A DNA stretch of 64,000 nt from the IMG/VR virus record IMGVR_UViG_3300032117_000009, positions 1 through 64,000 of that record; one strand, 5' to 3'. Source of the stretch: a virus. Below the pieces are notes generated by a model. The model was given only the letters and a program-made list of their open reading frames with translations, ran no database searches and was not told where the DNA came from. Positions 1-64,000 of the stretch are shown here, one piece after another (the first letter of the stretch is position 1; each line of letters starts with the position of its first letter). The translations under genes and the position numbers were made by a program.

Positions 1-7563: not shown

Positions 7564-7673
7564 GGGAAATACGGTTGGGGAGCTAAGATGCGAAAAGCTC
7601 AACCCAACCGTATCCCCCTACAACCTTAGGTCATTAGGTTGTATTTGGGAAGATGCCGTGGATTCATCTCCCA
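7564..7673 (-). other. three tandem hairpins in an intergenic region
   Basis: Inverted repeats at 7564-7618, 7619-7643 and 7646-7673; outer mismatches of the first are G-U on the minus strand. Confidence 0.55.
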
Positions 7674-7716
7674 TTTACTAAGTTCAAGTATATACTATAT
7701 TTACTTCTTTTTTTAT

Positions 7717-7917
7717 CTACTTGTTGTTTTTGTTAAAATTTTCTACTTTTTTCATAAAGCTAGCCATCCACTTACTGAATTCCATGATTTCATCATAATC
7801 ATCTTCTTTATCAGCATGGCTAACCATAATCATCTTGCCTACCAAAGTTGAATGTTCTTGATTTGACTTGATGTAGTTAAAAATTTTATCTTCCGTTTTC
7901 ATATTACTCCTTACCAT
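7717..7917 (-). CDS. hypothetical protein (66 aa)
   Basis: Coupled to the Rpf gene stop; no family recognised. Confidence 0.55.
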   Translation of the reverse strand: MVRSNMKTEDKIFNYIKSNQEHSTLVGKMIMVSHADKEDDYDEIMEFSKWMASFMKKVENFNKNNK

Positions 7918-8453
7918 GATCCTGAACAGCCATTCTGGTCAGGAGGATTTGGTTGTATTTTTTCAGCAATAATTATTTGCTGATCTATTGTAGCTAAGCC
8001 TGCATTGGGGGCAAATTGCAAACCTCCGTAGGCTACCCACGTTGAGTTTAACATACCCAGACCACCTGAGTAAACACTTCCCTGGTAACTCCAGTCACCA
8101 CCCTCTTCACAAATTGCAACTTTTTGCCAAGCTGCTTCTTCTTCAGGTGTAACTATTGAAGTATTTACCGTTGTTGTCGGTTCTGTTGTTGTGGTTGTTG
8201 TTACCACGGTAGTACTTGTAGTAGTAGAAGCAACTATTGTTGTAGTTGTATCTACAGCAGGCGGTGCTTTTATTACATGCCAAGGTACATGAAGATTATT
8301 TCTATGTACCGAACTCAATAAAATTACTTTGGAATAAGAATGACTTTTGACATTCTGTTCTGGGTTGTTGGCTGTGCTTATAGCTGTGATCCCTATCAGG
8401 GTGGTAAACACAAACGCTAAAAGAACAGTTACCTTAGCGAAAACAAGTCGCAG
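7911..8453 (-). CDS. rpf: secreted resuscitation-promoting-factor (Rpf)-like lytic transglycosylase; probable CTG start
   Basis: C-terminal WQKVAICEEGGDW...YSGGLG...STWVAYGG...QQIIIAEKIQ is the Rpf domain with catalytic Glu; Thr-rich linker; signal-peptide-like N-terminus when extended to CTG at 8453, which has AGGAG 6 nt upstream. Confidence 0.85.
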   Translation of the reverse strand: MRLVFAKVTVLLAFVFTTLIGITAISTANNPEQNVKSHSYSKVILLSSVHRNNLHVPWHVIKAPPAVDTTTTIVASTTTSTTVVTTTTTTEPTTTVNTSIVTPEEEAAWQKVAICEEGGDWSYQGSVYSGGLGMLNSTWVAYGGLQFAPNAGLATIDQQIIIAEKIQPNPPDQNGCSGSW

Positions 8454-8533
8454 TGTTCTCTCCTAACACTTGTCCAATAAAACGTGTGTTAGTCCATAGC
8501 ATCACTCCAATCTCAATGATTAACTTGCTATAT

Positions 8534-8562
8534 ATTATATAGCGATTCTTAGCTGGTTTTAC
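8534..8562 (-). promoter_or_regulatory. sigmaA-like promoter upstream of rpf
   Basis: TATAAT at 8534-8539 with GTAAAA 17 nt upstream (overlapping TTGTAA). Confidence 0.5.
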
Positions 8563-8656
8563 AAAAATTCTGTTTCTTATGATTTTCTTATAAAAAAAGT
8601 GCTTAGAAACTTTGACACGTAGCTGAAAAAGGTGCTGTAATTACAAAACCCCTTCC

Positions 8657-8771
8657 ACTGCAATTATATATATAACATAACGATTACTGATGATTATTTA
8701 TTGATGATTGAATTGATAAATGATAAAAATAAAAAAAATAGTAAATAACTAATTATATATATAATTGCAGT
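8657..8771. repeat. perfect 19-bp inverted repeat flanking an AT-rich TGAT-repeat spacer
   Basis: ACTGCAATTATATATATAA at 8657-8675 and its reverse complement at 8753-8771. Confidence 0.85.
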
Positions 8772-8778
8772 TTGATCC

Positions 8779-10632
8779 TTAGCCAAATAGAAGGCTTTGA
8801 ACAGTAATTTCTTCTTCCAAGCTAACATTTTCATCAACTACCCCACGAATTGCTTCTGCTTCCGCTCTACGCAAAAGAACTTTTCTATCAGTTCTTTCTT
8901 CGATGGTTCCCTTAGCTACTGGACGATAAATCCAAGTATGTGTGATTCCTTTAGAAACAGAATCCCCTCTGTTAATCCTATCTTTGCGTTGTTTATATTC
9001 AGAATATGACCTGGGTACTTCAATATGCCAAAGGTAAGGAGCGTAAAGGTTAAGACCTTCTTGGCCAGCATCAGAGGAAAGAAGGATAGCAGCTCCCTTG
9101 TGGCCATTAAACGTCTTGATGGCATCTTGCTGCTCATCATCACTCATACCAACGCCCCAGATAGCCTGAATAGGAAAGTTACCGTTGTACTTAGCCTTCA
9201 GTGCCCTTAGATAAGGAAATAGAGTGTTGTTGGTCCAATAGCTAAATAAAACAACCTTCTCATCAGCTTCAATCAAAGTGTCAATAGATGCTTCAATCAA
9301 CTGATACTTAGATGAATCTTCAGTTCGATAATCTTTGCCAAATTCATTTACCAATTCTTTCGCCACAAAGCTATCAGAATTGTACATAGCTTCAGGGGTA
9401 TTGCAAAGAACACGAAGAAAATCAACCATACCCCATGCTGCACTACCCATACTTGGGTTATAAGAATTTTTTACGATTTCTTCAGCACGTTCATAAATAT
9501 CTTTCTCTGGGCCAGAGAGTTCAAAAGGAATTTTCTTTGCCATAGACTCTGGGAATTGTCTAGCAATATCAGGATCGCTTTTCATGGCAATATGAGTCCA
9601 CTTTTCATGGCGCTTACCAAGTATAGGAAGCTTTGATTGATCCCATTCCTTTACATAGATATTTTCTACCCATTTGTTACGAAAAATCTCAAACTCTTTG
9701 CCATATTCATATTTGAATTCATTAGGCGTAAGATCAGATACCCCATTAAGATCAGGTACGAGAACGTTAAAAATATTTCTGATATTAAGTGGAGAAGTTT
9801 TATAAGGTGTAGCTGTAAGCCCAAGGCACATAGTAGTTTCAGATCGCTCCAAAAGCATAGAGAAGCCACTAGAGAGAAGATTAGTGTCAGTGTTGATCTT
9901 TTGAGCTTCATCAATAACAATAAAAACACGCTTACCATTGATCATGTCCAGGATTTGCTGCAAATCAGTACGACTCCAATCCTCTGTCTTAGGCTTACCA
10001 CGACCATTGGACTTCATCGTAGCATTACGAATTTTTTCGTAATTAAGGATAAGAACTTGCGAATTGAAACCTTTATAAAAATCATGCCTTTTGGTTCTAT
10101 TCCAATCACCGATAGCTTCAACGGATAGGTGAGTCATGCGAATAAATTCATCACGCCAATCAATGCGCTTAGGCCCACGCTTGCAAAATACAAGCACCAT
10201 ATCAATTTTTCCCTCGGTGAACAATCTTTGAGCAGTCAGGCAACTACAAAGAGTTTTTCCTGCGCCAGTATCCCATTGAACAAGAACCCTAGGCTGTGGT
10301 TGTTGCAAAGCACCCCATATAACGTTAAGCCCAGTATTTTGAAATGGAAATAATTTATGTTCATTAAGGAACGGGCTATCAACTTCATAAACATTTGAAG
10401 CAGCATGATACAACATTTCGTACCTAGCCTGAGATTCACCTTCAAATTCAATTTCCAAACCAAGCTCACGCAAAGCTTTGTCAAATTGAACAATCTTGTC
10501 GTTGTTGATTAGTGAATCGTACTTGTCCAGAAATGGACGCAGCTTTTCAAAATTTTTGTTAAGAGAAGAAAAACGAAGAACACCATTCAACGTTCTGCTC
10601 TCTTCTACAAAAACTGTTTCTTGAATACTCAT
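8779..10632 (-). CDS. SNF2/DEAD-like superfamily 2 helicase
   Basis: DTGAGKT (Walker A), IIDEAQ (Walker B), LTATP, LLSSDAGQEGLNL, QRKDRINR; true start likely ATG at 10632 after GGAGG. Confidence 0.92.
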   Translation of the reverse strand: MSIQETVFVEESRTLNGVLRFSSLNKNFEKLRPFLDKYDSLINNDKIVQFDKALRELGLEIEFEGESQARYEMLYHAASNVYEVDSPFLNEHKLFPFQNTGLNVIWGALQQPQPRVLVQWDTGAGKTLCSCLTAQRLFTEGKIDMVLVFCKRGPKRIDWRDEFIRMTHLSVEAIGDWNRTKRHDFYKGFNSQVLILNYEKIRNATMKSNGRGKPKTEDWSRTDLQQILDMINGKRVFIVIDEAQKINTDTNLLSSGFSMLLERSETTMCLGLTATPYKTSPLNIRNIFNVLVPDLNGVSDLTPNEFKYEYGKEFEIFRNKWVENIYVKEWDQSKLPILGKRHEKWTHIAMKSDPDIARQFPESMAKKIPFELSGPEKDIYERAEEIVKNSYNPSMGSAAWGMVDFLRVLCNTPEAMYNSDSFVAKELVNEFGKDYRTEDSSKYQLIEASIDTLIEADEKVVLFSYWTNNTLFPYLRALKAKYNGNFPIQAIWGVGMSDDEQQDAIKTFNGHKGAAILLSSDAGQEGLNLYAPYLWHIEVPRSYSEYKQRKDRINRGDSVSKGITHTWIYRPVAKGTIEERTDRKVLLRRAEAEAIRGVVDENVSLEEEITVQSLLFG

Positions 10633-10649
10633 TAGAACCTCCGCTAGGA

Positions 10650-10677
10650 AGTATAGCATGGTGCCAATGAGAGTCAA
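10650..10677 (-). promoter_or_regulatory. sigmaA-type promoter for the helicase (TTGACT-N16-TATACT, extended -10)
   Basis: Near-consensus -35 and TGn-10 elements directly upstream of the GGAGG SD. Confidence 0.7.
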
Positions 10678-10680
10678 GCA

Positions 10681-13600
10681 CTAACTAGAAATTATTGTAT
10701 TACTCAAAGTTAAGTTGGCTGGATAATAATTGTTGTTCAAATGAAACATTGGGTGATCACACGGAGCGACCTTAGATATAACTTCGTTTGTCCTTGGATC
10801 TGGGAAATAATCAATGCTTGTTTGTGGCGTATAAGGATTTTGTTGGTAAATAGGTCTTATGAGCAAAGATTTAATGTTTGCGTTTGTTGTATATGATTGA
10901 GCTTTTAAAGTAAAGCTAGTACTACTAGTAGAAAAAGAAGCAAAAGCATATGGATTATTAATAGCAGTTGTAATTGGAAGCCAAGGGCCACCAGAAGATA
11001 AAGCATAGCTCCAGCTAATAGGATGATAAAACGGAGCAAACATTGTTAAATAAAATACTTCGTTAACAGTTGTATCTATTTGCAACAATTCAACATACAA
11101 TTTTTTTATATTGTTTTGTATTGAAGAATAAGGAATTTGTATATCAATCCAATTATTTAAAGGAACTTTTGTTGTTATGCTGTTTAATAAAGTTGGAGAA
11201 CTGTTGCTATCTAATATTCCATAAAGATTTAGCTGATAAGTTCCATTATTAGTATTAGGAAGAAAAATCCTGGCAATGGCTGAGCAACGCATATTAGTTG
11301 TGTCTAGACCAGAAGGGCTAAGCGATATTGGAATTGTTGCTACGCCGTAAGTAGCGTTAGAACTATTTGGAGAAAATTGCCAAACTCCAGTTGCTAAATT
11401 AAATGTAGAAATTTGTGGTAAAGGGGTAATAACATTATAAGAAGTTGAATTCGCTAAACTAGTACCAGTATTTAAATAACCGAGGTTATTATTTGTCATC
11501 ATAACCTGATCAATTGGCATTGGAGAAACCCAATCACTAGTTATTGAAGCTATTTGCAAACCAGTAACTTGATCATAGGATTGAAATGCATTTGTATACA
11601 ACACATTGCCTGTTGCGGTTGCATTATAGCCAAGTGGTTGAGATGCGTTTGAAGAGTTAAACGAAAACGTCATGTTTGTTGACGTAAAAATAGAACCAGA
11701 AGTGCCAGAAGTAGATGGAGTGATAGAGCAATTATCAAAATAATATTCTGTATCATCAATAATTATTTGATTTACTTTATAAAAATTCAATGCAGCCAAT
11801 CCTGCAAAATATGATTTATTCCAGGTTTGATTTATTTGAATTATGTTGTAGTTGTGAATACAAGTTTGAGGGAAGCGCAGAGGTAAATATGAAGGAAGTT
11901 CAGTATCACTAGAAGGACTTTCTGAACCTATTAGAGAAGAAAGAAGGCTAGAGCTAGATGTTGGGTCAACAATAGAAGTTATTGTATTTTGGCTAGGTTC
12001 TGCACTTGTCCCTAATTGAGTTGCGTTTAATTCAGTAAGCGTTACTGGGCTAACAAACTGTTCTTGAGCTGCTCCGGTAACCGTAGTAGGAGATTGAAAA
12101 TTATTTGGTGGCAAAGTCCCAGCAGCAGAATTTGTTTGTATTCCAAAATATTGCTGAGAATTGGTATCTAATAGTTGTTGTTCGATTTGATTAAAATAAT
12201 TAACAACCCAACTTGGAAAAAGTTTTACTGTGCGTTCAATTGATCCACTTGTTAAAGGGTAAACTTCAGGTGACAAATTAGTAAATTCTAATTTAATATA
12301 TCTTGCAGATATAGTTGGCAAACTATAAGTTGCTTTACGTACAGAAATATCTGATTGTAAAGGAATCCATTCTTTTGTTTCGTAATAACCAGATCCAGGA
12401 TTACTTCTTATTGTTGAGCTATATAATGGTGCAAGCAATAAAGCTCTGTAATCACCACGCAAACTTGTTGCAGGGCCATTAGAATTTATAAACAAACGTG
12501 GATTGCTAAAATAACTTTGCATAACTTGTGAGCTTGCAACATCTTGGCGAATCCAAAAATCTTTTATTGTCCCATAAGATGGTGAAGAGCCAGATACGCT
12601 ATTTCCAAGTGTAAATGGTGTATCTGTAGCAAAATTAGAAGAACCAGTTGCAGTGTTACTAGAAGTTAATGAAGAATGGTTATCAACAGTAATTGAGTAA
12701 ATGGGGCTTGAAGTATTAGAAGCGTCATAATTTATAACAATACCATACCAAGGCCAACCAGTAGAATCTTGTGATATTTTTCCAACTGTATTTACTGATA
12801 CTGTTTTGCCATTTATTACTGCAGTAAAAGTTACATTAGTGTTTGTATTTTTAAAATAAATAGCGATGCTATCATTTCCGCCAACTTGTTGATTAAGTAA
12901 TGTATATTGTGTGCTTCCAGTTGGCATAGATGTGTTAGGTGAATATTTAAGACCAATGCTCCAACTTGAGCTACTATTAAAACCAATTGTAGATGGCGTT
13001 AACAATCCATAATTATTTGCATTACCAAAGACTGCGCCAGAACTTGTTGGTGGCAAAATGCCATATGTTTGTTGGCCAACGTTGTTAAATGTTACTAAAT
13101 ATGATGAAGATTTTTGTGTAAGATTTGTTTGCGACCTGCTACAATAAAAAATATCATTAACGGTAGGATCATTAGAATAATAAAGGTTACATTGCACTCC
13201 AGAATACAATGGGTCCATGTACATGCTATCGATAGTTTGTTGTGAGCCTAAATCAACATATAAGTTTACAACTGCATCACCCACTGGTTGGGGGCTAGAT
13301 TTCCAATAACTTGATGTATTCGCCAAAACAGCAGTTCGATCAATTGGGTGTTGAATTTGGCTGGAATCTTTTTGAGTAATTACATAGTTTTCTGTAAGAC
13401 CAAGAGCATTTCTTGATGTAATTACAGCTGTGTTAGGAACTTGATCCCAACTTGTAGCATTTAATTTTAAATCAACATTTCTTAACCAAAATGGGTAACC
13501 ATTGTTAATATTAAAAGGATTTATTTCTTGTGGTCTAAAATTTAATTTGACATTCCTATCAAATCTCAATTCCAACAATGTTGTCCCAATGACTTGGGTT

Positions 13601-14103
13601 TGTATCTCTATATGTACCCATTGAAAATTGCCATTGTTGTATCCACCTAATCCTAAAGTAGTACCACCAACATAATTACCATTAATATCTGTTAACTGAT
13701 TCATTATTCCAGATATAGGATTTTTATAATATACAGACCAATTAGCTGGAACATCGCTAAAATCAAAAGATAAATAATTGAAAAATGTTAAGTTAGAACT
13801 TGTTGGTATTTTCAACTGTAATTGCACAGCAGTTATATCTTTTGACCCCAAAGTGTCAGAAGGAGATACCCAATAATTTTGCTGATTCTTTTTTACTTTT
13901 TTATTGTTAAGCTTTGTAGGACCAGGAGTAGATACTTGTGTTGATTGTGGTGATGGAAAAGTTTGTGATTGTACATTAAGAGAATCAACAGCACCAGTGT
14001 AGGGATATGATTTATTAATAGTAATACCATCAACAGTCATTTCTGGAGAAGATATTGGATCTACATAATCTTTTAATGGGTTCTTATGGTATGGTCTAGG
14101 CAT
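10681..14103 (-). CDS. large baseplate/tail protein (1140 aa) with a LamG/concanavalin-like segment
   Basis: Last gene of the baseplate block; Ser/Thr/Asn-rich; WSIGLKY...FTLGNS...GTIKDFWI resembles a LamG beta-sandwich. Confidence 0.65.
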   Translation of the reverse strand: MPRPYHKNPLKDYVDPISSPEMTVDGITINKSYPYTGAVDSLNVQSQTFPSPQSTQVSTPGPTKLNNKKVKKNQQNYWVSPSDTLGSKDITAVQLQLKIPTSSNLTFFNYLSFDFSDVPANWSVYYKNPISGIMNQLTDINGNYVGGTTLGLGGYNNGNFQWVHIEIQTQVIGTTLLELRFDRNVKLNFRPQEINPFNINNGYPFWLRNVDLKLNATSWDQVPNTAVITSRNALGLTENYVITQKDSSQIQHPIDRTAVLANTSSYWKSSPQPVGDAVVNLYVDLGSQQTIDSMYMDPLYSGVQCNLYYSNDPTVNDIFYCSRSQTNLTQKSSSYLVTFNNVGQQTYGILPPTSSGAVFGNANNYGLLTPSTIGFNSSSSWSIGLKYSPNTSMPTGSTQYTLLNQQVGGNDSIAIYFKNTNTNVTFTAVINGKTVSVNTVGKISQDSTGWPWYGIVINYDASNTSSPIYSITVDNHSSLTSSNTATGSSNFATDTPFTLGNSVSGSSPSYGTIKDFWIRQDVASSQVMQSYFSNPRLFINSNGPATSLRGDYRALLLAPLYSSTIRSNPGSGYYETKEWIPLQSDISVRKATYSLPTISARYIKLEFTNLSPEVYPLTSGSIERTVKLFPSWVVNYFNQIEQQLLDTNSQQYFGIQTNSAAGTLPPNNFQSPTTVTGAAQEQFVSPVTLTELNATQLGTSAEPSQNTITSIVDPTSSSSLLSSLIGSESPSSDTELPSYLPLRFPQTCIHNYNIIQINQTWNKSYFAGLAALNFYKVNQIIIDDTEYYFDNCSITPSTSGTSGSIFTSTNMTFSFNSSNASQPLGYNATATGNVLYTNAFQSYDQVTGLQIASITSDWVSPMPIDQVMMTNNNLGYLNTGTSLANSTSYNVITPLPQISTFNLATGVWQFSPNSSNATYGVATIPISLSPSGLDTTNMRCSAIARIFLPNTNNGTYQLNLYGILDSNSSPTLLNSITTKVPLNNWIDIQIPYSSIQNNIKKLYVELLQIDTTVNEVFYLTMFAPFYHPISWSYALSSGGPWLPITTAINNPYAFASFSTSSTSFTLKAQSYTTNANIKSLLIRPIYQQNPYTPQTSIDYFPDPRTNEVISKVAPCDHPMFHLNNNYYPANLTLSNTIISS

Positions 14104-15617
14104 TAAAGTGCTCCATAAGCTGTTGCCACAATGTTAACTAAAGGCGATAATAATATTTCTTGAGCTGGAATTGGGTTTGAAACAATATAGGTATTTGAAA
14201 TTGGCAATCTATATTGTGATAAAGTTGAATTAAATTGTCCACCTAATTTATTTACCATTTTTTGTAAATATGTTAAATAATCTGATTGACTTGCATATTC
14301 AAAATTATAAAATAATTGAATATTTACAACTGCACCGTTAGAAACTGTGTCTGCCTGATTTCCTGAAAAAACACAACCTGTAAAAGTACTTGAATTATAC
14401 CCAGTATAAGTAAAAGAATAAACCATTCCGCTTGTAGCTGTTAAAGACCCTGTGCCAATTTTTGGAGTTGTAGATGGGATTGTAGAAGAAACGGTCAATG
14501 ATGTAAGTGCAGAAAGAGCAGAAGTGGAACTAAGATTTGTAGTAGTTGTATAAATGCTATAATGATTTGGATCTCCAAAATACTTTCCATCAGGAAAATT
14601 ATCTGGGCTATCTGCTAATCCAACTGAAATCCAATTGCCGTAATTTGTTCCACCTTGTACGTTTCTTTGAGTGCCTGGAGAACCAATTGGCTGTATTTGC
14701 GTCAAATCATTTGGTTGAGGATAAATAAAAGTTGTAACAGTAGCAACATTTGGGGAAAGGTCAATACTTTCTTCAGAAGCTCTTCTATGAGCAAAAATTG
14801 GAGCTACTGTTGTTTGACTTGGATTAAGCCAATATTGCGTTGGAAAAACAGATTGATTAATTGGATTTACAGTTGGGTTTACTGCACCAGTAGTTACATA
14901 CTTATCAAATTCAAACCATTCACTATCAGAAACTGTTTGTCTAATCGATGTTGCAATTTCGCCAGAATTGGCAGAAGAATAAACATTAACAATAGAATTG
15001 CTCGGCATTAGTAAATCTACCATTTCAGCAACAGCACTAATTTGATCTTGTGTTAAAATATTATCGCCAAAAGGAATAATAACAAATTCTGTTGGAGAGC
15101 TTGTATTAAAATTAAGTGCAGGGCTTTGCGTACTAGTATTTAAATTATATTTCCATTGTTCTACAATTCTTACTCTACAGCCCAATATGGCTTCAGCTAA
15201 CAAAGTAACGCCTAAAACAGTTGCTCCACTATTAATAGCTGTGAGCATAAGAGAAAGCCGTTCTCTGAATGCAGTATCGCCAAGTCCAATTGCATCCCAA
15301 GAAGATCTGGGAAGCTGGTCTGTGTAAGGGTCTGGATTGTTTATTAAATTATATTGCTCTTTTGGCAATCTATAAGTATTCAACAAAGAGCCAACAATAT
15401 CATCTAAATCACTGAATTCAATACCGTTGAGATTTTGTGTTATTAAAGCAGAAGTTTGTACCAGGTTAAGCTGCCCAGTACCGGAATCTCCTAAAAGAGT
15501 TTTAAGAAGAGTATATAATTTATCGGTTGGGTAAAGATTATATATAGTTTCGGGGAAATTAGAAACCTTTTTAAGGAAGTCTCTATCAACTACTACAGGA
15601 ACAATATTCCCAGCCAT
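14103..15617 (-). CDS. baseplate wedge protein
   Basis: Follows baseplate J; FRERLSLMLTAINSGATVLGVTLLAEAILG is typical of the tail protein I/gp7-like wedge partner. Confidence 0.65.
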   Translation of the reverse strand: MAGNIVPVVVDRDFLKKVSNFPETIYNLYPTDKLYTLLKTLLGDSGTGQLNLVQTSALITQNLNGIEFSDLDDIVGSLLNTYRLPKEQYNLINNPDPYTDQLPRSSWDAIGLGDTAFRERLSLMLTAINSGATVLGVTLLAEAILGCRVRIVEQWKYNLNTSTQSPALNFNTSSPTEFVIIPFGDNILTQDQISAVAEMVDLLMPSNSIVNVYSSANSGEIATSIRQTVSDSEWFEFDKYVTTGAVNPTVNPINQSVFPTQYWLNPSQTTVAPIFAHRRASEESIDLSPNVATVTTFIYPQPNDLTQIQPIGSPGTQRNVQGGTNYGNWISVGLADSPDNFPDGKYFGDPNHYSIYTTTTNLSSTSALSALTSLTVSSTIPSTTPKIGTGSLTATSGMVYSFTYTGYNSSTFTGCVFSGNQADTVSNGAVVNIQLFYNFEYASQSDYLTYLQKMVNKLGGQFNSTLSQYRLPISNTYIVSNPIPAQEILLSPLVNIVATAYGAL

Positions 15618-18600
15618 TAGAAATCACTCTGGCTTCTTGTATAGACATTTACTCTAAACAATTGTGGGAGCATATCAGCTTGTAACAAAACATCTCCTGT
15701 ATAAGTTTTAGTAACAATAATATCTCTAAAATCTACATTGCTAGCTGATCCTTGAACAATATCTTGTATTGCGTCGTAATAAGTATAAGGAGCAACCAAC
15801 TGTATTCCATAATAACTGCTAGAATCTGTTGTGGTTGCAATACGAGCATTTGTAACGCCTTGTATAGATAAGGCATTTGAAATAATTGAAGAAATCTGTA
15901 CTGGTTGATAAAAAGACAAACTATTTAAATATGTAGTCATCTTGGTATTAATATTTGACGTTACGGTTGAAGCAGAAACTGAACCATCAAGAACAACAAC
16001 AAGGTTTATCATTATAGGTTGAAAATTAGCTAAATGCGTCATGGTGCTAACGCCAAGAAGTCTTTGCTGTTGGATAAGATTATCAGTTGAAGTAACATCT
16101 GAATCTACATAATATTGTAAGTTAAATAATTGATCACCATTAGAAATTGTTGGAGTTTGACAAAAACGATATATTGTAGCGGTAATAGAACCAGTTGAAG
16201 TTGCAGCTTGGCTCATAGTAAAACCTACTCCAGGAACAACAGATTGAATTCGTGTATTCATGCTAGTACTAGATGGAATAGCTGTTCCACCAGTTACTAT
16301 TTGCCCAACGTCTAATAATGTCAAAGACGAACTCGTATCAGTAATAAAATTTGATCCAGATGTTGTGCCAACTGTTTCTGTTCGTGAAGAATATGAAGTT
16401 TGTCTAATACAAATTCCGTTCATTGCTTGTGGGCTACCAGCAGTTATTGTATTGTCATAAATTGGATAAAAATCAGAATTAATAATTACATTGTTGTAAG
16501 TTCCAGTAACTCCAGCAGATTGGCTTAATGTAACAATATTGCTAGATCTTGAGTAATTATTAATAGTTGGAATTGAAGAAAAAACACTAGATTCTGGTAT
16601 ATCAACGTTTTGTTTGTAATATACAGGATACATTTGAGTCTTTGGAACAATGCCAGTTGTTGAGCCAGATGTTAAACCTATTTTAATTGTAGGCTCAGAG
16701 CCACCGATTGGCCCACTATATGCTTGCAATTTAGAATGATTGCCATTAGCTTGACTTAAAAGAAGTTCCTGTGGATATATTCCATAAACAGGTTGTACAA
16801 CAGGTTGTTGACTAAAAATGTAATAAATATCTCCAACGACTGGTTGTGTTACTCCATCGCCAAGAACCCAATTTGATTTATTTGAAGAAGTAATTAATCC
16901 ACTGCTGCCAGGTGTTAAATTAGTACCTGAAGCATTCAAAGTTACATCTTCAGAAATCAATTGAGCATTAATACCATCAATAACAATATCTACATAATTA
17001 CTATTTATTGACCAACTTGAACTGCCAGCATTGTAAACTGGTTGATTTCTTGAAGCTAAAGAAACATAATAATACGTAAAAGATACAATGCTGCCAGGAT
17101 AAAGCCAAGAATAATTATTACCATTTGAAAAATATATTGATAATGAAGCTATAGTTATAACATTTCCTAAAGGAGATGCTGTACCATTTGTAAAAATGGC
17201 AGGGGTTACTACATAAGTATAATCAGTTGAAGGCGAAGCAGTTTGTATTAAACCATTAGAATTGGTTCCTTGAATTGCTTCAAGTCCTTGAGGATAAAAA
17301 TATTGTGAATCAGGTATTGACGTTGTAATGAAAGTAGAGAATGTATATGGGTTTGTAACCTGGAACAATAATTGAATTCCAGCTCCACCAAAACCTGCAG
17401 ACATTGAATTGTTTATTGTAAAATAGTTCCCACCAAAATAACCGCTTGTTATTACATAAGAATTTGCTGGAACGTTTGGTCCGTAAACATAAGAACCTAT
17501 ATCAGGGGGGTAAAGAGTAGAAGTGTCTCCAATTTGTGCTGGTGTTCCGCCTGACCAACTTACCACAGATCCACTATCAATTCTGCCGAACATAAATGTT
17601 AAGTTTGTATCTAATGGTTTTGCAAAATTAAAATTGCAATAAGCTAATTGGTTTATTGTGCCAAGTAAACCAGAAGGTACTGACCAAAATGCATTTGCGC
17701 CAGTGCCATTTAATGAAGCAAAATTAAAAGAAAGATATTGATTAACAGTACTAACATTTACTGGTGTTCCGCCAGTTACAATTGCTGAATAGGTGAAAAA
17801 ATCTATATACATAGCTTGTGTATAGCCATTTGCATTGTTATTTTGTGTGACAATGCATTGATACCCATATTGCTTTAAAACATAATTAAATGCTGTTTGG
17901 ACATTACCTATAAAAGTTGCTGCTGTTGAATTGTAATTAGCAGTATAAGATGCAGAAGTGCCGTTTGGCGAAGTATATGTTACAGTAAAGCTTCCACCAG
18001 TTGCAGTAACATATAAGTTTGCTGTGTTATAAATTGGGATTAAACTAACAAGTTGTTGTATATCATTAATGATTGGTCCATTAAAAGCATAATTTAAATT
18101 GTTTTGTAATTGCTGAACTGTTGTAAGAGTTGGGTCATAATTGTTTGTTAATAAACTATTTGTTGTTGCAGGTATGCAAAACGTTATTGGTGCAGGAATG
18201 GTAGCGTTTGCCCCTGGGCTAATTGTAGTAGTTTGAGAAGTTGTGATAGTTGTCGTACCGTCAGAATTTGAAGTAATCGTATTAACAATCGCTAACATTG
18301 TTAAAGGAATATATATCGTTGGATTATTAATAGTTCCAGAAACAATATTCATACCAGGATAAATACCATTTGAATTAGTTCCAGATGGCAAAACAATTGT
18401 TATAACAGAACTTGAGCCAGAACCTGTAACTGTCCAGGTGGCATTAACGGTAACAGAAGCATATGGTTGAAATTTATGATAACTTTGAATATACCCAGCA
18501 CCATTGTTAGATGTTAAAGAACTTGACGTATATTTGCTTGCAATTTTTAATTGTGTTTGAATTTGCAAATGCTCAGTATTTTGTTCCTGTGGTCCTAAAA

Positions 18601-19543
18601 TTTGAACACGAGTATTATCTGAATTACTGTAAGCCAATGCTCTAAATTGGTCTTCTGTTCCAGCTAAGTTTTTAAAAACAGTATTGTTCCAACGTTGCCT
18701 TAGTTGTGCATCTGTTTCTGGATCTGTTCCCCCAGAAAGGACTGAGTTGGTAACTTGAGAAACGCCAACTAAAGTTGTTCCAAACGAAGTAACTGCACCT
18801 GCAGTTAAATTACCATTTGATCCTGGAAGAACAGCTTGTATTGGAACTTGTACTTGTGATGATCCTTGAGCTATAGAACTTGCTGCAGTTGTTTGATAAT
18901 AAATGGGCACTGTGCCAGTTACGTTGCTTGGTGCGTAAATTTGAGTGCCCATTGCAATTTCATAAGTAGAAGTTGCACCACCAGTCGGTACCCATGAAGG
19001 TGCAGTAGTTGCAGAAACATTAGCAAAATTAAAAGTTAAACTGCCTGGAGGCAATGGTGGTGTAAAAGTTAAAGAAAAAGGAGAATTAGTACCAGCAACA
19101 TTTACAACAGTTCCTGCTGGAGTAATCCCTGCAAGTGCATTTTGTATATCTGAATTCAAAGTAGATGAGTTTGCAGAAACAGTAGCTGAAGTAACACCAT
19201 TATATGCTGCAGTAAAAGTCCCAGTAGATCCTGAAGCAATTGTTAATACACCAGTTGCTATGCCATTTGTTGAAGTTGAAAACGTAGCAGTTCCAGTTGC
19301 TCTTTTCCCATAATTTCTATAAATACCAAAAAGGGCACAAAAAGCATCAAGGTCGTTGCCAGATTTCGTGTTAACATCAAAACTATAATTTTGCAACGTA
19401 TTGTTGTTTGCAGCAATAGCGAGTTCATTTGCGACAGCTTCTAAGATTTTATATTCAGCTGTACCAACACTAACATCCCAGCTAGGGTCTTGACTTGTTA
19501 AAGCTGAAATAAGCCTGTTTAAAATTGTTGTATTGTCTGCCAT
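15617..19543 (-). CDS. baseplate J-like protein with large internal insertions (1308 aa)
   Basis: N-terminal LDAFCALFGIYR...ATGTATFS, VPIQAVLPGSNGNL, GGTDPETDAQLRQR and C-terminal LSFYQPVQISSIISNALSIQGV are baseplate J signatures. Confidence 0.85.
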   Translation of the reverse strand: MADNTTILNRLISALTSQDPSWDVSVGTAEYKILEAVANELAIAANNNTLQNYSFDVNTKSGNDLDAFCALFGIYRNYGKRATGTATFSTSTNGIATGVLTIASGSTGTFTAAYNGVTSATVSANSSTLNSDIQNALAGITPAGTVVNVAGTNSPFSLTFTPPLPPGSLTFNFANVSATTAPSWVPTGGATSTYEIAMGTQIYAPSNVTGTVPIYYQTTAASSIAQGSSQVQVPIQAVLPGSNGNLTAGAVTSFGTTLVGVSQVTNSVLSGGTDPETDAQLRQRWNNTVFKNLAGTEDQFRALAYSNSDNTRVQILGPQEQNTEHLQIQTQLKIASKYTSSSLTSNNGAGYIQSYHKFQPYASVTVNATWTVTGSGSSSVITIVLPSGTNSNGIYPGMNIVSGTINNPTIYIPLTMLAIVNTITSNSDGTTTITTSQTTTISPGANATIPAPITFCIPATTNSLLTNNYDPTLTTVQQLQNNLNYAFNGPIINDIQQLVSLIPIYNTANLYVTATGGSFTVTYTSPNGTSASYTANYNSTAATFIGNVQTAFNYVLKQYGYQCIVTQNNNANGYTQAMYIDFFTYSAIVTGGTPVNVSTVNQYLSFNFASLNGTGANAFWSVPSGLLGTINQLAYCNFNFAKPLDTNLTFMFGRIDSGSVVSWSGGTPAQIGDTSTLYPPDIGSYVYGPNVPANSYVITSGYFGGNYFTINNSMSAGFGGAGIQLLFQVTNPYTFSTFITTSIPDSQYFYPQGLEAIQGTNSNGLIQTASPSTDYTYVVTPAIFTNGTASPLGNVITIASLSIYFSNGNNYSWLYPGSIVSFTYYYVSLASRNQPVYNAGSSSWSINSNYVDIVIDGINAQLISEDVTLNASGTNLTPGSSGLITSSNKSNWVLGDGVTQPVVGDIYYIFSQQPVVQPVYGIYPQELLLSQANGNHSKLQAYSGPIGGSEPTIKIGLTSGSTTGIVPKTQMYPVYYKQNVDIPESSVFSSIPTINNYSRSSNIVTLSQSAGVTGTYNNVIINSDFYPIYDNTITAGSPQAMNGICIRQTSYSSRTETVGTTSGSNFITDTSSSLTLLDVGQIVTGGTAIPSSTSMNTRIQSVVPGVGFTMSQAATSTGSITATIYRFCQTPTISNGDQLFNLQYYVDSDVTSTDNLIQQQRLLGVSTMTHLANFQPIMINLVVVLDGSVSASTVTSNINTKMTTYLNSLSFYQPVQISSIISNALSIQGVTNARIATTTDSSSYYGIQLVAPYTYYDAIQDIVQGSASNVDFRDIIVTKTYTGDVLLQADMLPQLFRVNVYTRSQSDF

Positions 19544-20008
19544 TTAAACTACCGTTATCCCATTTTGCCCAACAGTGATGTTAAGATCAACTGTATCATT
19601 TGCTAATGTTTGAATTTGAACAGAAGCTGTAATCTGATTTGTAGTAGAACTTACATCAACTGAATTAACGCTTTGAATTATTTCTGATTTATTCCAATAG
19701 CCAAGAGCACCAATAGTTTGTGCCGTTTGCAATTGATAAACTTGTGTTTTTTGAAAAATGCCTAAAACTCTAAGAATTTCAGTTTTAACTTGAGATTGCA
19801 TAATGCCAATGTTAGATTGGCCAATATATGATTCTAAAACAGAGCCAAAATTAGGAGTTGTAAAACCAGGCCCTAATGGAGGATTGCCATACATTGGTTC
19901 TTTTAACCAAAGAGTTAATGCTTGGGCAAGCTTATCTGATCCTTGAACAAAAGTTAATTGTCCAGCAGTTGTCGCTAAATCACCATTTTGTACTTGTAAA
20001 GATTTCAC
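19544..20008 (-). CDS. baseplate wedge subunit, T4 gp25-like
   Basis: GDL...LTFVQGSDKLAQAL...PNFGSVLESYIG, located directly upstream of baseplate J. Confidence 0.8.
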   Translation of the reverse strand: MKSLQVQNGDLATTAGQLTFVQGSDKLAQALTLWLKEPMYGNPPLGPGFTTPNFGSVLESYIGQSNIGIMQSQVKTEILRVLGIFQKTQVYQLQTAQTIGALGYWNKSEIIQSVNSVDVSSTTNQITASVQIQTLANDTVDLNITVGQNGITVV

Positions 20009-20039
20009 ACTACTTCCTCGCTATGCTGGTCAAAATACA

Positions 20040-21284
20040 TTAAGTAATAGGCCCTCTATAAGCCACTGTAAGATACGTACTTGATGTGTCAGAAGTGCTG
20101 ATATTAACAGCAGAATTGCCTCCCCAAGCTGCATTAATCCCAAAACTTAAGTTGCCTTCGGTCAAAGCTAAAGTTGATGAAATTTGAGTAAGTGGGATGG
20201 CATCATTTGAACTGGTTCCAGTGCTAGGTGCGCTCCAAGGACCATTAAGAATTATATTATTAGGGTTGCTTATCACGTTAGGTTGTGCTATTTGAAGCCC
20301 CAATTGTCCATTATAGCCAGATGGAGTTCCTGCTTCTTGAGCAGTTAAAATAACACCTGGAGTTTGTGGACCGCCTGGGTTTGTATTGGCAGCTAATGTT
20401 TGTATGCTAATTGTGGTAGATGATACTGCACAAACTAACTGCAAATAATCTCCTGCATTTAATGTAAGTACATAATTTACTGCTCCAATAAGGGCGCTAG
20501 CGCCACCATGAGCAGTTCCAGGTACAGAATATTGAGAGTTGCTATTTGCTAAATCAGTTCCATTTTTTCTTAACCAAACATTAACAATGTCTGAGTTTGA
20601 ATCAGAATTGACAAATTGAATAGAATATTGTAAATTATAAGTTCCTTGGTTTGCAAAAGTAATTTGCGTTGGTTTACCGCTAGATCCATTTTGTATTGTT
20701 ACGCCATTATTTTCAAAAGAATTATTTATGCCAATAACATAAGGAGTGTTAATAGCAGAAGGTCCTTGGTTTGTAGTGTCATAAAAAGATCCATAATACC
20801 CTGAAGTAGAATTTGATCTATTTGAAGCTATAACTCTTGCAGAAGCAGTAACGTCATATAACCCAGGAACTGGTACGCTTATTTGGCCAGTCGTAGGGTC
20901 GCTTGCTATTGATCCCATTGTAGATGAAGTTGATTTTACTAATTTGTCATATATAACCTGGGTATATGTCAATGGACTAGAGTTTGGTGTCCACCCAACT
21001 GTACTATTAAACATAGCATAACTGTAGGGATTAAATTCACCTACAGAATACAACAATGTCCATTCTGTAGTTCTTCTTTCTATCCACCATTTTTGTCCCT
21101 GTTGAATTTGACTTAATGTTACGTTTGCAGGAAGATAAGTAAGAAGAATATTATATTGTGAACCATTGGTATCTAATCCCATAACATATGGGACACCATT
21201 TGTTTTTCCTGATATAACAGGGTTAGTTATAAGGGTACATTTCCTCATAACAGACATGTTGTCAAAGCCTCTACCAACCGTCAC
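20040..21284 (-). CDS. baseplate spike/tail protein with C1q-like (TNF-fold) domain
   Basis: N-terminal OB-like segment then GTYNLQYSIQF...VWLRKNG...LTLNAGDYLQL; sits between hub and gp25. Confidence 0.55.
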   Translation of the reverse strand: MTVGRGFDNMSVMRKCTLITNPVISGKTNGVPYVMGLDTNGSQYNILLTYLPANVTLSQIQQGQKWWIERRTTEWTLLYSVGEFNPYSYAMFNSTVGWTPNSSPLTYTQVIYDKLVKSTSSTMGSIASDPTTGQISVPVPGLYDVTASARVIASNRSNSTSGYYGSFYDTTNQGPSAINTPYVIGINNSFENNGVTIQNGSSGKPTQITFANQGTYNLQYSIQFVNSDSNSDIVNVWLRKNGTDLANSNSQYSVPGTAHGGASALIGAVNYVLTLNAGDYLQLVCAVSSTTISIQTLAANTNPGGPQTPGVILTAQEAGTPSGYNGQLGLQIAQPNVISNPNNIILNGPWSAPSTGTSSNDAIPLTQISSTLALTEGNLSFGINAAWGGNSAVNISTSDTSSTYLTVAYRGPIT

Positions 21285-21300
21285 TTATAATCCCAATCTA

Positions 21301-23718
21301 TTATGGAGTAGAAAATCCAAGATAAAGCATCCTATTGGCACCATTAGCTCCAGTACTTACAGAAGGCGCTGTTACAGTTGCTCTTGTTGTAAAACCGTTG
21401 GACATTGAGCCAGAATGTGTTACTGATTGAACATAAAGTTGTAAAGTTCCACCTTCTACAATTATTTCTGGAAAATTAATTCTTGTACCTGGGTAAAGCT
21501 CAGGCATAAAAGTAAAACCAACTTCTGTAGAATATTGTTGTGCCCACATTTGCATAAATGTCATAAGAGCATATGTAAATTCAAGAGTATGATCACGAAT
21601 TAATGGTTGTTGAGAAACAAATGGTCGCATTCCATATTTTCTTAAAAATGCTTGCGAATCAAAATTAAATGTGTTTGCACTATCTCCGCCAAAAAGAACG
21701 TTCATTATATTTGTATCTTGGACAGAAACGATTCCTTGAGTGCTCAACCAGTCGGCAACGTTAACCGATTGGCCAAGGCTACCGTTTGGGTCACCAACAA
21801 CAGCTACGTGAGTAGTTAAATAATCATCATTGTGATAAATTGAAAGATCTGTTATTTCAATATTATAAATATCTAATACCGCAGGAGTTGAATAAATACC
21901 AAAATAATCTGGAAACCAAGAAACAAAATCACCATTGCCCAATGATTGAAAATTTCTAAACGCTGCTGTGCTAAGCTGGTTCACTGTATTTAAAACAGGT
22001 TCATCCATCATGAAACCTCGTGGAGTTCCATATGTTATTTGAGCAACAGGATTCCACTGAGGCAAAGTGAATATTGTATTAAATAAATCGGGAGAAAAAA
22101 TTGAAGACGAAGCGGTTGTGCTTGTATTAGATGAGTTTTGTGCGCTTATTCCGCTAGATTGGTATTGTATATTACCATTGAGGGCAGAAGGTCTTGATAT
22201 TCCTGTCCAAGGTCCCCACATAGGACCTGTTCCAATTAAAGCTCCAGTATGAGAAGCAGAAACTTGCACCCCATTAGTTCCATTAGTATCTGTAGGTGAA
22301 ACAATACACATTACAACATGTTCATTACCACCAGGACCATAGAAAACTAAATCACCAGGTTGAGGCAAAACCTTATAATTTTTTGTAGCTGGAATATCGC
22401 CAGAGCCATCCGAATATATTACAACGCCAGCATCAAATTGTGAACCACTATAACGAGGTAAAGTTATCCCAGCTTTTGCATATGCATAAAGCGTTAACCC
22501 AGAACAATCAAAACCAACACCAGTGTTTCCTTCTGTTGGTCCAGAGGCAGAACCACCAGCGAATGAATATGGCACTCCAGTTTGTGATAACGCTGCTTGT
22601 ATTGCTGTCTGAGCAATAGAATTTACAATTGCCGTTGAAGATACAGTAGACCCAGGTGATGGATAAACAGGTATATTATCATTTGGTAAAGTTGTATACT
22701 GAGAATAATGATTTTTATCCCAAGAAGATTCTTGCAAAGCTTTTAAAAAATCATTTGGAGAACCGTTTTTTTGTGATAGAACATTTAATATCATTTGATA
22801 ACTACCATTTGTTAAAGTTTTAGCAGTATCTTTCGCACTATCATCTAAAGATTGGTATTTGTGTCCAGGCCTTATATTTAAAGGGTTATTTAAAGGTGGA
22901 TTCCACCATTGATCCCTAGGTTCTTCCATTGCCATCCAATGAACCATAAGCCATTGGTTGCTGGTTGTTTGTGGCATTTTTGCATATCCAAGTACAGTCC
23001 TAGCCCAACCATAATTTGTACCTGTACCCTGTGCTGCAGTTGCCCCTGGGCCACTTTGTGCTGAATTACCAGCACCATTTGCATCAACAGCTGACATAAA
23101 TTGCAAAGCTAAACTATCATTTAATTGTTTAGAATCTTTTGTATATTGCGTAGCAACAGTAGAAATAAATTTATCGGGCAAACGCTGAATATGAATTTTA
23201 TTTGGGTCCCAATTAGCTACTTTTGTAAGTAAATTATATACACCTTGCGCTGCACCACCGTCTGTATAATTTTGTTCATTTTGAATCGTTGTGTACATGC
23301 CAGGTAAAATAGCCCTTACTTCAGGTACAGAAGAATCCCAAAAAGTATTTTGTAATCTTTTAATTGTGCAACTAGCAGAAATTTCAACGGCATTTGGAAG
23401 AATAGTTATAAGCGGTGCTTGAGTAACATAACCAGAAAAAACTTGTATATTAACCGTTCTAGTCATATTAACAACTATTCTATCAAGTGTTTGAATTAAA
23501 GCTTTTGTACCACTTTCTGTAGCTGTTGCATTTGAACCTTGATTTAAACTATATTTTCTATTTTTGTTATTAAGCGTTACAGTAAAAGTGCTTACGCCAT
23601 TAACAATTCTGTTCATTTCAAAAGAAATAATATCAGAAGAAACATCTATAACGCCTTGACTTTTTGTATCAATCAAAACATTAATTTGTGGGGTGTAAAT
23701 AACTGAACCTGATTGCAT
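21301..23718 (-). CDS. baseplate hub protein with internal NlpC/P60 peptidoglycan endopeptidase
   Basis: GVPYSFAGG...GFDCSGLTLYAYAKAG...PGDLVFY...HVVM is the NlpC/P60 catalytic motif, inside a hub-like frame (FSGYVTQ...TIKRLQNTFWD). Confidence 0.85.
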   Translation of the reverse strand: MQSGSVIYTPQINVLIDTKSQGVIDVSSDIISFEMNRIVNGVSTFTVTLNNKNRKYSLNQGSNATATESGTKALIQTLDRIVVNMTRTVNIQVFSGYVTQAPLITILPNAVEISASCTIKRLQNTFWDSSVPEVRAILPGMYTTIQNEQNYTDGGAAQGVYNLLTKVANWDPNKIHIQRLPDKFISTVATQYTKDSKQLNDSLALQFMSAVDANGAGNSAQSGPGATAAQGTGTNYGWARTVLGYAKMPQTTSNQWLMVHWMAMEEPRDQWWNPPLNNPLNIRPGHKYQSLDDSAKDTAKTLTNGSYQMILNVLSQKNGSPNDFLKALQESSWDKNHYSQYTTLPNDNIPVYPSPGSTVSSTAIVNSIAQTAIQAALSQTGVPYSFAGGSASGPTEGNTGVGFDCSGLTLYAYAKAGITLPRYSGSQFDAGVVIYSDGSGDIPATKNYKVLPQPGDLVFYGPGGNEHVVMCIVSPTDTNGTNGVQVSASHTGALIGTGPMWGPWTGISRPSALNGNIQYQSSGISAQNSSNTSTTASSSIFSPDLFNTIFTLPQWNPVAQITYGTPRGFMMDEPVLNTVNQLSTAAFRNFQSLGNGDFVSWFPDYFGIYSTPAVLDIYNIEITDLSIYHNDDYLTTHVAVVGDPNGSLGQSVNVADWLSTQGIVSVQDTNIMNVLFGGDSANTFNFDSQAFLRKYGMRPFVSQQPLIRDHTLEFTYALMTFMQMWAQQYSTEVGFTFMPELYPGTRINFPEIIVEGGTLQLYVQSVTHSGSMSNGFTTRATVTAPSVSTGANGANRMLYLGFSTP

Positions 23719-24311
23719 TAAAAGTTGCCTTGCGGTTGGTGAAAAGTTCCTTGACGAGAATGAATTTGCAATTTATTTTGCAAAGGATTTGCGTTTGTAA
23801 CTGCGCTACTAATTGAATCTGATGGTAATATTGTGTACCAAGATCCTCCAAACATACTAACAAGATTATTATTTACAAGTCCACTTTCCTGAGCTGCCTG
23901 GGCAATTTTCCAAGTTTTATCAGGAAGTAAAATATTCATTCTATAATTTCTTATAAATACATTGTCAAATCTACGGTATTCTTTTTGAGCAGATTCAATC
24001 CAGCCTTCAAAAAACAAATCATTTGCTGTGTAAAGCAATTGCATAGGTGTTGAATCGCCACCAGTAATTAATTGATAGTGTGTTCTAATTTGTTCTTGAA
24101 ATGCATCCATGTCTGCATATCTTTGCAACGACCATATTGCAGTAAAATCAACAAACATTTCAGATCGACGTATGGGCCGATAAGATATACCTCTTTTAAC
24201 TTGGTTATCATCAAATTCAACATTTGAAGATGTTTGTACAGATTGTAGCCAAAGCTCAGTTGCAACAGGACCATAACTACCTTGAGTTGTTAAGATTGCG
24301 TTCCCAGCCAT
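23718..24311 (-). CDS. tail/baseplate protein (197 aa)
   Basis: Position between tape measure and hub; GGAGG SD. Confidence 0.6.
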   Translation of the reverse strand: MAGNAILTTQGSYGPVATELWLQSVQTSSNVEFDDNQVKRGISYRPIRRSEMFVDFTAIWSLQRYADMDAFQEQIRTHYQLITGGDSTPMQLLYTANDLFFEGWIESAQKEYRRFDNVFIRNYRMNILLPDKTWKIAQAAQESGLVNNNLVSMFGGSWYTILPSDSISSAVTNANPLQNKLQIHSRQGTFHQPQGNF

Positions 24312-24457
24312 TGGGAACCTCCATTTGACAATGTTGTATAAGCAGCTGATTGATGTATCACACCATAATCATGACTCCATGCAAATCCATTTGCATAAAC
24401 ATCTTCATTATCTGGAAAAATAATAGGAGTAGATAATTTTACGGTGCTTCTTATCAT
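24290..24457 (-). CDS. small hypothetical protein (55 aa)
   Basis: TAAATG junction with the upstream gene; MIRSTVKLSTPIIFPDNEDVYANGFAWSHDYG...; below track cutoff. Confidence 0.5.
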   Translation of the reverse strand: MIRSTVKLSTPIIFPDNEDVYANGFAWSHDYGVIHQSAAYTTLSNGGSQWLGTQS

Positions 24458-25183
24458 TTATTCATTGGTCCTTTGTGCAGAATGAATTGATTGTTGGTTA
24501 GCGTTTTGATTACCACTTGTTGTTGTTGATGAATTTGTAAAAGTTGTAGTCTGTGTTGACGGATTATTTGTCCAACTAACTGGTGTAGTTGGAACGCTAA
24601 TTGGGGGATTGTTCATAGTGCTCAATGCATTTGAAATAGACGTATTTACTTTTAGTAAACTATTGTTTCCAACTCCAGAATAATCAGAAGTTTGCGAACC
24701 AACAGAATTTGTCCCATTGCTCCAACCAATATTTTTAACAAGGTTATCAATTTCAGTTGTTGTAAGAGATTGGGTGATATCACCAAAACCTTCATCAACT
24801 TCAAATTGCATGCGATATGGATATGTAACAGATTGGTAATCCCATCCTAATTCCATAGATCTTGCCCACACAGAAAGAGGAATTTGCGGAATATTTAAAT
24901 TAGAACCAATTGGCGCAGGAAAATTAAGCGGAGAAGATAATTCATTATTTATTTGATAATCTTGCGTATTTTTAAAAGAAGTATAAAGATCAAATAAAGC
25001 TTGTCTACTGCCAGCATCACCTTCCCAGGTTATAGTTCCAATTCTAATTGATAAAATTTGTGTAACTCTTCCTCCAACCGTATTAAAAGAAACTTTATTT
25101 AAAATATAATTCCAATCAACAGAATTAGGACTATAAGGGTAAGCTATTCCATTTAAATATGCTAAAGAAGGAACATCTACCAT
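24458..25183 (-). CDS. tail tube initiator-like protein
   Basis: Immediately downstream of the tape measure; likely start MVDVPSL at 25183. Confidence 0.55.
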   Translation of the reverse strand: MVDVPSLAYLNGIAYPYSPNSVDWNYILNKVSFNTVGGRVTQILSIRIGTITWEGDAGSRQALFDLYTSFKNTQDYQINNELSSPLNFPAPIGSNLNIPQIPLSVWARSMELGWDYQSVTYPYRMQFEVDEGFGDITQSLTTTEIDNLVKNIGWSNGTNSVGSQTSDYSGVGNNSLLKVNTSISNALSTMNNPPISVPTTPVSWTNNPSTQTTTFTNSSTTTSGNQNANQQSIHSAQRTNE

Positions 25184-25187
25184 TATA

Positions 25188-27203
25188 TTATAAAATTCCC
25201 AAAGTAGCAGATTGCAAAGCAGAAGATCCAAGGCCAACTATATTCCCAGCAAAACTTTCAGCTTTTACAATAAATCCAGCAGCTTTTGCCTTGTTGCCAA
25301 GTTCAATTGTTACACCATTAACATTTACTCCATTACCAGATTGTGTTCCTTGTAAAAGATTAGAATACTTAAGAGCTTTTTGTTCATCATTATATTTTTT
25401 CATTGCTGCGTTATAAGCAGATTGGTTAGTGTAAAAACCTCTCGAACTATCCCTATCAGCTCTTGTATAATCGCTAAGCTCTGGCCGTTTTATTGAACCA
25501 GACATTGCTGCTTTAATTGCCCCAGGATCTTTTTCTAACATTTGTGTAAAAGCTGTAGCTTGTTGTTGAGTCATCTCAATTCCCAAAGAACCCAAAAGCA
25601 TTTGTTCTGTGAATGGATTATTTGTATTTGATAACATTCTTTGCAAACCACCAAGCTCTGCCATAGCATAATTTGCACCACCTACACCACCATGACTTGA
25701 TGCCCAATTATAAAGCCCTGTGATTGGTACGCCTGCTGCTTGAGCAGTTAATGCTTGGCCAATTAAAGAACCACCATATTGCATTATTGAACCAGTAACT
25801 GGACCAAGTATTTGACCTAATTGTTGATTATTAGCTGTTAAGCCCATTGTCATAGCAGCAGCTGCGCTAGCTGGATTGCCAACCCCTAATCCAGAATAAA
25901 TCTGTGTTCCAGTAAGTAAATTTTGTTGAGCTTGTGCAAAAGAAACACCAACATTTGCTGCATTATTTGCAGTAGCTTGCAAAGCATTACTTAAAGAACC
26001 AAGGCTTTCCCCTGCCTGTACAACAGCTGCTTGGAAAAGTTGTTGTGATTCCTGTGGATTCATCCCAAAACGTTCATATGCGCCAGAAGCAAAGCTACGA
26101 TATTGATTAAGATAATTTGATCCAAATCCATAGCCAGACGCCAATCCAGTTGCCTCAATTTGTTTTGAAACACCACTTGGCATTAATGGATTCATAAAAG
26201 ATCCCATAAAAGATTGTATGTTAGAGCCATAACCACCAATCGGGCTATCAGAACCAGTTAATGTTCCATATTCCTGTCCAGTTCTAACTATATCTGAACC
26301 AACTTTATATGCCATTAAACCAGCAGATAATGCCATTCCAACAGGACCTGCAAAACGCATAGCACTAGAAAGCACGCCTCCACCAGCAGCTATACTACCA
26401 ATGGAAGTTGTATCGTCAACAAGATCAGCAGGCAAATCTCCAACCCCATCTATATGCAATGTATTAGTTGCAGATTCAGTTGTTTTACCACCTAAACCAG
26501 AAAATACTTTTCCCCATTTGTTCCAAGCTGCGCTTACCCCACGAATTCTAGGAAATATTAATGATGCTTTATTAAAACCGCTACCGATACTTTTGTAAGC
26601 TTCGCCAACATCTTGAGGTAATTTAGTAAAATAAAAAAAGTCCTGGGCAGCTTGTCGTGCTCTATCGACAGCCCCTTTTTCTTCTTCTTTCATCATCATT
26701 TCTTCAGCAACAGCTTCTTCTTGTTCAGGTGTTCCAGAAAAAGCTGAGGGAAAACCACCAAAATTACTCATCATTCCTGACATTGGGTTATAATAACCAC
26801 CCATCATGCCACCCATAAATCCAGACATACCACCCATGCCACTCATTCCGTATGGCATTTGTCCCATACCTTGCATTGTTTGTGCAAGACGAGACATAGA
26901 TTGTTCCATATCTTGATAAGCATTTACTTGATCACGCAAAGAATCAGTTCTAGAATCACTAATATTACGAAGTGATTGTTCAGCTTCTACCATTTGCTGA
27001 CGAAGAGAAAGTTGCTCCTGGTATTCAGAAGTTATTTCACGTAAACGGTCTTGCGTATCTGCTATTACGTCACGGAAAGCTTCTTGATCCATACGCATTT
27101 GTTTAATTTGATCTGCGAGGGTTGCAGCATCTTGCGATGATCTATCTAAATCTAGATTAACATTAAGGCCTAAGCTAACCTCAGGACCCATAATATTGTC
27201 CAT
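25188..27203 (-). CDS. tape measure protein (671 aa)
   Basis: Follows the frameshifted chaperone pair; N-terminal coiled coil, Ala/Gly/Met-rich helical body. Confidence 0.8.
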   Translation of the reverse strand: MDNIMGPEVSLGLNVNLDLDRSSQDAATLADQIKQMRMDQEAFRDVIADTQDRLREITSEYQEQLSLRQQMVEAEQSLRNISDSRTDSLRDQVNAYQDMEQSMSRLAQTMQGMGQMPYGMSGMGGMSGFMGGMMGGYYNPMSGMMSNFGGFPSAFSGTPEQEEAVAEEMMMKEEEKGAVDRARQAAQDFFYFTKLPQDVGEAYKSIGSGFNKASLIFPRIRGVSAAWNKWGKVFSGLGGKTTESATNTLHIDGVGDLPADLVDDTTSIGSIAAGGGVLSSAMRFAGPVGMALSAGLMAYKVGSDIVRTGQEYGTLTGSDSPIGGYGSNIQSFMGSFMNPLMPSGVSKQIEATGLASGYGFGSNYLNQYRSFASGAYERFGMNPQESQQLFQAAVVQAGESLGSLSNALQATANNAANVGVSFAQAQQNLLTGTQIYSGLGVGNPASAAAAMTMGLTANNQQLGQILGPVTGSIMQYGGSLIGQALTAQAAGVPITGLYNWASSHGGVGGANYAMAELGGLQRMLSNTNNPFTEQMLLGSLGIEMTQQQATAFTQMLEKDPGAIKAAMSGSIKRPELSDYTRADRDSSRGFYTNQSAYNAAMKKYNDEQKALKYSNLLQGTQSGNGVNVNGVTIELGNKAKAAGFIVKAESFAGNIVGLGSSALQSATLGIL

Positions 27204-27205
27204 TT

Positions 27206-27667
27206 TTATTCCTCGAAATCAGTTAATTGAGATATGTCAATTCCTTCGAATTGTTTTATAAAATTTTCTTCTACGGAGACTTCATTTTTGGAGAAATTTT
27301 GTTCTCCATTTTCAACAATATTGTTTTCTTGTTCTTTAAGAAGATTGTTATTTTTTTCAATAATATCAACAATATATTCAAATTCTTCAATTGACTCTGG
27401 AGCTTTCCATATAATTTGGTCATATCCAGCTTCTTCACGCTCTTGTTTATCTTCCATGTATTTTTCATACACTTCAGGGCGATGAATCATAAGTTGTTGT
27501 TCAAAATCATTGGTTTTATTATTTATAGATTTAATTTCTTGTCTATATAAATAAGTTTCCAAACAGAGTTCTTGCACAAGGCTAAGCTCTGGACCCGTTA
27601 ATAAACCTCTAGCATATGCTAAATCAACATGCCTGGTTACGTAAGGGTCTGACTCCCATCTTTTGGG
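27206..27667 (-). CDS. tail assembly chaperone frameshift extension (GT-like C-terminal part)
   Basis: The -1 frame is open from the slippery site through track ORF 27206..27577 (PKRWESDPYVTRHVDLAYARGLL...VQELCLETYLYRQ). Confidence 0.75.
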   Translation of the reverse strand, partial: PKRWESDPYVTRHVDLAYARGLLTGPELSLVQELCLETYLYRQEIKSINNKTNDFEQQLMIHRPEVYEKYMEDKQEREEAGYDQIIWKAPESIEEFEYIVDIIEKNNNLLKEQENNIVENGEQNFSKNEVSVEENFIKQFEGIDISQLTDFEE

Positions 27668-28125
27668 TCGTCATCACCTGTCTTTTGTTCTTCAAAAATT
27701 GGCGTGACTTTATTAAGTTTAATTATATCTAACTCATCAAGCACTTCAATTACTTTTCCTTCAAGCTCATTAATAGCTTCAAAAAGTATATCAATAACCG
27801 GATCATGCCAAGAATTAATAACATAATTATATTTTTGACGTAAAATATCTACGTCTTTTTCTGCAGCCATTAGTTTTTGGCCATCTACTAAAATAAGACC
27901 AGCAGCAACAACAGCTGCTCTATAAGATCTACCATATCCTAAGGTATCTGCAAGATCTGCGGTAATCATAGAAACAGAAATTTTATCGCCAGAAGTAAGT
28001 GTTCTAACTGTAAATTTGTGAAAAGGAATTTCTATTTCTTTTTCCAGATACCCTAGGTATAGTAGTCCTTCAAATGGTGCTTTCCACTTATCAGGGAAAG
28101 TTTGACTATCTACTTCTGTGGTCAC
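27637..28125 (-). CDS. tail assembly chaperone (G-like)
   Basis: Upstream of the tape measure; carries an in-phase C CCA AAA heptamer near its 3' end. Confidence 0.8.
   Translation of the reverse strand: MTTEVDSQTFPDKWKAPFEGLLYLGYLEKEIEIPFHKFTVRTLTSGDKISVSMITADLADTLGYGRSYRAAVVAAGLILVDGQKLMAAEKDVDILRQKYNYVINSWHDPVIDILFEAINELEGKVIEVLDELDIIKLNKVTPIFEEQKTGDDDPKDGSQTLT
27661..27667 (-). promoter_or_regulatory. -1 programmed ribosomal frameshift heptamer CCCAAAA
   Basis: X XXY YYZ pattern in the correct phase (GAC CCA AAA) at the conserved lambda G/GT position. Confidence 0.75.
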
Positions 28126-28175
28126 TCATTATCCTTTGGTCCAGGGGTTTTTAACCCTACCTTTTTATTTAAAAA

Positions 28176-29075
28176 CTAGTTTTTGTTACGAATTCTACGG
28201 TATGGTGTCTTTGATCTGAAAGAACGAATTTGAGCAGCAACAGAAGTGCTACCTGATCCACCAGAACCGTTTGTTGTAAGAGTTGTGCCAAATGGTGCAT
28301 AAGGCTTTGTAATAGTAGCACCTGTTGTTGTATCAGTAGTTGTCAAGAAAACTCCAGAGCTATTAGCAGCAAGGCCAGCATTGGAAGGATCTGGGTACAC
28401 AGGGGAGCCAACAGGAATATTGGTTGTGTTTCCTGTATTAACAGTAGCACATTCACCTTCAATTTGAATCCAGCCGTAGTAGTTTGCTGGGATAGCTACA
28501 AGAGCAACTCCAGCAAATACACCAACACCTGAAAAAAGATTTGTATTAGCTACAGTTTGGTGTGCCTTAACTACAGAACGGCCAACAAAACCGTTAGAGT
28601 CCCATACAACTACGTCACCAGCAGCAATTGCTGTTGAGCCAGAAGAATTGTAAACGTAAGTAAATCTTTCATCCTGTGGGCCAGTAATTGTAACGTTAAG
28701 AACGTTTGTAGAACTAATTTGGCTTGCAGGAGCTTGAATAGCAGTCCAACCTTGGAAACCTTCGCCAGAAAGATTAAGGCCACCAGTATTGTAAATTGGC
28801 GTAGATGAACTTGTGGTTAGAATTGACCAAACGCCAAGTTGTGGCGTAGCATTTGAAGTGCCAGCAGGAAGGCTATTGTTACCAGATGTTGGAACAGCAT
28901 AGCCATTTACTGATGCAACAGTAATAAATGACTGACGAGCAGCTGAAGAAATTTTTGAGAATGTTTCCCAATCTACTTCATACTGTACACCAGGACTCAT
29001 TTTACGGTGGTCAGGAAGAGTAGCATGTGCAATGCCAGGGGCTAATTGAATTGTGACGGAACGTGGTGCCATCAT
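28176..29075 (-). CDS. virion structural protein (299 aa)
   Basis: Between tube and chaperone; contains IAAGDVVV...GVALVAIPANYYGWIQIEG, a beta-rich decoration-type motif. Confidence 0.55.
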   Translation of the reverse strand: MMAPRSVTIQLAPGIAHATLPDHRKMSPGVQYEVDWETFSKISSAARQSFITVASVNGYAVPTSGNNSLPAGTSNATPQLGVWSILTTSSSTPIYNTGGLNLSGEGFQGWTAIQAPASQISSTNVLNVTITGPQDERFTYVYNSSGSTAIAAGDVVVWDSNGFVGRSVVKAHQTVANTNLFSGVGVFAGVALVAIPANYYGWIQIEGECATVNTGNTTNIPVGSPVYPDPSNAGLAANSSGVFLTTTDTTTGATITKPYAPFGTTLTTNGSGGSGSTSVAAQIRSFRSKTPYRRIRNKN

Positions 29076-29086
29076 TTTCTCCTATC

Positions 29087-29569
29087 TTAAGATCGGTGTT
29101 CGGTTCTGCTTAGGTACATTATTTGAACAGACTTAGGGAATGTCATAGTACCAATGTTTACGGTTTCATCAATCATTACGTTTACTACGTAGCAATTGTT
29201 ATATGTAATTGTTCTTACTGGTGTTAAGCCTTGTTGACCAATTACTTTTGTCATTCCAACTGCACCTTGTGCAAGCTGAGCTTTAAATACATCAAGCAAG
29301 TCGTTTGCTCCAGCAAAACCAGCAAGATTTTCCCAAACTTCTGTATTCCACTGTTCACGGAAAGTTACTTCAATTGTTCCAGCTTCAATAGCTGCTGGCA
29401 ATGCAACTTCTATAGGATATGGTGCATCAAGAGGTTGAATTGCCTGGGGAGCTGCAACAGGCCTTGGCGCAGTCTCACGAACTACGTCTACAAAAGCTAA
29501 GGGTTGGCTAGAGCCTTTCCAATAAAAGAAAGTATAACCACCACCAACTCTGAATGTTGAACTAGCCAT
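29087..29569 (-). CDS. tail tube protein (T4 gp19-like)
   Basis: 160 aa directly after the sheath; PQAIQPLDAPYPIEVALP...GTIEVTFREQWN...TITYNNC. Confidence 0.8.
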   Translation of the reverse strand: MASSTFRVGGGYTFFYWKGSSQPLAFVDVVRETAPRPVAAPQAIQPLDAPYPIEVALPAAIEAGTIEVTFREQWNTEVWENLAGFAGANDLLDVFKAQLAQGAVGMTKVIGQQGLTPVRTITYNNCYVVNVMIDETVNIGTMTFPKSVQIMYLSRTEHRS

Positions 29570-31738
29570 TTATGCTCCTGTTGAAAATGTATTGGTGGAA
29601 TTTACCGTTGGACTAAATTGTATTGTTCCAGCAGTTGGATCAATGCTAAACGAAACATTGATATAGTTCAACGGGAATGTTGGTGAATATTGGAATTGGA
29701 CAGTAACGCTTACTGGATAAGTAGAAGATTGCTGATATTGAATTCCAGAGTAACTTTGAATAAGATTTGCAATCACAGCATTGGCAAGTGTTGTTTGCAC
29801 AGTTGATATAATAACAGATGCTGTATTTGGTGTTAATGCAGAACCAATCAAATTTGAATTAACAAGATTTGCTTTAATAAGTCTATAAAGTTGATCTTGA
29901 GCACCAATAATTGAAATTTCTTCAGTTAACCAATTGCTTGTATTTGTTGTAAGCCCATGTCTGACATAAATTGTTCCATTTGAACGTTGTTTTAAGCACA
30001 AAACGCCATTACCTTGCATGCTTAAATAATCATTAACTGAGTAAGTTGGGTTAATGCCATAAAATCCATTAACAGTTTTATGTGTTAACGGTTCTTGTGG
30101 TCCAGGTTGCGATGCATAAATACCAGCTACTGCAGCTGCTCCGTAATAACCAGGAACTTGAATTACCTGATTAGTGGTTGTATTCGTAGTACTCATTTGC
30201 AAAGCGTTTGGTGCAAATACGGAAATTCTTTGATTATTAAACGCAGCAGCATCAGCAATTAACGCAGTTGCTGCAGTTATATTAGGTGTATTTGTTGAAG
30301 AATCTCTTGACAAAAAGAATCTTTGCAATGTTCCATTTGAAGATTGTGTTCCTGTGTATGTATTAAAGAAAGATACCCAAGATTGTGGGGTCCCAGCAGA
30401 AGGTATGGTAATTGTTCCACTTATTGGAGTTGAATTATAATCAAGCAAAGGAACAATTGTGTCAATATTGCCATTTCCACCTAAACAATAGTTAATTGTT
30501 TGTTGCCACTGAGCAGCAGTTGGAGATGCTGCTACAGTAGTATCTGTTGTTGTTGTTCCATTACCAACTGCTAAGCAATAAACTTGTGTAGCTCCGTTTA
30601 AAAAAGCCATCTGAGCTGCAAGCGAAATTGGAGAATTGATTTGTCCAGTGTTTGAATTTAAAGGTGAACCATATGTTTGGTTAACAGCATTTGGACTATT
30701 AAAAAACAATACTTTGTTACCATAATTAGTAGAGTAAGTATAATTAGCTGTTAAAGAAGCATTTGTAATTGTATTGGTAGCAGCAAGAGAAGTTCCAGAA
30801 GAATAGCCAGAAGTGCTAACTGAAAAAGTAATGATATTAAGTGGGTTATTAGATGCAGCAACTGTAGATGTAGCACCAGGAGTTGCTATTGAAGCTGTTG
30901 TTAAACCAGTAACCGAACCAGGGTTGCTGTTATTTGTAATTGTAAAACCAGTTGCCGTAGCACTTGCAATTTGCCAATTTCCGTTGTAAGCAGAATATGC
31001 GCTTGGTATTCCTGTAATAGTTACATATTGGTTTGCTGCAAAATTATTATTAGCTGTAATTGTCCAAGTTGTTGAGTTAGAAGAAATTGCTGTAATTGGA
31101 GAACCAAATTGGACTATTGTTGGTGTCGCAGAAACACCAAGAGCATTTGTTACAGTAACGGCAGAATTAAGCAATGCAAGTGAAGTTGGTGAACCATTGA
31201 TATAACCTGTTGCTATTGCATTTGTAATTGCATTGCTTAAGGAAGATGCTGATGCATTATAGGCTACAGAAGTAGTTACTTGGTTACCCGAGCTAGTTAA
31301 AAGTGGCTGACCGTTTACATAAAAAGATAAAGTTGCAGTTCCAGATGATGGCGTTCCTGTTGTGCTTAAAGTTGTTACACCAGTACCTAAAAATGTGCTT
31401 GAAGCCAAAAGGTTGCTATTGTTAGCTGCACTAGCATTTGAAGGTGCATATCCTAATTGATAATCTGTTCCAAGAGAAAGACTAGAACTATTAGAGTTAA
31501 AAGTATTTGTAATTAATGGCGTTGGGAGAGTGCTATTAGAACCAGAAGTAGTTACGTTTAATTGGCTTAGTGTGTTGATAGAATATGAATTTTTAAAAAA
31601 TAGTGAATTATCTATTTGTGGGAGTGAAGTAAGACCTGGACCAACAATGCACATGCTGATAGGACCATTTCCAACGCTAGAAACAACTGGCGTATTTGTT
31701 ACTTGTACATAGACACCTGGGTCTTGATAGGTCGCCAT
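29570..31738 (-). CDS. tail sheath protein
   Basis: YQDPGVYVQ N-terminus, AAAVAGIYAS...EPLTHKTVNG, VRHGLTT, YSPTFPLNYINVSF. Confidence 0.9.
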   Translation of the reverse strand: MATYQDPGVYVQVTNTPVVSSVGNGPISMCIVGPGLTSLPQIDNSLFFKNSYSINTLSQLNVTTSGSNSTLPTPLITNTFNSNSSSLSLGTDYQLGYAPSNASAANNSNLLASSTFLGTGVTTLSTTGTPSSGTATLSFYVNGQPLLTSSGNQVTTSVAYNASASSLSNAITNAIATGYINGSPTSLALLNSAVTVTNALGVSATPTIVQFGSPITAISSNSTTWTITANNNFAANQYVTITGIPSAYSAYNGNWQIASATATGFTITNNSNPGSVTGLTTASIATPGATSTVAASNNPLNIITFSVSTSGYSSGTSLAATNTITNASLTANYTYSTNYGNKVLFFNSPNAVNQTYGSPLNSNTGQINSPISLAAQMAFLNGATQVYCLAVGNGTTTTDTTVAASPTAAQWQQTINYCLGGNGNIDTIVPLLDYNSTPISGTITIPSAGTPQSWVSFFNTYTGTQSSNGTLQRFFLSRDSSTNTPNITAATALIADAAAFNNQRISVFAPNALQMSTTNTTTNQVIQVPGYYGAAAVAGIYASQPGPQEPLTHKTVNGFYGINPTYSVNDYLSMQGNGVLCLKQRSNGTIYVRHGLTTNTSNWLTEEISIIGAQDQLYRLIKANLVNSNLIGSALTPNTASVIISTVQTTLANAVIANLIQSYSGIQYQQSSTYPVSVTVQFQYSPTFPLNYINVSFSIDPTAGTIQFSPTVNSTNTFSTGA

Positions 31739-31790
31739 AACATTCTCCTTCTAAACTCTATATTGCTTAAAACTGTAAATTACATTACAA

Positions 31791-32435
31791 TCATTCAGCA
31801 TTATAAGTATAAGTCTGCGTGCTTAAAATTTTGTTGTTGTATTCAGCTTCGCCAGTAATTGTAATTTGATCAATTGGCAAAAGCGTTTGGGTATATTTAT
31901 CTTCATAAAATTCACCAATACAATTAATTCTTATTGTAGATTCATAAGTAAGTTCCTCAGAACTCCAAGGTGTACCTGGATTTACAGTGTCGCCTACTTG
32001 CAATATTTGTCCTGGGGATATTGTTAAGCCGATTAACTGGTCTGCAGCAATACTCTGATAAAAAGCAGAAGAACTGTTTGCCATATCATTCATAAGAATT
32101 AAATTGGTTAAAGTGTCCCAAATTCTATCTCTTTCTTCTGAAGACATAGCGAGTATTTCTAAATCAAAAGCACCTTCAAAATAACCATGGCGAACAGATT
32201 GCCAAGTCCCATCACTATTTTGAGTTTCTATGTTTGGACTTAAACCAGTATATTGTGTTCTTGTAGGACGAAATTGTACGTATACAGCTGGCCATTCAAT
32301 CTCTTGAACAGGATATTCAATAGTAACTGATCTTGGAGATAAATCAATTGTACTATTACTAGATGCTTGGCCAATAGCTGCAAACCCAGCTTGTATGGCT
32401 TCAATTAAAGCAATTTTTGCAGCAGTGATAAACAT
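31791..32435 (-). CDS. tail terminator/neck protein
   Basis: Precedes the sheath; VTIEYP...PAVYV...FDLEILAMSSEERDRIWD. Confidence 0.6.
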   Translation of the reverse strand: MFITAAKIALIEAIQAGFAAIGQASSNSTIDLSPRSVTIEYPVQEIEWPAVYVQFRPTRTQYTGLSPNIETQNSDGTWQSVRHGYFEGAFDLEILAMSSEERDRIWDTLTNLILMNDMANSSSAFYQSIAADQLIGLTISPGQILQVGDTVNPGTPWSSEELTYESTIRINCIGEFYEDKYTQTLLPIDQITITGEAEYNNKILSTQTYTYNAE

Positions 32436-32935
32436 TATTGTCCTAAAATTAGATCTATAACTTCTTCGGCATTTGTCAATTCCAACATTGCTATGATTTG
32501 ATTAGAGTCAAGTTGATTTATCCACTCTTCTGCTGCTTGCTCTAAACCATTTTCAATATAATGTAAAGCTTTAAGGCCAGGGTGCCTCCACATTATTTTT
32601 GATGTGACTATTCTTCCACCTGCATCACGAGAAGTTATTTTTCTTTTTCCTACATTTTCTGCAGTAGCTTTACGAAAAATTATTTGACCGTTTGGTAAAC
32701 GAATTGGTATTGTTTTGCCAATAAGTTCATATTGTATATGAGGCTTTGTTCCAACCTCTTGGTAATACATATATATTACGTCTTCAGGAACTACAATACC
32801 GATAGAACCTTCTTCGTTGGTAGAAAGAAGCGCAGCAGCTCCTTTACCAGTTTTTTTTGGTGCGTTTTGTTTTGCTATTTCTAAAGCACGTTTAGATATT
32901 CCATACGTAATATCTTTTGGTACAGGGAATAACAT
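32435..32935 (-). CDS. HK97 gp10-like tail completion protein
   Basis: IAKQNAPKKTG...YQEVGTKPH...HPGLKALHYI pattern. Confidence 0.6.
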   Translation of the reverse strand: MLFPVPKDITYGISKRALEIAKQNAPKKTGKGAAALLSTNEEGSIGIVVPEDVIYMYYQEVGTKPHIQYELIGKTIPIRLPNGQIIFRKATAENVGKRKITSRDAGGRIVTSKIMWRHPGLKALHYIENGLEQAAEEWINQLDSNQIIAMLELTNAEEVIDLILGQ

Positions 32936-33630
32936 TAGGCGTAAGGAACATAAGTTAATGGGTGGTCAGGCCATACATTTTCAAGCGTACATGTCTGAGA
33001 TATAATGTGGATTGGTTCATTAGAAATTGTTGGACCAGTTCTTATTGAATGAGGTATTACGTTTGATACTTGAAATCTTTCTGTTGATAGAACTGGGATA
33101 TCCCCATTCCATTGTGAAACCCGAATTACAAGATCACCTTGTCTAATTATTGGTGTAAAAGACAATTGAATTTGTGGGTTTTCTTTCCAAAATTGACCTG
33201 TGGAAAGTTTTTGACGAACCTGGGGTGAATCAGATGCAAGCATATAAAGATGATAAGCAACAGGTTTAAAGCCACCTGTAAAAGTAGTGCCATAGCAAGT
33301 TGGGCAATACGAATTACCAGATTGACGGTATACTTTAGATGCTCTTACTTGAACAGATTGAGTAGGATCAGTTGGATTAGGGCTATCTTGACAATCTATA
33401 CAATAAGTAACAAGACCCTGAGCAGCATCCTCTGCACGCCATAATAATCTAACTACGCACTTTTCTCCATACCATTGGAGAGCTTCTTCATGCCACTGTT
33501 GTTGGTTAGAATCAGCCCACAATTCTTCTTGTTTTATGACAAGTAATGGATCTACTTCATTATACGGCAAAGTTTGATAAGGTGTTGCTGCTGAAGTATA
33601 TCCATTACCGCTTACACCTATATCAGACAT
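32935..33630 (-). CDS. head closure/neck protein
   Basis: Neck-cluster position; CPTCYGTTFTGG Zn motif; IIRQGDLVI. Confidence 0.55.
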   Translation of the reverse strand: MSDIGVSGNGYTSAATPYQTLPYNEVDPLLVIKQEELWADSNQQQWHEEALQWYGEKCVVRLLWRAEDAAQGLVTYCIDCQDSPNPTDPTQSVQVRASKVYRQSGNSYCPTCYGTTFTGGFKPVAYHLYMLASDSPQVRQKLSTGQFWKENPQIQLSFTPIIRQGDLVIRVSQWNGDIPVLSTERFQVSNVIPHSIRTGPTISNEPIHIISQTCTLENVWPDHPLTYVPYA

Positions 33631-33697
33631 TTATATCTTTTCTGTATTAAACAAATTCTTTCTTAACTTAAGTGATTGCAATAAAAAAATACAATAC

Positions 33698-34963
33698 TTA
33701 GCTCCAATTCAGTTCCCCTGGGATTCTTGGTCCATTTTTTATTGCTACGAGATTAGCTAATACATGAATTATATTGTGAGTTTTATTAAAATCTGATATA
33801 AATATATTTTCTAATCTAGAAATTTGAAATTTACAAGTTAATTCAGGAACGAATTTAGAAAATTGTTCGTTGGTGTAATACCAAAAAGAATTGCTATTAT
33901 AATAAGAAATATGGGTTGGGTCTTGAAATGCCCCTCTACCATCAGTACTTGGAGTAAGCGTTAATAACATTCCCCCATGAGCTAAAACCCTATAAAATTC
34001 ATTGAATATTTTTATTTTTTCTGGAAGATGCTCTAGGAAATCAAAAGCTCTAATTACACCAACACTATTATCTTCTAATTTAGATAATATTTCATATACA
34101 TCGCCAATTAAATCAGCATTATATAAGTCTATACCAATAAAACCCTCAGGTTTACTGTGAGCAGCGCCAAGATCTAAAGCAAGCAAATCATTTTTTTCTG
34201 CCCAAGCTTTTGCATTTCCTTCTATATATTTATCATAAAATATAATAGTTTCTTTTTGAATGCGAGAATTAATTTCAGGTTTTGATTGAGTATTTCCTGG
34301 ATGAATTCTTTGTAAATATAAGCATTCGTCAATATAATAAAATTTCCCATATTGATAAAGTCTGCAAATTAAATCTAAATCGTCTAATATTTCAAGCTCT
34401 GCATTGTAACCACCAACGGCAAAATAAGCTTCTTTTTTTATTGCACGAACATGATTTGGGGCAAACCAAATATATGACATAGATGAGGCAAACATATTCA
34501 TACTATGACAACGTTTTATTTTTAAACCATTTACAATTTCTTCTGAATATTCCCAACCAAATTGAAAAGCAAATTCATCATTATTTGGTGTGCCATTTTC
34601 ATTTATTTGAGCAAAATCAGAATAAACAAATACTGCATCTGGGTTTTGAATAAATTTTATTACTATTGATTGCAAAGCATTGTGCGAAAGAATATCATCA
34701 TGATCTAGCTCAACAAGTATTTCTCCCTGAGCAATATCACAACAAATTTTTTTTGCCTCACCAATACCTTTAATTTTATCAATTTTATGTATTTTAACCC
34801 TGGGGTCTTCAGGAGCTACCCAATCAGGAGAATTATTGTTAAGTAAAATAATCCATTCCCAATTTGTAAAAGTTTGTTTTCTCAAACTTTCGTAAGCATC
34901 ATTTAAAAACTTTGGTTCGTGAGAAGGAGTAAATACAGAAACTTTATTCATGCATGTTTGCAT
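33698..34963 (-). CDS. GT2 glycosyltransferase fused to a class I SAM-dependent methyltransferase
   Basis: VSVFTPS...ELDHDD...DDLDLICRL (GT-A fold) followed by LDLGAA...FDFLEHL...EFYRVLAHGG...AFQDPTH. Confidence 0.88.
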   Translation of the reverse strand: MQTCMNKVSVFTPSHEPKFLNDAYESLRKQTFTNWEWIILLNNNSPDWVAPEDPRVKIHKIDKIKGIGEAKKICCDIAQGEILVELDHDDILSHNALQSIVIKFIQNPDAVFVYSDFAQINENGTPNNDEFAFQFGWEYSEEIVNGLKIKRCHSMNMFASSMSYIWFAPNHVRAIKKEAYFAVGGYNAELEILDDLDLICRLYQYGKFYYIDECLYLQRIHPGNTQSKPEINSRIQKETIIFYDKYIEGNAKAWAEKNDLLALDLGAAHSKPEGFIGIDLYNADLIGDVYEILSKLEDNSVGVIRAFDFLEHLPEKIKIFNEFYRVLAHGGMLLTLTPSTDGRGAFQDPTHISYYNSNSFWYYTNEQFSKFVPELTCKFQISRLENIFISDFNKTHNIIHVLANLVAIKNGPRIPGELNWS

Positions 34964-36253
34964 TTAATAAGGCGCTCCCCAATTCCTTGGTGCCCAAATT
35001 GTTTTATCCCAGGGAAATAAAGATAAATCAAATGGGGAAATAGAACCTCTGCTTTCGAGGTTATTCAAATTTTGATACATATTATAAACATCACCTTGCG
35101 CTGACCATGGATCAACGCCAAAAAATTCTTTTTCAGCAAAACCAGGTTCTGCATTAAAAGCATGAACAAATAAGTTTTTATCTGTTCCCACCATACCATA
35201 AGTTTGGATAGCTTTCAAAATCACTCTTAGAAAAGGTGGGTAAGGGCCAGATGGAGTTAAATCAAGATCACTTGGTAAAGTTGCCCATTGACCTTCCATT
35301 GGTATTTCATCAGAAACTGGCATTGCTGCACCATCACAGCTTAAAGCAGGCCAACATGGTCCTGTTGTTTGATAACGGGTTCCATCTGGGTGGATTGCCT
35401 CTCCAACACTGCTATTGGTAGCACAATTAGAAAATGTAAAAGCAACTGCATGATTTATCTGTTGGTTACGAGCTTCAGATATACCTATAAAACCAAGATG
35501 GTTATGCATCCAAACTGCTGCATCATATCCATACATAAATTGCAATGGATAATTGATATCTGTCCATCCATCTAAACCAATTGGAGCAATCGAAAACCCA
35601 GCCTGAGTTGCAGACCAGGTATTTGTCCCTGTGGACGCTACTTTGTAATACTCTCTAAGAATGCCCGTACCAACGTCAAAAATAGCGGTAGCAGAATCCT
35701 GGCCAGATTGTACGGCGTATTTAGGCGTCAACCATTCTGGCCAAGGAATCATACCATTCAATATTGATTGTGCATAATTGTTTCCTGCTAATGGGTCAAT
35801 ATTGCCAAGATTAGGATTGATTACTGCACTCCCAGAAATTGTCATTTGTTGAAAACTAGCGTTTGGCATTGTAGAGTCTACAACATAACAAGCAATTGGA
35901 CGAGTTCCAGACACAGAAGTGTTAAACGATGTTGGACCAAATCCGCTTCCAGCATTAATATGAGCTTGCATCCAAGCAGCTTGGTTTGCAGAATTACTAT
36001 GTACTGGCATATTAGATACTGAACGAGTTAAAACTGAATTTTGTGCAATATAAGGGTCAAAAGCAGATTGACGAGTCCAAGTAGGATCTGGCAAATTTTG
36101 ATTTGACCATGTTGTTCCATCATATGTTTTTGGAGAAACAGGTTTCCATATATTAGCATTGCTATCATAAATTCTAAACATTGTTCTAGGAACAAGGCCA
36201 ACAGGATTGCCAATCCAATTTTCACTTGCTCTCAAATTTAACAATGTGCTCAT
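34964..36253 (-). CDS. hypothetical virion-associated protein (429 aa)
   Basis: ATGA overlap at 36253 with the upstream gene; aromatic-rich, possibly carbohydrate-binding. Confidence 0.6.
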   Translation of the reverse strand: MSTLLNLRASENWIGNPVGLVPRTMFRIYDSNANIWKPVSPKTYDGTTWSNQNLPDPTWTRQSAFDPYIAQNSVLTRSVSNMPVHSNSANQAAWMQAHINAGSGFGPTSFNTSVSGTRPIACYVVDSTMPNASFQQMTISGSAVINPNLGNIDPLAGNNYAQSILNGMIPWPEWLTPKYAVQSGQDSATAIFDVGTGILREYYKVASTGTNTWSATQAGFSIAPIGLDGWTDINYPLQFMYGYDAAVWMHNHLGFIGISEARNQQINHAVAFTFSNCATNSSVGEAIHPDGTRYQTTGPCWPALSCDGAAMPVSDEIPMEGQWATLPSDLDLTPSGPYPPFLRVILKAIQTYGMVGTDKNLFVHAFNAEPGFAEKEFFGVDPWSAQGDVYNMYQNLNNLESRGSISPFDLSLFPWDKTIWAPRNWGAPY

Positions 36254-36696
36254 GCAGACCAAATTTCATAAACAAATGCTCCAAATGCATCATTGCCGGA
36301 TGCATCGTTTGGCCCCCCATATTTAATGCCAGTAGAGGTAACAGCTGTTTGTACTGCATAAGCTGCATCAAGCGTATGTGATCCAGCAGTTAAACCAGTT
36401 ATTGTAAAAACAGTTTCAACAGCAACCATTGTAGAAGCTGATGGCGCAGTAACCTGGCCCATTGGCACCCCACGACCTCGTACAGTTGATCCTTCAAGAA
36501 TACCAAGAAGAATTGTTGGAACTGATGTTGATCCATGAAGAACTGTTTTTAAACGCACCATTATATTACCTGATGATGGCACAATAACGCCAAGACGTAA
36601 GTTTGTAGTATCAAGAGCTGTCATTGCTATTGTGCTAGATGTACTTTTGATTACAGCTGTTGAAGGATCATAATTTGTACATGAAAGAAGCGACAT
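36250..36696 (-). CDS. hypothetical virion protein (148 aa)
   Basis: Beta-rich (FTITGLTAGSHTLD); coupled to both neighbours. Confidence 0.6.
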   Translation of the reverse strand: MSLLSCTNYDPSTAVIKSTSSTIAMTALDTTNLRLGVIVPSSGNIMVRLKTVLHGSTSVPTILLGILEGSTVRGRGVPMGQVTAPSASTMVAVETVFTITGLTAGSHTLDAAYAVQTAVTSTGIKYGGPNDASGNDAFGAFVYEIWSA

Positions 36697-38633
36697 TATC
36701 CTCCTAACTTAGTTATAATAACATTATCTATAAATTGAGCACCTGGGACAACTGCTTGACCAGTTGCCGATGTTCCATAATTCGCATTTGCTGTTGCTGT
36801 GTTGACAGGAATTGATAAAGAACCAACTGAAATACTTGATCTGGTAACAAATGTTTGTGTTGAAGAACCTTGCGAAACAACAACGCTAGAACCAGAAGGT
36901 ATTGTTGATGAAGATGAATTTGCTGTTACGGAAAGGGAAGTTACGCTTGCTCCACTTGCAATTGCTGTGCTAAGCGTTCCCATTGAAATAGATCCATTTA
37001 TTACTACTGTAGGCACAGCATAATTAGCATTAGCTGTAGTTACATTTACAGGTATTGTCAATGTTCCTTGTGGAACGTTGGTAGCAACTGTAAAAGTTTG
37101 AGTAGAAGATCCTTGTTGAATTGTAATAGTTGAATTAGCTAAAATACCACCTGCATAAGTGTTTTGAGCAACATTTACATTTGTAACAGAATCTCCTGAT
37201 GAAAAACCAGATGTAATCGTTCCAAAGCTTTGAGAATAATCATGCGTCATGTTTACACCAAAACGTGTTTCTGAAAAACTTAAAGTAGTTGGGAATTTAT
37301 AAACTCCAGCGTTAGAAAGATCATAAACAAGATTTACCCCGTTTGGCTGATAAATAGTAATTGTTGTCCCAACTAATGTAACGGTATATGTTCCAAGGGG
37401 TGGTACGATATTAAGTCCAAATTGAAGATCAATGCTTCCACCCGATACATTGCCTGTTGATATACGAAAACGGTTATACCCATATTGCAATAAAACACCA
37501 CTAAAATTAGATCCATCACTTGCACCAGTAGCTGAGGTAAAACGACGACCAATATTTATTATTAAAGGATCTTGGGTGCTTGGGTTTGTTGGCAAATTTA
37601 ATAAAGTAAACTGCGCTTCTATGTTTTTAGCATTTAAGAATCTAAGAGCAACTTTATTATCTCCTGTAGTATAAGGAGCATAATCCATTGTTTGGTTAAC
37701 AGAAGTAATTTGAAAACTTCCAACACTATTAGCAGAAGTCAAATGCGTTACATCAGTCCCACCCAGGTCGTAAAGCCATTGTTGTGGAGTTCCACCGTTA
37801 GCAACATCTGTATATCTTGCTACTAAAGTATTGACTGCTGCTCCTGTAAAATTATCTGAAGTTATAGTAGATGTAGCAGATGGGTTTGGAAAATCATGAA
37901 CAAAAACTTGTGATGGTGATGATAATATATAACCAGATTGTGCAACAGGTGTTAAAACTACTTCTATTGGAAAAGTACCTATCGCACTATATGTTGCTCC
38001 TTGTGTAAGCGTTTGTCCAGCTCCACCACCACCTGAAGTCCATACATAATCAAGACCAACAATTCCAGAAGGAACGGTAAATTGAGAATTATAATCATTC
38101 CATGTTGGGACTAATGGTTGCACTGGTACAGGTGTTAAAACGCTTGAAGTATCAATCCATACAACTGGTAATGATTGATAAGTAGCTGAACTTGGAGCTT
38201 GTGGGCCATATGTTATAAAAACGTTTGTTGGCACAGAGCCTTGTGGCCCTTGATATCCTTGTGGTCCTTGAATACCAATATTTCCTTGATATCCTTGCGG
38301 TCCTTGTGCCCCTGGTCCATTATTAAGTATTAAAGCATCACTAGTTGCTTGCCAATAATTAACATCTTGCCAATAAACCCTTATATAAAAAAGTGATGCT
38401 TCTGTGCAAGGAATTTGCCAAGCTCCATGAGAACCATATTGAGTACCACTTGTTACAGGGCCAAAATCAGCAGGTAAGCCATCATTTGGTATAGGATCTC
38501 CAAGTTCAGGTGGTGTAGAAAATCTAGAGCTATTCCATAAATCTACTTGTGCGCCATCAATCGGTCCAGTATTGCTTTCTACCAAACCGCTAATTACTAT
38601 AGAAGAAGAAGAGCCTAAAGTAATTTTTAGCAT
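36696..38633 (-). CDS. tail fibre-like protein with a short collagen repeat and tandem C-terminal beta modules
   Basis: Eight G-X-Y triplets; two related modules (QGSSTQTF...SIPVN...ANANY) near the C-terminus. Confidence 0.7.
   Translation of the reverse strand: MLKITLGSSSSIVISGLVESNTGPIDGAQVDLWNSSRFSTPPELGDPIPNDGLPADFGPVTSGTQYGSHGAWQIPCTEASLFYIRVYWQDVNYWQATSDALILNNGPGAQGPQGYQGNIGIQGPQGYQGPQGSVPTNVFITYGPQAPSSATYQSLPVVWIDTSSVLTPVPVQPLVPTWNDYNSQFTVPSGIVGLDYVWTSGGGGAGQTLTQGATYSAIGTFPIEVVLTPVAQSGYILSSPSQVFVHDFPNPSATSTITSDNFTGAAVNTLVARYTDVANGGTPQQWLYDLGGTDVTHLTSANSVGSFQITSVNQTMDYAPYTTGDNKVALRFLNAKNIEAQFTLLNLPTNPSTQDPLIINIGRRFTSATGASDGSNFSGVLLQYGYNRFRISTGNVSGGSIDLQFGLNIVPPLGTYTVTLVGTTITIYQPNGVNLVYDLSNAGVYKFPTTLSFSETRFGVNMTHDYSQSFGTITSGFSSGDSVTNVNVAQNTYAGGILANSTITIQQGSSTQTFTVATNVPQGTLTIPVNVTTANANYAVPTVVINGSISMGTLSTAIASGASVTSLSVTANSSSSTIPSGSSVVVSQGSSTQTFVTRSSISVGSLSIPVNTATANANYGTSATGQAVVPGAQFIDNVIITKLGG
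38238..38318 (-). repeat. collagen-like G-X-Y repeat
   Basis: GAQ GPQ GYQ GNI GIQ GPQ GYQ GPQ G. Confidence 0.85.
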
Positions 38634-39499
38634 TAAATGCCACCTGCATTTGCTGCTGCGTACATAAAGTGAGGCCGAGCAGGGTTAATAAACATTCTTG
38701 GAATAAGACCACCAGCGACAAGCATAGAACGCTTAGAACCAACCATGTACGCCCTTTTCATTTGACGAAGTTGTTTATCAGCAATTTCTTTTTCAATTTT
38801 ATAAAATTCCATCCAACGGTCATAGTAATCTCTACGATTTAACCAAGCAGCATTCATGCCTTCTGGCGTTGGCTGTTCAATATATTGTCTTGCTACATGT
38901 TTGATAAAATGGGCATATGTTTGAGAAGTCAAAACACCGACCCAATTACCTGGCCATGAAGCATTTGCTGTAATACCAATTTCGTAAGCTGGCTGGAAAA
39001 CTGGTTGAAACTCATAGTTACAATAATCAATTGCTTCTGTTGACATTATAAATGAAACTTGCTCGTATGCATTAAAATTTGATTGTTTCATATTTTGTAG
39101 ATATGGACCACCTTGATCAGAATCAAAAGATGCATCAATTCTTTGAAAAATATTTACTGCAAGCTGTCTTTCATCATAAGTTAAACCTGACCAAAATGGC
39201 ATTTGTTCTGTTACTTCGTATTGATCAGTTGCAGTTCTTGGTGATCCACCTATTGAATAAGACCAGGTAACAAGGTAATTACCCATAATAGATGATTGTT
39301 GGGAATTAAGTGTATATTGATATTTACCAACGTCTTCTTTTGTTGCAACTGTACCAGCAGGAACAACAATAGTATTGCTATCAGTGTTTGTTACTTGTAA
39401 TGTTACTTCATCATTATCAGGATCTGCCAAGGCTCCATTTTGATAAATCATAAGGCCAACAGGCTCTGCAGCAAATTGTGGTACAGGTCTAACTCGCAT
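38633..39499 (-). CDS. head-tail adaptor-like structural protein with N-terminal Ig-like domain
   Basis: ALADPD...DVGKYQYTL...YLVTWSY beta-sandwich followed by a helical domain. Confidence 0.5.
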   Translation of the reverse strand: MRVRPVPQFAAEPVGLMIYQNGALADPDNDEVTLQVTNTDSNTIVVPAGTVATKEDVGKYQYTLNSQQSSIMGNYLVTWSYSIGGSPRTATDQYEVTEQMPFWSGLTYDERQLAVNIFQRIDASFDSDQGGPYLQNMKQSNFNAYEQVSFIMSTEAIDYCNYEFQPVFQPAYEIGITANASWPGNWVGVLTSQTYAHFIKHVARQYIEQPTPEGMNAAWLNRRDYYDRWMEFYKIEKEIADKQLRQMKRAYMVGSKRSMLVAGGLIPRMFINPARPHFMYAAANAGGI

Positions 39500-39529
39500 T
39501 TTTACCTATATTCTTTCTAACTTTAAAAA

Positions 39530-40339
39530 TTAAAGCTGTTCAGAATTCCAATTGGTTTGTCCAATTGCTTGATAAAAATGCTTTAAACCATTGCTAGCGC
39601 CACGTACATAAACGTGAGTATACTTAGAAGTAACTTCTACAACAGGCGTAGCGTTTGCAAGTAAACCAGTTGGTTGAAAAGAATCTTCTCCCCAAGCCTG
39701 TGTTGCTGAAAGAGGGCCATCTACACCCTGATATTTATGGTGAAAAGTACCTGTGTTGTCTACCCACATTACATGAGTCATTCCATTTTCCTGGTAAACA
39801 GCTGAAGCCATTTCTTCATCTCCTGAAGTAGTCGGCGTAGGTGCCGGTGGTTGATTTGTTTGAGCTAAAATTGTTGGTATTTGATTAAGTATTGGCTGTC
39901 CTGGGCATGCTAAATGATTTCCACCAGCAACCCCTAATTCACCATGACCAATCCAACCAGAACCATTTGGGTCAGTAGTACGAACAAGAGGTATGTTGCT
40001 TGTAGTATTTAACCATTCATAAAGAGCAACATCAGCAGCAATTTGAGCAGTTGTTAATGAGTCGCCAGAATTGCCTTCGTGCTCAATAGAAATTGCAACA
40101 CCATTATAATTAGCTTCTGCCCAAGCTGTCATAGAAGTATCTACATATTGATGCACTGTTCCATCTTTGCCAACCCCAAAATGAGCAGAAACTTGAGCAG
40201 CTGGATTTTGAAACCAATTATCTGTACCAGCTAATGTTCCAGACATAATATGCATTACACCAAGTCTAACTTGACCAATTGGGCCACCTACATTAGGTAC
40301 ATTATCCCCAAGCCATACAGCTCCTGGGTATCTTGCCAT
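39530..40339 (-). CDS. endolysin, N-acetylmuramoyl-L-alanine amidase (Amidase_2) with C-terminal beta-repeat domain
   Basis: VMHIM, VSAHFGV...QYVD...AWAE, ISIEHEG, GHGE...HLACPG Zn-amidase motifs. Confidence 0.92.
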   Translation of the reverse strand: MARYPGAVWLGDNVPNVGGPIGQVRLGVMHIMSGTLAGTDNWFQNPAAQVSAHFGVGKDGTVHQYVDTSMTAWAEANYNGVAISIEHEGNSGDSLTTAQIAADVALYEWLNTTSNIPLVRTTDPNGSGWIGHGELGVAGGNHLACPGQPILNQIPTILAQTNQPPAPTPTTSGDEEMASAVYQENGMTHVMWVDNTGTFHHKYQGVDGPLSATQAWGEDSFQPTGLLANATPVVEVTSKYTHVYVRGASNGLKHFYQAIGQTNWNSEQL

Positions 40340-40394
40340 GTTATCTCCCTAAGAATCTTCTATAACTAATATTGAAAAGAACAATGAAATACAT

Positions 40395-42053
40395 CTAGGT
40401 TCCATTTGCAACACCAGCATCTGGAGGATCAAGATTTTCATCTAATGAATAATCAAAATCTGTACTAGTAGGCTCAACAAATTCTTCAGTTTCATTAGCT
40501 TCTGCAAAATCAGTTGGATCTAATTTCTCTGGCAAAGACCAATCATTTGTTATTAATTGTTGTGTATGACTAAACATATCTTGTATTTTTAAGAAAATAT
40601 TTTTGGTAATGTTACGTACATAGTTCAATCTAGAATTTACTTTGATTAAAATTATTTTAATTCTTTGTTTACTATTTGTTATTGAAACTATTGTTGATAT
40701 ATCTATAATAATAGCTTTAAATTTAGAAGCATTAACCATTGTACTTTCTAAAATATTAATTCGTTTTGTTATAGTAGATTTTCTAATTAAATTGTATGTA
40801 TTTGCTGATGCAGATATTATTGATGAAATAAAACTTTTTGCTGTTGGGTTTGATTTTGCTTCAATTGATTGTTTAACGTTACCTGAAACATTTGAATTAG
40901 AAGATTGTTGAGTAGTAAAACCTAATAATGAAGAAATTGATCCTACAACATTAAAAATTATATTGCTTATTGTTATATTATTATCAATTTTAGAAGATAA
41001 TAAAGAGCCATTTAAAGTTGCGTTAGTTTGTGTATTTGTATTTTTTGTTTCTTCATTTGTTGATAAATTTGATGTTATGTTACTAGAACTAATATAATTT
41101 CCAATTATATTTCCAATTATATTTATTGGTTGTCCAACTAAAGCTTGAACACCAGATTCTGCATTATTTACGCTAGAAATAGTTTCTAATATAGTAGCTC
41201 CGGTAACGCTTTCTGTAGTAGTATTGCCTGAGCTTGAATGGCTAGTTGTTAAGCTTGATGTTGTTATAACAATACCAGCACTAGATTCATTTGTATCTGT
41301 ATCAGTTACAGATTCAGATATTGAACCTAAAATAGAAATAGTAGAAGGTAAATAAGATATTTCTATGTAATTTGATGTATAGCTAGAAGAACTCCATGTC
41401 CACTTAGTAATAGCACCAATTCCATCTGTCCCAGATGTTCCAGGCAAATAATAAGCAGCGTTTGCCATTGACGTACCATTTAAAGGACCTGTCCACACAG
41501 ATGGCGTTAAGTTTGACCCAGATCCCCAAGTTGTGCTAGTGGTAGACCCAGCTACCGCAGCTGCTATCAATATTAAACTTGAAGTTTTTGCAGCTGGGGA
41601 AGAGAATCCAGGTGTTGTTAATGGGCTTGATACTCCGTAACCATTAATAACTTGGTCTAGAGGGTTTGAAGAAATACCTTTAAAATGATAAATATATGCA
41701 TATCTATAATTGGCACTTGTTGAAATGCCATTATTATCTGTAAGGTTAAATTGAACTGAGTTGCTGCCACCACCTGCTGAAATACTATTTGTTACATAAG
41801 TTCTCATTATAGCTAAGCCTGGAGCTGCAATAGAAAATACATATGCATCTCTTACCCATGTATTACCAGAAGTATCTGAAGCAGTTTGACAAATTGCTGT
41901 AGAACCACCATTTCTAACAACAGCAATTAATGTATCACCTAAACTTATTTGGGACGCATTGCTATAAGTAGCAGTTATCTGCGTACCAGTACTACTAGGA
42001 GTACCTGATCCAGCAACTTGAACATATGAAATGGGGGTATAAGCGCCCGCCAT
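40395..42053 (-). CDS. Ser/Thr-rich virion protein (552 aa)
   Basis: Low-complexity Ser/Thr/Asn composition; located in the structural cluster. Confidence 0.6.
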   Translation of the reverse strand: MAGAYTPISYVQVAGSGTPSSTGTQITATYSNASQISLGDTLIAVVRNGGSTAICQTASDTSGNTWVRDAYVFSIAAPGLAIMRTYVTNSISAGGGSNSVQFNLTDNNGISTSANYRYAYIYHFKGISSNPLDQVINGYGVSSPLTTPGFSSPAAKTSSLILIAAAVAGSTTSTTWGSGSNLTPSVWTGPLNGTSMANAAYYLPGTSGTDGIGAITKWTWSSSSYTSNYIEISYLPSTISILGSISESVTDTDTNESSAGIVITTSSLTTSHSSSGNTTTESVTGATILETISSVNNAESGVQALVGQPINIIGNIIGNYISSSNITSNLSTNEETKNTNTQTNATLNGSLLSSKIDNNITISNIIFNVVGSISSLLGFTTQQSSNSNVSGNVKQSIEAKSNPTAKSFISSIISASANTYNLIRKSTITKRINILESTMVNASKFKAIIIDISTIVSITNSKQRIKIILIKVNSRLNYVRNITKNIFLKIQDMFSHTQQLITNDWSLPEKLDPTDFAEANETEEFVEPTSTDFDYSLDENLDPPDAGVANGT

Positions 42054-42057
42054 ATTA

Positions 42058-43053
42058 TTACGACAATGTTACGGTAATGCCAGTGGTAGCTGGAAGGGTG
42101 ATCTGCATACCAGAAGTTAACATTGGTACGTAGTTTGAAAGTGTATTCCAAGCATAAACAGATCCTGCGCCTTGGGTTTGGCTAGAAGCAAGGAAAAAAC
42201 CACAAACATTGCCCCAAGATCCACCAGAAGTTGTAGATCCAGATGGGAAAGTAATAGCTGTTGTATAGTTTGTAGTTGACCCATACGTAGAAGATCCGCT
42301 TGTTGTTATAAATGGTGAAGGTGTTTGTGGAGCAGCAAATGCGCTAGATTGACTGTTTGTCACTGATTGTCTTGCATAGTTATTTGAGCTAGCAACTTCT
42401 GTTGCGTAATAACCTGATGTTGAAGATGCCAATGCAATTGTTGAACCAATGGGAAGAGTAGTTGCAAAAGAAGTAGAAGAAAATGATAACGTTGTAGCGC
42501 CAACATAATTAGAACCACTACCAGAATAAGTTGACCCTGATCCTGATACTGATGGTGTTCCTGTAGTAGTTACGTTCTGGGTAACTGCTCCATTTGGGCT
42601 AGTTATAGTAAGAACTGTGCCTGATGGCAATGCTGTAGTAAGTGGTGTTCCAGTTGCCTGGTTTGTTCCCTGAGCACAAGCAACAGAAGTTAAAGAACCA
42701 GTCCCAGAAGCAGAAGATAAAACACCAATTGTTCCATAAAAATATGGTGTTACTTCTTGCCACCAAGTGGTTGAACTTGTTGCATCCTGAGTTAGAGCAC
42801 CAGCTGTGGTATTAAAAGTGACAGTTCCAGAAGCTGCAGAACCAGACGTTGCTACACAACGATAAAGTTTATTTGTTGCAGCTGTAGAAAAGTTTGAAGG
42901 AATAACAAGATCCCCAACGTTATATGTTTGTGCTGAATAAATGCCTTTTGAAGAAGTAATAAGCCCTACATAATAAGTACTTGGGATACCAGATGTATTA
43001 GAACCAAATAATGCTTGAAGCATTTGCGGTTCTCCATATGAGGTCAAAGGCAT
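42058..43053 (-). CDS. virion/tail fibre-associated protein (331 aa)
   Basis: YYVGL...EVASSNNYARQSV...ITFP...WGNVCGFFL frame with Ser/Thr-rich inserts. Confidence 0.6.
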   Translation of the reverse strand: MPLTSYGEPQMLQALFGSNTSGIPSTYYVGLITSSKGIYSAQTYNVGDLVIPSNFSTAATNKLYRCVATSGSAASGTVTFNTTAGALTQDATSSTTWWQEVTPYFYGTIGVLSSASGTGSLTSVACAQGTNQATGTPLTTALPSGTVLTITSPNGAVTQNVTTTGTPSVSGSGSTYSGSGSNYVGATTLSFSSTSFATTLPIGSTIALASSTSGYYATEVASSNNYARQSVTNSQSSAFAAPQTPSPFITTSGSSTYGSTTNYTTAITFPSGSTTSGGSWGNVCGFFLASSQTQGAGSVYAWNTLSNYVPMLTSGMQITLPATTGITVTLS

Positions 43054-43065
43054 AATAATTTTCTC

Positions 43066-43683
43066 CTATTGGAATTGAACATCAATAATAAAATAAATAG
43101 AGTCCCCACTATTTAGTGTAAGACCTGTAAAATCTGCTTTTGCAAATAAACTGCCAGAAACAGATTGAACTACTGTAGAAGCTGCAATTGAACTAAGTGC
43201 TGTTGAACCGTTTACACCACGAGTAACTGTCCAGTTAACACCACTTATAGCTGTAACAGTCATAACTTCTGTTAAAATTTGAATGTTAAATGGAGTAGAT
43301 GGTATCGTACCAATGTTTCCAGAATTAGAAACCTGTATTGATGTTTGCACTGCACTAGTTATTTGAGTAGCAAGCGTTGTTTGGTAAGGTGATGTGGCAG
43401 AATCAAATAAACCAACATTTGTAATTGTTTCAGAAGATCCTGCAGTCAACGTTGCAACAACTTGGTAAGTATCCCCAGATGTTGTAGAAGTTACAGAAGA
43501 AGTAGTTCCTGCAGCTCTTCCATCTGCTATAACTTCATTAAACAATCCTTCATCTGAAGGAGCAGAAGTACCTGAACCTATACCCCATGCAATATATTTT
43601 GGCACAGAAGAAGGTGTAGCATAAGTATTTAATATTCTTTGTACTATGCCAGATCTACCTAATGTTGTAAGTGTAGCAGCCAT
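43066..43683 (-). CDS. tail-collar fibre-like protein (205 aa)
   Basis: YIAWGIGS...LFNE...ITNVGLFD...LFAK...DSIYFII resembles tail-collar fibre proteins. Confidence 0.55.
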   Translation of the reverse strand: MAATLTTLGRSGIVQRILNTYATPSSVPKYIAWGIGSGTSAPSDEGLFNEVIADGRAAGTTSSVTSTTSGDTYQVVATLTAGSSETITNVGLFDSATSPYQTTLATQITSAVQTSIQVSNSGNIGTIPSTPFNIQILTEVMTVTAISGVNWTVTRGVNGSTALSSIAASTVVQSVSGSLFAKADFTGLTLNSGDSIYFIIDVQFQ

Positions 43684-43833
43684 TTACTTCTTCTTAAATA
43701 ATTTTTTTATTTTGCCAAGAGTTGTATCAGAGCTAGACTCCCAGGAAGATACTATACCAAAGTCTTCCTGGGAGCCATTAGCCCTAACAATAATTGCTTT
43801 GACGTTAATTTTTTTAACGCCAGATAATTCCAT
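43684..43833 (-). CDS. small hypothetical protein (49 aa)
   Basis: MELSGVKKINVKAIIVRANGSQEDFG...; exactly fills the gap with a TAAATG junction. Confidence 0.55.
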   Translation of the reverse strand: MELSGVKKINVKAIIVRANGSQEDFGIVSSWESSSDTTLGKIKKLFKKK

Positions 43834-43836
43834 TTA

Positions 43837-45018
43837 CTAACCCTGCCAACGAGTTGTACGGTACTGACCAGTTTGTACTGGAAGAGCACCAACATTAGAA
43901 CCAGTTACAGTAATTGATGTACCAGACGCTGTAGCGTTGAAAGCATTTGTTGTTCCTGGCCAATAAGGAACATTTTGGCCCTGCACAGATGAAAGCACAA
44001 AACTAGTACCAGGAGTAACTGTTCCAACATAAGCATTTGTTGGAATGCCAGTTCCAGTTACAGGCTTGCCAAAATCAGCCCATGTAATGCTTACGTCGGC
44101 AACAGTTCCTGAACCAGAAGTTACAGTAGCCGTATCGGTTCTAGAATAAATTTGTGACTCAACAACTGATGTACGAATTTGGCGAACTTGCGTTTCAGCA
44201 CCATATACAGTAGCACCAGAATAACCAGTAGTTGCATTTGGATTATGAACAAGTGCATCTGTTACATATGTAGGAGCTTGATATGCAGAAAAAGCATTTG
44301 CTGATTCTGGGTAAGCAACGACAGCAGGTGATGACGAATAAGCAGTACCACTTGTTGTGTATGTATTCCATACAAGCGTTGTTGTGCCAGTAGTTGTTTG
44401 CAAAGTTGCATTAGCAGCAGTTGTTCCAACATAAAGGTTGAAAGACGAAGCTGTAGTAGGCTGCAAAACATTTGCAGTTTGATCTGTTATTGCAAACGAA
44501 ATTGAAGCAGATGTTGTTGCTACAGAAATAGATGTAGCTGGGCTTGAGAAAGACTCAACGCCATTACTAACCCTTGTTACGTAATAGTAATACGTAGTTG
44601 CTGAACCTGGGTTAATTCCAGGAGTTGCTGTTATTCCTGAATAAGAACCTGGAGGGGTTACGTTCGTAGTTGCTGCTGAAGAAACTTTGAATGCAGAAGT
44701 TGTAAGACCAGAAGATGAAACGGTAAAAGTACCATTCAAACTAGCAGCTGTTCCAGTAAACCCAGCAACAACTACTGTCTCACCAGCAGTAAATGTATTA
44801 GTAGCAGTAAATGTAAATGTATAATTACCTGAAGAACCAGTAACGCTTGCTGCAGTAATACTAACGCCTGTAGCTGAAGTAGCTGTAGTTGTTACTGAAG
44901 CTGGTGGCTTAAGCAGATAAACACCCTGCTCACCTTCCATAGCAGAAGCGCCACCCTTAGAATTAACTCTAATGGCAAGCTTTTCTGCAGATTCTGTTGC
45001 TACGTTATATGTTGTCAT
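43837..45018 (-). CDS. Ser/Thr/Ala-rich virion protein (393 aa)
   Basis: Modular beta-rich domains downstream of the capsid genes. Confidence 0.65.
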   Translation of the reverse strand: MTTYNVATESAEKLAIRVNSKGGASAMEGEQGVYLLKPPASVTTTATSATGVSITAASVTGSSGNYTFTFTATNTFTAGETVVVAGFTGTAASLNGTFTVSSSGLTTSAFKVSSAATTNVTPPGSYSGITATPGINPGSATTYYYYVTRVSNGVESFSSPATSISVATTSASISFAITDQTANVLQPTTASSFNLYVGTTAANATLQTTTGTTTLVWNTYTTSGTAYSSSPAVVAYPESANAFSAYQAPTYVTDALVHNPNATTGYSGATVYGAETQVRQIRTSVVESQIYSRTDTATVTSGSGTVADVSITWADFGKPVTGTGIPTNAYVGTVTPGTSFVLSSVQGQNVPYWPGTTNAFNATASGTSITVTGSNVGALPVQTGQYRTTRWQG

Positions 45019-45617
45019 CAGAAGCCTCTCTGTGTCGTGTTGTATTGACCGTTCTGGAAGACAATAGCCCCAGCCCAGTCCTTAGTGTTTACGTTTGTGT
45101 TCCAGCTGATAAGGTCACCGTTCTGAGCTGTGATCCATGGATTCCACATATTGTAAGCACCACTTATAGTGTTGTTATATGGATAGGCAGTTTCTACAGT
45201 ACCATTTGTAGTTTGACTAACACCATTTTGTGTAGTGTTGTTAATTACAAAAGTCGTATTGTTTGTGATCGAAGCAATTATAAATGTTCCGTTGAATACA
45301 GCAGGGATTGTACCCTGTATTGAAACTGATTGGCCTGCACTAAAAGGATTAGCTGAAGTAGTTGTCACTATCCATGTTGATCCGTTTGCTACAATTCCAG
45401 AAACGGCAATCGATGGAGTGAACTTAAGTGAACCATCTACAGAATCGGCTACAGCTTCCTGAACGGCCTCTACATAATCATCAGAGACTTCATCCTGAGC
45501 GACTTCATCAACTACAACCTCAGCCTCTACTGGAGCTTCAGCCTTTATTTCTTTTTTCTTAGAAGCCTTGGGAGAATCCTTGACTTCTTTTACATCCTTA
45601 GTTGTTTCGTCGCTCAT
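45018..45617 (-). CDS. virion-associated protein with acidic N-terminus
   Basis: AAGGAG SD before MMSDETT; contains the shared beta-barrel module. Confidence 0.6.
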   Translation of the reverse strand: MSDETTKDVKEVKDSPKASKKKEIKAEAPVEAEVVVDEVAQDEVSDDYVEAVQEAVADSVDGSLKFTPSIAVSGIVANGSTWIVTTTSANPFSAGQSVSIQGTIPAVFNGTFIIASITNNTTFVINNTTQNGVSQTTNGTVETAYPYNNTISGAYNMWNPWITAQNGDLISWNTNVNTKDWAGAIVFQNGQYNTTQRGF

Positions 45618-45627
45618 CATTTCTCCT

Positions 45628-46176
45628 TTAGTAGCGTCGTGAAACTTCCCCATTCCAGACTTCTTCTGGAGTTAGGGATTTGCCAATTGGTTCTGCCTCA
45701 TCTGGGAGGTCCTTCTTGTAAAGACCATTTTCTTCAGAAGCATTAGGTCCTAAAAGCTTAGCCATACGATCATTATGATCTTCTACGTTGCTAGGCTCAT
45801 CTGTTAATTCTGGAATCCGCTCAGAAGCTTCTTCCTCTGTTAAAAATCGAATCTTGCCTCTTTGGGCTGCACGAAGAATATAAGGATCTCTTCGTAAATC
45901 TCCCTCTAAGGTCTGTACAGAACCGTGGTAACCATTTGGGGAAAGTAAGAACGATCCTTTGGGGCTATTGAACACTGTTCTGGCTGCAGTAAGGTTTTCA
46001 ATCCATTCTGCAGTCTGTACATCTGAAAAGGCTTTTGCGCTTGGTGGCACAATTGACTTTGCAGCTGCTAAATCTTGTGGGTCTGGCTTGTGATCTACAA
46101 ACTCTCCATCAAGAGAAGGAACTTCAACTGGGGTAGCTTCCCCACCGTCACTTCTTCTGGTAACTTGTCTTGACAT
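45628..46176 (-). CDS. hypothetical protein (182 aa)
   Basis: AAGGA SD; first gene after the capsid hairpin. Confidence 0.7.
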   Translation of the reverse strand: MSRQVTRRSDGGEATPVEVPSLDGEFVDHKPDPQDLAAAKSIVPPSAKAFSDVQTAEWIENLTAARTVFNSPKGSFLLSPNGYHGSVQTLEGDLRRDPYILRAAQRGKIRFLTEEEASERIPELTDEPSNVEDHNDRMAKLLGPNASEENGLYKKDLPDEAEPIGKSLTPEEVWNGEVSRRY

Positions 46177-46239
46177 TTTAATTTTCCTTTGCTTTCAAGG
46201 GATACGATATGTATCCTGAGCTAACTTTAAATACTAAGT

Positions 46240-46281
46240 GTTTGTGAGGGGCTAGAGCCAATCCCTAACCCCATCACAAAC
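46240..46281 (-). terminator. strong hairpin after the major capsid gene (no U-tract)
   Basis: GTTTGTGA/TCACAAAC plus GGGGTTAG/CTAGCCCC stems. Confidence 0.6.
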
Positions 46282-46299
46282 GGCAACGCACTCGTAAAA

Positions 46300-47307
46300 C
46301 TAGGCCTTGACGATCTTACCAAGACCACGAGGGTTAAGAACGATCTCAGAAACAAGCTCGTCCATGACCCAACCCTTGTGGAATTTCTCAGGGGTGTGGT
46401 TCTCTTCAACGTCAAGGGAGTACATGACAGGGAAGACACCGAGGAACTCAGGAGCAGGGGTCAGATAGACCGTACCCTGAGGAACCTCAATTGAACGCTG
46501 AACCTGGAAACCACCGAACTGGATGATGCGCTCACCGGCAACAACACGGTCCTTGAAAGCCCAACCAGTCTGGTTAATGTCCCACTTGTAAAGGTCACGG
46601 TAGTCGATTGGGTTCATCAGAAGGCGAGCAGCCTCAAGCTGGTGAACTTCGATCAGACCAACGAGGTCATACAGCGAGTCAGGAGTTACATAACCTGAAA
46701 GCTCATTGACGATGTGGGTTGGTGAAACAACGTGGTTAGGGTCAACAGCGTAGTTATTGATAGCAGCTTCAAGAACTGTGATCAGGCGAGCATCCTCTTG
46801 TTGCATGATAGCCTGCTTCGACATGTCTTGGGCATACTCTACGATGTTAACACGCAAGTACCAGAGGTCTTCCTTCTTAATCTGAGGGAAGGTGGCGATA
46901 CGGAACAAACGGACTGGAACTTTCTTACCTTCGAATGGGGTAACACGAACTTCACCCTCATTACCAGACAGAACGTAAGCCTGACCGTACTCGTCCAGAA
47001 CGTCATAGACAACTGGAACACCAGGGGTCAGTGGGTCCTCAAGAAGGACGTTACGGGTCATACCCTGGTAACGAAGCTTCAGCTGGATAGGACCAATCAT
47101 ACCCTGGCCCAAACGGACCATATAGTTGTCCTTGTCAGCAAGGATCTGCGACAGACGACGTTGCTTCTCTTCACGAGTAGCAGTAACACGGCCTGTAGCC
47201 TCCTTCAGACGACTACGAGCCTCAACAATGTCATTTACATAAGTATCTGACTTGCGAGCTACTCTAGGGCCAATACCGCCCTGATTTGAAGTTAGTGATG
47301 TAGACAT
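46300..47307 (-). CDS. major capsid protein (HK97 fold, Bxz1-like)
   Basis: 335 aa after protease, scaffold and decoration genes; strongest GC3 bias in the window; AAGGAG SD; PIQLKLRYQG...EIVLNPRG. Confidence 0.88.
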   Translation of the reverse strand: MSTSLTSNQGGIGPRVARKSDTYVNDIVEARSRLKEATGRVTATREEKQRRLSQILADKDNYMVRLGQGMIGPIQLKLRYQGMTRNVLLEDPLTPGVPVVYDVLDEYGQAYVLSGNEGEVRVTPFEGKKVPVRLFRIATFPQIKKEDLWYLRVNIVEYAQDMSKQAIMQQEDARLITVLEAAINNYAVDPNHVVSPTHIVNELSGYVTPDSLYDLVGLIEVHQLEAARLLMNPIDYRDLYKWDINQTGWAFKDRVVAGERIIQFGGFQVQRSIEVPQGTVYLTPAPEFLGVFPVMYSLDVEENHTPEKFHKGWVMDELVSEIVLNPRGLGKIVKA

Positions 47308-47332
47308 TATATTTCTCCTTTAAGAAATTAAG

Positions 47333-47884
47333 TTACTGAGCGTTACCAGAAACTGTGCCGAGCGTGCCAATAGGTACAAGACGGATAACAATTTGTGTAG
47401 CGCCAAGAACATCAATAAGCTCAGCAACTGGAACGGCACCTGAAGCTTGGTCAGTGGTAAGCATACCCTTCTTGCTAGTACCAGTACCAGCGTAAAGGTA
47501 CTGACGACCACCATTGTTAGGCACTGTGTAACCAGCTGAAGCAGCTGTATCGAAAGCAGGAGCACCAATGGTGAAGAAGGCATTAGAGCCACCCAACCAT
47601 ACTGCTACTGAGTTCATACCAACCTGTGAAAGGTCATCGATGTTGGCATTACGGTCGAAAGCAGCAAGGCCAAATGGCTTAGCATAGGCTGTGCTTACGT
47701 TTGTAGCACCATCGTAAAGAGCAACCGTGTCAGCACCTGTGCGGTAAACAACCATGCCTGAGTAAATGTTACCAGTCTCGGCTGGGTCCAGGAAGGTGTT
47801 GTACGGGGTAGCCTCGTACTTTTCGTACAATGGTGTGCAAGTTCTGTGTACACCAACATTAGCAACGCTGTTAAGCTGTAGCAT
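47333..47884 (-). CDS. capsid decoration protein
   Basis: Directly upstream of the capsid gene with the same high-expression codon bias. Confidence 0.65.
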   Translation of the reverse strand: MLQLNSVANVGVHRTCTPLYEKYEATPYNTFLDPAETGNIYSGMVVYRTGADTVALYDGATNVSTAYAKPFGLAAFDRNANIDDLSQVGMNSVAVWLGGSNAFFTIGAPAFDTAASAGYTVPNNGGRQYLYAGTGTSKKGMLTTDQASGAVPVAELIDVLGATQIVIRLVPIGTLGTVSGNAQ

Positions 47885-47899
47885 GTTTTTCTCCTTTAA

Positions 47900-49522
47900 T
47901 TAAAGTGTGATGAGGTAATCGTCTTTTAATACATCTTGCTTCGAAACCGAAGCGGTTCTTGTGGTACGGCCCATCTCTGGAACACGGTTAGCCTTTGAGT
48001 TAGCAACTCGCATGGTTTGGCGTGTTTTTACCGCTCCGGTTCGCTCCATCGTGTCAAGAGTCATAATTACACCCTCAATCTTTGATGCAGACATTTTTTC
48101 ATACTGAGCAATGTGCTTAGCACGCTCATCTCTGTTAACCATGCCAAGTCGCTCAAGTCGATCTACAAGGTTAACGGCTTTCAGAAGGCCTTCACGATTA
48201 GAAGCAGTCTTTTCTCTTTCTACTTCTTCTTCTTCAGATTCCATCTCACGCTTTGATTCAGCATCAGACTTCTTCTTGTCATCCTTCTTATTATCCTTTT
48301 TCTTGTTCCTTTTAGCAACAGGCTGGTAAGGAGCAAAAGCTGGGTTTGTAGCATCACCAGGCCAAGGAGTCTTGTTCTCGCTTTGCTGCGGTACAAAACC
48401 AGTTGAAGCACCATCGTTGTAGTATGGTGGAACATCGGCAAGCTGAAGTTGGTTAGGCTGAAGGTTAGGTACAACTACATTGTCAATAAAATCAGGTGTC
48501 ATAACTTCTTGACGAGATTCTGTAACATCGTCAAGATCCTGCACTTGTGTTGGACGAGAAGTCTCTTGGTTACCATTAGTAGCCAGCTTGCCTTCTAATT
48601 GATCATGTACAGCCTTTAAATTGTCAATAACATTGGCAATCTTTACAGACTTGCCTTCCTTAAGGTGTTTGAAAATTATACCTAGTCTACGGTCAATAGC
48701 GTAAACTCGCTTGTCATTTTTAGCAGCAGACTTAATAGCATTGTGAGCAGCCCACATAGCCTTATCTACTTCCTCAACGCTACCTCGCTCAGCAAGACCC
48801 TTTGCAGCTTGACGAACAAATTTAGCAGCAGCACGCTCACCAATAGGTTGTTCCTCAGCATAAATATCAGGCTCAGCAACAACACGATTGTCACCAGGTC
48901 CACCCATAACATCCATAGCATCCAAATCTTGCACATTAATGTTGCGTGCAGGCATTACGTCCTTCCATTGTGAAGGCACTGGTGGTGGTGCCATTGATGA
49001 TAGACCTAATGGACCATCAAGGTACATGTTCGATACTTGATCGTACTGAACACCAGGTACCATAGCCTCTCTTTTACGAGGCCGTAGTTCTTTATCAAAC
49101 CGGCTCATATTAGCTCCTTGCCTTTGCTGTGTTACAGCATCTAGTTGTTGCATCCTTTGCAAATCTCTTAACTTAAGTAATTCTTGCTCAAGTTCATTAA
49201 TTCTTGTGCTAGGATCATTTTCCGCAGAACTTACATCAGATGCTTGATCTGCTTCTTGGTCTTCAACAGCTTGCTCTGGGTCTTCCTCTTCTTGTTGTTG
49301 TGGAGGCCCAGCACCTGCAGGCTGCGGTTCATATTGTGGATCACGACCTTTTTTATCAGTATCGGGATTTTGGAAATCTTCTGGTGGAGCTTCATAACCA
49401 CAAGAATCACAAAGCATTCCATCAAATTCGGAACCACATACAGGGCATTGAGATTCATCACGCATTGTGTCAACATCAGCTGGCAAACGCATGATCTCCT
49501 TTGATACCCTTAAATTAGGCAT
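47900..49522 (-). CDS. capsid scaffolding protein with N-terminal Zn ribbon
   Basis: CPVCGS...CDSCGY, acidic and Gln-rich coils, located between protease and capsid genes. Confidence 0.6.
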   Translation of the reverse strand: MPNLRVSKEIMRLPADVDTMRDESQCPVCGSEFDGMLCDSCGYEAPPEDFQNPDTDKKGRDPQYEPQPAGAGPPQQQEEEDPEQAVEDQEADQASDVSSAENDPSTRINELEQELLKLRDLQRMQQLDAVTQQRQGANMSRFDKELRPRKREAMVPGVQYDQVSNMYLDGPLGLSSMAPPPVPSQWKDVMPARNINVQDLDAMDVMGGPGDNRVVAEPDIYAEEQPIGERAAAKFVRQAAKGLAERGSVEEVDKAMWAAHNAIKSAAKNDKRVYAIDRRLGIIFKHLKEGKSVKIANVIDNLKAVHDQLEGKLATNGNQETSRPTQVQDLDDVTESRQEVMTPDFIDNVVVPNLQPNQLQLADVPPYYNDGASTGFVPQQSENKTPWPGDATNPAFAPYQPVAKRNKKKDNKKDDKKKSDAESKREMESEEEEVEREKTASNREGLLKAVNLVDRLERLGMVNRDERAKHIAQYEKMSASKIEGVIMTLDTMERTGAVKTRQTMRVANSKANRVPEMGRTTRTASVSKQDVLKDDYLITL

Positions 49523-50174
49523 ATGGAACCATTTTCTTGTCTAGGAACCAGGCACTCTCATCTGCTGGGTCAAAAACACAGCTAAGTTCAAAGAAATTTG
49601 GATTGTGACAATTTTCCCAAACCAAAGCTTCTTTTCTGGAACCGTTCTTATAAATATCTAACCTCATGCCCTTCATATAAGGAAGGTGTTCGCAATAGTC
49701 ACGTTCGGTTTTAGCGTTATTGCCACATGCAGAACACGTAGTAGAGCCTACATCAGCACCCATGCTTACTCCAGGAATTTGACCACTCATAATTGCTTGG
49801 CCAAGTTTTGGAAAAGTATGAGAATCGATTTCCATCAAACAGTACACAGAACCATCTGTGTGCCCTGATGCAAGTCTTGTTTCTTTATAAAGAGCATCAA
49901 GCACAACTCCACGAGCCTCTTTTGGATCACTATTGTTGTGCTCTACAAAAACTGGACGACCTACAAAAGTTTTGTAAGCCTTTTTAAGTTCTCCTACTGG
50001 CCAGCCATCGTAATTAGCATTGACCCTAGAAGATATCGCCCTAGAAACTGCATAGAGATAGCCAGGACGCTCCTGGTAATCAAAATCCTTTAGTGTGATA
50101 GGATGAATTTTGACTTCCTCAGCTTTCTTGAGGAAGCCTCTACGTTCTAGAGTTGGTGCGCCGAATTTTATCAT
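49515..50174 (-). CDS. prohead (capsid maturation) protease
   Basis: VFVEHN (His), GVSMG (Ser), FELSCVFDPAD match the HK97 gp4/herpes assemblin-type fold motifs; internal Cys-rich insert. Confidence 0.78.
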   Translation of the reverse strand: MIKFGAPTLERRGFLKKAEEVKIHPITLKDFDYQERPGYLYAVSRAISSRVNANYDGWPVGELKKAYKTFVGRPVFVEHNNSDPKEARGVVLDALYKETRLASGHTDGSVYCLMEIDSHTFPKLGQAIMSGQIPGVSMGADVGSTTCSACGNNAKTERDYCEHLPYMKGMRLDIYKNGSRKEALVWENCHNPNFFELSCVFDPADESAWFLDKKMVPYA

Positions 50175-50235
50175 AATGATCTAACTCTAAATTTGAGTAA
50201 AGAGTTTAAATACATTCTTTTTGCAAAAGAAATAT

Positions 50236-50679
50236 TCAATGTTTATTTAAATTGACAGAATTCAAATGTCGTTCTAAACGATTGTCAATATCAATTATTT
50301 TTTTACTTAATTCTTCAAGTGTTTTGCCACTATTAGCAATAACTGGCATAACATCTGTACGCATAGTATTTACGTCACGATTTACAATTTTTACAGCATC
50401 TTTTAAAGATGAACCGGAATTATCTTGTACTTCATGCTCAAGTTTTTCAAGTGTGCTATCTTGTTTACAAAGGTGTTCCCGTATTTCTGTAAATTGATCA
50501 CGCATTGATGGGTATCCAACTTCTGGGACTCCCATAACTTGATCATGGATAGCTGATTGATTTTTTGCTATTTTAGCTATAGATCTTCCAACCCAAATAA
50601 GCAATGTGCCAAACGCAGTGGCAGTTGCATAAATCAAAATTGTTTCTAAAGTAGTATTGATAGATATAACAGATAACAT
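50236..50679 (-). CDS. membrane-anchored coiled-coil protein (possible lysis accessory)
   Basis: One N-terminal TM helix followed by a heptad-rich coil. Confidence 0.6.
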   Translation of the reverse strand: MLSVISINTTLETILIYATATAFGTLLIWVGRSIAKIAKNQSAIHDQVMGVPEVGYPSMRDQFTEIREHLCKQDSTLEKLEHEVQDNSGSSLKDAVKIVNRDVNTMRTDVMPVIANSGKTLEELSKKIIDIDNRLERHLNSVNLNKH

Positions 50680-50680
50680 T

Positions 50681-50848
50681 TTAATCTTCGTATATTGAAT
50701 CAGTAAGGTCTAAACGATCAAGATTGCGAGCTGTACCTGATTCTTTTATTACTTCATACTTTTGTATATCAGTAGATAACGAAGTTATACCAGAAGACCT
50801 GGTATTTGCTGTTAACAATCTTGGTTTTGAATCTAATAGTCTGCTCAT
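50681..50848 (-). CDS. small hypothetical protein (55 aa)
   Basis: AAGGA SD; MSRLLDSKPRLLTANT...DLTDSIYED; below track cutoff. Confidence 0.55.
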   Translation of the reverse strand: MSRLLDSKPRLLTANTRSSGITSLSTDIQKYEVIKESGTARNLDRLDLTDSIYED

Positions 50849-50878
50849 ATCATTCCTTATAATACTTAATAAAAAAAA

Positions 50879-53800
50879 TTACATCTTTCCTTCATCATTT
50901 TGAAAATCTAAACCAGCACCAGTGTTACCATATCCAACTTCACCATCATCAGCAACACCATGCTGCATAGCTTCATTCGCAGCTTCATTATCGCTACCAA
51001 CTGCATTTGCAACACGATAATTTTCTTCAAAATCTTCTAAATTAAACTTTTCGTATTGGCTATCTGTAACAATTTTCATACCTTTTATTATTGTCATTTT
51101 ACGACGAAGTTGCTGCTCTTTAGGAACACCAAAATACATACGACCACCATATTCAGCTACATAACCATCATTATTAGATGCAGTTTTTGTAGAGGCGGTT
51201 TTAAAATCAACAGAATTTCTTTCTCCACAATTAGGGCATGGATTATTTAAAGTTTTCCCAACGAGTGAATCTTTATCAAGATCATCATAATCGCCTAACC
51301 AATCACAGGAAGAGCATTCAACTGGATTATCGTAGATATCAAAATCATAATCGCCATTGTTAAAATCATCATCATATTCATATGAAGAACCAGTTACAGA
51401 AGATTTCTTTGTTTTCTTTGTATCTGTTTTCTTTTTCGTTGGCTTCTTAGGTTGTGATTTCTTTTGATCATCAGATTCTGCTGGGCGCTGCGGTGGAATC
51501 ATACCTGGCATAAGGAACGGGCCTACCATGCTATCTGCATCAGCTTGCGTACCAGGAGTAAGAATATTAGGTGCTGATGGTTGTGATGTTATGTCAGCAA
51601 TGCCTTGTGGTGACATTTGTGCAATCATTTCAGGATTTTCTTGCTGCATATTGTATGCCATGAACTCTTGATAGTATTCAGGAGGAATAGGAAGTTCAAG
51701 AGCAATAAGACGCTCAAAGAGATCTTTTTTAAACCTTTGCTCAGCAACAACAGTTTGAAGTTTTTCTTCTGTCTTAGCTTCAATTTCATCTTTAAATTCA
51801 ATAGGAATATTGATAGCCATAGTTTTAAGAGAAACAGGAAAACCTTGACCAGCAAGCTCCATAACAAATTGACGCTCTACCTGCTCATCTCTTAAGTTCA
51901 TAGATTTAAACTGAACATCAGGGATGGCAAGTTTTGGACGCTCTTCTACGTACTCTTCTCCAGTTTCTTCATTTACAAGAAGAACTGTTTCCATGACAGG
52001 AATTCGAGCATTGCCAACTTTACGATATTCATAATGTCCTTGACGTTCAGCAACAGGACGCATACGTTCTTGAACAAATCTTGCAATCTTCTTCTGGTAT
52101 GTTGTGAGCATGTTAGTAATAAGCTCACGGTTAAGGGCACCAGAGGCATATGGGGCACCGCTCTTACCACCTTGCAGAAGTTCAGCACCAATACCGAACA
52201 CTTGCATAACCTTAGACTCAACACGTAAGAAGTCCTGGTCAAGACGAGGCATAGCTTCTCTACCGAATGCATTCTTAATATCAAGTCCATGGTGATAAGT
52301 CATCAAACGGAAGTCTGAATTGATAGCAAGTGCTAGGTCATCACGAAGTTGTTGAAGCTCAGTAGCGTCAGGAATCCAGGGTCCATCCTCGTCTACGTCT
52401 GGAAGACCAAGGGTAGCAAGAATAAGTGGTGAATATAACCTATCAGCAATAGCGTCTTGAGCAGCATTAAGCGATTCTTCAAGCATAAGCATACGGAAAG
52501 CACGAAGAAGAATTGGGCTACCGTGTTCTGACCATGGGTTAGTATTGTGCGTTACTAACCCAGCAGTTATGTGGGTGTGATAGTCGGCAATACCAATTGC
52601 CATAGTTTCTTCATCTTGTCCTAGCTCAATTTTTATAATTGAATCATAGGGGAAGTTGGATGGACGAGTATTTTTAACCGGAATTTCATCTGGAATGGCT
52701 TTTCTATTGCAAAGGGGTTTAACAAAGCTAGCGAGAATAGACTTTGACTCTTTTTTGCCAACTATTAAGCGATAACCATAGCCAGAATCTGGAGCATAAT
52801 CATATTTTGGAACATCATAGATTCTTGACTCTACGCCTAAGAAAGAAAGAAGTATTTGACAATCTTCAAGCAAAGGACGATTCATACTTGTCCAAACAAC
52901 CATGCCGTTTGAATCTACGTGGCCATCTGTGTCAAAATATCCTGCTAGGAATTCTGACCAAAATTCTTTTCCACCTTCCCAAACAAATGCAGGGACTCTC
53001 TTTGTGTGCGTTGTTTGTCCTCTAACTCCACAATCTACAAGTAGTTGTTTGATTAGATTTGGATTTTTAGTTTTTTCTCCCTGAGAAACAATCCATGAAA
53101 TTTTTGTAGATCCAGCTTGTGAAAGCTTGCAACCATAGGAAGCAACAAACTTATTCATCCAATCAATATTTTCTTGATCTTCATTATGGAACATAATTGT
53201 CTTATGCCCATAACTACCATCGCCAACCATCATTCCAAGGAATCTAGCAATGTCTTTTTCTTCATTGTTGTTTTCTTTATTAGAATAATTGTGTCCAACC
53301 AAAAGGTTTGTTCCAATAGTAAGATCAGAAGCTTCGACCCAACCATTTTCAGTAAGAAATGGGTGCTCTGAGTTAACACCAATCCTTCTACCTTGTTTTG
53401 TTGTAATCCAATAAATTGGCTCTGGATCGTTTATCCCCTGATGACTTACAGTGCTATGTACAATCTTATTGGCAGTCTCATCCCATGCAAGAACTTCATC
53501 GCCAACAGCAAGGTCCTGAGCTTTAATTGGACCAGATGGAGTCATGATATCAGTAGACCCAACAACACATTTAAATTTAATCTGTTTCATAAGAACATCA
53601 GAAACAGGAATTTCTTTATCCTGTCGTGCCCAGGCTACAACATCTGGGTAAAGTTGCATAAGTGCTGCATACTCTGGAGCAGGATCACGAGTATCAATAA
53701 GCTTCTTGATTTCATCAGGCACCTTGATGTGATACTGATAAGTTCTAAGTGCTCTATTCTTAGCTACAATAACGTCATTTGGGTTAATAATCTCGTCATC

Positions 53801-54400
53801 TTCCCAGGCACCAATACCATCGTGCCAAGAACCCATAGCAAAAGCTTCACCTACGGTCCAATGCTCACGGCCAAGGTCAAAAAGGAATTCGTCATAATCA
53901 AGACCATCAAAGAAAAGTTCTTGATAAAAATCAGCAATTTTTGGGTCTTGGTGAGTGAATTCAATATCTAGAAGTGGAAAACGAGTATAGATATCAATAA
54001 GCGAAGGTACGAGATAGTGAGTCGTGTACATAAGACGAGTCCAGTCACGAATCTTCTGAATCTGCTCGTCGGGGTCCTCCATGTTGAACCACCAAGTACG
54101 CTCACGCCAATACTCGAAAGGATCGTGGAGCTTAGGCCATGCCCATTGAGCATCGGTTCCCATAGCAGCACCTGTACGTCTGCCCATACCTTCCATATTG
54201 CGAGCAGATTGCTCATCAAATTGAGAAGATGCAGTTCTACCATCAAGGCGTTTTCTAGCTCTTGATTCAGAAGATTGCTGATTCATCACATCTTGTTTAA
54301 AAGATCCAGGAAGAATGAGCTTTTTAGCAGCAGCTCTTGATGCAGCTGCTTTGCGAATAGGTTCCCTTGGTAGGGTCAAGCCCTCGCCGTTATTAGCCAT
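50879..54400 (-). CDS. portal protein (1173-aa precursor; 831 aa after intein removal)
   Basis: Head-gene position; IDIYTRFPL, IINP, PWSEHGSPILLRAFR...ADRLYSPL resemble portal-family segments. Confidence 0.75.
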   Translation of the reverse strand: MANNGEGLTLPREPIRKAAASRAAAKKLILPGSFKQDVMNQQSSESRARKRLDGRTASSQFDEQSARNMEGMGRRTGAAMGTDAQWAWPKLHDPFEYWRERTWWFNMEDPDEQIQKIRDWTRLMYTTHYLVPSLIDIYTRFPLLDIEFTHQDPKIADFYQELFFDGLDYDEFLFDLGREHWTVGEAFAMGSWHDGIGAWEDDEIINPNDVIVAKNRALRTYQYHIKVPDEIKKLIDTRDPAPEYAALMQLYPDVVAWARQDKEIPVSDVLMKQIKFKCVVGSTDIMTPSGPIKAQDLAVGDEVLAWDETANKIVHSTVSHQGINDPEPIYWITTKQGRRIGVNSEHPFLTENGWVEASDLTIGTNLLVGHNYSNKENNNEEKDIARFLGMMVGDGSYGHKTIMFHNEDQENIDWMNKFVASYGCKLSQAGSTKISWIVSQGEKTKNPNLIKQLLVDCGVRGQTTHTKRVPAFVWEGGKEFWSEFLAGYFDTDGHVDSNGMVVWTSMNRPLLEDCQILLSFLGVESRIYDVPKYDYAPDSGYGYRLIVGKKESKSILASFVKPLCNRKAIPDEIPVKNTRPSNFPYDSIIKIELGQDEETMAIGIADYHTHITAGLVTHNTNPWSEHGSPILLRAFRMLMLEESLNAAQDAIADRLYSPLILATLGLPDVDEDGPWIPDATELQQLRDDLALAINSDFRLMTYHHGLDIKNAFGREAMPRLDQDFLRVESKVMQVFGIGAELLQGGKSGAPYASGALNRELITNMLTTYQKKIARFVQERMRPVAERQGHYEYRKVGNARIPVMETVLLVNEETGEEYVEERPKLAIPDVQFKSMNLRDEQVERQFVMELAGQGFPVSLKTMAINIPIEFKDEIEAKTEEKLQTVVAEQRFKKDLFERLIALELPIPPEYYQEFMAYNMQQENPEMIAQMSPQGIADITSQPSAPNILTPGTQADADSMVGPFLMPGMIPPQRPAESDDQKKSQPKKPTKKKTDTKKTKKSSVTGSSYEYDDDFNNGDYDFDIYDNPVECSSCDWLGDYDDLDKDSLVGKTLNNPCPNCGERNSVDFKTASTKTASNNDGYVAEYGGRMYFGVPKEQQLRRKMTIIKGMKIVTDSQYEKFNLEDFEENYRVANAVGSDNEAANEAMQHGVADDGEVGYGNTGAGLDFQNDEGKM
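52544..53569 (-). mobile_element. class 1 intein (342 aa) with LAGLIDADG homing endonuclease
   Basis: N-terminus K|CVVGSTDI, block B VNSEHPFLT, FLGMMVGDGS and FLAGYFDTDG motifs, C-terminus VTHN|T. Confidence 0.95.
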
Positions 54401-54414
54401 GGTCTACTTTCTTA

Positions 54415-54597
54415 TTAGTGATTGCAACTTGGGCAATACCCTTCAGCATACGGTGGGACTTCTGATCCACAATTACCGCACAATGAAGGAGCTCCAGAAA
54501 TGTGGATTCCACCTTCTATTGTATTACCTGAAAGAGTCCAATTTGTTGCTAATTTTCTTTTTGCTGATTGTCTAATATTTTGCTGACGATCTGCCAT
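54415..54597 (-). CDS. small Zn-ribbon protein (60 aa)
   Basis: CGNCG...CPSCN; coupled to the upstream gene by a TAATG overlap. Confidence 0.6.
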   Translation of the reverse strand: MADRQQNIRQSAKRKLATNWTLSGNTIEGGIHISGAPSLCGNCGSEVPPYAEGYCPSCNH

Positions 54598-55328
54598 TAC
54601 ATTTGACCCCCTGGAGTAAACATCTCTTCAATTTCTGTCTGGTTATAGCCAGTATTACCAGTATTACCAACCCAGCTTGTTTCTCTACCAAATGGCTTGC
54701 TAGAGTTAACAACAAGGTTTGGTTGACCAAGGCGACCATTGACAGCGTTGGCATTAGCAGCCATGCGCTCAGCAGAAAGGTCTACAAACATGTTTGCTAC
54801 TGACCAATCAATAATTCCACCATCATTAGCTGTTGTAGAAGTTAAAGTAGCTTGAAGGCGGTATGAAGGAACCATATAGTCAGATGTTACTTGAAGAATT
54901 GAATCTTTATCTGAAACGCTTACTACTAGAGGGCTGCCAATACTAATCCAGTCATTAGCATCAGAAGCAAATCTTTTAAAAGATCCTTGAAGCTGGACAG
55001 ATGCGGTTCCTACCCAACTTGGTTCTGGATTCAGGTTGATGGTAATAGAGCCAATATCATTACCGCCAGTTCCTGATCCAAGAGAGAACCTGCAAGAAGT
55101 GCTGTAGATCCACTGAGGATTTGTTCCAGCAGTATAATTAAGGAACATTCCAGGGACAACGTTACCCTGTTTAAAAGTTCTTTGTGGGAAAGAACCGCTA
55201 CCAACAGTCAATGTAGAGTTTGGCGCATTGACATTAATAAAATTGTAAGTAGCTCCGTATCCACTATATCCATTTGCTGGTATTCCTGCTATGTAGGCAC
55301 CTTGTCCTACTCCTGAAGCAAATTGCAT
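54597..55328 (-). CDS. hypothetical head-region protein (243 aa)
   Basis: AGGAG SD; beta-rich. Confidence 0.7.
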   Translation of the reverse strand: MQFASGVGQGAYIAGIPANGYSGYGATYNFINVNAPNSTLTVGSGSFPQRTFKQGNVVPGMFLNYTAGTNPQWIYSTSCRFSLGSGTGGNDIGSITINLNPEPSWVGTASVQLQGSFKRFASDANDWISIGSPLVVSVSDKDSILQVTSDYMVPSYRLQATLTSTTANDGGIIDWSVANMFVDLSAERMAANANAVNGRLGQPNLVVNSSKPFGRETSWVGNTGNTGYNQTEIEEMFTPGGQM

Positions 55329-55342
55329 AATATTTCTCCTAT

Positions 55343-55918
55343 TTAGACCTCAGCGTTAAATTTGAATTCTCCGCTAAGGACCTTTAACGCATGATTAGCA
55401 AGGTCTTCGTCGGAAAAATCTTTTGAAGATTCTTGTGGTTTAATAATACCATCAAACATTTTATCAAATTGTTGTTCAGATGTTATAACTGGTTTTTCTA
55501 TTACTGGTGGTGCTTGAACTTGAGAAATAATTTCTGGAACTTCAATTTCTGCAACTTCTTCTTTTAATTCTTCAATTATTGAATATAATTGTTGAATTTT
55601 TAAGTTTGTCGTTTTTATATAATTTTTGATAGAATCAAATTCATTCTTACCGTAATATTTTTTTAAATAATCTACGCAAATTTGCCATACAAATGGTAAA
55701 TCTTCTTTTAAACCGTTAAGGTAAATAAGATCACCATCTGGTCTTACTTTAAATTCAAATTCACGGCCCTCGGAATCTAATAAAACTCCAGTAATTTCTT
55801 TTGGCGTTGTTTTGAACTCAACAATGTCAACTATACCGCAAATATTTGCATATTCTTTTTTTGGAATTTCTTCCGTTTTGTTAATTCGTTGGGTTTTTGA
55901 AAACCAGTTGATAATCAC
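55343..55918 (-). CDS. hypothetical protein (191 aa)
   Basis: GTG start with GGAG; central coiled coil. Confidence 0.6.
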   Translation of the reverse strand: MIINWFSKTQRINKTEEIPKKEYANICGIVDIVEFKTTPKEITGVLLDSEGREFEFKVRPDGDLIYLNGLKEDLPFVWQICVDYLKKYYGKNEFDSIKNYIKTTNLKIQQLYSIIEELKEEVAEIEVPEIISQVQAPPVIEKPVITSEQQFDKMFDGIIKPQESSKDFSDEDLANHALKVLSGEFKFNAEV

Positions 55919-56372
55919 TCTTCTTCTCCATTGAGGCCTTGCGGTCCTCCCAGACTACACAGAATTCTTTTTCTCCAACTACAAGGACAGAACCCTGTAC
56001 TTTGTTACCTTTTTTATTAGCAAAAATAACTTTTGCACCAGCAATTGTTGGAGATTTTGTAGAAGCAACAACGACCATCTGAATATCTTTTCGAGCTTGA
56101 CGCTTACGAAAACCTGAAGCTTGAGCAGCAGTTCTCATATATGGAGCAGTTTGCTGAGCTGGGTTTTCATATGGATTTTCATGCTTATTGCTGTAGTTAT
56201 CACGATCAATTTCAGCAGCCCAAGCAGCACGAGAATCGTCTACAGTTTGACGATTTTGTTGAGCGTCATTTTGTACAGTGTTCATGTAATCATATGGCAT
56301 TGGTGAACCTGGAAGGGCAAAGTCTGCAGCAACATCACCGGCACTAAAGTCTTCTGTTGTGTAGTTATCCAT
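55881..56372 (-). CDS. hypothetical head-region protein (163 aa)
   Basis: AAGGAG SD; C-terminal SH3-like beta segment (KVQGSVLVVGEKEFCVVWED). Confidence 0.7.
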   Translation of the reverse strand: MDNYTTEDFSAGDVAADFALPGSPMPYDYMNTVQNDAQQNRQTVDDSRAAWAAEIDRDNYSNKHENPYENPAQQTAPYMRTAAQASGFRKRQARKDIQMVVVASTKSPTIAGAKVIFANKKGNKVQGSVLVVGEKEFCVVWEDRKASMEKKSDYQLVFKNPTN

Positions 56373-56480
56373 GATTATTTCTCCTTAAATAAAATCTATA
56401 CCAAATTGGTTAATCAATGCAATGAATCTATTCATTATTTTGATTGCACTTCTTATATCTATTTCTAGCAATATTAACAG

Positions 56481-57383
56481 TTACCATTCTATTTTATGAC
56501 TTGATACCATTGTACCATGTTCATAATCTGCAACTGGGTGGTCATGATCGCATGCATAAGCTCCATGTTTATGAGCTTCATCATAAACTTTTAAAAGGTC
56601 TTTTTCATTATAACCTTGAAGCCAATTGTTTCTAAATCCATGATGATTAATGAGATGATTTTTCAAACTTTCGTATGAAGCATGTTTATGAGATCTAGGA
56701 TAAATACCATCGCCATTACTATCAAGACCATTAACTTGTTCTCTTGTCATATTTCTTGGTGGTCTAAATGATCTTGGAGCATTTATTATTGTGTGCAAAT
56801 CTTCTGCAACATCTGGGGTTAATGCAGACTGATCGTTTGCTTGAAGCATGCTAGCATCTTCATAAGTATCTTGCGTAGTCATGCCAGGGCTTTTTGCAAT
56901 TTTTAATTTACCTTTATTACAATTAGGACAAGTTTCTCCAACGCCACCAAAAAAATCTGTTTCGTCGTCATCACCAGGATCTAATTCTTCTCCACATTGA
57001 TCACATTCTAAATCTATAGATGGAGCAGCTTTATAAACCCTTGCAGAAACAGAAAAACCATTTTCTTCTCCAAGAATTTCTCCATTATCAGAGCATCTTG
57101 GACAATATATTAAAGTATCGCCACTTTGTGTATGTGGGTACCCTTGCGATGAAGGAAAAGAACTATGGCAACCGGCACAATAAGATGTTGAAGATTCTTT
57201 TTTATTTTTTCTTTCCCAACCCATTCTTTTATAAAGGTCGTCAAGAATAATATCTCTTGTCCTTGGAACATGAACATCATCCTGTTGACCAGGGCAATAT
57301 GTTGTTCCACGACTATCAACCCAGTCTTCATTATCATTTGGGTAAATGCTGTCACCACAATGCCAGCAAATAGCTTTTTCCAT
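56481..57383 (-). CDS. multi-module Cys/His-rich protein (300 aa)
   Basis: Three CxxC...C(xxC) modules plus a His/Cys C-terminal module separated by basic-x-Ala/Ser linkers. Confidence 0.7.
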   Translation of the reverse strand: MEKAICWHCGDSIYPNDNEDWVDSRGTTYCPGQQDDVHVPRTRDIILDDLYKRMGWERKNKKESSTSYCAGCHSSFPSSQGYPHTQSGDTLIYCPRCSDNGEILGEENGFSVSARVYKAAPSIDLECDQCGEELDPGDDDETDFFGGVGETCPNCNKGKLKIAKSPGMTTQDTYEDASMLQANDQSALTPDVAEDLHTIINAPRSFRPPRNMTREQVNGLDSNGDGIYPRSHKHASYESLKNHLINHHGFRNNWLQGYNEKDLLKVYDEAHKHGAYACDHDHPVADYEHGTMVSSHKIEW

Positions 57384-57385
57384 GT

Positions 57386-58819
57386 TTACGAATTTCTGTA
57401 ATTACGAGACTTACGCTTGCAATCTTCTACAGATGTACAAGGTGTGTCTCCATGCTGACGGTGCCAATCTTCGTGAAGATCATCGTGGAGTTGTGTTTCT
57501 GCTTCTGGCTCACCATTTTCACGCATATTATCCATATTGTCATAACGTGAAGCTTTAGCAGCACAATCTTCTTCTGATGTGCAAGGTGAGTCACCATACA
57601 TAGCATGCCAATCATCGTGGCCTTGATCATGGCGCATTACATCGCTCATATTATGATTGTAAGCTGGGCAACCAATTGAACCGTAATGGTCACCATATGG
57701 GTCTAGTTCTCCACCACATTGTCCACAAGAACCACATGCTCCACAGCCAGCACCATCACAATTAGGGCAATAATCACCATCAGCCATGTGAGCAGTGACC
57801 CAAGTAGAACCATGCTTGCTTTGCATCATAGCACGAAAAGATGCCTCAGCTTTTTCTTTTGAATCATGGTGAGAAAGGACTTTTCCTGTTCCCTTTTGAA
57901 GAATAACCCAGGAATCGCCACGCTTCTCAATGTACTTGTTAGCTGTACGTGAAGATGTGTGCCCCTGCTCGTCTTCCATAGGAGTATGAAATGACCCATC
58001 TGGGCATTGGCCATCTTTTTGACCAAAAATTACACCGCTCTCCCAGTACTTATCGTATGGGTTCCAGTCAATTCTTTGATTACAATTTTTGCAAGAAGAC
58101 CGTTCACCACCGTGGTAACCACCATAATCCCATTCAGATGCTAATTTGCGTGAAGCATCACGTTCCCAATCAAATGGTCGCTTACCTTTTTGAACATCCT
58201 TATGGTCTTCTTCCTTCCAATCATAAGGATTACTTTCTGGTCTTATGTTTTCAACATGACCTTTACCAAACGATGAACCATCTTCATCATTTGAATAATC
58301 ATCGTAATTTTTATTTTTATTTTTTCTGTCAATTAATTTTTGTATGCCATAAGAAGTAGCAGCCATTCCTCCTGCGATAAGATCACCAAGTGGGGTAAGA
58401 TACATTTCAGAAGATTCATGGCGAGAAGCATTCTTGCTTCTGCAAGCTTTGCAAAGTGGTGAATCTGAGTCTAGCTCACCATCAGCGCACTTTTCACAAG
58501 TTGACTTTGCAAACTTACGATTCTTGCCACAATTACAATCCTCGCACTTAGCATGACGAAGTGACCATTCAGTGTGAAGGGCTTTTACAAGCTTTGTCTT
58601 TGAATCTGATACATTGGCAAGGCGTGAAAAAGCAATTTTAGAAATCTGATCATCTACCATCTCACAACGTTGGGCAAATTCACCATCTGTGTGAGCGTTG
58701 AAAAGGAAATCACCAGTAACCTGGAGGGCATCATACTTAGCAGCGATAAGTGACTTACCTGCTGTCTTAGCCTGGAAAACGATCTCTTGTGAATCATCAA
58801 AATCGAACATGGAAGACAT
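57386..58819 (-). CDS. multi-module Cys/His-rich protein (477 aa)
   Basis: AAGGAG SD; helical N-domain then several small Zn-type modules and a His/Cys tandem repeat. Confidence 0.75.
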   Translation of the reverse strand: MSSMFDFDDSQEIVFQAKTAGKSLIAAKYDALQVTGDFLFNAHTDGEFAQRCEMVDDQISKIAFSRLANVSDSKTKLVKALHTEWSLRHAKCEDCNCGKNRKFAKSTCEKCADGELDSDSPLCKACRSKNASRHESSEMYLTPLGDLIAGGMAATSYGIQKLIDRKNKNKNYDDYSNDEDGSSFGKGHVENIRPESNPYDWKEEDHKDVQKGKRPFDWERDASRKLASEWDYGGYHGGERSSCKNCNQRIDWNPYDKYWESGVIFGQKDGQCPDGSFHTPMEDEQGHTSSRTANKYIEKRGDSWVILQKGTGKVLSHHDSKEKAEASFRAMMQSKHGSTWVTAHMADGDYCPNCDGAGCGACGSCGQCGGELDPYGDHYGSIGCPAYNHNMSDVMRHDQGHDDWHAMYGDSPCTSEEDCAAKASRYDNMDNMRENGEPEAETQLHDDLHEDWHRQHGDTPCTSVEDCKRKSRNYRNS

Positions 58820-58869
58820 TTTATCTCCTTAGGTTAGGTGTAATCTGCCATTGAAGGCGCTGGGCATAG

Positions 58870-58919
58870 AAACAGAAAAATGCTTCTAGTTTCATCAACT
58901 AAGACGATTCTAGAAGCAT
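58870..58919 (-). terminator. intrinsic terminator ending the right tRNA cluster transcript
   Basis: ATGCTTCTAG/CTAGAAGCAT stem with inner TCGTC/GATGA pairing, followed by TTTTCTGTTTC. Confidence 0.65.
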
Positions 58920-58938
58920 AATAAATACATTGTTGGCC

Positions 58939-59367
58939 TTAAAAGTTAAACCCATGCTCTCTGAGCTTTTGTCTTGCGTAAGGAACAACCATTTTCCCCA
59001 TGTTTTTTGTACTATAGTCGCCTTGTTTTTCATCAGAATTATATTTTTCTAATTCATGAACATCAGAAGGGTAATAATCAAATTCTGGGTCTGGATCTTC
59101 TTCTTCAAAACCTTCCAAATATTTTAAAAATTTTTGGTAATAATTACGTATATTTTCACTATCTTGAGGCCCATCAACATCAAAATGTCTTACACCGTCA
59201 TACCATTTTTCATTAGGGATTTCACAAGTCCAATGCTGAGCATCATCAAAATTACTTGAAGCAAATTTAACTATTGGCCAATTTGTTATATGATGAACTG
59301 CCCATGCAAAAGCATCGCAATGTCCATGCTTATAATTAAGTTCATGTGGTTGTACATTATCACTCAT
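58939..59367 (-). CDS. hypothetical protein with a putative Cys-His-Asp triad
   Basis: YKHGHCDAFAWAVHH...QHW...FDVDG. Confidence 0.65.
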   Translation of the reverse strand: MSDNVQPHELNYKHGHCDAFAWAVHHITNWPIVKFASSNFDDAQHWTCEIPNEKWYDGVRHFDVDGPQDSENIRNYYQKFLKYLEGFEEEDPDPEFDYYPSDVHELEKYNSDEKQGDYSTKNMGKMVVPYARQKLREHGFNF

Positions 59368-59403
59368 ATTACTATGACCAATCTATAAACAAATTACATA
59401 AAG

Positions 59404-59479
59404 TGGAGCGTGTGAGGATCGAACTCACCTAATAAAGAGATATAAGCTCTTCGGATGCTACCAGCTTACCTTACGCTCC
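59404..59479 (-). tRNA. trnI: tRNA-Ile(UAU), atypical
   Basis: Acceptor GGAGCGT/ACGCTCC + A73, anticodon arm AAGAG-CTTATAT-CTCTT, GTGAG-TTCGATC-CTCAC T-arm; A rather than U at position 8. Confidence 0.72.
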
Positions 59480-59494
59480 AAAATTATTATTTTG

Positions 59495-59579
59495 CGGATA
59501 CGGTGTGATTCGAACACACGGTTGCTTTCACAACGCTGGTTTTCAAGACCAGTCCATTAGTCCACTCTGGCACGTATCC
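59495..59579 (-). tRNA. trnS: tRNA-Ser(UGA)
   Basis: Long variable arm, G73, anticodon arm CTGGT-CTTGAAA-ACCAG. Confidence 0.93.
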
Positions 59580-59590
59580 TAAAATTATAG

Positions 59591-59672
59591 TGGAAGCGGT
59601 AGGATTCGAACCTACGAACTCTGAGAGAACAGTTTTACAGACTGCCTGCTTTAGCCACTTGCATACACTTCC
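59591..59672 (-). tRNA. trnY: tRNA-Tyr(GUA)
   Basis: Long variable arm; anticodon arm GCAGT-CTGTAAA-ACTGT. Confidence 0.93.
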
Positions 59673-59673
59673 T

Positions 59674-59749
59674 TGGGGTGACCGATGGGACTTGAACCCA
59701 CAACCGCTCGGGCCACATCCGAGTGCTCTACCAATTGAGCTACGGCCAC
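59674..59749 (-). tRNA. trnH: tRNA-His(GUG), CCA encoded, no genomic G-1
   Basis: Anticodon arm CTCGG-ATGTGGC-CCGAG; C73; the base at -1 is T. Confidence 0.9.
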
Positions 59750-59754
59750 ATTTA

Positions 59755-59811
59755 GATAGGTCCTGATAGCCACTCCAGGTTGATCTACTATATAGATCGG
59801 CATTACCTACC
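59755..59811 (-). ncRNA. 57-nt three-way-junction element between tRNA-Pro and tRNA-His
   Basis: GGTAGGT/ACCTATC closing stem, GATCTA/TAGATC hairpin, CCTGG/TCAGG hairpin. Confidence 0.55.
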
Positions 59812-59815
59812 ATAG

Positions 59816-59888
59816 TCGGGTTGGAGAGACTCGAACTCTCGGCCTCATGCTCCCAAAGCATGCGATCTACCTACTGATCTACAACCCG
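59816..59888 (-). tRNA. trnP: tRNA-Pro(UGG)
   Basis: CGGGTTG/CAACCCG acceptor, GATC/GATC D-stem, CATGC-TTTGGGA-GCATG anticodon arm; 5' end overlaps the endonuclease ORF. Confidence 0.9.
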
Positions 59889-60353
59889 TAAATAATTTTC
59901 TATTTCTAATTTGTTGTTTTCATACCAACCAAGTCTAATATTGCAACCACAACAAAGTAATCCTCTTACATTACCTGTTACATGATCATGATCAATTGCA
60001 AAGTTTCTTCCAGTAGAACATTTATCTGTCTTGCAGATAGAGCATTTGTTGTTCTGATTCTTCATCATATCATGAAAATCATCTATTGTTAAACCAAATA
60101 GTCTAGTTCTTTCTTTAATATTTAAACATGGTCTACAATATGCTGATTTTTTTACTTTATTGTTTTCTTTACAATAAATACATAAATCAGTAAAGTTCTT
60201 TTTTTGTGATCTAATTGGGTTGTTTGTTATAGCTGCACATTGCTGAGAACAAAACAAACCTGTGCCTTTTTTGATCTGGTACTGATATCTTGTGAATGTG
60301 TTGTTGCAATCTTTGCTTTTGCACGTTTCTTGAATTGAAGTAATTTTATTCAT
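59871..60353 (-). CDS. endonuclease VII-like (His-Me) free-standing homing endonuclease
   Basis: QNNKCSIC...AIDHDHVTGNVRGLLCCGCNIRLG; N-terminal Zn fingers; AGGAGG SD. Confidence 0.9.
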   Translation of the reverse strand: MNKITSIQETCKSKDCNNTFTRYQYQIKKGTGLFCSQQCAAITNNPIRSQKKNFTDLCIYCKENNKVKKSAYCRPCLNIKERTRLFGLTIDDFHDMMKNQNNKCSICKTDKCSTGRNFAIDHDHVTGNVRGLLCCGCNIRLGWYENNKLEIENYLRVVDQ

Positions 60354-60401
60354 ACTTATAAACCCTCCTATTACTTTTTTGTTTTCAAGTATGAATTACA
60401 T

Positions 60402-60423
60402 TACCAAGCTGCGCCACAACCCG
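60402..60423 (-). pseudogene. orphan 5' fragment of tRNA-Pro
   Basis: CGGGTTGTGGCGCAGCTTGGTA: acceptor 5' strand identical to the intact tRNA-Pro plus a canonical D-arm start, then breaks off. Confidence 0.75.
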
Positions 60424-60448
60424 TTACTTGATTAACATATCATAAATA

Positions 60449-60637
60449 TTACTCTGTTTCTCCAATATCCCAATCATCATAAGAGCCAAGACGAACCATA
60501 TGAATACAAGGATCATCTCCACGTTCCCAAGCAAGCTCTTCGCTTTCATGCATAGGTCCACCATCATGCGTATTACAAAATTGATCTGTGCAATACCCAT
60601 TATCAATTCCAAATTTCAACCACTCATCAAATGTCAT
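60449..60637 (-). CDS. small hypothetical protein (62 aa)
   Basis: MTFDEWLKFGIDNGYC...CNTHDG...DPCIHMVRL; probable Cys/His metal site. Confidence 0.7.
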   Translation of the reverse strand: MTFDEWLKFGIDNGYCTDQFCNTHDGGPMHESEELAWERGDDPCIHMVRLGSYDDWDIGETE

Positions 60638-60666
60638 ACTTTTATCTTTCCACTATGTTTATAAAG

Positions 60667-60740
60667 CTCCCGAGGTAGGACTCGAACCTACAACATCCTG
60701 ATTAACAGTCAGGCGCAACTGCCAATTGTGCTACTCGGGA
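60667..60740 (-). tRNA. trnN: tRNA-Asn(GUU)
   Basis: Anticodon arm CCTGA-CTGTTAA-TCAGG; G73. Confidence 0.93.
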
Positions 60741-60750
60741 ATGTTTATTG

Positions 60751-61224
60751 TTAATAAGATTTACCTTCAGCATATCTTTTTTTTCGATATGCCCTTCCAT
60801 TACCTCTATTCTTTCCTTTATATGTTTCTAGAAGCATATCACAATTACCGCAGACTAAACGAACATTTTCCCAAGAGTTATTATATGAATTGCCATCTAT
60901 ATGATCAAGAATTAATGGCATTGGTTTTCCTTGCCACTCAGTCCCTTTACATATTGAGCAAGTGTTACCTTCTGTTGCAAGTCTAGTATTCTTTAATATT
61001 CTAGTTCCAGCTTTTTCATCTAATATTTTTTTAATGCCTCTACAAAAACTAGAACATACATTAGAACCTTTATAAGTTTTATTATCACAAATAACACACT
61101 GAGTAATTTTATTTTTATCTAGTTTAACTCTTTTTGGGTGTAAAGAATTGTTTCTTTTTGTAGAATAAGATCTAGAACAAAATTTTGGATTATTTGTTTC
61201 TTTTTTACAATTTAAACATTCCAT
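60751..61224 (-). CDS. HNH homing endonuclease
   Basis: CSICK.TEWQGKPMPLILDHIDGNSYNNSWENVRLVCGNC; N-terminal Zn fingers. Confidence 0.88.
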   Translation of the reverse strand: MECLNCKKETNNPKFCSRSYSTKRNNSLHPKRVKLDKNKITQCVICDNKTYKGSNVCSSFCRGIKKILDEKAGTRILKNTRLATEGNTCSICKGTEWQGKPMPLILDHIDGNSYNNSWENVRLVCGNCDMLLETYKGKNRGNGRAYRKKRYAEGKSY

Positions 61225-61226
61225 AG

Positions 61227-61301
61227 AGCCAGCACTCGGACTCGAACCGAGGAAACCTCCACTTTACAAGAGTGGCGCTCTACCAACTGAGCTATACTGG
61301 C
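61227..61301 (-). tRNA. trnT: tRNA-Thr(UGU)
   Basis: Anticodon arm CCACT-CTTGTAA-AGTGG; variable region about 2 nt longer than usual. Confidence 0.9.
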
Positions 61302-61319
61302 ATTTCTTGCTACAGAGAT

Positions 61320-61347
61320 ACTATAGCATGAAATCTAGGTATTTTAC
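61320..61347 (-). promoter_or_regulatory. sigmaA-type extended -10 promoter for the right tRNA cluster
   Basis: CATGC-TATAGT with GTAAAA 16 nt upstream; about 20 nt before tRNA-Thr. Confidence 0.6.
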
Positions 61348-61497
61348 CTACTTCTCAATAATATTTACCTTAAGTCCACTAACTTGACTCAGAAGAGAGT
61401 TTCGAAGACCATCAATAGTCTCCTTAATCTCCTGTAGAGGAAGTTCATTGCCCTCTTGATTGTCGTAGGTGATCTTAATTGTAACTGTCTTAGGCAT
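61348..61497 (-). CDS. small hypothetical protein (49 aa, MPKTVTIKITY...)
   Basis: GGAGG SD and TAATG coupling to dps; 3' part of track ORF 61348..61551. Confidence 0.6.
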   Translation of the reverse strand: MPKTVTIKITYDNQEGNELPLQEIKETIDGLRNSLLSQVSGLKVNIIEK

Positions 61498-61976
61498 TAT
61501 CCCTCCGTAACGTTTACTTTTCCTAGAGAAGAACCTAGCTGCCATTGCCACTTCTGATGCATGTCAATTCTTTCTGCAACGAAGTTAGCGACACCTTGTT
61601 CATTCTGCTCGTTTGCTTTTGTGAACAATTGTACCAGATCTTCCAGGACAATTTTATTATCTTCGTAAAGATTTTCAGTTAATGTCTTTGCATCAAACTT
61701 ATTAACGTCACGTTCTTTCAATGATGTTAACTCTAAAAACTCTTTGAGGGTAAATGGAGCTAACCCACCAATCTTACGACAGTTCTCAGCCATAGGATCA
61801 AGAGAATCATAAACATCTAAATAAATAGTTTCAAATAATGCGTGATATTCTTGAAAATCTGTACCTACAAGATTCCAATGATAACCATGTGATTGGTGAT
61901 AGAACACAGCAATATTAGCTACATTCTTCTTTAATGCTTTTAATAGCTCTTGATCCTTGGCTGATAAACTGTACAT
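61497..61976 (-). CDS. dps: Dps / DNA-binding ferritin-like protein
   Basis: HGYHWNLVG.DFQEYHALFE...D.MAE.CRKIGG...F..ERIDMHQKWQWQL; ferroxidase His/Asp/Glu residues present. Confidence 0.92.
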   Translation of the reverse strand: MYSLSAKDQELLKALKKNVANIAVFYHQSHGYHWNLVGTDFQEYHALFETIYLDVYDSLDPMAENCRKIGGLAPFTLKEFLELTSLKERDVNKFDAKTLTENLYEDNKIVLEDLVQLFTKANEQNEQGVANFVAERIDMHQKWQWQLGSSLGKVNVTEG

Positions 61977-61981
61977 AGTTA

Positions 61982-62317
61982 TTACCTTAGTTTTGTACCG
62001 GCTGGGATTTGACCGTTAGCCTTAATGATTGTTTTTTGCACAGACTTCATAGCAATGTTATTAATTAAAGCAGTAACAACACCAGCAACCTGGGTAGCTA
62101 CGCCAGCCCAAACTTGAATGTTGTGCGAAACTGAATTAGGTATAACGACACCAGCTGATGTAAGAACACCGATGATAAATAAAGCAACAGCAACGACATA
62201 AGCAATGTCAGCTGGAATATTTGACCAAGTGACTGGCGGAACTGGTGTAGGTACTGTGTTTTCTTTTTTTGGTGCAATTGTTTTTGCAGTGTTTGTTGTC
62301 TTTCTGGCTTCAGCCAT
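61982..62317 (-). CDS. holin-like membrane protein (2 TM helices)
   Basis: Two hydrophobic helices with basic N- and C-termini; AGGAG SD. Confidence 0.5.
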   Translation of the reverse strand: MAEARKTTNTAKTIAPKKENTVPTPVPPVTWSNIPADIAYVVAVALFIIGVLTSAGVVIPNSVSHNIQVWAGVATQVAGVVTALINNIAMKSVQKTIIKANGQIPAGTKLR

Positions 62318-62337
62318 TATTTCTCCTTATTTGTTTG

Positions 62338-64000
62338 TTACCAACTATAATTATCGTCGTAATCATCTTCATCGTCATCATCAGAATCATCATCTTCTGT
62401 ATATGAATCATATTCAGAGTCATCGTATTTTGATGAAGTAAACCAAGATGTTACATCTGGAAGTACAGCCTGCCCTTGTAATGAAGCTGGAAGCTGGGTT
62501 GTGCTTTGTTCGGTGCCTTTTGGTCCTTTTGGTCCTTCTTCAACATCTGCAACATTATTAGAAAGATCTTGTGGACCCATGCCTTCACCAAAAACAGAAC
62601 CTACACCTTCATAGTTTGTGTCTTCTATTTCAGCTAAAAACAACCTTGAAGCAAGTGTATCATGCGTAAAGAAACTATTTCCAGGTATTGTCTCAGAAAC
62701 TTCTTGTGGTTGGTTATCAACATCTTCACCAACTGTTTGGTTTGGAGCATCTACCCCAGAAAACTCTGGCCCAAGCTCTTTTGGTGATAACCTATCTGCA
62801 ATCTTTATATTACCGTTTTCATCAAAAGAATAAACTTTTGCTGTTTTAGTATTGTTATTCATATCGTAAAGATTTTTGTGGACATTTTCGATATCTTTTC
62901 TAGCTTTTTCAAAGCCTTTTTCACGACCTAAAAGACTATAAGCATGAACTGGTATTATATGTTCTTGTTGCCAACTATATCCTAAAATATTAGCATCATT
63001 ATCATATAATGGTTTAACATACCTTTCTGCATGTAAATGGGAAGAATCAGGATCTATAAGACCATTTGACGTATCGTAAAAATTAGTAAAATTATAATCT
63101 GTATCACTATAATCCCTACGCTCTATTTCGTTTTTAGGAATTCCAAATTTGTTTATATGATAATTTATATATTTATCTGCCTGAGCATTAGCTTCTTCTT
63201 CTGTTTTTGATATGCCGGTTATAGTATATAAATTATGTATTTCGTTTGGGTAGCCTTTCCATATCATTGCTTGTAATTTATGACCATTACCTATATTAGC
63301 ACTATGCTGATCTGGACGAGGGTAAAAATTATCCCAAGCTTCATCCCAAGAGCCTCCACGGTGTTCTTCAGCAAAATTTTCTCTATCTTCGTATGTTTTA
63401 TGTAATAATGGTGGATAATAAAAATGATCTCTATCATTCCAATCTGAATAATGAGTACCCCACTCTTCTGGTTCCCATTCACCAGTTATTTTATTGTAGC
63501 TAGCAAATTTATTATTTTTAGAAGAATTTATATCGTATAAATCTTTGTGGACACTTTCAATATCTTTTTTAGCTTGTGAATATAAATCATCTATGTTATT
63601 TAAATAATCCTCATATTTATAATTATAATGTGATTGTTGCCAAGAATAACCAATATGTTTGCCATTATTATCTATTAATGGTTTTATATCCCTAGTTACA
63701 ATTTGCCAACCTGGGTCACTAGGTTTTTTGTTTTTATTGCGAAAATCTCTCATTTTATAATCATCAGGATGAGTGTAATTATCAATATCATATTCACCAT
63801 CATCATTAAAACGAGAATCAATTGGCAAAGTCATATTTCCTTTATCATTTTTTATTTCAATATCCTTATGGTTGATTCCAAATTTATTTAAATGATAATT
63901 TAAATATTTATCTGCTTGAGAATGTGCTTCTTTTTCTGTTTTCCCAATACCATAAATTATATATTGAGATTCTATTCCATCATTATTTTTAAATATTCTT
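62338..64000 (-). CDS. 5'-truncated repeat-containing head-region protein (more than 553 aa)
   Basis: The frame stays open upstream of the track ATG (63834) to the window edge; two alternating repeated modules and an acidic C-terminus. Confidence 0.75.
   Translation of the reverse strand, partial: RIFKNNDGIESQYIIYGIGKTEKEAHSQADKYLNYHLNKFGINHKDIEIKNDKGNMTLPIDSRFNDDGEYDIDNYTHPDDYKMRDFRNKNKKPSDPGWQIVTRDIKPLIDNNGKHIGYSWQQSHYNYKYEDYLNNIDDLYSQAKKDIESVHKDLYDINSSKNNKFASYNKITGEWEPEEWGTHYSDWNDRDHFYYPPLLHKTYEDRENFAEEHRGGSWDEAWDNFYPRPDQHSANIGNGHKLQAMIWKGYPNEIHNLYTITGISKTEEEANAQADKYINYHINKFGIPKNEIERRDYSDTDYNFTNFYDTSNGLIDPDSSHLHAERYVKPLYDNDANILGYSWQQEHIIPVHAYSLLGREKGFEKARKDIENVHKNLYDMNNNTKTAKVYSFDENGNIKIADRLSPKELGPEFSGVDAPNQTVGEDVDNQPQEVSETIPGNSFFTHDTLASRLFLAEIEDTNYEGVGSVFGEGMGPQDLSNNVADVEEGPKGPKGTEQSTTQLPASLQGQAVLPDVTSWFTSSKYDDSEYDSYTEDDDSDDDDEDDYDDNYSW

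Follow-up and report, generated by a model that had tools for sequence, protein, structure and literature searches.

Herpesvirus assemblins cleave (V/L/I)-x-A↓S (here and below the arrow marks the scissile or candidate scissile bond), and to our knowledge the specificity of prohead proteases has been established in few phages only, all of which cut after Glu or Lys. In the systems of T4 and the giant phages, a protease of this same fold is encoded in the head module (T4 gp21, phiKZ gp175, SPN3US gp245), one short consensus is used across capsid, scaffold or core, portal and internal proteins, and N-terminal leaders close at that consensus; the SPN3US enzyme cuts many head and ejection proteins at AXE (PMC10052503). 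Polyvalent proteins (Iyer et al. 2017) are large multi-module proteins encoded beside virion genes, with predicted packaging, processing by a peptidase and delivery along with the DNA; a few of them contain assemblin-like peptidases (PMC5512222). The T=16 shell of phage Myrna, which carries a cement protein, was likened to that of HSV-1 by its authors in a paper that does not mention cleavage (PMC7150772), and in the literature examined we found no proteomic or biochemical data on cluster C phages or E3.

The window analysed here (64,000 nt, positions 1 to 64,000 of virus record IMGVR_UViG_3300032117_000009) contains the head-assembly module of a complete uncultured phage of ~124.6-124.7 kb, whose kin are Mycobacterium cluster C phages (Bxz1/Myrna) and Rhodococcus phage E3, with Bacillus phage G farther off. 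The head genes (Table 1) follow the order portal, two small genes, protease, scaffold, cement, capsid, which is identical in ~70 related loci. An initial annotation had read basic-x-Ala motifs, carried by nearly every ORF from the capsid gene to the window edge, as cleavage sites of an assemblin-fold protease at the joints of packaged polyproteins. The motifs that it cited sit where it placed them; "nearly every ORF" was an overstatement, as the tRNA/EndoVII/HNH island (59403-61301) and the neighbouring Dps-like gene (61497-61976) are unrelated insertions, which we reject as cargo. A 124-aa ORF at 59487-59861 was also rejected as a real gene because it overlies tRNA genes. Since ordinary enzymes, among them an RNase H-like exonuclease, are encoded inside the tag-rich block as well, its members need not all be cargo.

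Table 1. Features of the head-assembly module and candidate cleavage sites (nt positions in the window)
Feature	Position	Strand	Remarks
Major capsid protein, 335 aa	46300..47307	-	phrog_2522, E 5e-108
Candidate capsid leader end, PRVA↓RK	47254-47265	-	P1 Ala17
Cement (minor capsid) protein, 183 aa	47333..47884	-	PF23968 Phage_cement_3, E 3e-27
Scaffold-like protein, 540 aa	47900..49522	-	Zn ribbon, acidic region, helical C-terminal domain
Scaffold candidate site TRTA↓S	47948-47959	-	16 aa from C-terminus
Scaffold candidate sites	RQGA↓N 49109-49123; EKTA↓S 48200-48211; MRVA↓N 47999-48010	-	RQGA↓N at a junction
Prohead protease, 219 aa	49515..50174	-	free-standing; 8-nt overlap with start of scaffold ORF
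Pair of small conserved genes (147 and 55 aa)	50236..50848	-	portal-protease interval
Portal, 1173 aa	50879..54400	-	intein at about 52541-53575; phrog_2833, E 9e-153
Portal candidate sites	GRTA↓S 54227-54238; RRTG↓AA 54167-54178; FKTA↓STKTA↓S 51176-51202	-
60-aa Cys4 protein	54415..54597	-	candidate site RKLA↓T 54544-54555
243-aa protein	54597..55328	-	present in 61 related loci
163-aa protein	55881..56372	-	variable acidic N-terminal part, conserved basic C-terminal domain
163-aa candidate sites	MRTA↓A 56124-56135; DRKA↓S 55932-55943	-	DRKA↓S 17 aa from C-terminus
300-aa Cys-rich protein	56481..57383	-	candidate sites LKIA↓K and HKHA↓S
477-aa modular protein	57386..58819	-	conserved 90-aa N-terminal domain, then Zn modules
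477-aa N-terminal domain tags	AKTA↓G 58757-58768; LRHA↓K 58547-58558	-	inside the domain; at its end
477-aa module bounds	RKFA↓K 58505-58516; SKNA↓S 58424-58435	-
477-aa SRTA↓N	57938-57949	-	ahead of small conserved domain
142-aa protein	58939..59367	-	candidate site VKFA↓S at aa 36, 59257-59268
tRNA/homing-endonuclease/Dps stretch	59403..61976	-	seven tRNA genes, EndoVII, HNH, Dps/ferritin-like gene
Edge ORF, 632 aa in full	62338..64000, on to genome position 64236	-	contains two repeats of ~230 aa
632-aa tags	NKFA↓S 63499-63510; TKTA↓K 62836-62847	-	repeat joint; followed by acidic tail

The 219-aa protein matches head maturation protease family phrog_18299 (E 4.5e-27) and also phrog_2774. 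When its AF2 model (pLDDT 87) was compared with 48,161 chains using VIA-align, the top hit was T4 gp21 (5jbl; Z 10.2, 130 aa, rmsd 3.0), ranks 2-4 were held by the proteases of VZV (1vzv, Z 9.7), HCMV (8j3s, Z 7.3) and KSHV (1fl1, Z 5.3), and the best unrelated chain came directly below at Z 4.7; the top rows of a Foldseek search were likewise nearly all gp21 or herpesvirus protease chains, at weak E-values of 0.01-0.1. Judged by its model, then, the protein is a prohead protease with the T4 gp21/herpesvirus assemblin fold, as the initial annotation had it. His79 and Ser137 are invariant in 38 protease sequences and form a candidate His/Ser pair whose 58-residue spacing resembles that of gp21; Cys147, Cys150, Cys161 and His163 are also invariant and make up an extra Cys3His cluster. 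The protease itself contains a conserved internal KLA↓SG (nt 49866-49877). Here protease and scaffold are separate ORFs, the scaffold lying in the +1 frame, whereas in the relatives E3 (gp77), Phabba (gp102) and L069 the protease is fused N-terminally to the scaffold, mirroring the herpesvirus protease-scaffold fusion.

We compared motif counts with those expected from per-protein residue shuffles. Genes in 46300-64300 contain [KR].AS 14 times (2.6 expected, z 6.7), [KR].A[SKN] 25 times (7.8 expected) and [KR]TAS five times (0.1 expected). For the remainder of the 124.7-kb genome the corresponding figures are 26 against 12.5, 42 against 34.5 and 1 against 0.9, the excess of [KR].AS being traced to genes at 64-84 kb, just past the window; genome-wide, the tag is confined to a block that runs from the scaffold gene to ~84 kb. 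An unbiased scan of every dipeptide and gapped pattern, comparing the block at 47.9-84.8 kb with the sequence outside it, gave AS as the most over-represented dipeptide in the block (80 versus 40) and placed K.AS (19 versus 2.7) and R.AS (11 versus 1.7) just after zinc-ribbon patterns, with no enrichment of these three outside the block and no E-type pattern among those enriched. Codon choice at the tag sites is varied and in line with genome usage, which places the signal at the protein level. The tag is truly enriched, and specifically in the head region, which bears out the initial annotation on this point: in this genome and its relatives a short consensus is common to several head proteins and is not enriched in tail or replication proteins.

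In 60-odd metagenomic relatives, the genes upstream of the capsid gene share the tag bias and the downstream genes do not. Counting only relatives with <70% protease identity, on either side of the cement and capsid genes, we observed 360 [KR].AS upstream against 80 expected and 12 downstream against 16, a contrast that is clear even though the z-values are inflated because the sequences are homologous. Enrichment is weaker in the high-GC cultured relatives (z 1.3-1.6 for [KR].AS, 2.9-4.4 for the broader pattern). At aligned sites P1 stays small (A, G, S) and P1' is free (S, A, T, G, N, K, R); the Ser of the tag is exchanged for A, G, T, N, K or R, and in linkers also for L, H or M, with the preceding small residue kept. 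Such a pattern fits the S1 pocket of a protease and not a requirement for Ser. Because P1' varies, [K/R (or V/T)]-x-[A, rarely G/S]↓ is a nearer description of the core rule than a strict A↓S. The tag is conserved within otherwise variable sequence in unrelated proteins, namely the capsid leader, the scaffold, the N- and C-terminal extensions of the portal and the 163-, 60- and 477-aa families. Several conserved tags sit in uniformly conserved stretches, namely the scaffold C-terminus and the C-terminal domain of the 163-aa protein, where conservation therefore does not single out the tag.

With its counterparts in Rhodococcus E3 and Mycobacterium cluster C phages the capsid protein shares 63% identity; in the relatives, the unique N-termini of this protein show R-[TV]-A↓[KR] after 10-20 variable residues (GRFA↓K in E3 and Phabba). 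The cement protein contains no [KR].AS and serves as an internal negative control. By its place between the protease and cement genes the 540-aa scaffold resembles the C-terminal part of E3 gp77 and Phabba gp102; its C-terminal sites are kept in relatives as [KR]VA↓S and TTA↓S and the site at 440 as QA↓SRE, and the protease-scaffold fusions carry PRTA↓S (Phabba) or PRIA↓A (E3), each 17 aa from the C-terminus. What is one scaffold gene here is two in distant relatives, divided directly after QGA↓. In the portal, whose intein matches LAGLIDADG_3, Intein_splicing and Hint domains, RR.[AG]↓AA just before the conserved core and KKT[AS]↓S within the basic C-terminal linker are conserved in distant relatives; the GRTA↓S cited in the initial annotation is present, with conservation limited to close relatives. 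The 55-aa product of one of the small genes reads ..LLTA↓N here and LPKTA↓ near aa 15 in relatives.

Among the small proteins encoded upstream, the 60-aa family retains [KR]-x-[AG]↓ in most of 16 unique orthologs, and in 35 unique orthologs of the 163-aa protein the first site, K.A↓SQ, stands where the conserved part begins, and D[KR]TA↓SVERK is found at the second. The 300-aa protein has 12 Cys and weak matches to HypA and double-zinc-ribbon families, below the curated cut-off, with orthologs in only 6 loci. KRFA↓SD in the 243-aa protein, which the initial annotation had listed, and ERMA↓A in the same protein are probably not sites, because they are unconserved in relatives.

The multi-module proteins carry the tag at their joints. 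In the 477-aa protein, KTAGK and RHA are kept by 7/7 relatives that cover the region, and homology to their otherwise different C-terminal parts stops a few residues past RHA; relative L008 has extra modules between KNA↓S and RKFA↓K. Together with the divided scaffold gene, this upholds the placement of motifs at module boundaries, since relatives gain modules or split genes exactly there. A gene at 91.3 kb encodes a paralog of the 632-aa protein, and residues 4-237 and 245-463 of the latter both align with one and the same stretch of it. A 1249-aa protein consists of 12 Cys-rich modules, each closing in ..AWGF followed by [DNG]K[KDN][AS], and stops exactly at AWGF; its 13-aa N-terminal leader closes with K-x-A↓S. 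The nine metagenomic homologs that we examined (P0002-P0010) have 2-10 such linkers each, and P0002-P0008 retain a K-[QK]-A↓[ST] leader. Conserved leaders ending in a tag occur in the capsid protein, in the 477-aa family (the 90-aa domain, RHA↓) and, with K-x-A↓S/T at aa 13, among the repeat proteins. The Cys-rich modules contain CxxC pairs and gave no family match above threshold; at curated Pfam cut-offs there was no match in the 1249-, 537-, 654-, 477- and 447-aa proteins, and below them we saw only Pam3_gp59 in the 477-aa protein and ParB_N in a 634-aa protein. Modelled by AF2 together with its linkers, a Zn module gave a low-confidence structure (pLDDT 54).

From these observations we hypothesize that the tag is probably the cutting signal of the phage's own gp21/assemblin-fold protease, and that procapsid, scaffold, portal and upstream proteins are processed there; from sequence we infer the cutting at the tag, its assignment to the 219-aa protease and the presence of the upstream proteins inside the capsid. 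Procapsid maturation by the 219-aa serine protease would consist of cuts behind a small P1 residue, mostly Ala; P3 would be Lys or Arg, at times Val or Thr, and P1' most often Ser, Ala or some other small or basic residue. The protease would remove the ~17-aa leader of the capsid protein, free the scaffold from the shell by taking off its last 16 residues, akin to the herpesvirus M-site, take the scaffold apart at its inter-domain joints and trim both portal extensions. Modules would be released from the multi-module proteins encoded upstream of the portal, in the window those of 477, 163 and 632 aa, and the Cys-rich "beads-on-a-string" proteins encoded at 64-84 kb would be split likewise.

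A reader of the tag that leaves it uncut is an unlikely alternative, in which the tag would be a docking or targeting motif for scaffold, portal or shell interior, or a conserved flexible hinge. Enrichment confined to the block and conservation would be explained equally well, and several tags lie near N- or C-termini, the usual place of capsid-targeting peptides; yet a tag at every joint of a 12-module protein and at points of gene fission would be unexpected, the tolerated changes (small P1, free P1') resemble a protease subsite pattern, and the protease encoded in the module, acting in trans, belongs to a fold in which the herpesvirus enzymes cleave behind Ala. We think it quite improbable, too, that the excess was mostly inherited with duplicated modules and conserved domains and has no common trans-acting reader. 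One repeat protein does supply 8 of the 31 [KR].AS sites of the block, paralogs are present within it, and the C-terminal tags of the scaffold and the 163-aa protein lie in generally conserved sequence, but by our arithmetic ~22 sites against roughly 4 expected are left without the repeat protein. These occur in unrelated contexts (capsid leader, portal linkers, scaffold and the 477-, 632-, 163-, 142-, 240-, 259- and 634-aa proteins), and the excess is absent from tail and replication genes.

Hardly probable at all is a modification site, of the R/K-x-x-S type of basophilic Ser/Thr kinases, or a target of another phage enzyme or of a host protease. [KR]-x-A-S does put a basic residue at -3 from Ser, and head proteins of the staphylococcal phage 80alpha are known to be processed by host proteases at FA↓S-type sites (PMC5744158). 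Against this, the Ser is less conserved than the small residue before it, no kinase was identified among the portions of the genome searched against family libraries, and restriction to head-module genes favours a head-specific enzyme. Taken as a whole, the reading put forward in the initial annotation is partly supported, by the enrichment, the protease fold and the boundary placement, and goes too far on nearly every ORF, on the 243-aa site and on the fixity of P1'.

If the tag is the cutting signal of the phage protease, the system differs from those of T4 and the giant phages, which cut after Glu (L/IxE, AxE) and behind N-terminal propeptides, in having Ala at P1, a basic P3 and predicted cuts between many tandem modules as well. 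Processing by prohead proteases is itself already known; an Ala-specific rule with basic P3 would be a novelty among phages, and the likeness to the herpesvirus enzyme (UL26-type assemblin) would then cover substrate as well as fold. The putative Ala↓Ser pair recalls the herpesvirus R and M sites, and an M-site counterpart would be the candidate 16-17 aa from the scaffold C-terminus in the phage and its relatives. The phage differs in having mostly Lys or Arg at P3, the Cys3His cluster and many more putative substrates. Like polyvalent proteins, large multi-module proteins are encoded here beside virion genes; unlike in them, the peptidase is a separate gene, proposed to act in trans, the joints bear an explicit common tag, and the modules are mostly small Cys-rich units without family match instead of catalogued effector domains. 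No Pfam-searched protein had a peptidase embedded in the same chain as several effector domains.

We consider it possible, though doubtful, that a "cut after Ala" rule holds across the clade and that the tag is an address-and-release code by which any module set between tags, behind a conserved N-terminal loading domain, is packed into the capsid, freed as a small protein of its own and delivered with the DNA. The clade would comprise Bxz1/Myrna-type actinophages, low-GC uncultured relatives and perhaps phage G-like megaphages, with capsids possibly of the T=16 type of Myrna. Single genes would then send a dozen or more zinc-ribbon modules into the host with the DNA, and the herpesvirus-phage link would no longer stop at the fold but would take in the substrate rule and the way in which the scaffold is released. 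Already under the main hypothesis, the multi-module Cys-rich genes of this bacteriophage would encode genuine viral polyproteins, and sequence alone would suffice to list which proteins of many uncultured phages are capsid-internal and possibly injected. For E3 and Phabba, the mature capsid protein would begin K-[AS]-S-D after GRFA↓. The tag is short, and its P3 is not strict: both V-Q-A↓S, which occurs in the scaffolds of relatives, and T-T-A↓S are found.

Tags of the form [KR]-x-A, often followed by Ser, are concentrated in the head region of this genome. Using a non-overlapping set of ORFs called across the whole genome, with expected counts obtained by shuffling residues within each protein, we observed 14 instances of [KR].AS between positions 46300 and 64300 (2.6 expected), 25 of [KR].A[SKN] (7.8 expected) and five of [KR]TAS (0.1 expected); the rest of the genome contains one [KR]TAS, against 0.9 expected. 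The head-region enrichment proposed in the initial annotation is thus borne out, and listing every site reveals that the excess runs past the window to ~84 kb. Because the motif had been picked after seeing the data, we also ranked every dipeptide, tripeptide and gapped pattern. In the block from the scaffold gene onward (47.9-84.8 kb), 'AS' is the top over-represented dipeptide (80 versus 40), with K.AS and R.AS directly behind CxxC-type patterns. None of the three is enriched outside this block, and Glu-type patterns (LxE, AxE) show no enrichment within it. The Ala, Ser and Lys/Arg codons at tag sites are mixed, matching genome usage, which places the signal at the protein level, and no tandem DNA repeats were found in the gene for the 1249-aa repeat protein; on these two grounds a DNA-level origin of the tag was rejected.

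An IMG/VR scan with the protease as query found 71 loci that share the gene order seen here (33-93% identity; 55-93% in all but L069, L072 and L073). Among relatives below 70% protease identity, [KR].AS occurs 360 times in genes upstream of cement/capsid, for 80 expected, and 12 times downstream of the capsid gene, for 16 expected; z-values are inflated by homology, but the contrast is still clear. E3 and Phabba, which are cultured and high in GC, follow the same trend more weakly.

Features of the head-gene region and of the genome that carries it
Feature	Position	Strand	Description
Terminal repeat	1-127 and 124562-124688 (G000:C1)		127-bp exact direct repeat
632-aa two-repeat protein	crosses window edge	minus	first in 5'->3' order of studied region
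Small membrane-like ORF, then Dps/ferritin-like gene	after 632-aa gene	minus	
tRNA island	59403-61301	minus	seven tRNA genes, HNH and EndoVII homing endonucleases
EndoVII ORF	59871-60353		18-nt overlap with tRNA-Pro
tRNA-Pro	59815-59888		
124-aa ORF in tRNA island	59487-59861		rejected as spurious
142-, 477-, 300-, 163-, 191-, 243- and 60-aa proteins	in that order between tRNA island and portal	minus	
Portal	50879-54400	minus	1173 aa; LAGLIDADG intein at ~52541-53575
Two small genes	between portal and protease	minus	
Prohead protease	49515-50174	minus	219 aa; stop overlaps scaffold start by 8 nt (49515-49522)
Scaffold-like protein	after protease, before cement gene	minus	540 aa; in +1 frame
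Cement protein (PF23968), then major capsid protein	last in studied region	minus	
447-aa protein	68434-69777 of genome (L074:4434-5777)	minus	48 Cys
1249-aa protein	80299-84048 of genome, outside window		12 Cys-rich modules

In an alignment of 38 protease homologs, H79, S137 and a Cys3His cluster (C147, C150, C161, H163) are invariant. A sequence search of the PDB gave chance zinc-finger matches only; the AF2 model (pLDDT 87) matches T4 gp21 (Z 10.2) and the proteases of VZV (9.7), HCMV (7.3) and KSHV (5.3), the best unrelated chain scoring 4.7. Given these matches to gp21 and the herpesvirus enzymes, the designation as an assemblin-fold protease holds. The Cys3His cluster probably forms a zinc site as an insertion into the gp21/assemblin fold; we did not notice such a cluster in descriptions of solved relatives. 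Protease and scaffold are fused as one ORF in E3, Phabba and L069; the E3 and Phabba products, 895 or 1209 aa long, stand in the place of both genes and have the protease at the N-terminal end. In L036, L053, L054 and L057 the protease is a separate gene and the scaffold one long ORF.

The tags often lie at boundaries within the head proteins (arrows mark proposed cuts). The capsid protein, which is 63% identical to its counterparts in Mycobacterium cluster C phages and Rhodococcus phage E3, has a variable N-terminus of 10-20 aa ahead of the conserved R-[TV]-A↓[KR]-[KR]-S-D..YV; in E3 and Phabba the leader ends G-R-F-A↓K. Its PDB match, Bacillus phage G gp27 (6wkk, E 1e-30), is uninformative on processing since the annotation of that gene omits the leader region. 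In the scaffold, TRTA↓S sits 16 aa from the C-terminus, with counterparts TTA↓S in relatives and, each 17 aa from the end, PRTA↓S in Phabba and PRIA↓A in E3, and [KR]VA↓S lies 17 aa upstream of this C-terminal site. A↓SRE, V-Q-A↓S in distant relatives, directly precedes the conserved C-terminal helical domain. Most of the distant relatives encode the scaffold as two genes, split one residue past a Q-G-A that is retained at the junction in fused forms, including that of this phage. In the portal, RR.[AG]↓AA is immediately N-terminal to the conserved core and KKT[AS]↓S falls within a basic low-complexity linker ahead of the C-terminal domain; GRTA↓S is limited to close relatives.

Proteins encoded further upstream follow suit. 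The 163-aa family has K.A↓SQ where a variable acidic N-terminal part joins the conserved part, and D[KR]TA↓S 17 aa before the end. The 477-aa family shares a conserved 90-aa N-terminal domain, with invariant KTA↓GK, although the C-terminal parts of relatives are unrelated, and homology breaks off no more than a few residues from an invariant R-H-A↓. In one relative, extra Zn modules stand between KNA↓S and RKFA↓K, an instance of the anticipated gain of modules between motifs. In the 632-aa protein KFA↓S joins the two repeats and an acidic tail begins after KTA↓K. In the 243-aa protein, initially listed as a tag carrier, the sites are not conserved among relatives and are probably not true tags. 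In the 1249-aa protein each module ends ..Y..AWGF, after which comes [DNG]K[KDN][AS]; AWGF is also the exact C-terminus of the protein, whose short N-terminal leader closes with K-E-A↓S. No match to this protein was found in five 110-133-kb relatives, and IMG/VR had none to a DNA pattern for the AWGF[DN]KKA linker; homologs of the protein turned up only in a large protein database. These metagenomic proteins (P0002-P0010) have 2-10 such linkers each, most end at or near an AWG[FL] half-linker, and seven retain a K-[QK]-A↓[ST] leader. The CxxC spacing of the Cys-rich modules suggests zinc binding; no family match reached the cut-off. An AF2 model of one module with both linkers, with 10 paralogous modules as alignment, had pLDDT 54 with the linkers as coil, too poor to use, including for linker flexibility. 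The block also contains ordinary enzymes, and a 447-aa protein with ~12 short tandem units C..C(R/K)..C..C..E(I/L).D, which has no family match and no basic-x-Ala tags between units.

Aligned sites keep a small residue (A, sometimes G or S) ahead of the proposed cut, with a variable one following it. Read most simply, the tag would be the recognition site of the 219-aa protease. Herpes assemblin cleaves at (V/L/I)-x-A↓S, and its cut near the scaffold C-terminus frees the scaffold, which favours this reading, as does the placement of the tags exactly where cuts would serve. It is further favoured by related prohead proteases, which use a single short consensus to process numerous head and ejection proteins (PMC10052503). 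Some tags nevertheless lie within sequence conserved throughout, and the basic residue at P3 is not strict. The tag might instead be a docking or hinge motif that is not cleaved, be inherited through module duplication, or be a modification site or the target of a host protease. These three readings are less likely, since the way the sites vary and their position at gene-fission points and repeat boundaries count against them; a kinase-type motif is further disfavoured by the variability of the Ser position. Cleavage of the tags, the 219-aa protease as its enzyme, and packaging or ejection of the upstream proteins are inferred. The papers found contain no cleavage data on phage G, E3 or the cluster C phages.

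The proposed system would work like head processing in T4, phiKZ and SPN3US, but the rule inferred here differs and is predicted from sequence. It resembles the herpesvirus protease-scaffold system, although the protease-scaffold fusion is absent in this phage. The T=16 shell and cement protein of the cluster C phage Myrna were compared by the authors with HSV-1 (PMC7150772). The proposed system is also reminiscent of the polyvalent proteins described by Iyer et al. (PMC5512222), except that here the peptidase would be trans-acting and the modules are unclassified.

The window forms the first 64 kb of a single contig of 124,688 bp, whose exact terminal repeat indicates that the genome is probably complete and suggests a circularly permuted or terminally redundant molecule of ~124.56 kb. 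Almost every gene lies on the minus strand, and no terminase match was found among the proteins searched. The homing-endonuclease genes are interspersed among the island tRNAs (Ile, Ser, Tyr, His, Pro, Asn, Thr). The portal intein comprises Hint and LAGLIDADG domains, and portals in related loci are ~780 aa (without intein), ~1130-1170 aa or 1520-1582 aa long, which means that close relatives differ in intein content.

Follow-up and report, generated by a model that had tools for sequence, protein, structure and literature searches.

A phage tRNA array analysed here contains a nuclease gene lodged between the 5' remnant of a tRNA-Pro gene and a complete but diverged tRNA-Pro, and the nuclease reading frame ends inside that tRNA. 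We consider it likely that this is a homing endonuclease cassette which carries a leader hairpin and a diverged tRNA-Pro, and which has replaced the resident tRNA-Pro in the tRNA array of an Actinomycetota phage. The window, by which we mean the whole stretch of 64,000 nucleotides analysed (positions 1 to 64,000 of IMG/VR record IMGVR_UViG_3300032117_000009), belongs to a genome of 124,688 bp with terminal repeats and 14 tRNAs.

In this reading the unit would comprise the leader, a nuclease of 160 amino acids (aa) and a tRNA-Pro(UGG) whose D arm is diverged and whose first 18 nt end the nuclease ORF, stop codon included. The unit would have replaced a resident, host-type tRNA-Pro from position 23 on, leaving positions 1–22 behind as a stub. 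The nuclease would cut the same tRNA gene in co-infecting relatives that lack the cassette, and repair after cutting would copy the cassette in. The linked tRNA would then be both an uncut allele and a functional substitute for the broken gene. The cleavage target, the immunity of the linked allele and any regulatory role for tRNA processing are inferred; the anatomy, the empty site, the recurrence in the family, the shared anticodons, the non-canonical D stems and the predicted hairpins are results of the analysis.

The tRNA-Pro locus and its empty site

On the minus strand the order is a 62-aa ORF, the tRNA 5' stub, a 48-nt leader, the 160-aa ORF and tRNA-Pro(UGG), followed by tRNA-His, tRNA-Tyr, tRNA-Ser and tRNA-Ile (Table 1). 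A preliminary description of this DNA had named a stub, a nuclease ORF and an overlapping tRNA-Pro, and direct reading together with ARAGORN, Pfam and Rfam confirms that anatomy.

Table 1. Features of the tRNA-Pro locus, in window coordinates
Feature	Position	Strand	Evidence
tRNA-Pro stub, positions 1–22 (acceptor 5' strand, D stem GCGC, D loop)	60402..60423	-	Sequence read; actinobacterial matches; position in L003
Cassette leader and start region	60330..60401	-	Conserved leader; predicted SD/AUG-occluding hairpin
Endonuclease VII-type gene, 160 aa	59871..60353	-	PF02945; PHROG; motif against 1e7d
tRNA-Pro(UGG), nuclease-linked, D stem GATC/GATC	59815..59888	-	ARAGORN; Rfam RF00005, 70 bits (gathering score 29)
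ORF/tRNA overlap, 18 nt: last five sense codons and TAG, equal to tRNA positions 1–18	59871..59888	-	
62-aa gene, left synteny marker of the insertion site	60449..60637	-	95% identity to L003; 21 related viral loci
Right flank: tRNA-Pro 3' tip and spacer to tRNA-His	59750..59821	-	Homologous to L003

Read from 60423 to 60402, the stub consists of the acceptor strand CGGGTTG, T8, G9, the D stem and the D loop through GGTA. Its D loop of 9 nt and GCGC stem stand against a loop of 8 nt and a GATC stem in the intact tRNA-Pro. Stub and intact gene agree over the acceptor strand and T8 (8/8 nt) and differ only within the 14 nt that come after. Chromosomal tRNA-Pro genes of more than 120 Actinomycetota species, GGG, CGG and UGG isoacceptors among them, begin with exactly the 22-mer of the stub, and the pattern CGGGTTGTRG has two sites only in the 124,688-bp genome, the stub and the intact tRNA-Pro. 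Because of this match, the rarity of the pattern and a start shared with the tRNA-Pro-like gene of a relative, locus L003, we regard the stub as a real tRNA-Pro remnant. The match is also a clue that the host may be an actinobacterium and that the resident tRNA-Pro gene may have been host-like. The identical chromosomal 5' ends (loci L110–L189) come from Arthrobacter, Rothia, Glycomyces, Acidimicrobiales, Pontimonas and others. Exact 20–22-mer scans of IMG/VR with the stub-type and the GATC-type tRNA-Pro returned only the window's own record, and blastn against the INPHARED phages gave generic tRNA matches only. The tRNA stubs were not detected by an Rfam search, even at a permissive threshold.

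The linked tRNA-Pro folds in ARAGORN as a cloverleaf with a UGG anticodon and is the sole tRNA-Pro that this program calls in the whole phage genome. It is 78% identical to a host-type UGG allele. The differences are densest in the D arm, with others in the anticodon stem, variable loop and T arm. Its acceptor, CGGGTTG/CAACCCG, is of the kind general among actinobacterial tRNA-Pro genes, and the stub and the intact copy would be expected to share it in any case. No 3' stub is present in the window downstream of tRNA-Pro.

The 160-aa ORF matches PF02945 (Endonuclease_7) with an E value of 2.8e-17 and 62.8 bits against a cut-off of 23.6, and its PHROG matches are to endonuclease VII families only. 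The protein is made up of a Cys-rich N-terminal domain and an endonuclease VII (His-Me finger) domain. The catalytic and zinc motif (C..C, DH.H, C..CN) is intact and is invariant in the family alignment, and the motif DHDH...C..CN aligns with T4 endonuclease VII (PDB 1e7d). For the N-terminal domain there were zinc-finger (FCS) matches only, all of them sub-threshold. Neither Pfam nor PHROGs finds a GIY-YIG domain; both give endonuclease VII only, and membership of the SegB (GIY-YIG) type was rejected. The gene is single-copy in the genome and stands alone, outside any detected self-splicing intron or intein, and we infer from its sequence and setting that it is a free-standing homing endonuclease gene.

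Two other kinds of insertion were considered. A group I intron in the tRNA gene was rejected, as the GCGC D stem of the stub has no downstream partner and the downstream tRNA is complete in itself; Rfam gave no match to an intron family in 59700–61350 at E up to 10, nor to any other RNA family in the cassette at a permissive threshold. An integrase-type island in a tRNA gene was likewise rejected. The duplicated part is the tRNA 5' end and no integrase lies near the cassette, the neighbouring ORFs being the 62-aa protein and an HNH nuclease. A scan for sigma-70 promoters and terminators stayed at chance level.

What does the site look like where there is no cassette? L003 is the closest relative found, and its order is the 62-aa gene, one uninterrupted tRNA-Pro-like gene, the same spacer and tRNA-His, with no nuclease at the site. 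Left-flank homology to L003 (88%) extends into the first 5 nt of the stub, and the start of the stub coincides exactly with the start of the L003 tRNA-Pro-like gene. Right-flank homology resumes at the tRNA 3' tip (L003:4280-4393 against window 59821-59707, 72%), and about 600 bp of the window stand in place of about 60 bp of L003. The preliminary description placed the nuclease inside a resident tRNA-Pro gene whose role is now taken by the diverged tRNA-Pro, and this empty site, along with the parallels in tRNA-Val, tRNA-Thr and tRNA-Lys described below, bears that out. It also looked to a nuclease-free relative with an intact GCGC-type tRNA-Pro at the locus. None was found; the L003 allele is of a third type, with D stem GGA/TCC, no G18G19 and T loop GGCGGTA, and although it folds as a cloverleaf it is missed by ARAGORN and Infernal. 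Presence and absence at homologous sites are seen in L003 and the window, in L004 against L032 and L038, and in L029 against L034.

Several further features of the region were noted. The spacer between tRNA-Pro and tRNA-His (window 59754-59811, minus strand) has a long core identical to that of L003. A second and unrelated nuclease gene (60751-61224, minus strand) fills the gap between tRNA-Thr and tRNA-Asn exactly; it matches PHROG HNH families, with Pfam HNH_3 below cut-off. L003 is without this gene, and its Thr and Asn tRNAs are 15 nt apart. Searching IMG/VR with the downstream 142-aa gene gave no relatives. The first tRNA cluster (3.7–7.1 kb of the window) is free of nuclease genes and cassettes. 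This cluster contains genes for a pyrimidine-dimer DNA glycosylase and a macro-domain protein (3990-4409 and 4769-5251, minus strand), and its tRNA-Val has a non-canonical ACTC D stem.

Related cassettes and their tRNAs

Homologues of the 160-aa nuclease (P0002–P0006 and loci L024 and L029–L040) share 41–55% identity. The full-length homologues are in phage tRNA arrays at 13/13 loci, with two decayed remnants besides, whereas loci that match the catalytic domain alone have any tRNA nearby in just 3/70. The Cys-rich N-terminal domain thus goes with a location among tRNA genes.

The cassette anatomy of these relatives was read by eye and then checked by BLAST. In L034 a tRNA-Val is split into positions 1–23 and 46–76 around a leader, the nuclease and a diverged tRNA-Val(UAC); both stubs match the intact tRNA-Val(UAC) of L029 at 100% identity, and the flanks are syntenic. 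L032 has a tRNA-Thr split into a 20-nt 5' piece and a 29-nt 3' piece around a diverged tRNA-Thr, leader and nuclease, and its empty site is seen in L004, with an intact tRNA-Thr in the same place and with the same neighbours. In L024 canonical tRNA-Lys halves with perfectly complementary acceptors enclose a leader, the nuclease and a Lys-like cloverleaf whose T loop is odd. L036 has the unit of nuclease and tRNA-Val behind a decayed 5' piece of a tRNA-Val, and in L037 the same unit lies behind an intact tRNA-Thr. Compared with L004, L038 has the whole unit, including a complete tRNA-Pro, inserted in a spacer. The nuclease of L029 splits a Lys-like gene with no substitute tRNA visible in the locus. 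Wherever the linked tRNA and the broken gene can be typed (Pro, Val, Thr, Lys), they have the same anticodon. The 5' stubs mostly end at the D loop or D stem (positions 20–25) and the 3' stubs start at the variable loop, so that the broken tRNAs have lost the D-stem 3' strand and the anticodon arm. Since that part is missing from the stubs, the cut would probably fall between the D-stem 3' strand and the anticodon arm.

Nuclease and spare tRNA do not come in a fixed order across the family. In L032 the substitute tRNA-Thr (L032:2349-2443) is upstream of the nuclease and directly abuts the 5' stub. In L035 non-canonical tRNAs flank the nuclease on both sides. A decayed C-terminal remnant of about 47 aa is present in L027 (3001-3224) and L028; it has tRNA-Asn on one side and, on the other, a tRNA-Ile(UAU) whose D arm is odd and into which the open frame of the remnant continues.

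The D arms of the linked tRNAs are unusual. A canonical GC[T/G]C D stem is found in none of the 5 to 7 linked tRNAs, whose stems are GATC, GGAA, GTTT, GTAC and ACTC, compared with 19/22 unlinked Pro, Thr, Val and Lys tRNAs at the same loci. For five independent types a hypergeometric estimate of this contrast is about 7e-4. The type of T stem does not separate linked from unlinked tRNAs. Non-canonical D stems would fit alleles that escape the nuclease. Several tRNAs of the window phage have canonical D arms and remain uncut, which means that the target cannot consist of the D arm only and would have to include identity-specific positions. Because the substitute tRNAs differ from the resident tRNAs along their whole length, what looks like recoding may be no more than the divergence that separates donor from recipient.

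Genes resembling tRNA cloverleaves but with odd T loops (GGCGGTA or GGCAGAA) are present at L003:4214-4285, L029:2998-3045 and L024:3475-3547. They are Pro-like and Lys-like and are not called by ARAGORN, and the one in L003 is missed by Infernal also. Those of L003 and L029 have nearly the same T arm and different anticodons. They may be alleles that escape a nuclease which recognises the T arm.

Is the mature tRNA-Pro of the window a chimera, in which the element brought only a recoded 5' part (from about positions 1–25 to 1–44) and the 3' part is resident? This would account for the identical acceptor 5' strands of stub and intact copy, with every difference in the 14 nt that follow, for the lack of a downstream 3' stub and for the return of L003 homology at the tRNA 3' tip. 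However, the shared acceptor is the one general to actinobacterial tRNA-Pro, the anticodon stem, variable loop and T arm are also unlike the host-type alleles, and the cassettes of L034, L024 and L038 carry a complete tRNA, with the resident 3' part, where present, beyond it. We find the chimera doubtful, therefore, and of the preliminary claim that the tRNA was split, replaced and rebuilt in its 5' half, the splitting and the replacement stand on the strength of the family and the empty site, while rebuilding of the 5' half only seems less likely in view of the complete tRNAs in those three cassettes. A quite different origin for the stub, as the relic of an unrelated decay or duplication of tRNA-Pro, with the nuclease located, as is usual for free-standing endonucleases, in a spacer that happens to separate a defunct copy from a working one, appears very improbable. 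It is true that tRNA arrays are prone to recombination and that the L038 and L037 cassettes lie in spacers without a stub. But the stub of the window directly abuts the conserved leader, and its end at the D loop matches the stubs of L032 and L034; only one gene occupies the site in L003; and in L034, L032 and L024 there are stubs on both sides of the cassette, which tandem duplication does not give.

The odd tRNAs might also owe their form to the host. If the linked D arms and odd T loops had been selected to escape tRNA-cleaving defences, the nuclease would spread such tRNAs as useful cargo. We think this unlikely, since the deviation is confined to nuclease-linked tRNAs, the unlinked tRNAs of the same identity being largely canonical, and since the known defence nucleases act mostly at anticodon or variable loops. 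In its favour, resistance of phage tRNAs to defence nucleases has precedents, and loci of this kind are amplified by SegB (PMC13096335; see also PMC11464382).

The predicted leader hairpin and the stop codon within the tRNA

The leader is conserved across the cassettes, and pairing of this leader with the SD, the AUG or both is predicted for all members. In the window, the fold of 60330-60430 has an energy of -23 kcal/mol (z -4.98), with the AUG within the stem. Analogous hairpins are predicted in 7 homologous cassettes, with z from -2.2 to -7.5, and the window and L034 hairpins differ by a double change from U-A to C-G. RNAalifold found no consensus structure on seven leaders, because the pairing register shifts between subgroups. 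This hairpin, which would bury the SD and AUG, was absent from the preliminary description. Hairpins over the SD and AUG are a classical brake on T4 endonuclease genes, segB included (PMC2330249), and the one predicted here probably keeps the expression of the nuclease low.

The nuclease ORF of the window ends TTA|CGG GTT GTA GAT CAG TAG, where the bar marks tRNA +1, which is on a codon boundary. The overlap between ORF and tRNA is 18 nt in the window, 21 nt in L024, 10 nt in L034, L036 and L037, and 7 nt in L038. Whenever an intact tRNA comes next, in whichever lineage, the ORF ends within that tRNA; members that have a stub next instead have their own stop 2–3 codons past a conserved YL. The exact codon boundary had been put forward as a meaningful feature. 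With tRNA +1 on a boundary in just 2/4 of the overlapping cassette types, we no longer attach significance to it. A different feature of the junction lies in the D loop. With a host-type tRNA-Pro in the frame of the window, the ORF would continue for at least 25 codons, whereas the D loop of the linked tRNA gives a TAG after five. The unusual D loop of the Lys-like tRNA in L024 likewise supplies an early in-frame TAG. Because unusual D loops do this in both the window and L024, there are hints that the ORF and the tRNA are co-adapted.

RNase P cuts the precursor at tRNA +1, and a cut at that point would leave a nuclease mRNA with no stop codon. Loss of the stop on tRNA maturation would thus be a logical consequence of the layout: one transcript could not be both a mature tRNA and a stop-containing mRNA. 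Self-limitation of the nuclease through nonstop mRNA and tmRNA would follow by the same logic. This is not a new idea. It was proposed earlier for T4 segB and tRNA-Arg by Brok-Volchanskaya et al. (2008), with the segB message cut between the last codon and the stop codon during tRNA-Arg maturation (PMC2330249). A similar lowering of expression had been proposed for nucleases of the T5 tRNA region, as cited in that paper.

Alternatively, the overlap may be mere compaction, a by-product of the way in which junctions arise within tRNA arrays, with no regulatory role, so that the hairpin alone limits expression. We give this reading a chance only a little short of even. The length and frame of the overlap vary, as described above, the half share of codon boundaries included, the members followed by a stub have stops of their own soon after the conserved YL, and the residues encoded by the tRNA are not conserved. 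Moreover, in T6 the 3' end of segB readily becomes joined to the 5' end of a tRNA through microhomology (PMC13096335). Against compaction, unrelated tRNAs, at least three of them, have come to share such an overlap with the nuclease, and no lineage with an intact tRNA behind the ORF is without it; both of the frame-0 cases obtain an early in-frame TAG from an unusual D loop, and the unrelated segB of T4 has the same layout (PMC2330249).

Implications and comparison with known systems

In the usual view, a homing endonuclease can occupy an essential gene only by means of a self-splicing intron or intein, and otherwise lies between genes. The cassette described here would be a third route in phages, in which the gene is broken and the same element supplies a diverged substitute. 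This would explain stray tRNA halves in phage arrays, the fast turnover of tRNA alleles and some of the odd tRNAs that standard finders miss. The recurrence of a stop codon within a tRNA, here and in the unrelated T4 segB, would be a testable case of competition between tRNA processing and the translation of a toxic gene. A bolder and, in our judgement, rather unlikely extension is that these cassettes are a natural cleave-and-rescue family. The nuclease would target host-type tRNA genes in rival phages and possibly in the host chromosome, rescue would come from an uncut and co-adapted tRNA of the same anticodon with a stop in its D loop, and the dose of nuclease would be set by tRNA processing. 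The host chromosome is included as a possible target because the stub is identical to chromosomal tRNA-Pro genes. Were this true, maturation by RNase P and translation of the full-length nuclease would be mutually exclusive.

Which known systems are closest? Group I intron endonucleases in bacterial tRNA genes, such as that of the Synechocystis tRNA-fMet intron, also place a homing endonuclease in a tRNA gene, and there the tRNA is restored by RNA splicing. In the window no intron family is detected, and function would be restored by a separate DNA copy. T4 endonuclease VII (gp49; 1e7d) has the same catalytic domain and the zinc/His-Me motif. Unlike the window nuclease, it is a junction-resolving enzyme that is not mobile and is without the Cys-rich N-terminal domain, and the similarity covers about 50 residues (E 0.007).

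T4 SegB is similar in being a free-standing nuclease gene in a phage tRNA array that cuts the tRNA genes of nuclease-free relatives, with a hairpin predicted over its SD and AUG and an ORF that ends at the 5' edge of the next tRNA (PMC2330249). SegB recognises a conserved motif of tRNA genes, the T arm (PMC2330249). It differs in its GIY-YIG fold and T-arm target, the window nuclease being of endonuclease VII/His-Me type, and for SegB neither a split resident tRNA nor a substitute of the same anticodon is described (PMC2330249). The T5 enzymes F-TflI/II/IV are HNH-type nucleases among phage tRNA genes, as cited in PMC2330249, and a replacement-tRNA architecture is not reported for them in that citing paper. 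The presence of nucleases in phage tRNA clusters that recognise tRNA-gene motifs is, then, already known.

Nucleases that carry substitutes for parts of genes are also known already, in fungal mitochondria (PMC3630166). Our literature search turned up no phage nuclease family described as nesting in tRNA genes and bringing a spare tRNA of the same anticodon. In the fungal mobile ORFs (Allomyces atp6; Glomus atp6, atp9, cox2 and nad3), a nuclease arrives with a foreign substitute for the displaced part of the gene, and the native remnant is left unexpressed (PMC3630166). The fungal elements differ in that they are found in organelles, affect protein genes, replace the 3' end through an in-frame fusion and encode LAGLIDADG or GIY-YIG enzymes (PMC3630166). 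In the window, by contrast, the target is an RNA gene and the substitute is 3' of the nuclease and overlaps its stop. The stub, the nuclease and the diverged tRNA, with their analogues across the family, together have the same gene-hybrid architecture as the fungal ORFs, a likeness that does not imply shared descent. The logic of the proposed cassette would be that of synthetic cleave-and-rescue gene drives and of the fungal mitochondrial mobile ORFs, applied to tRNA genes.
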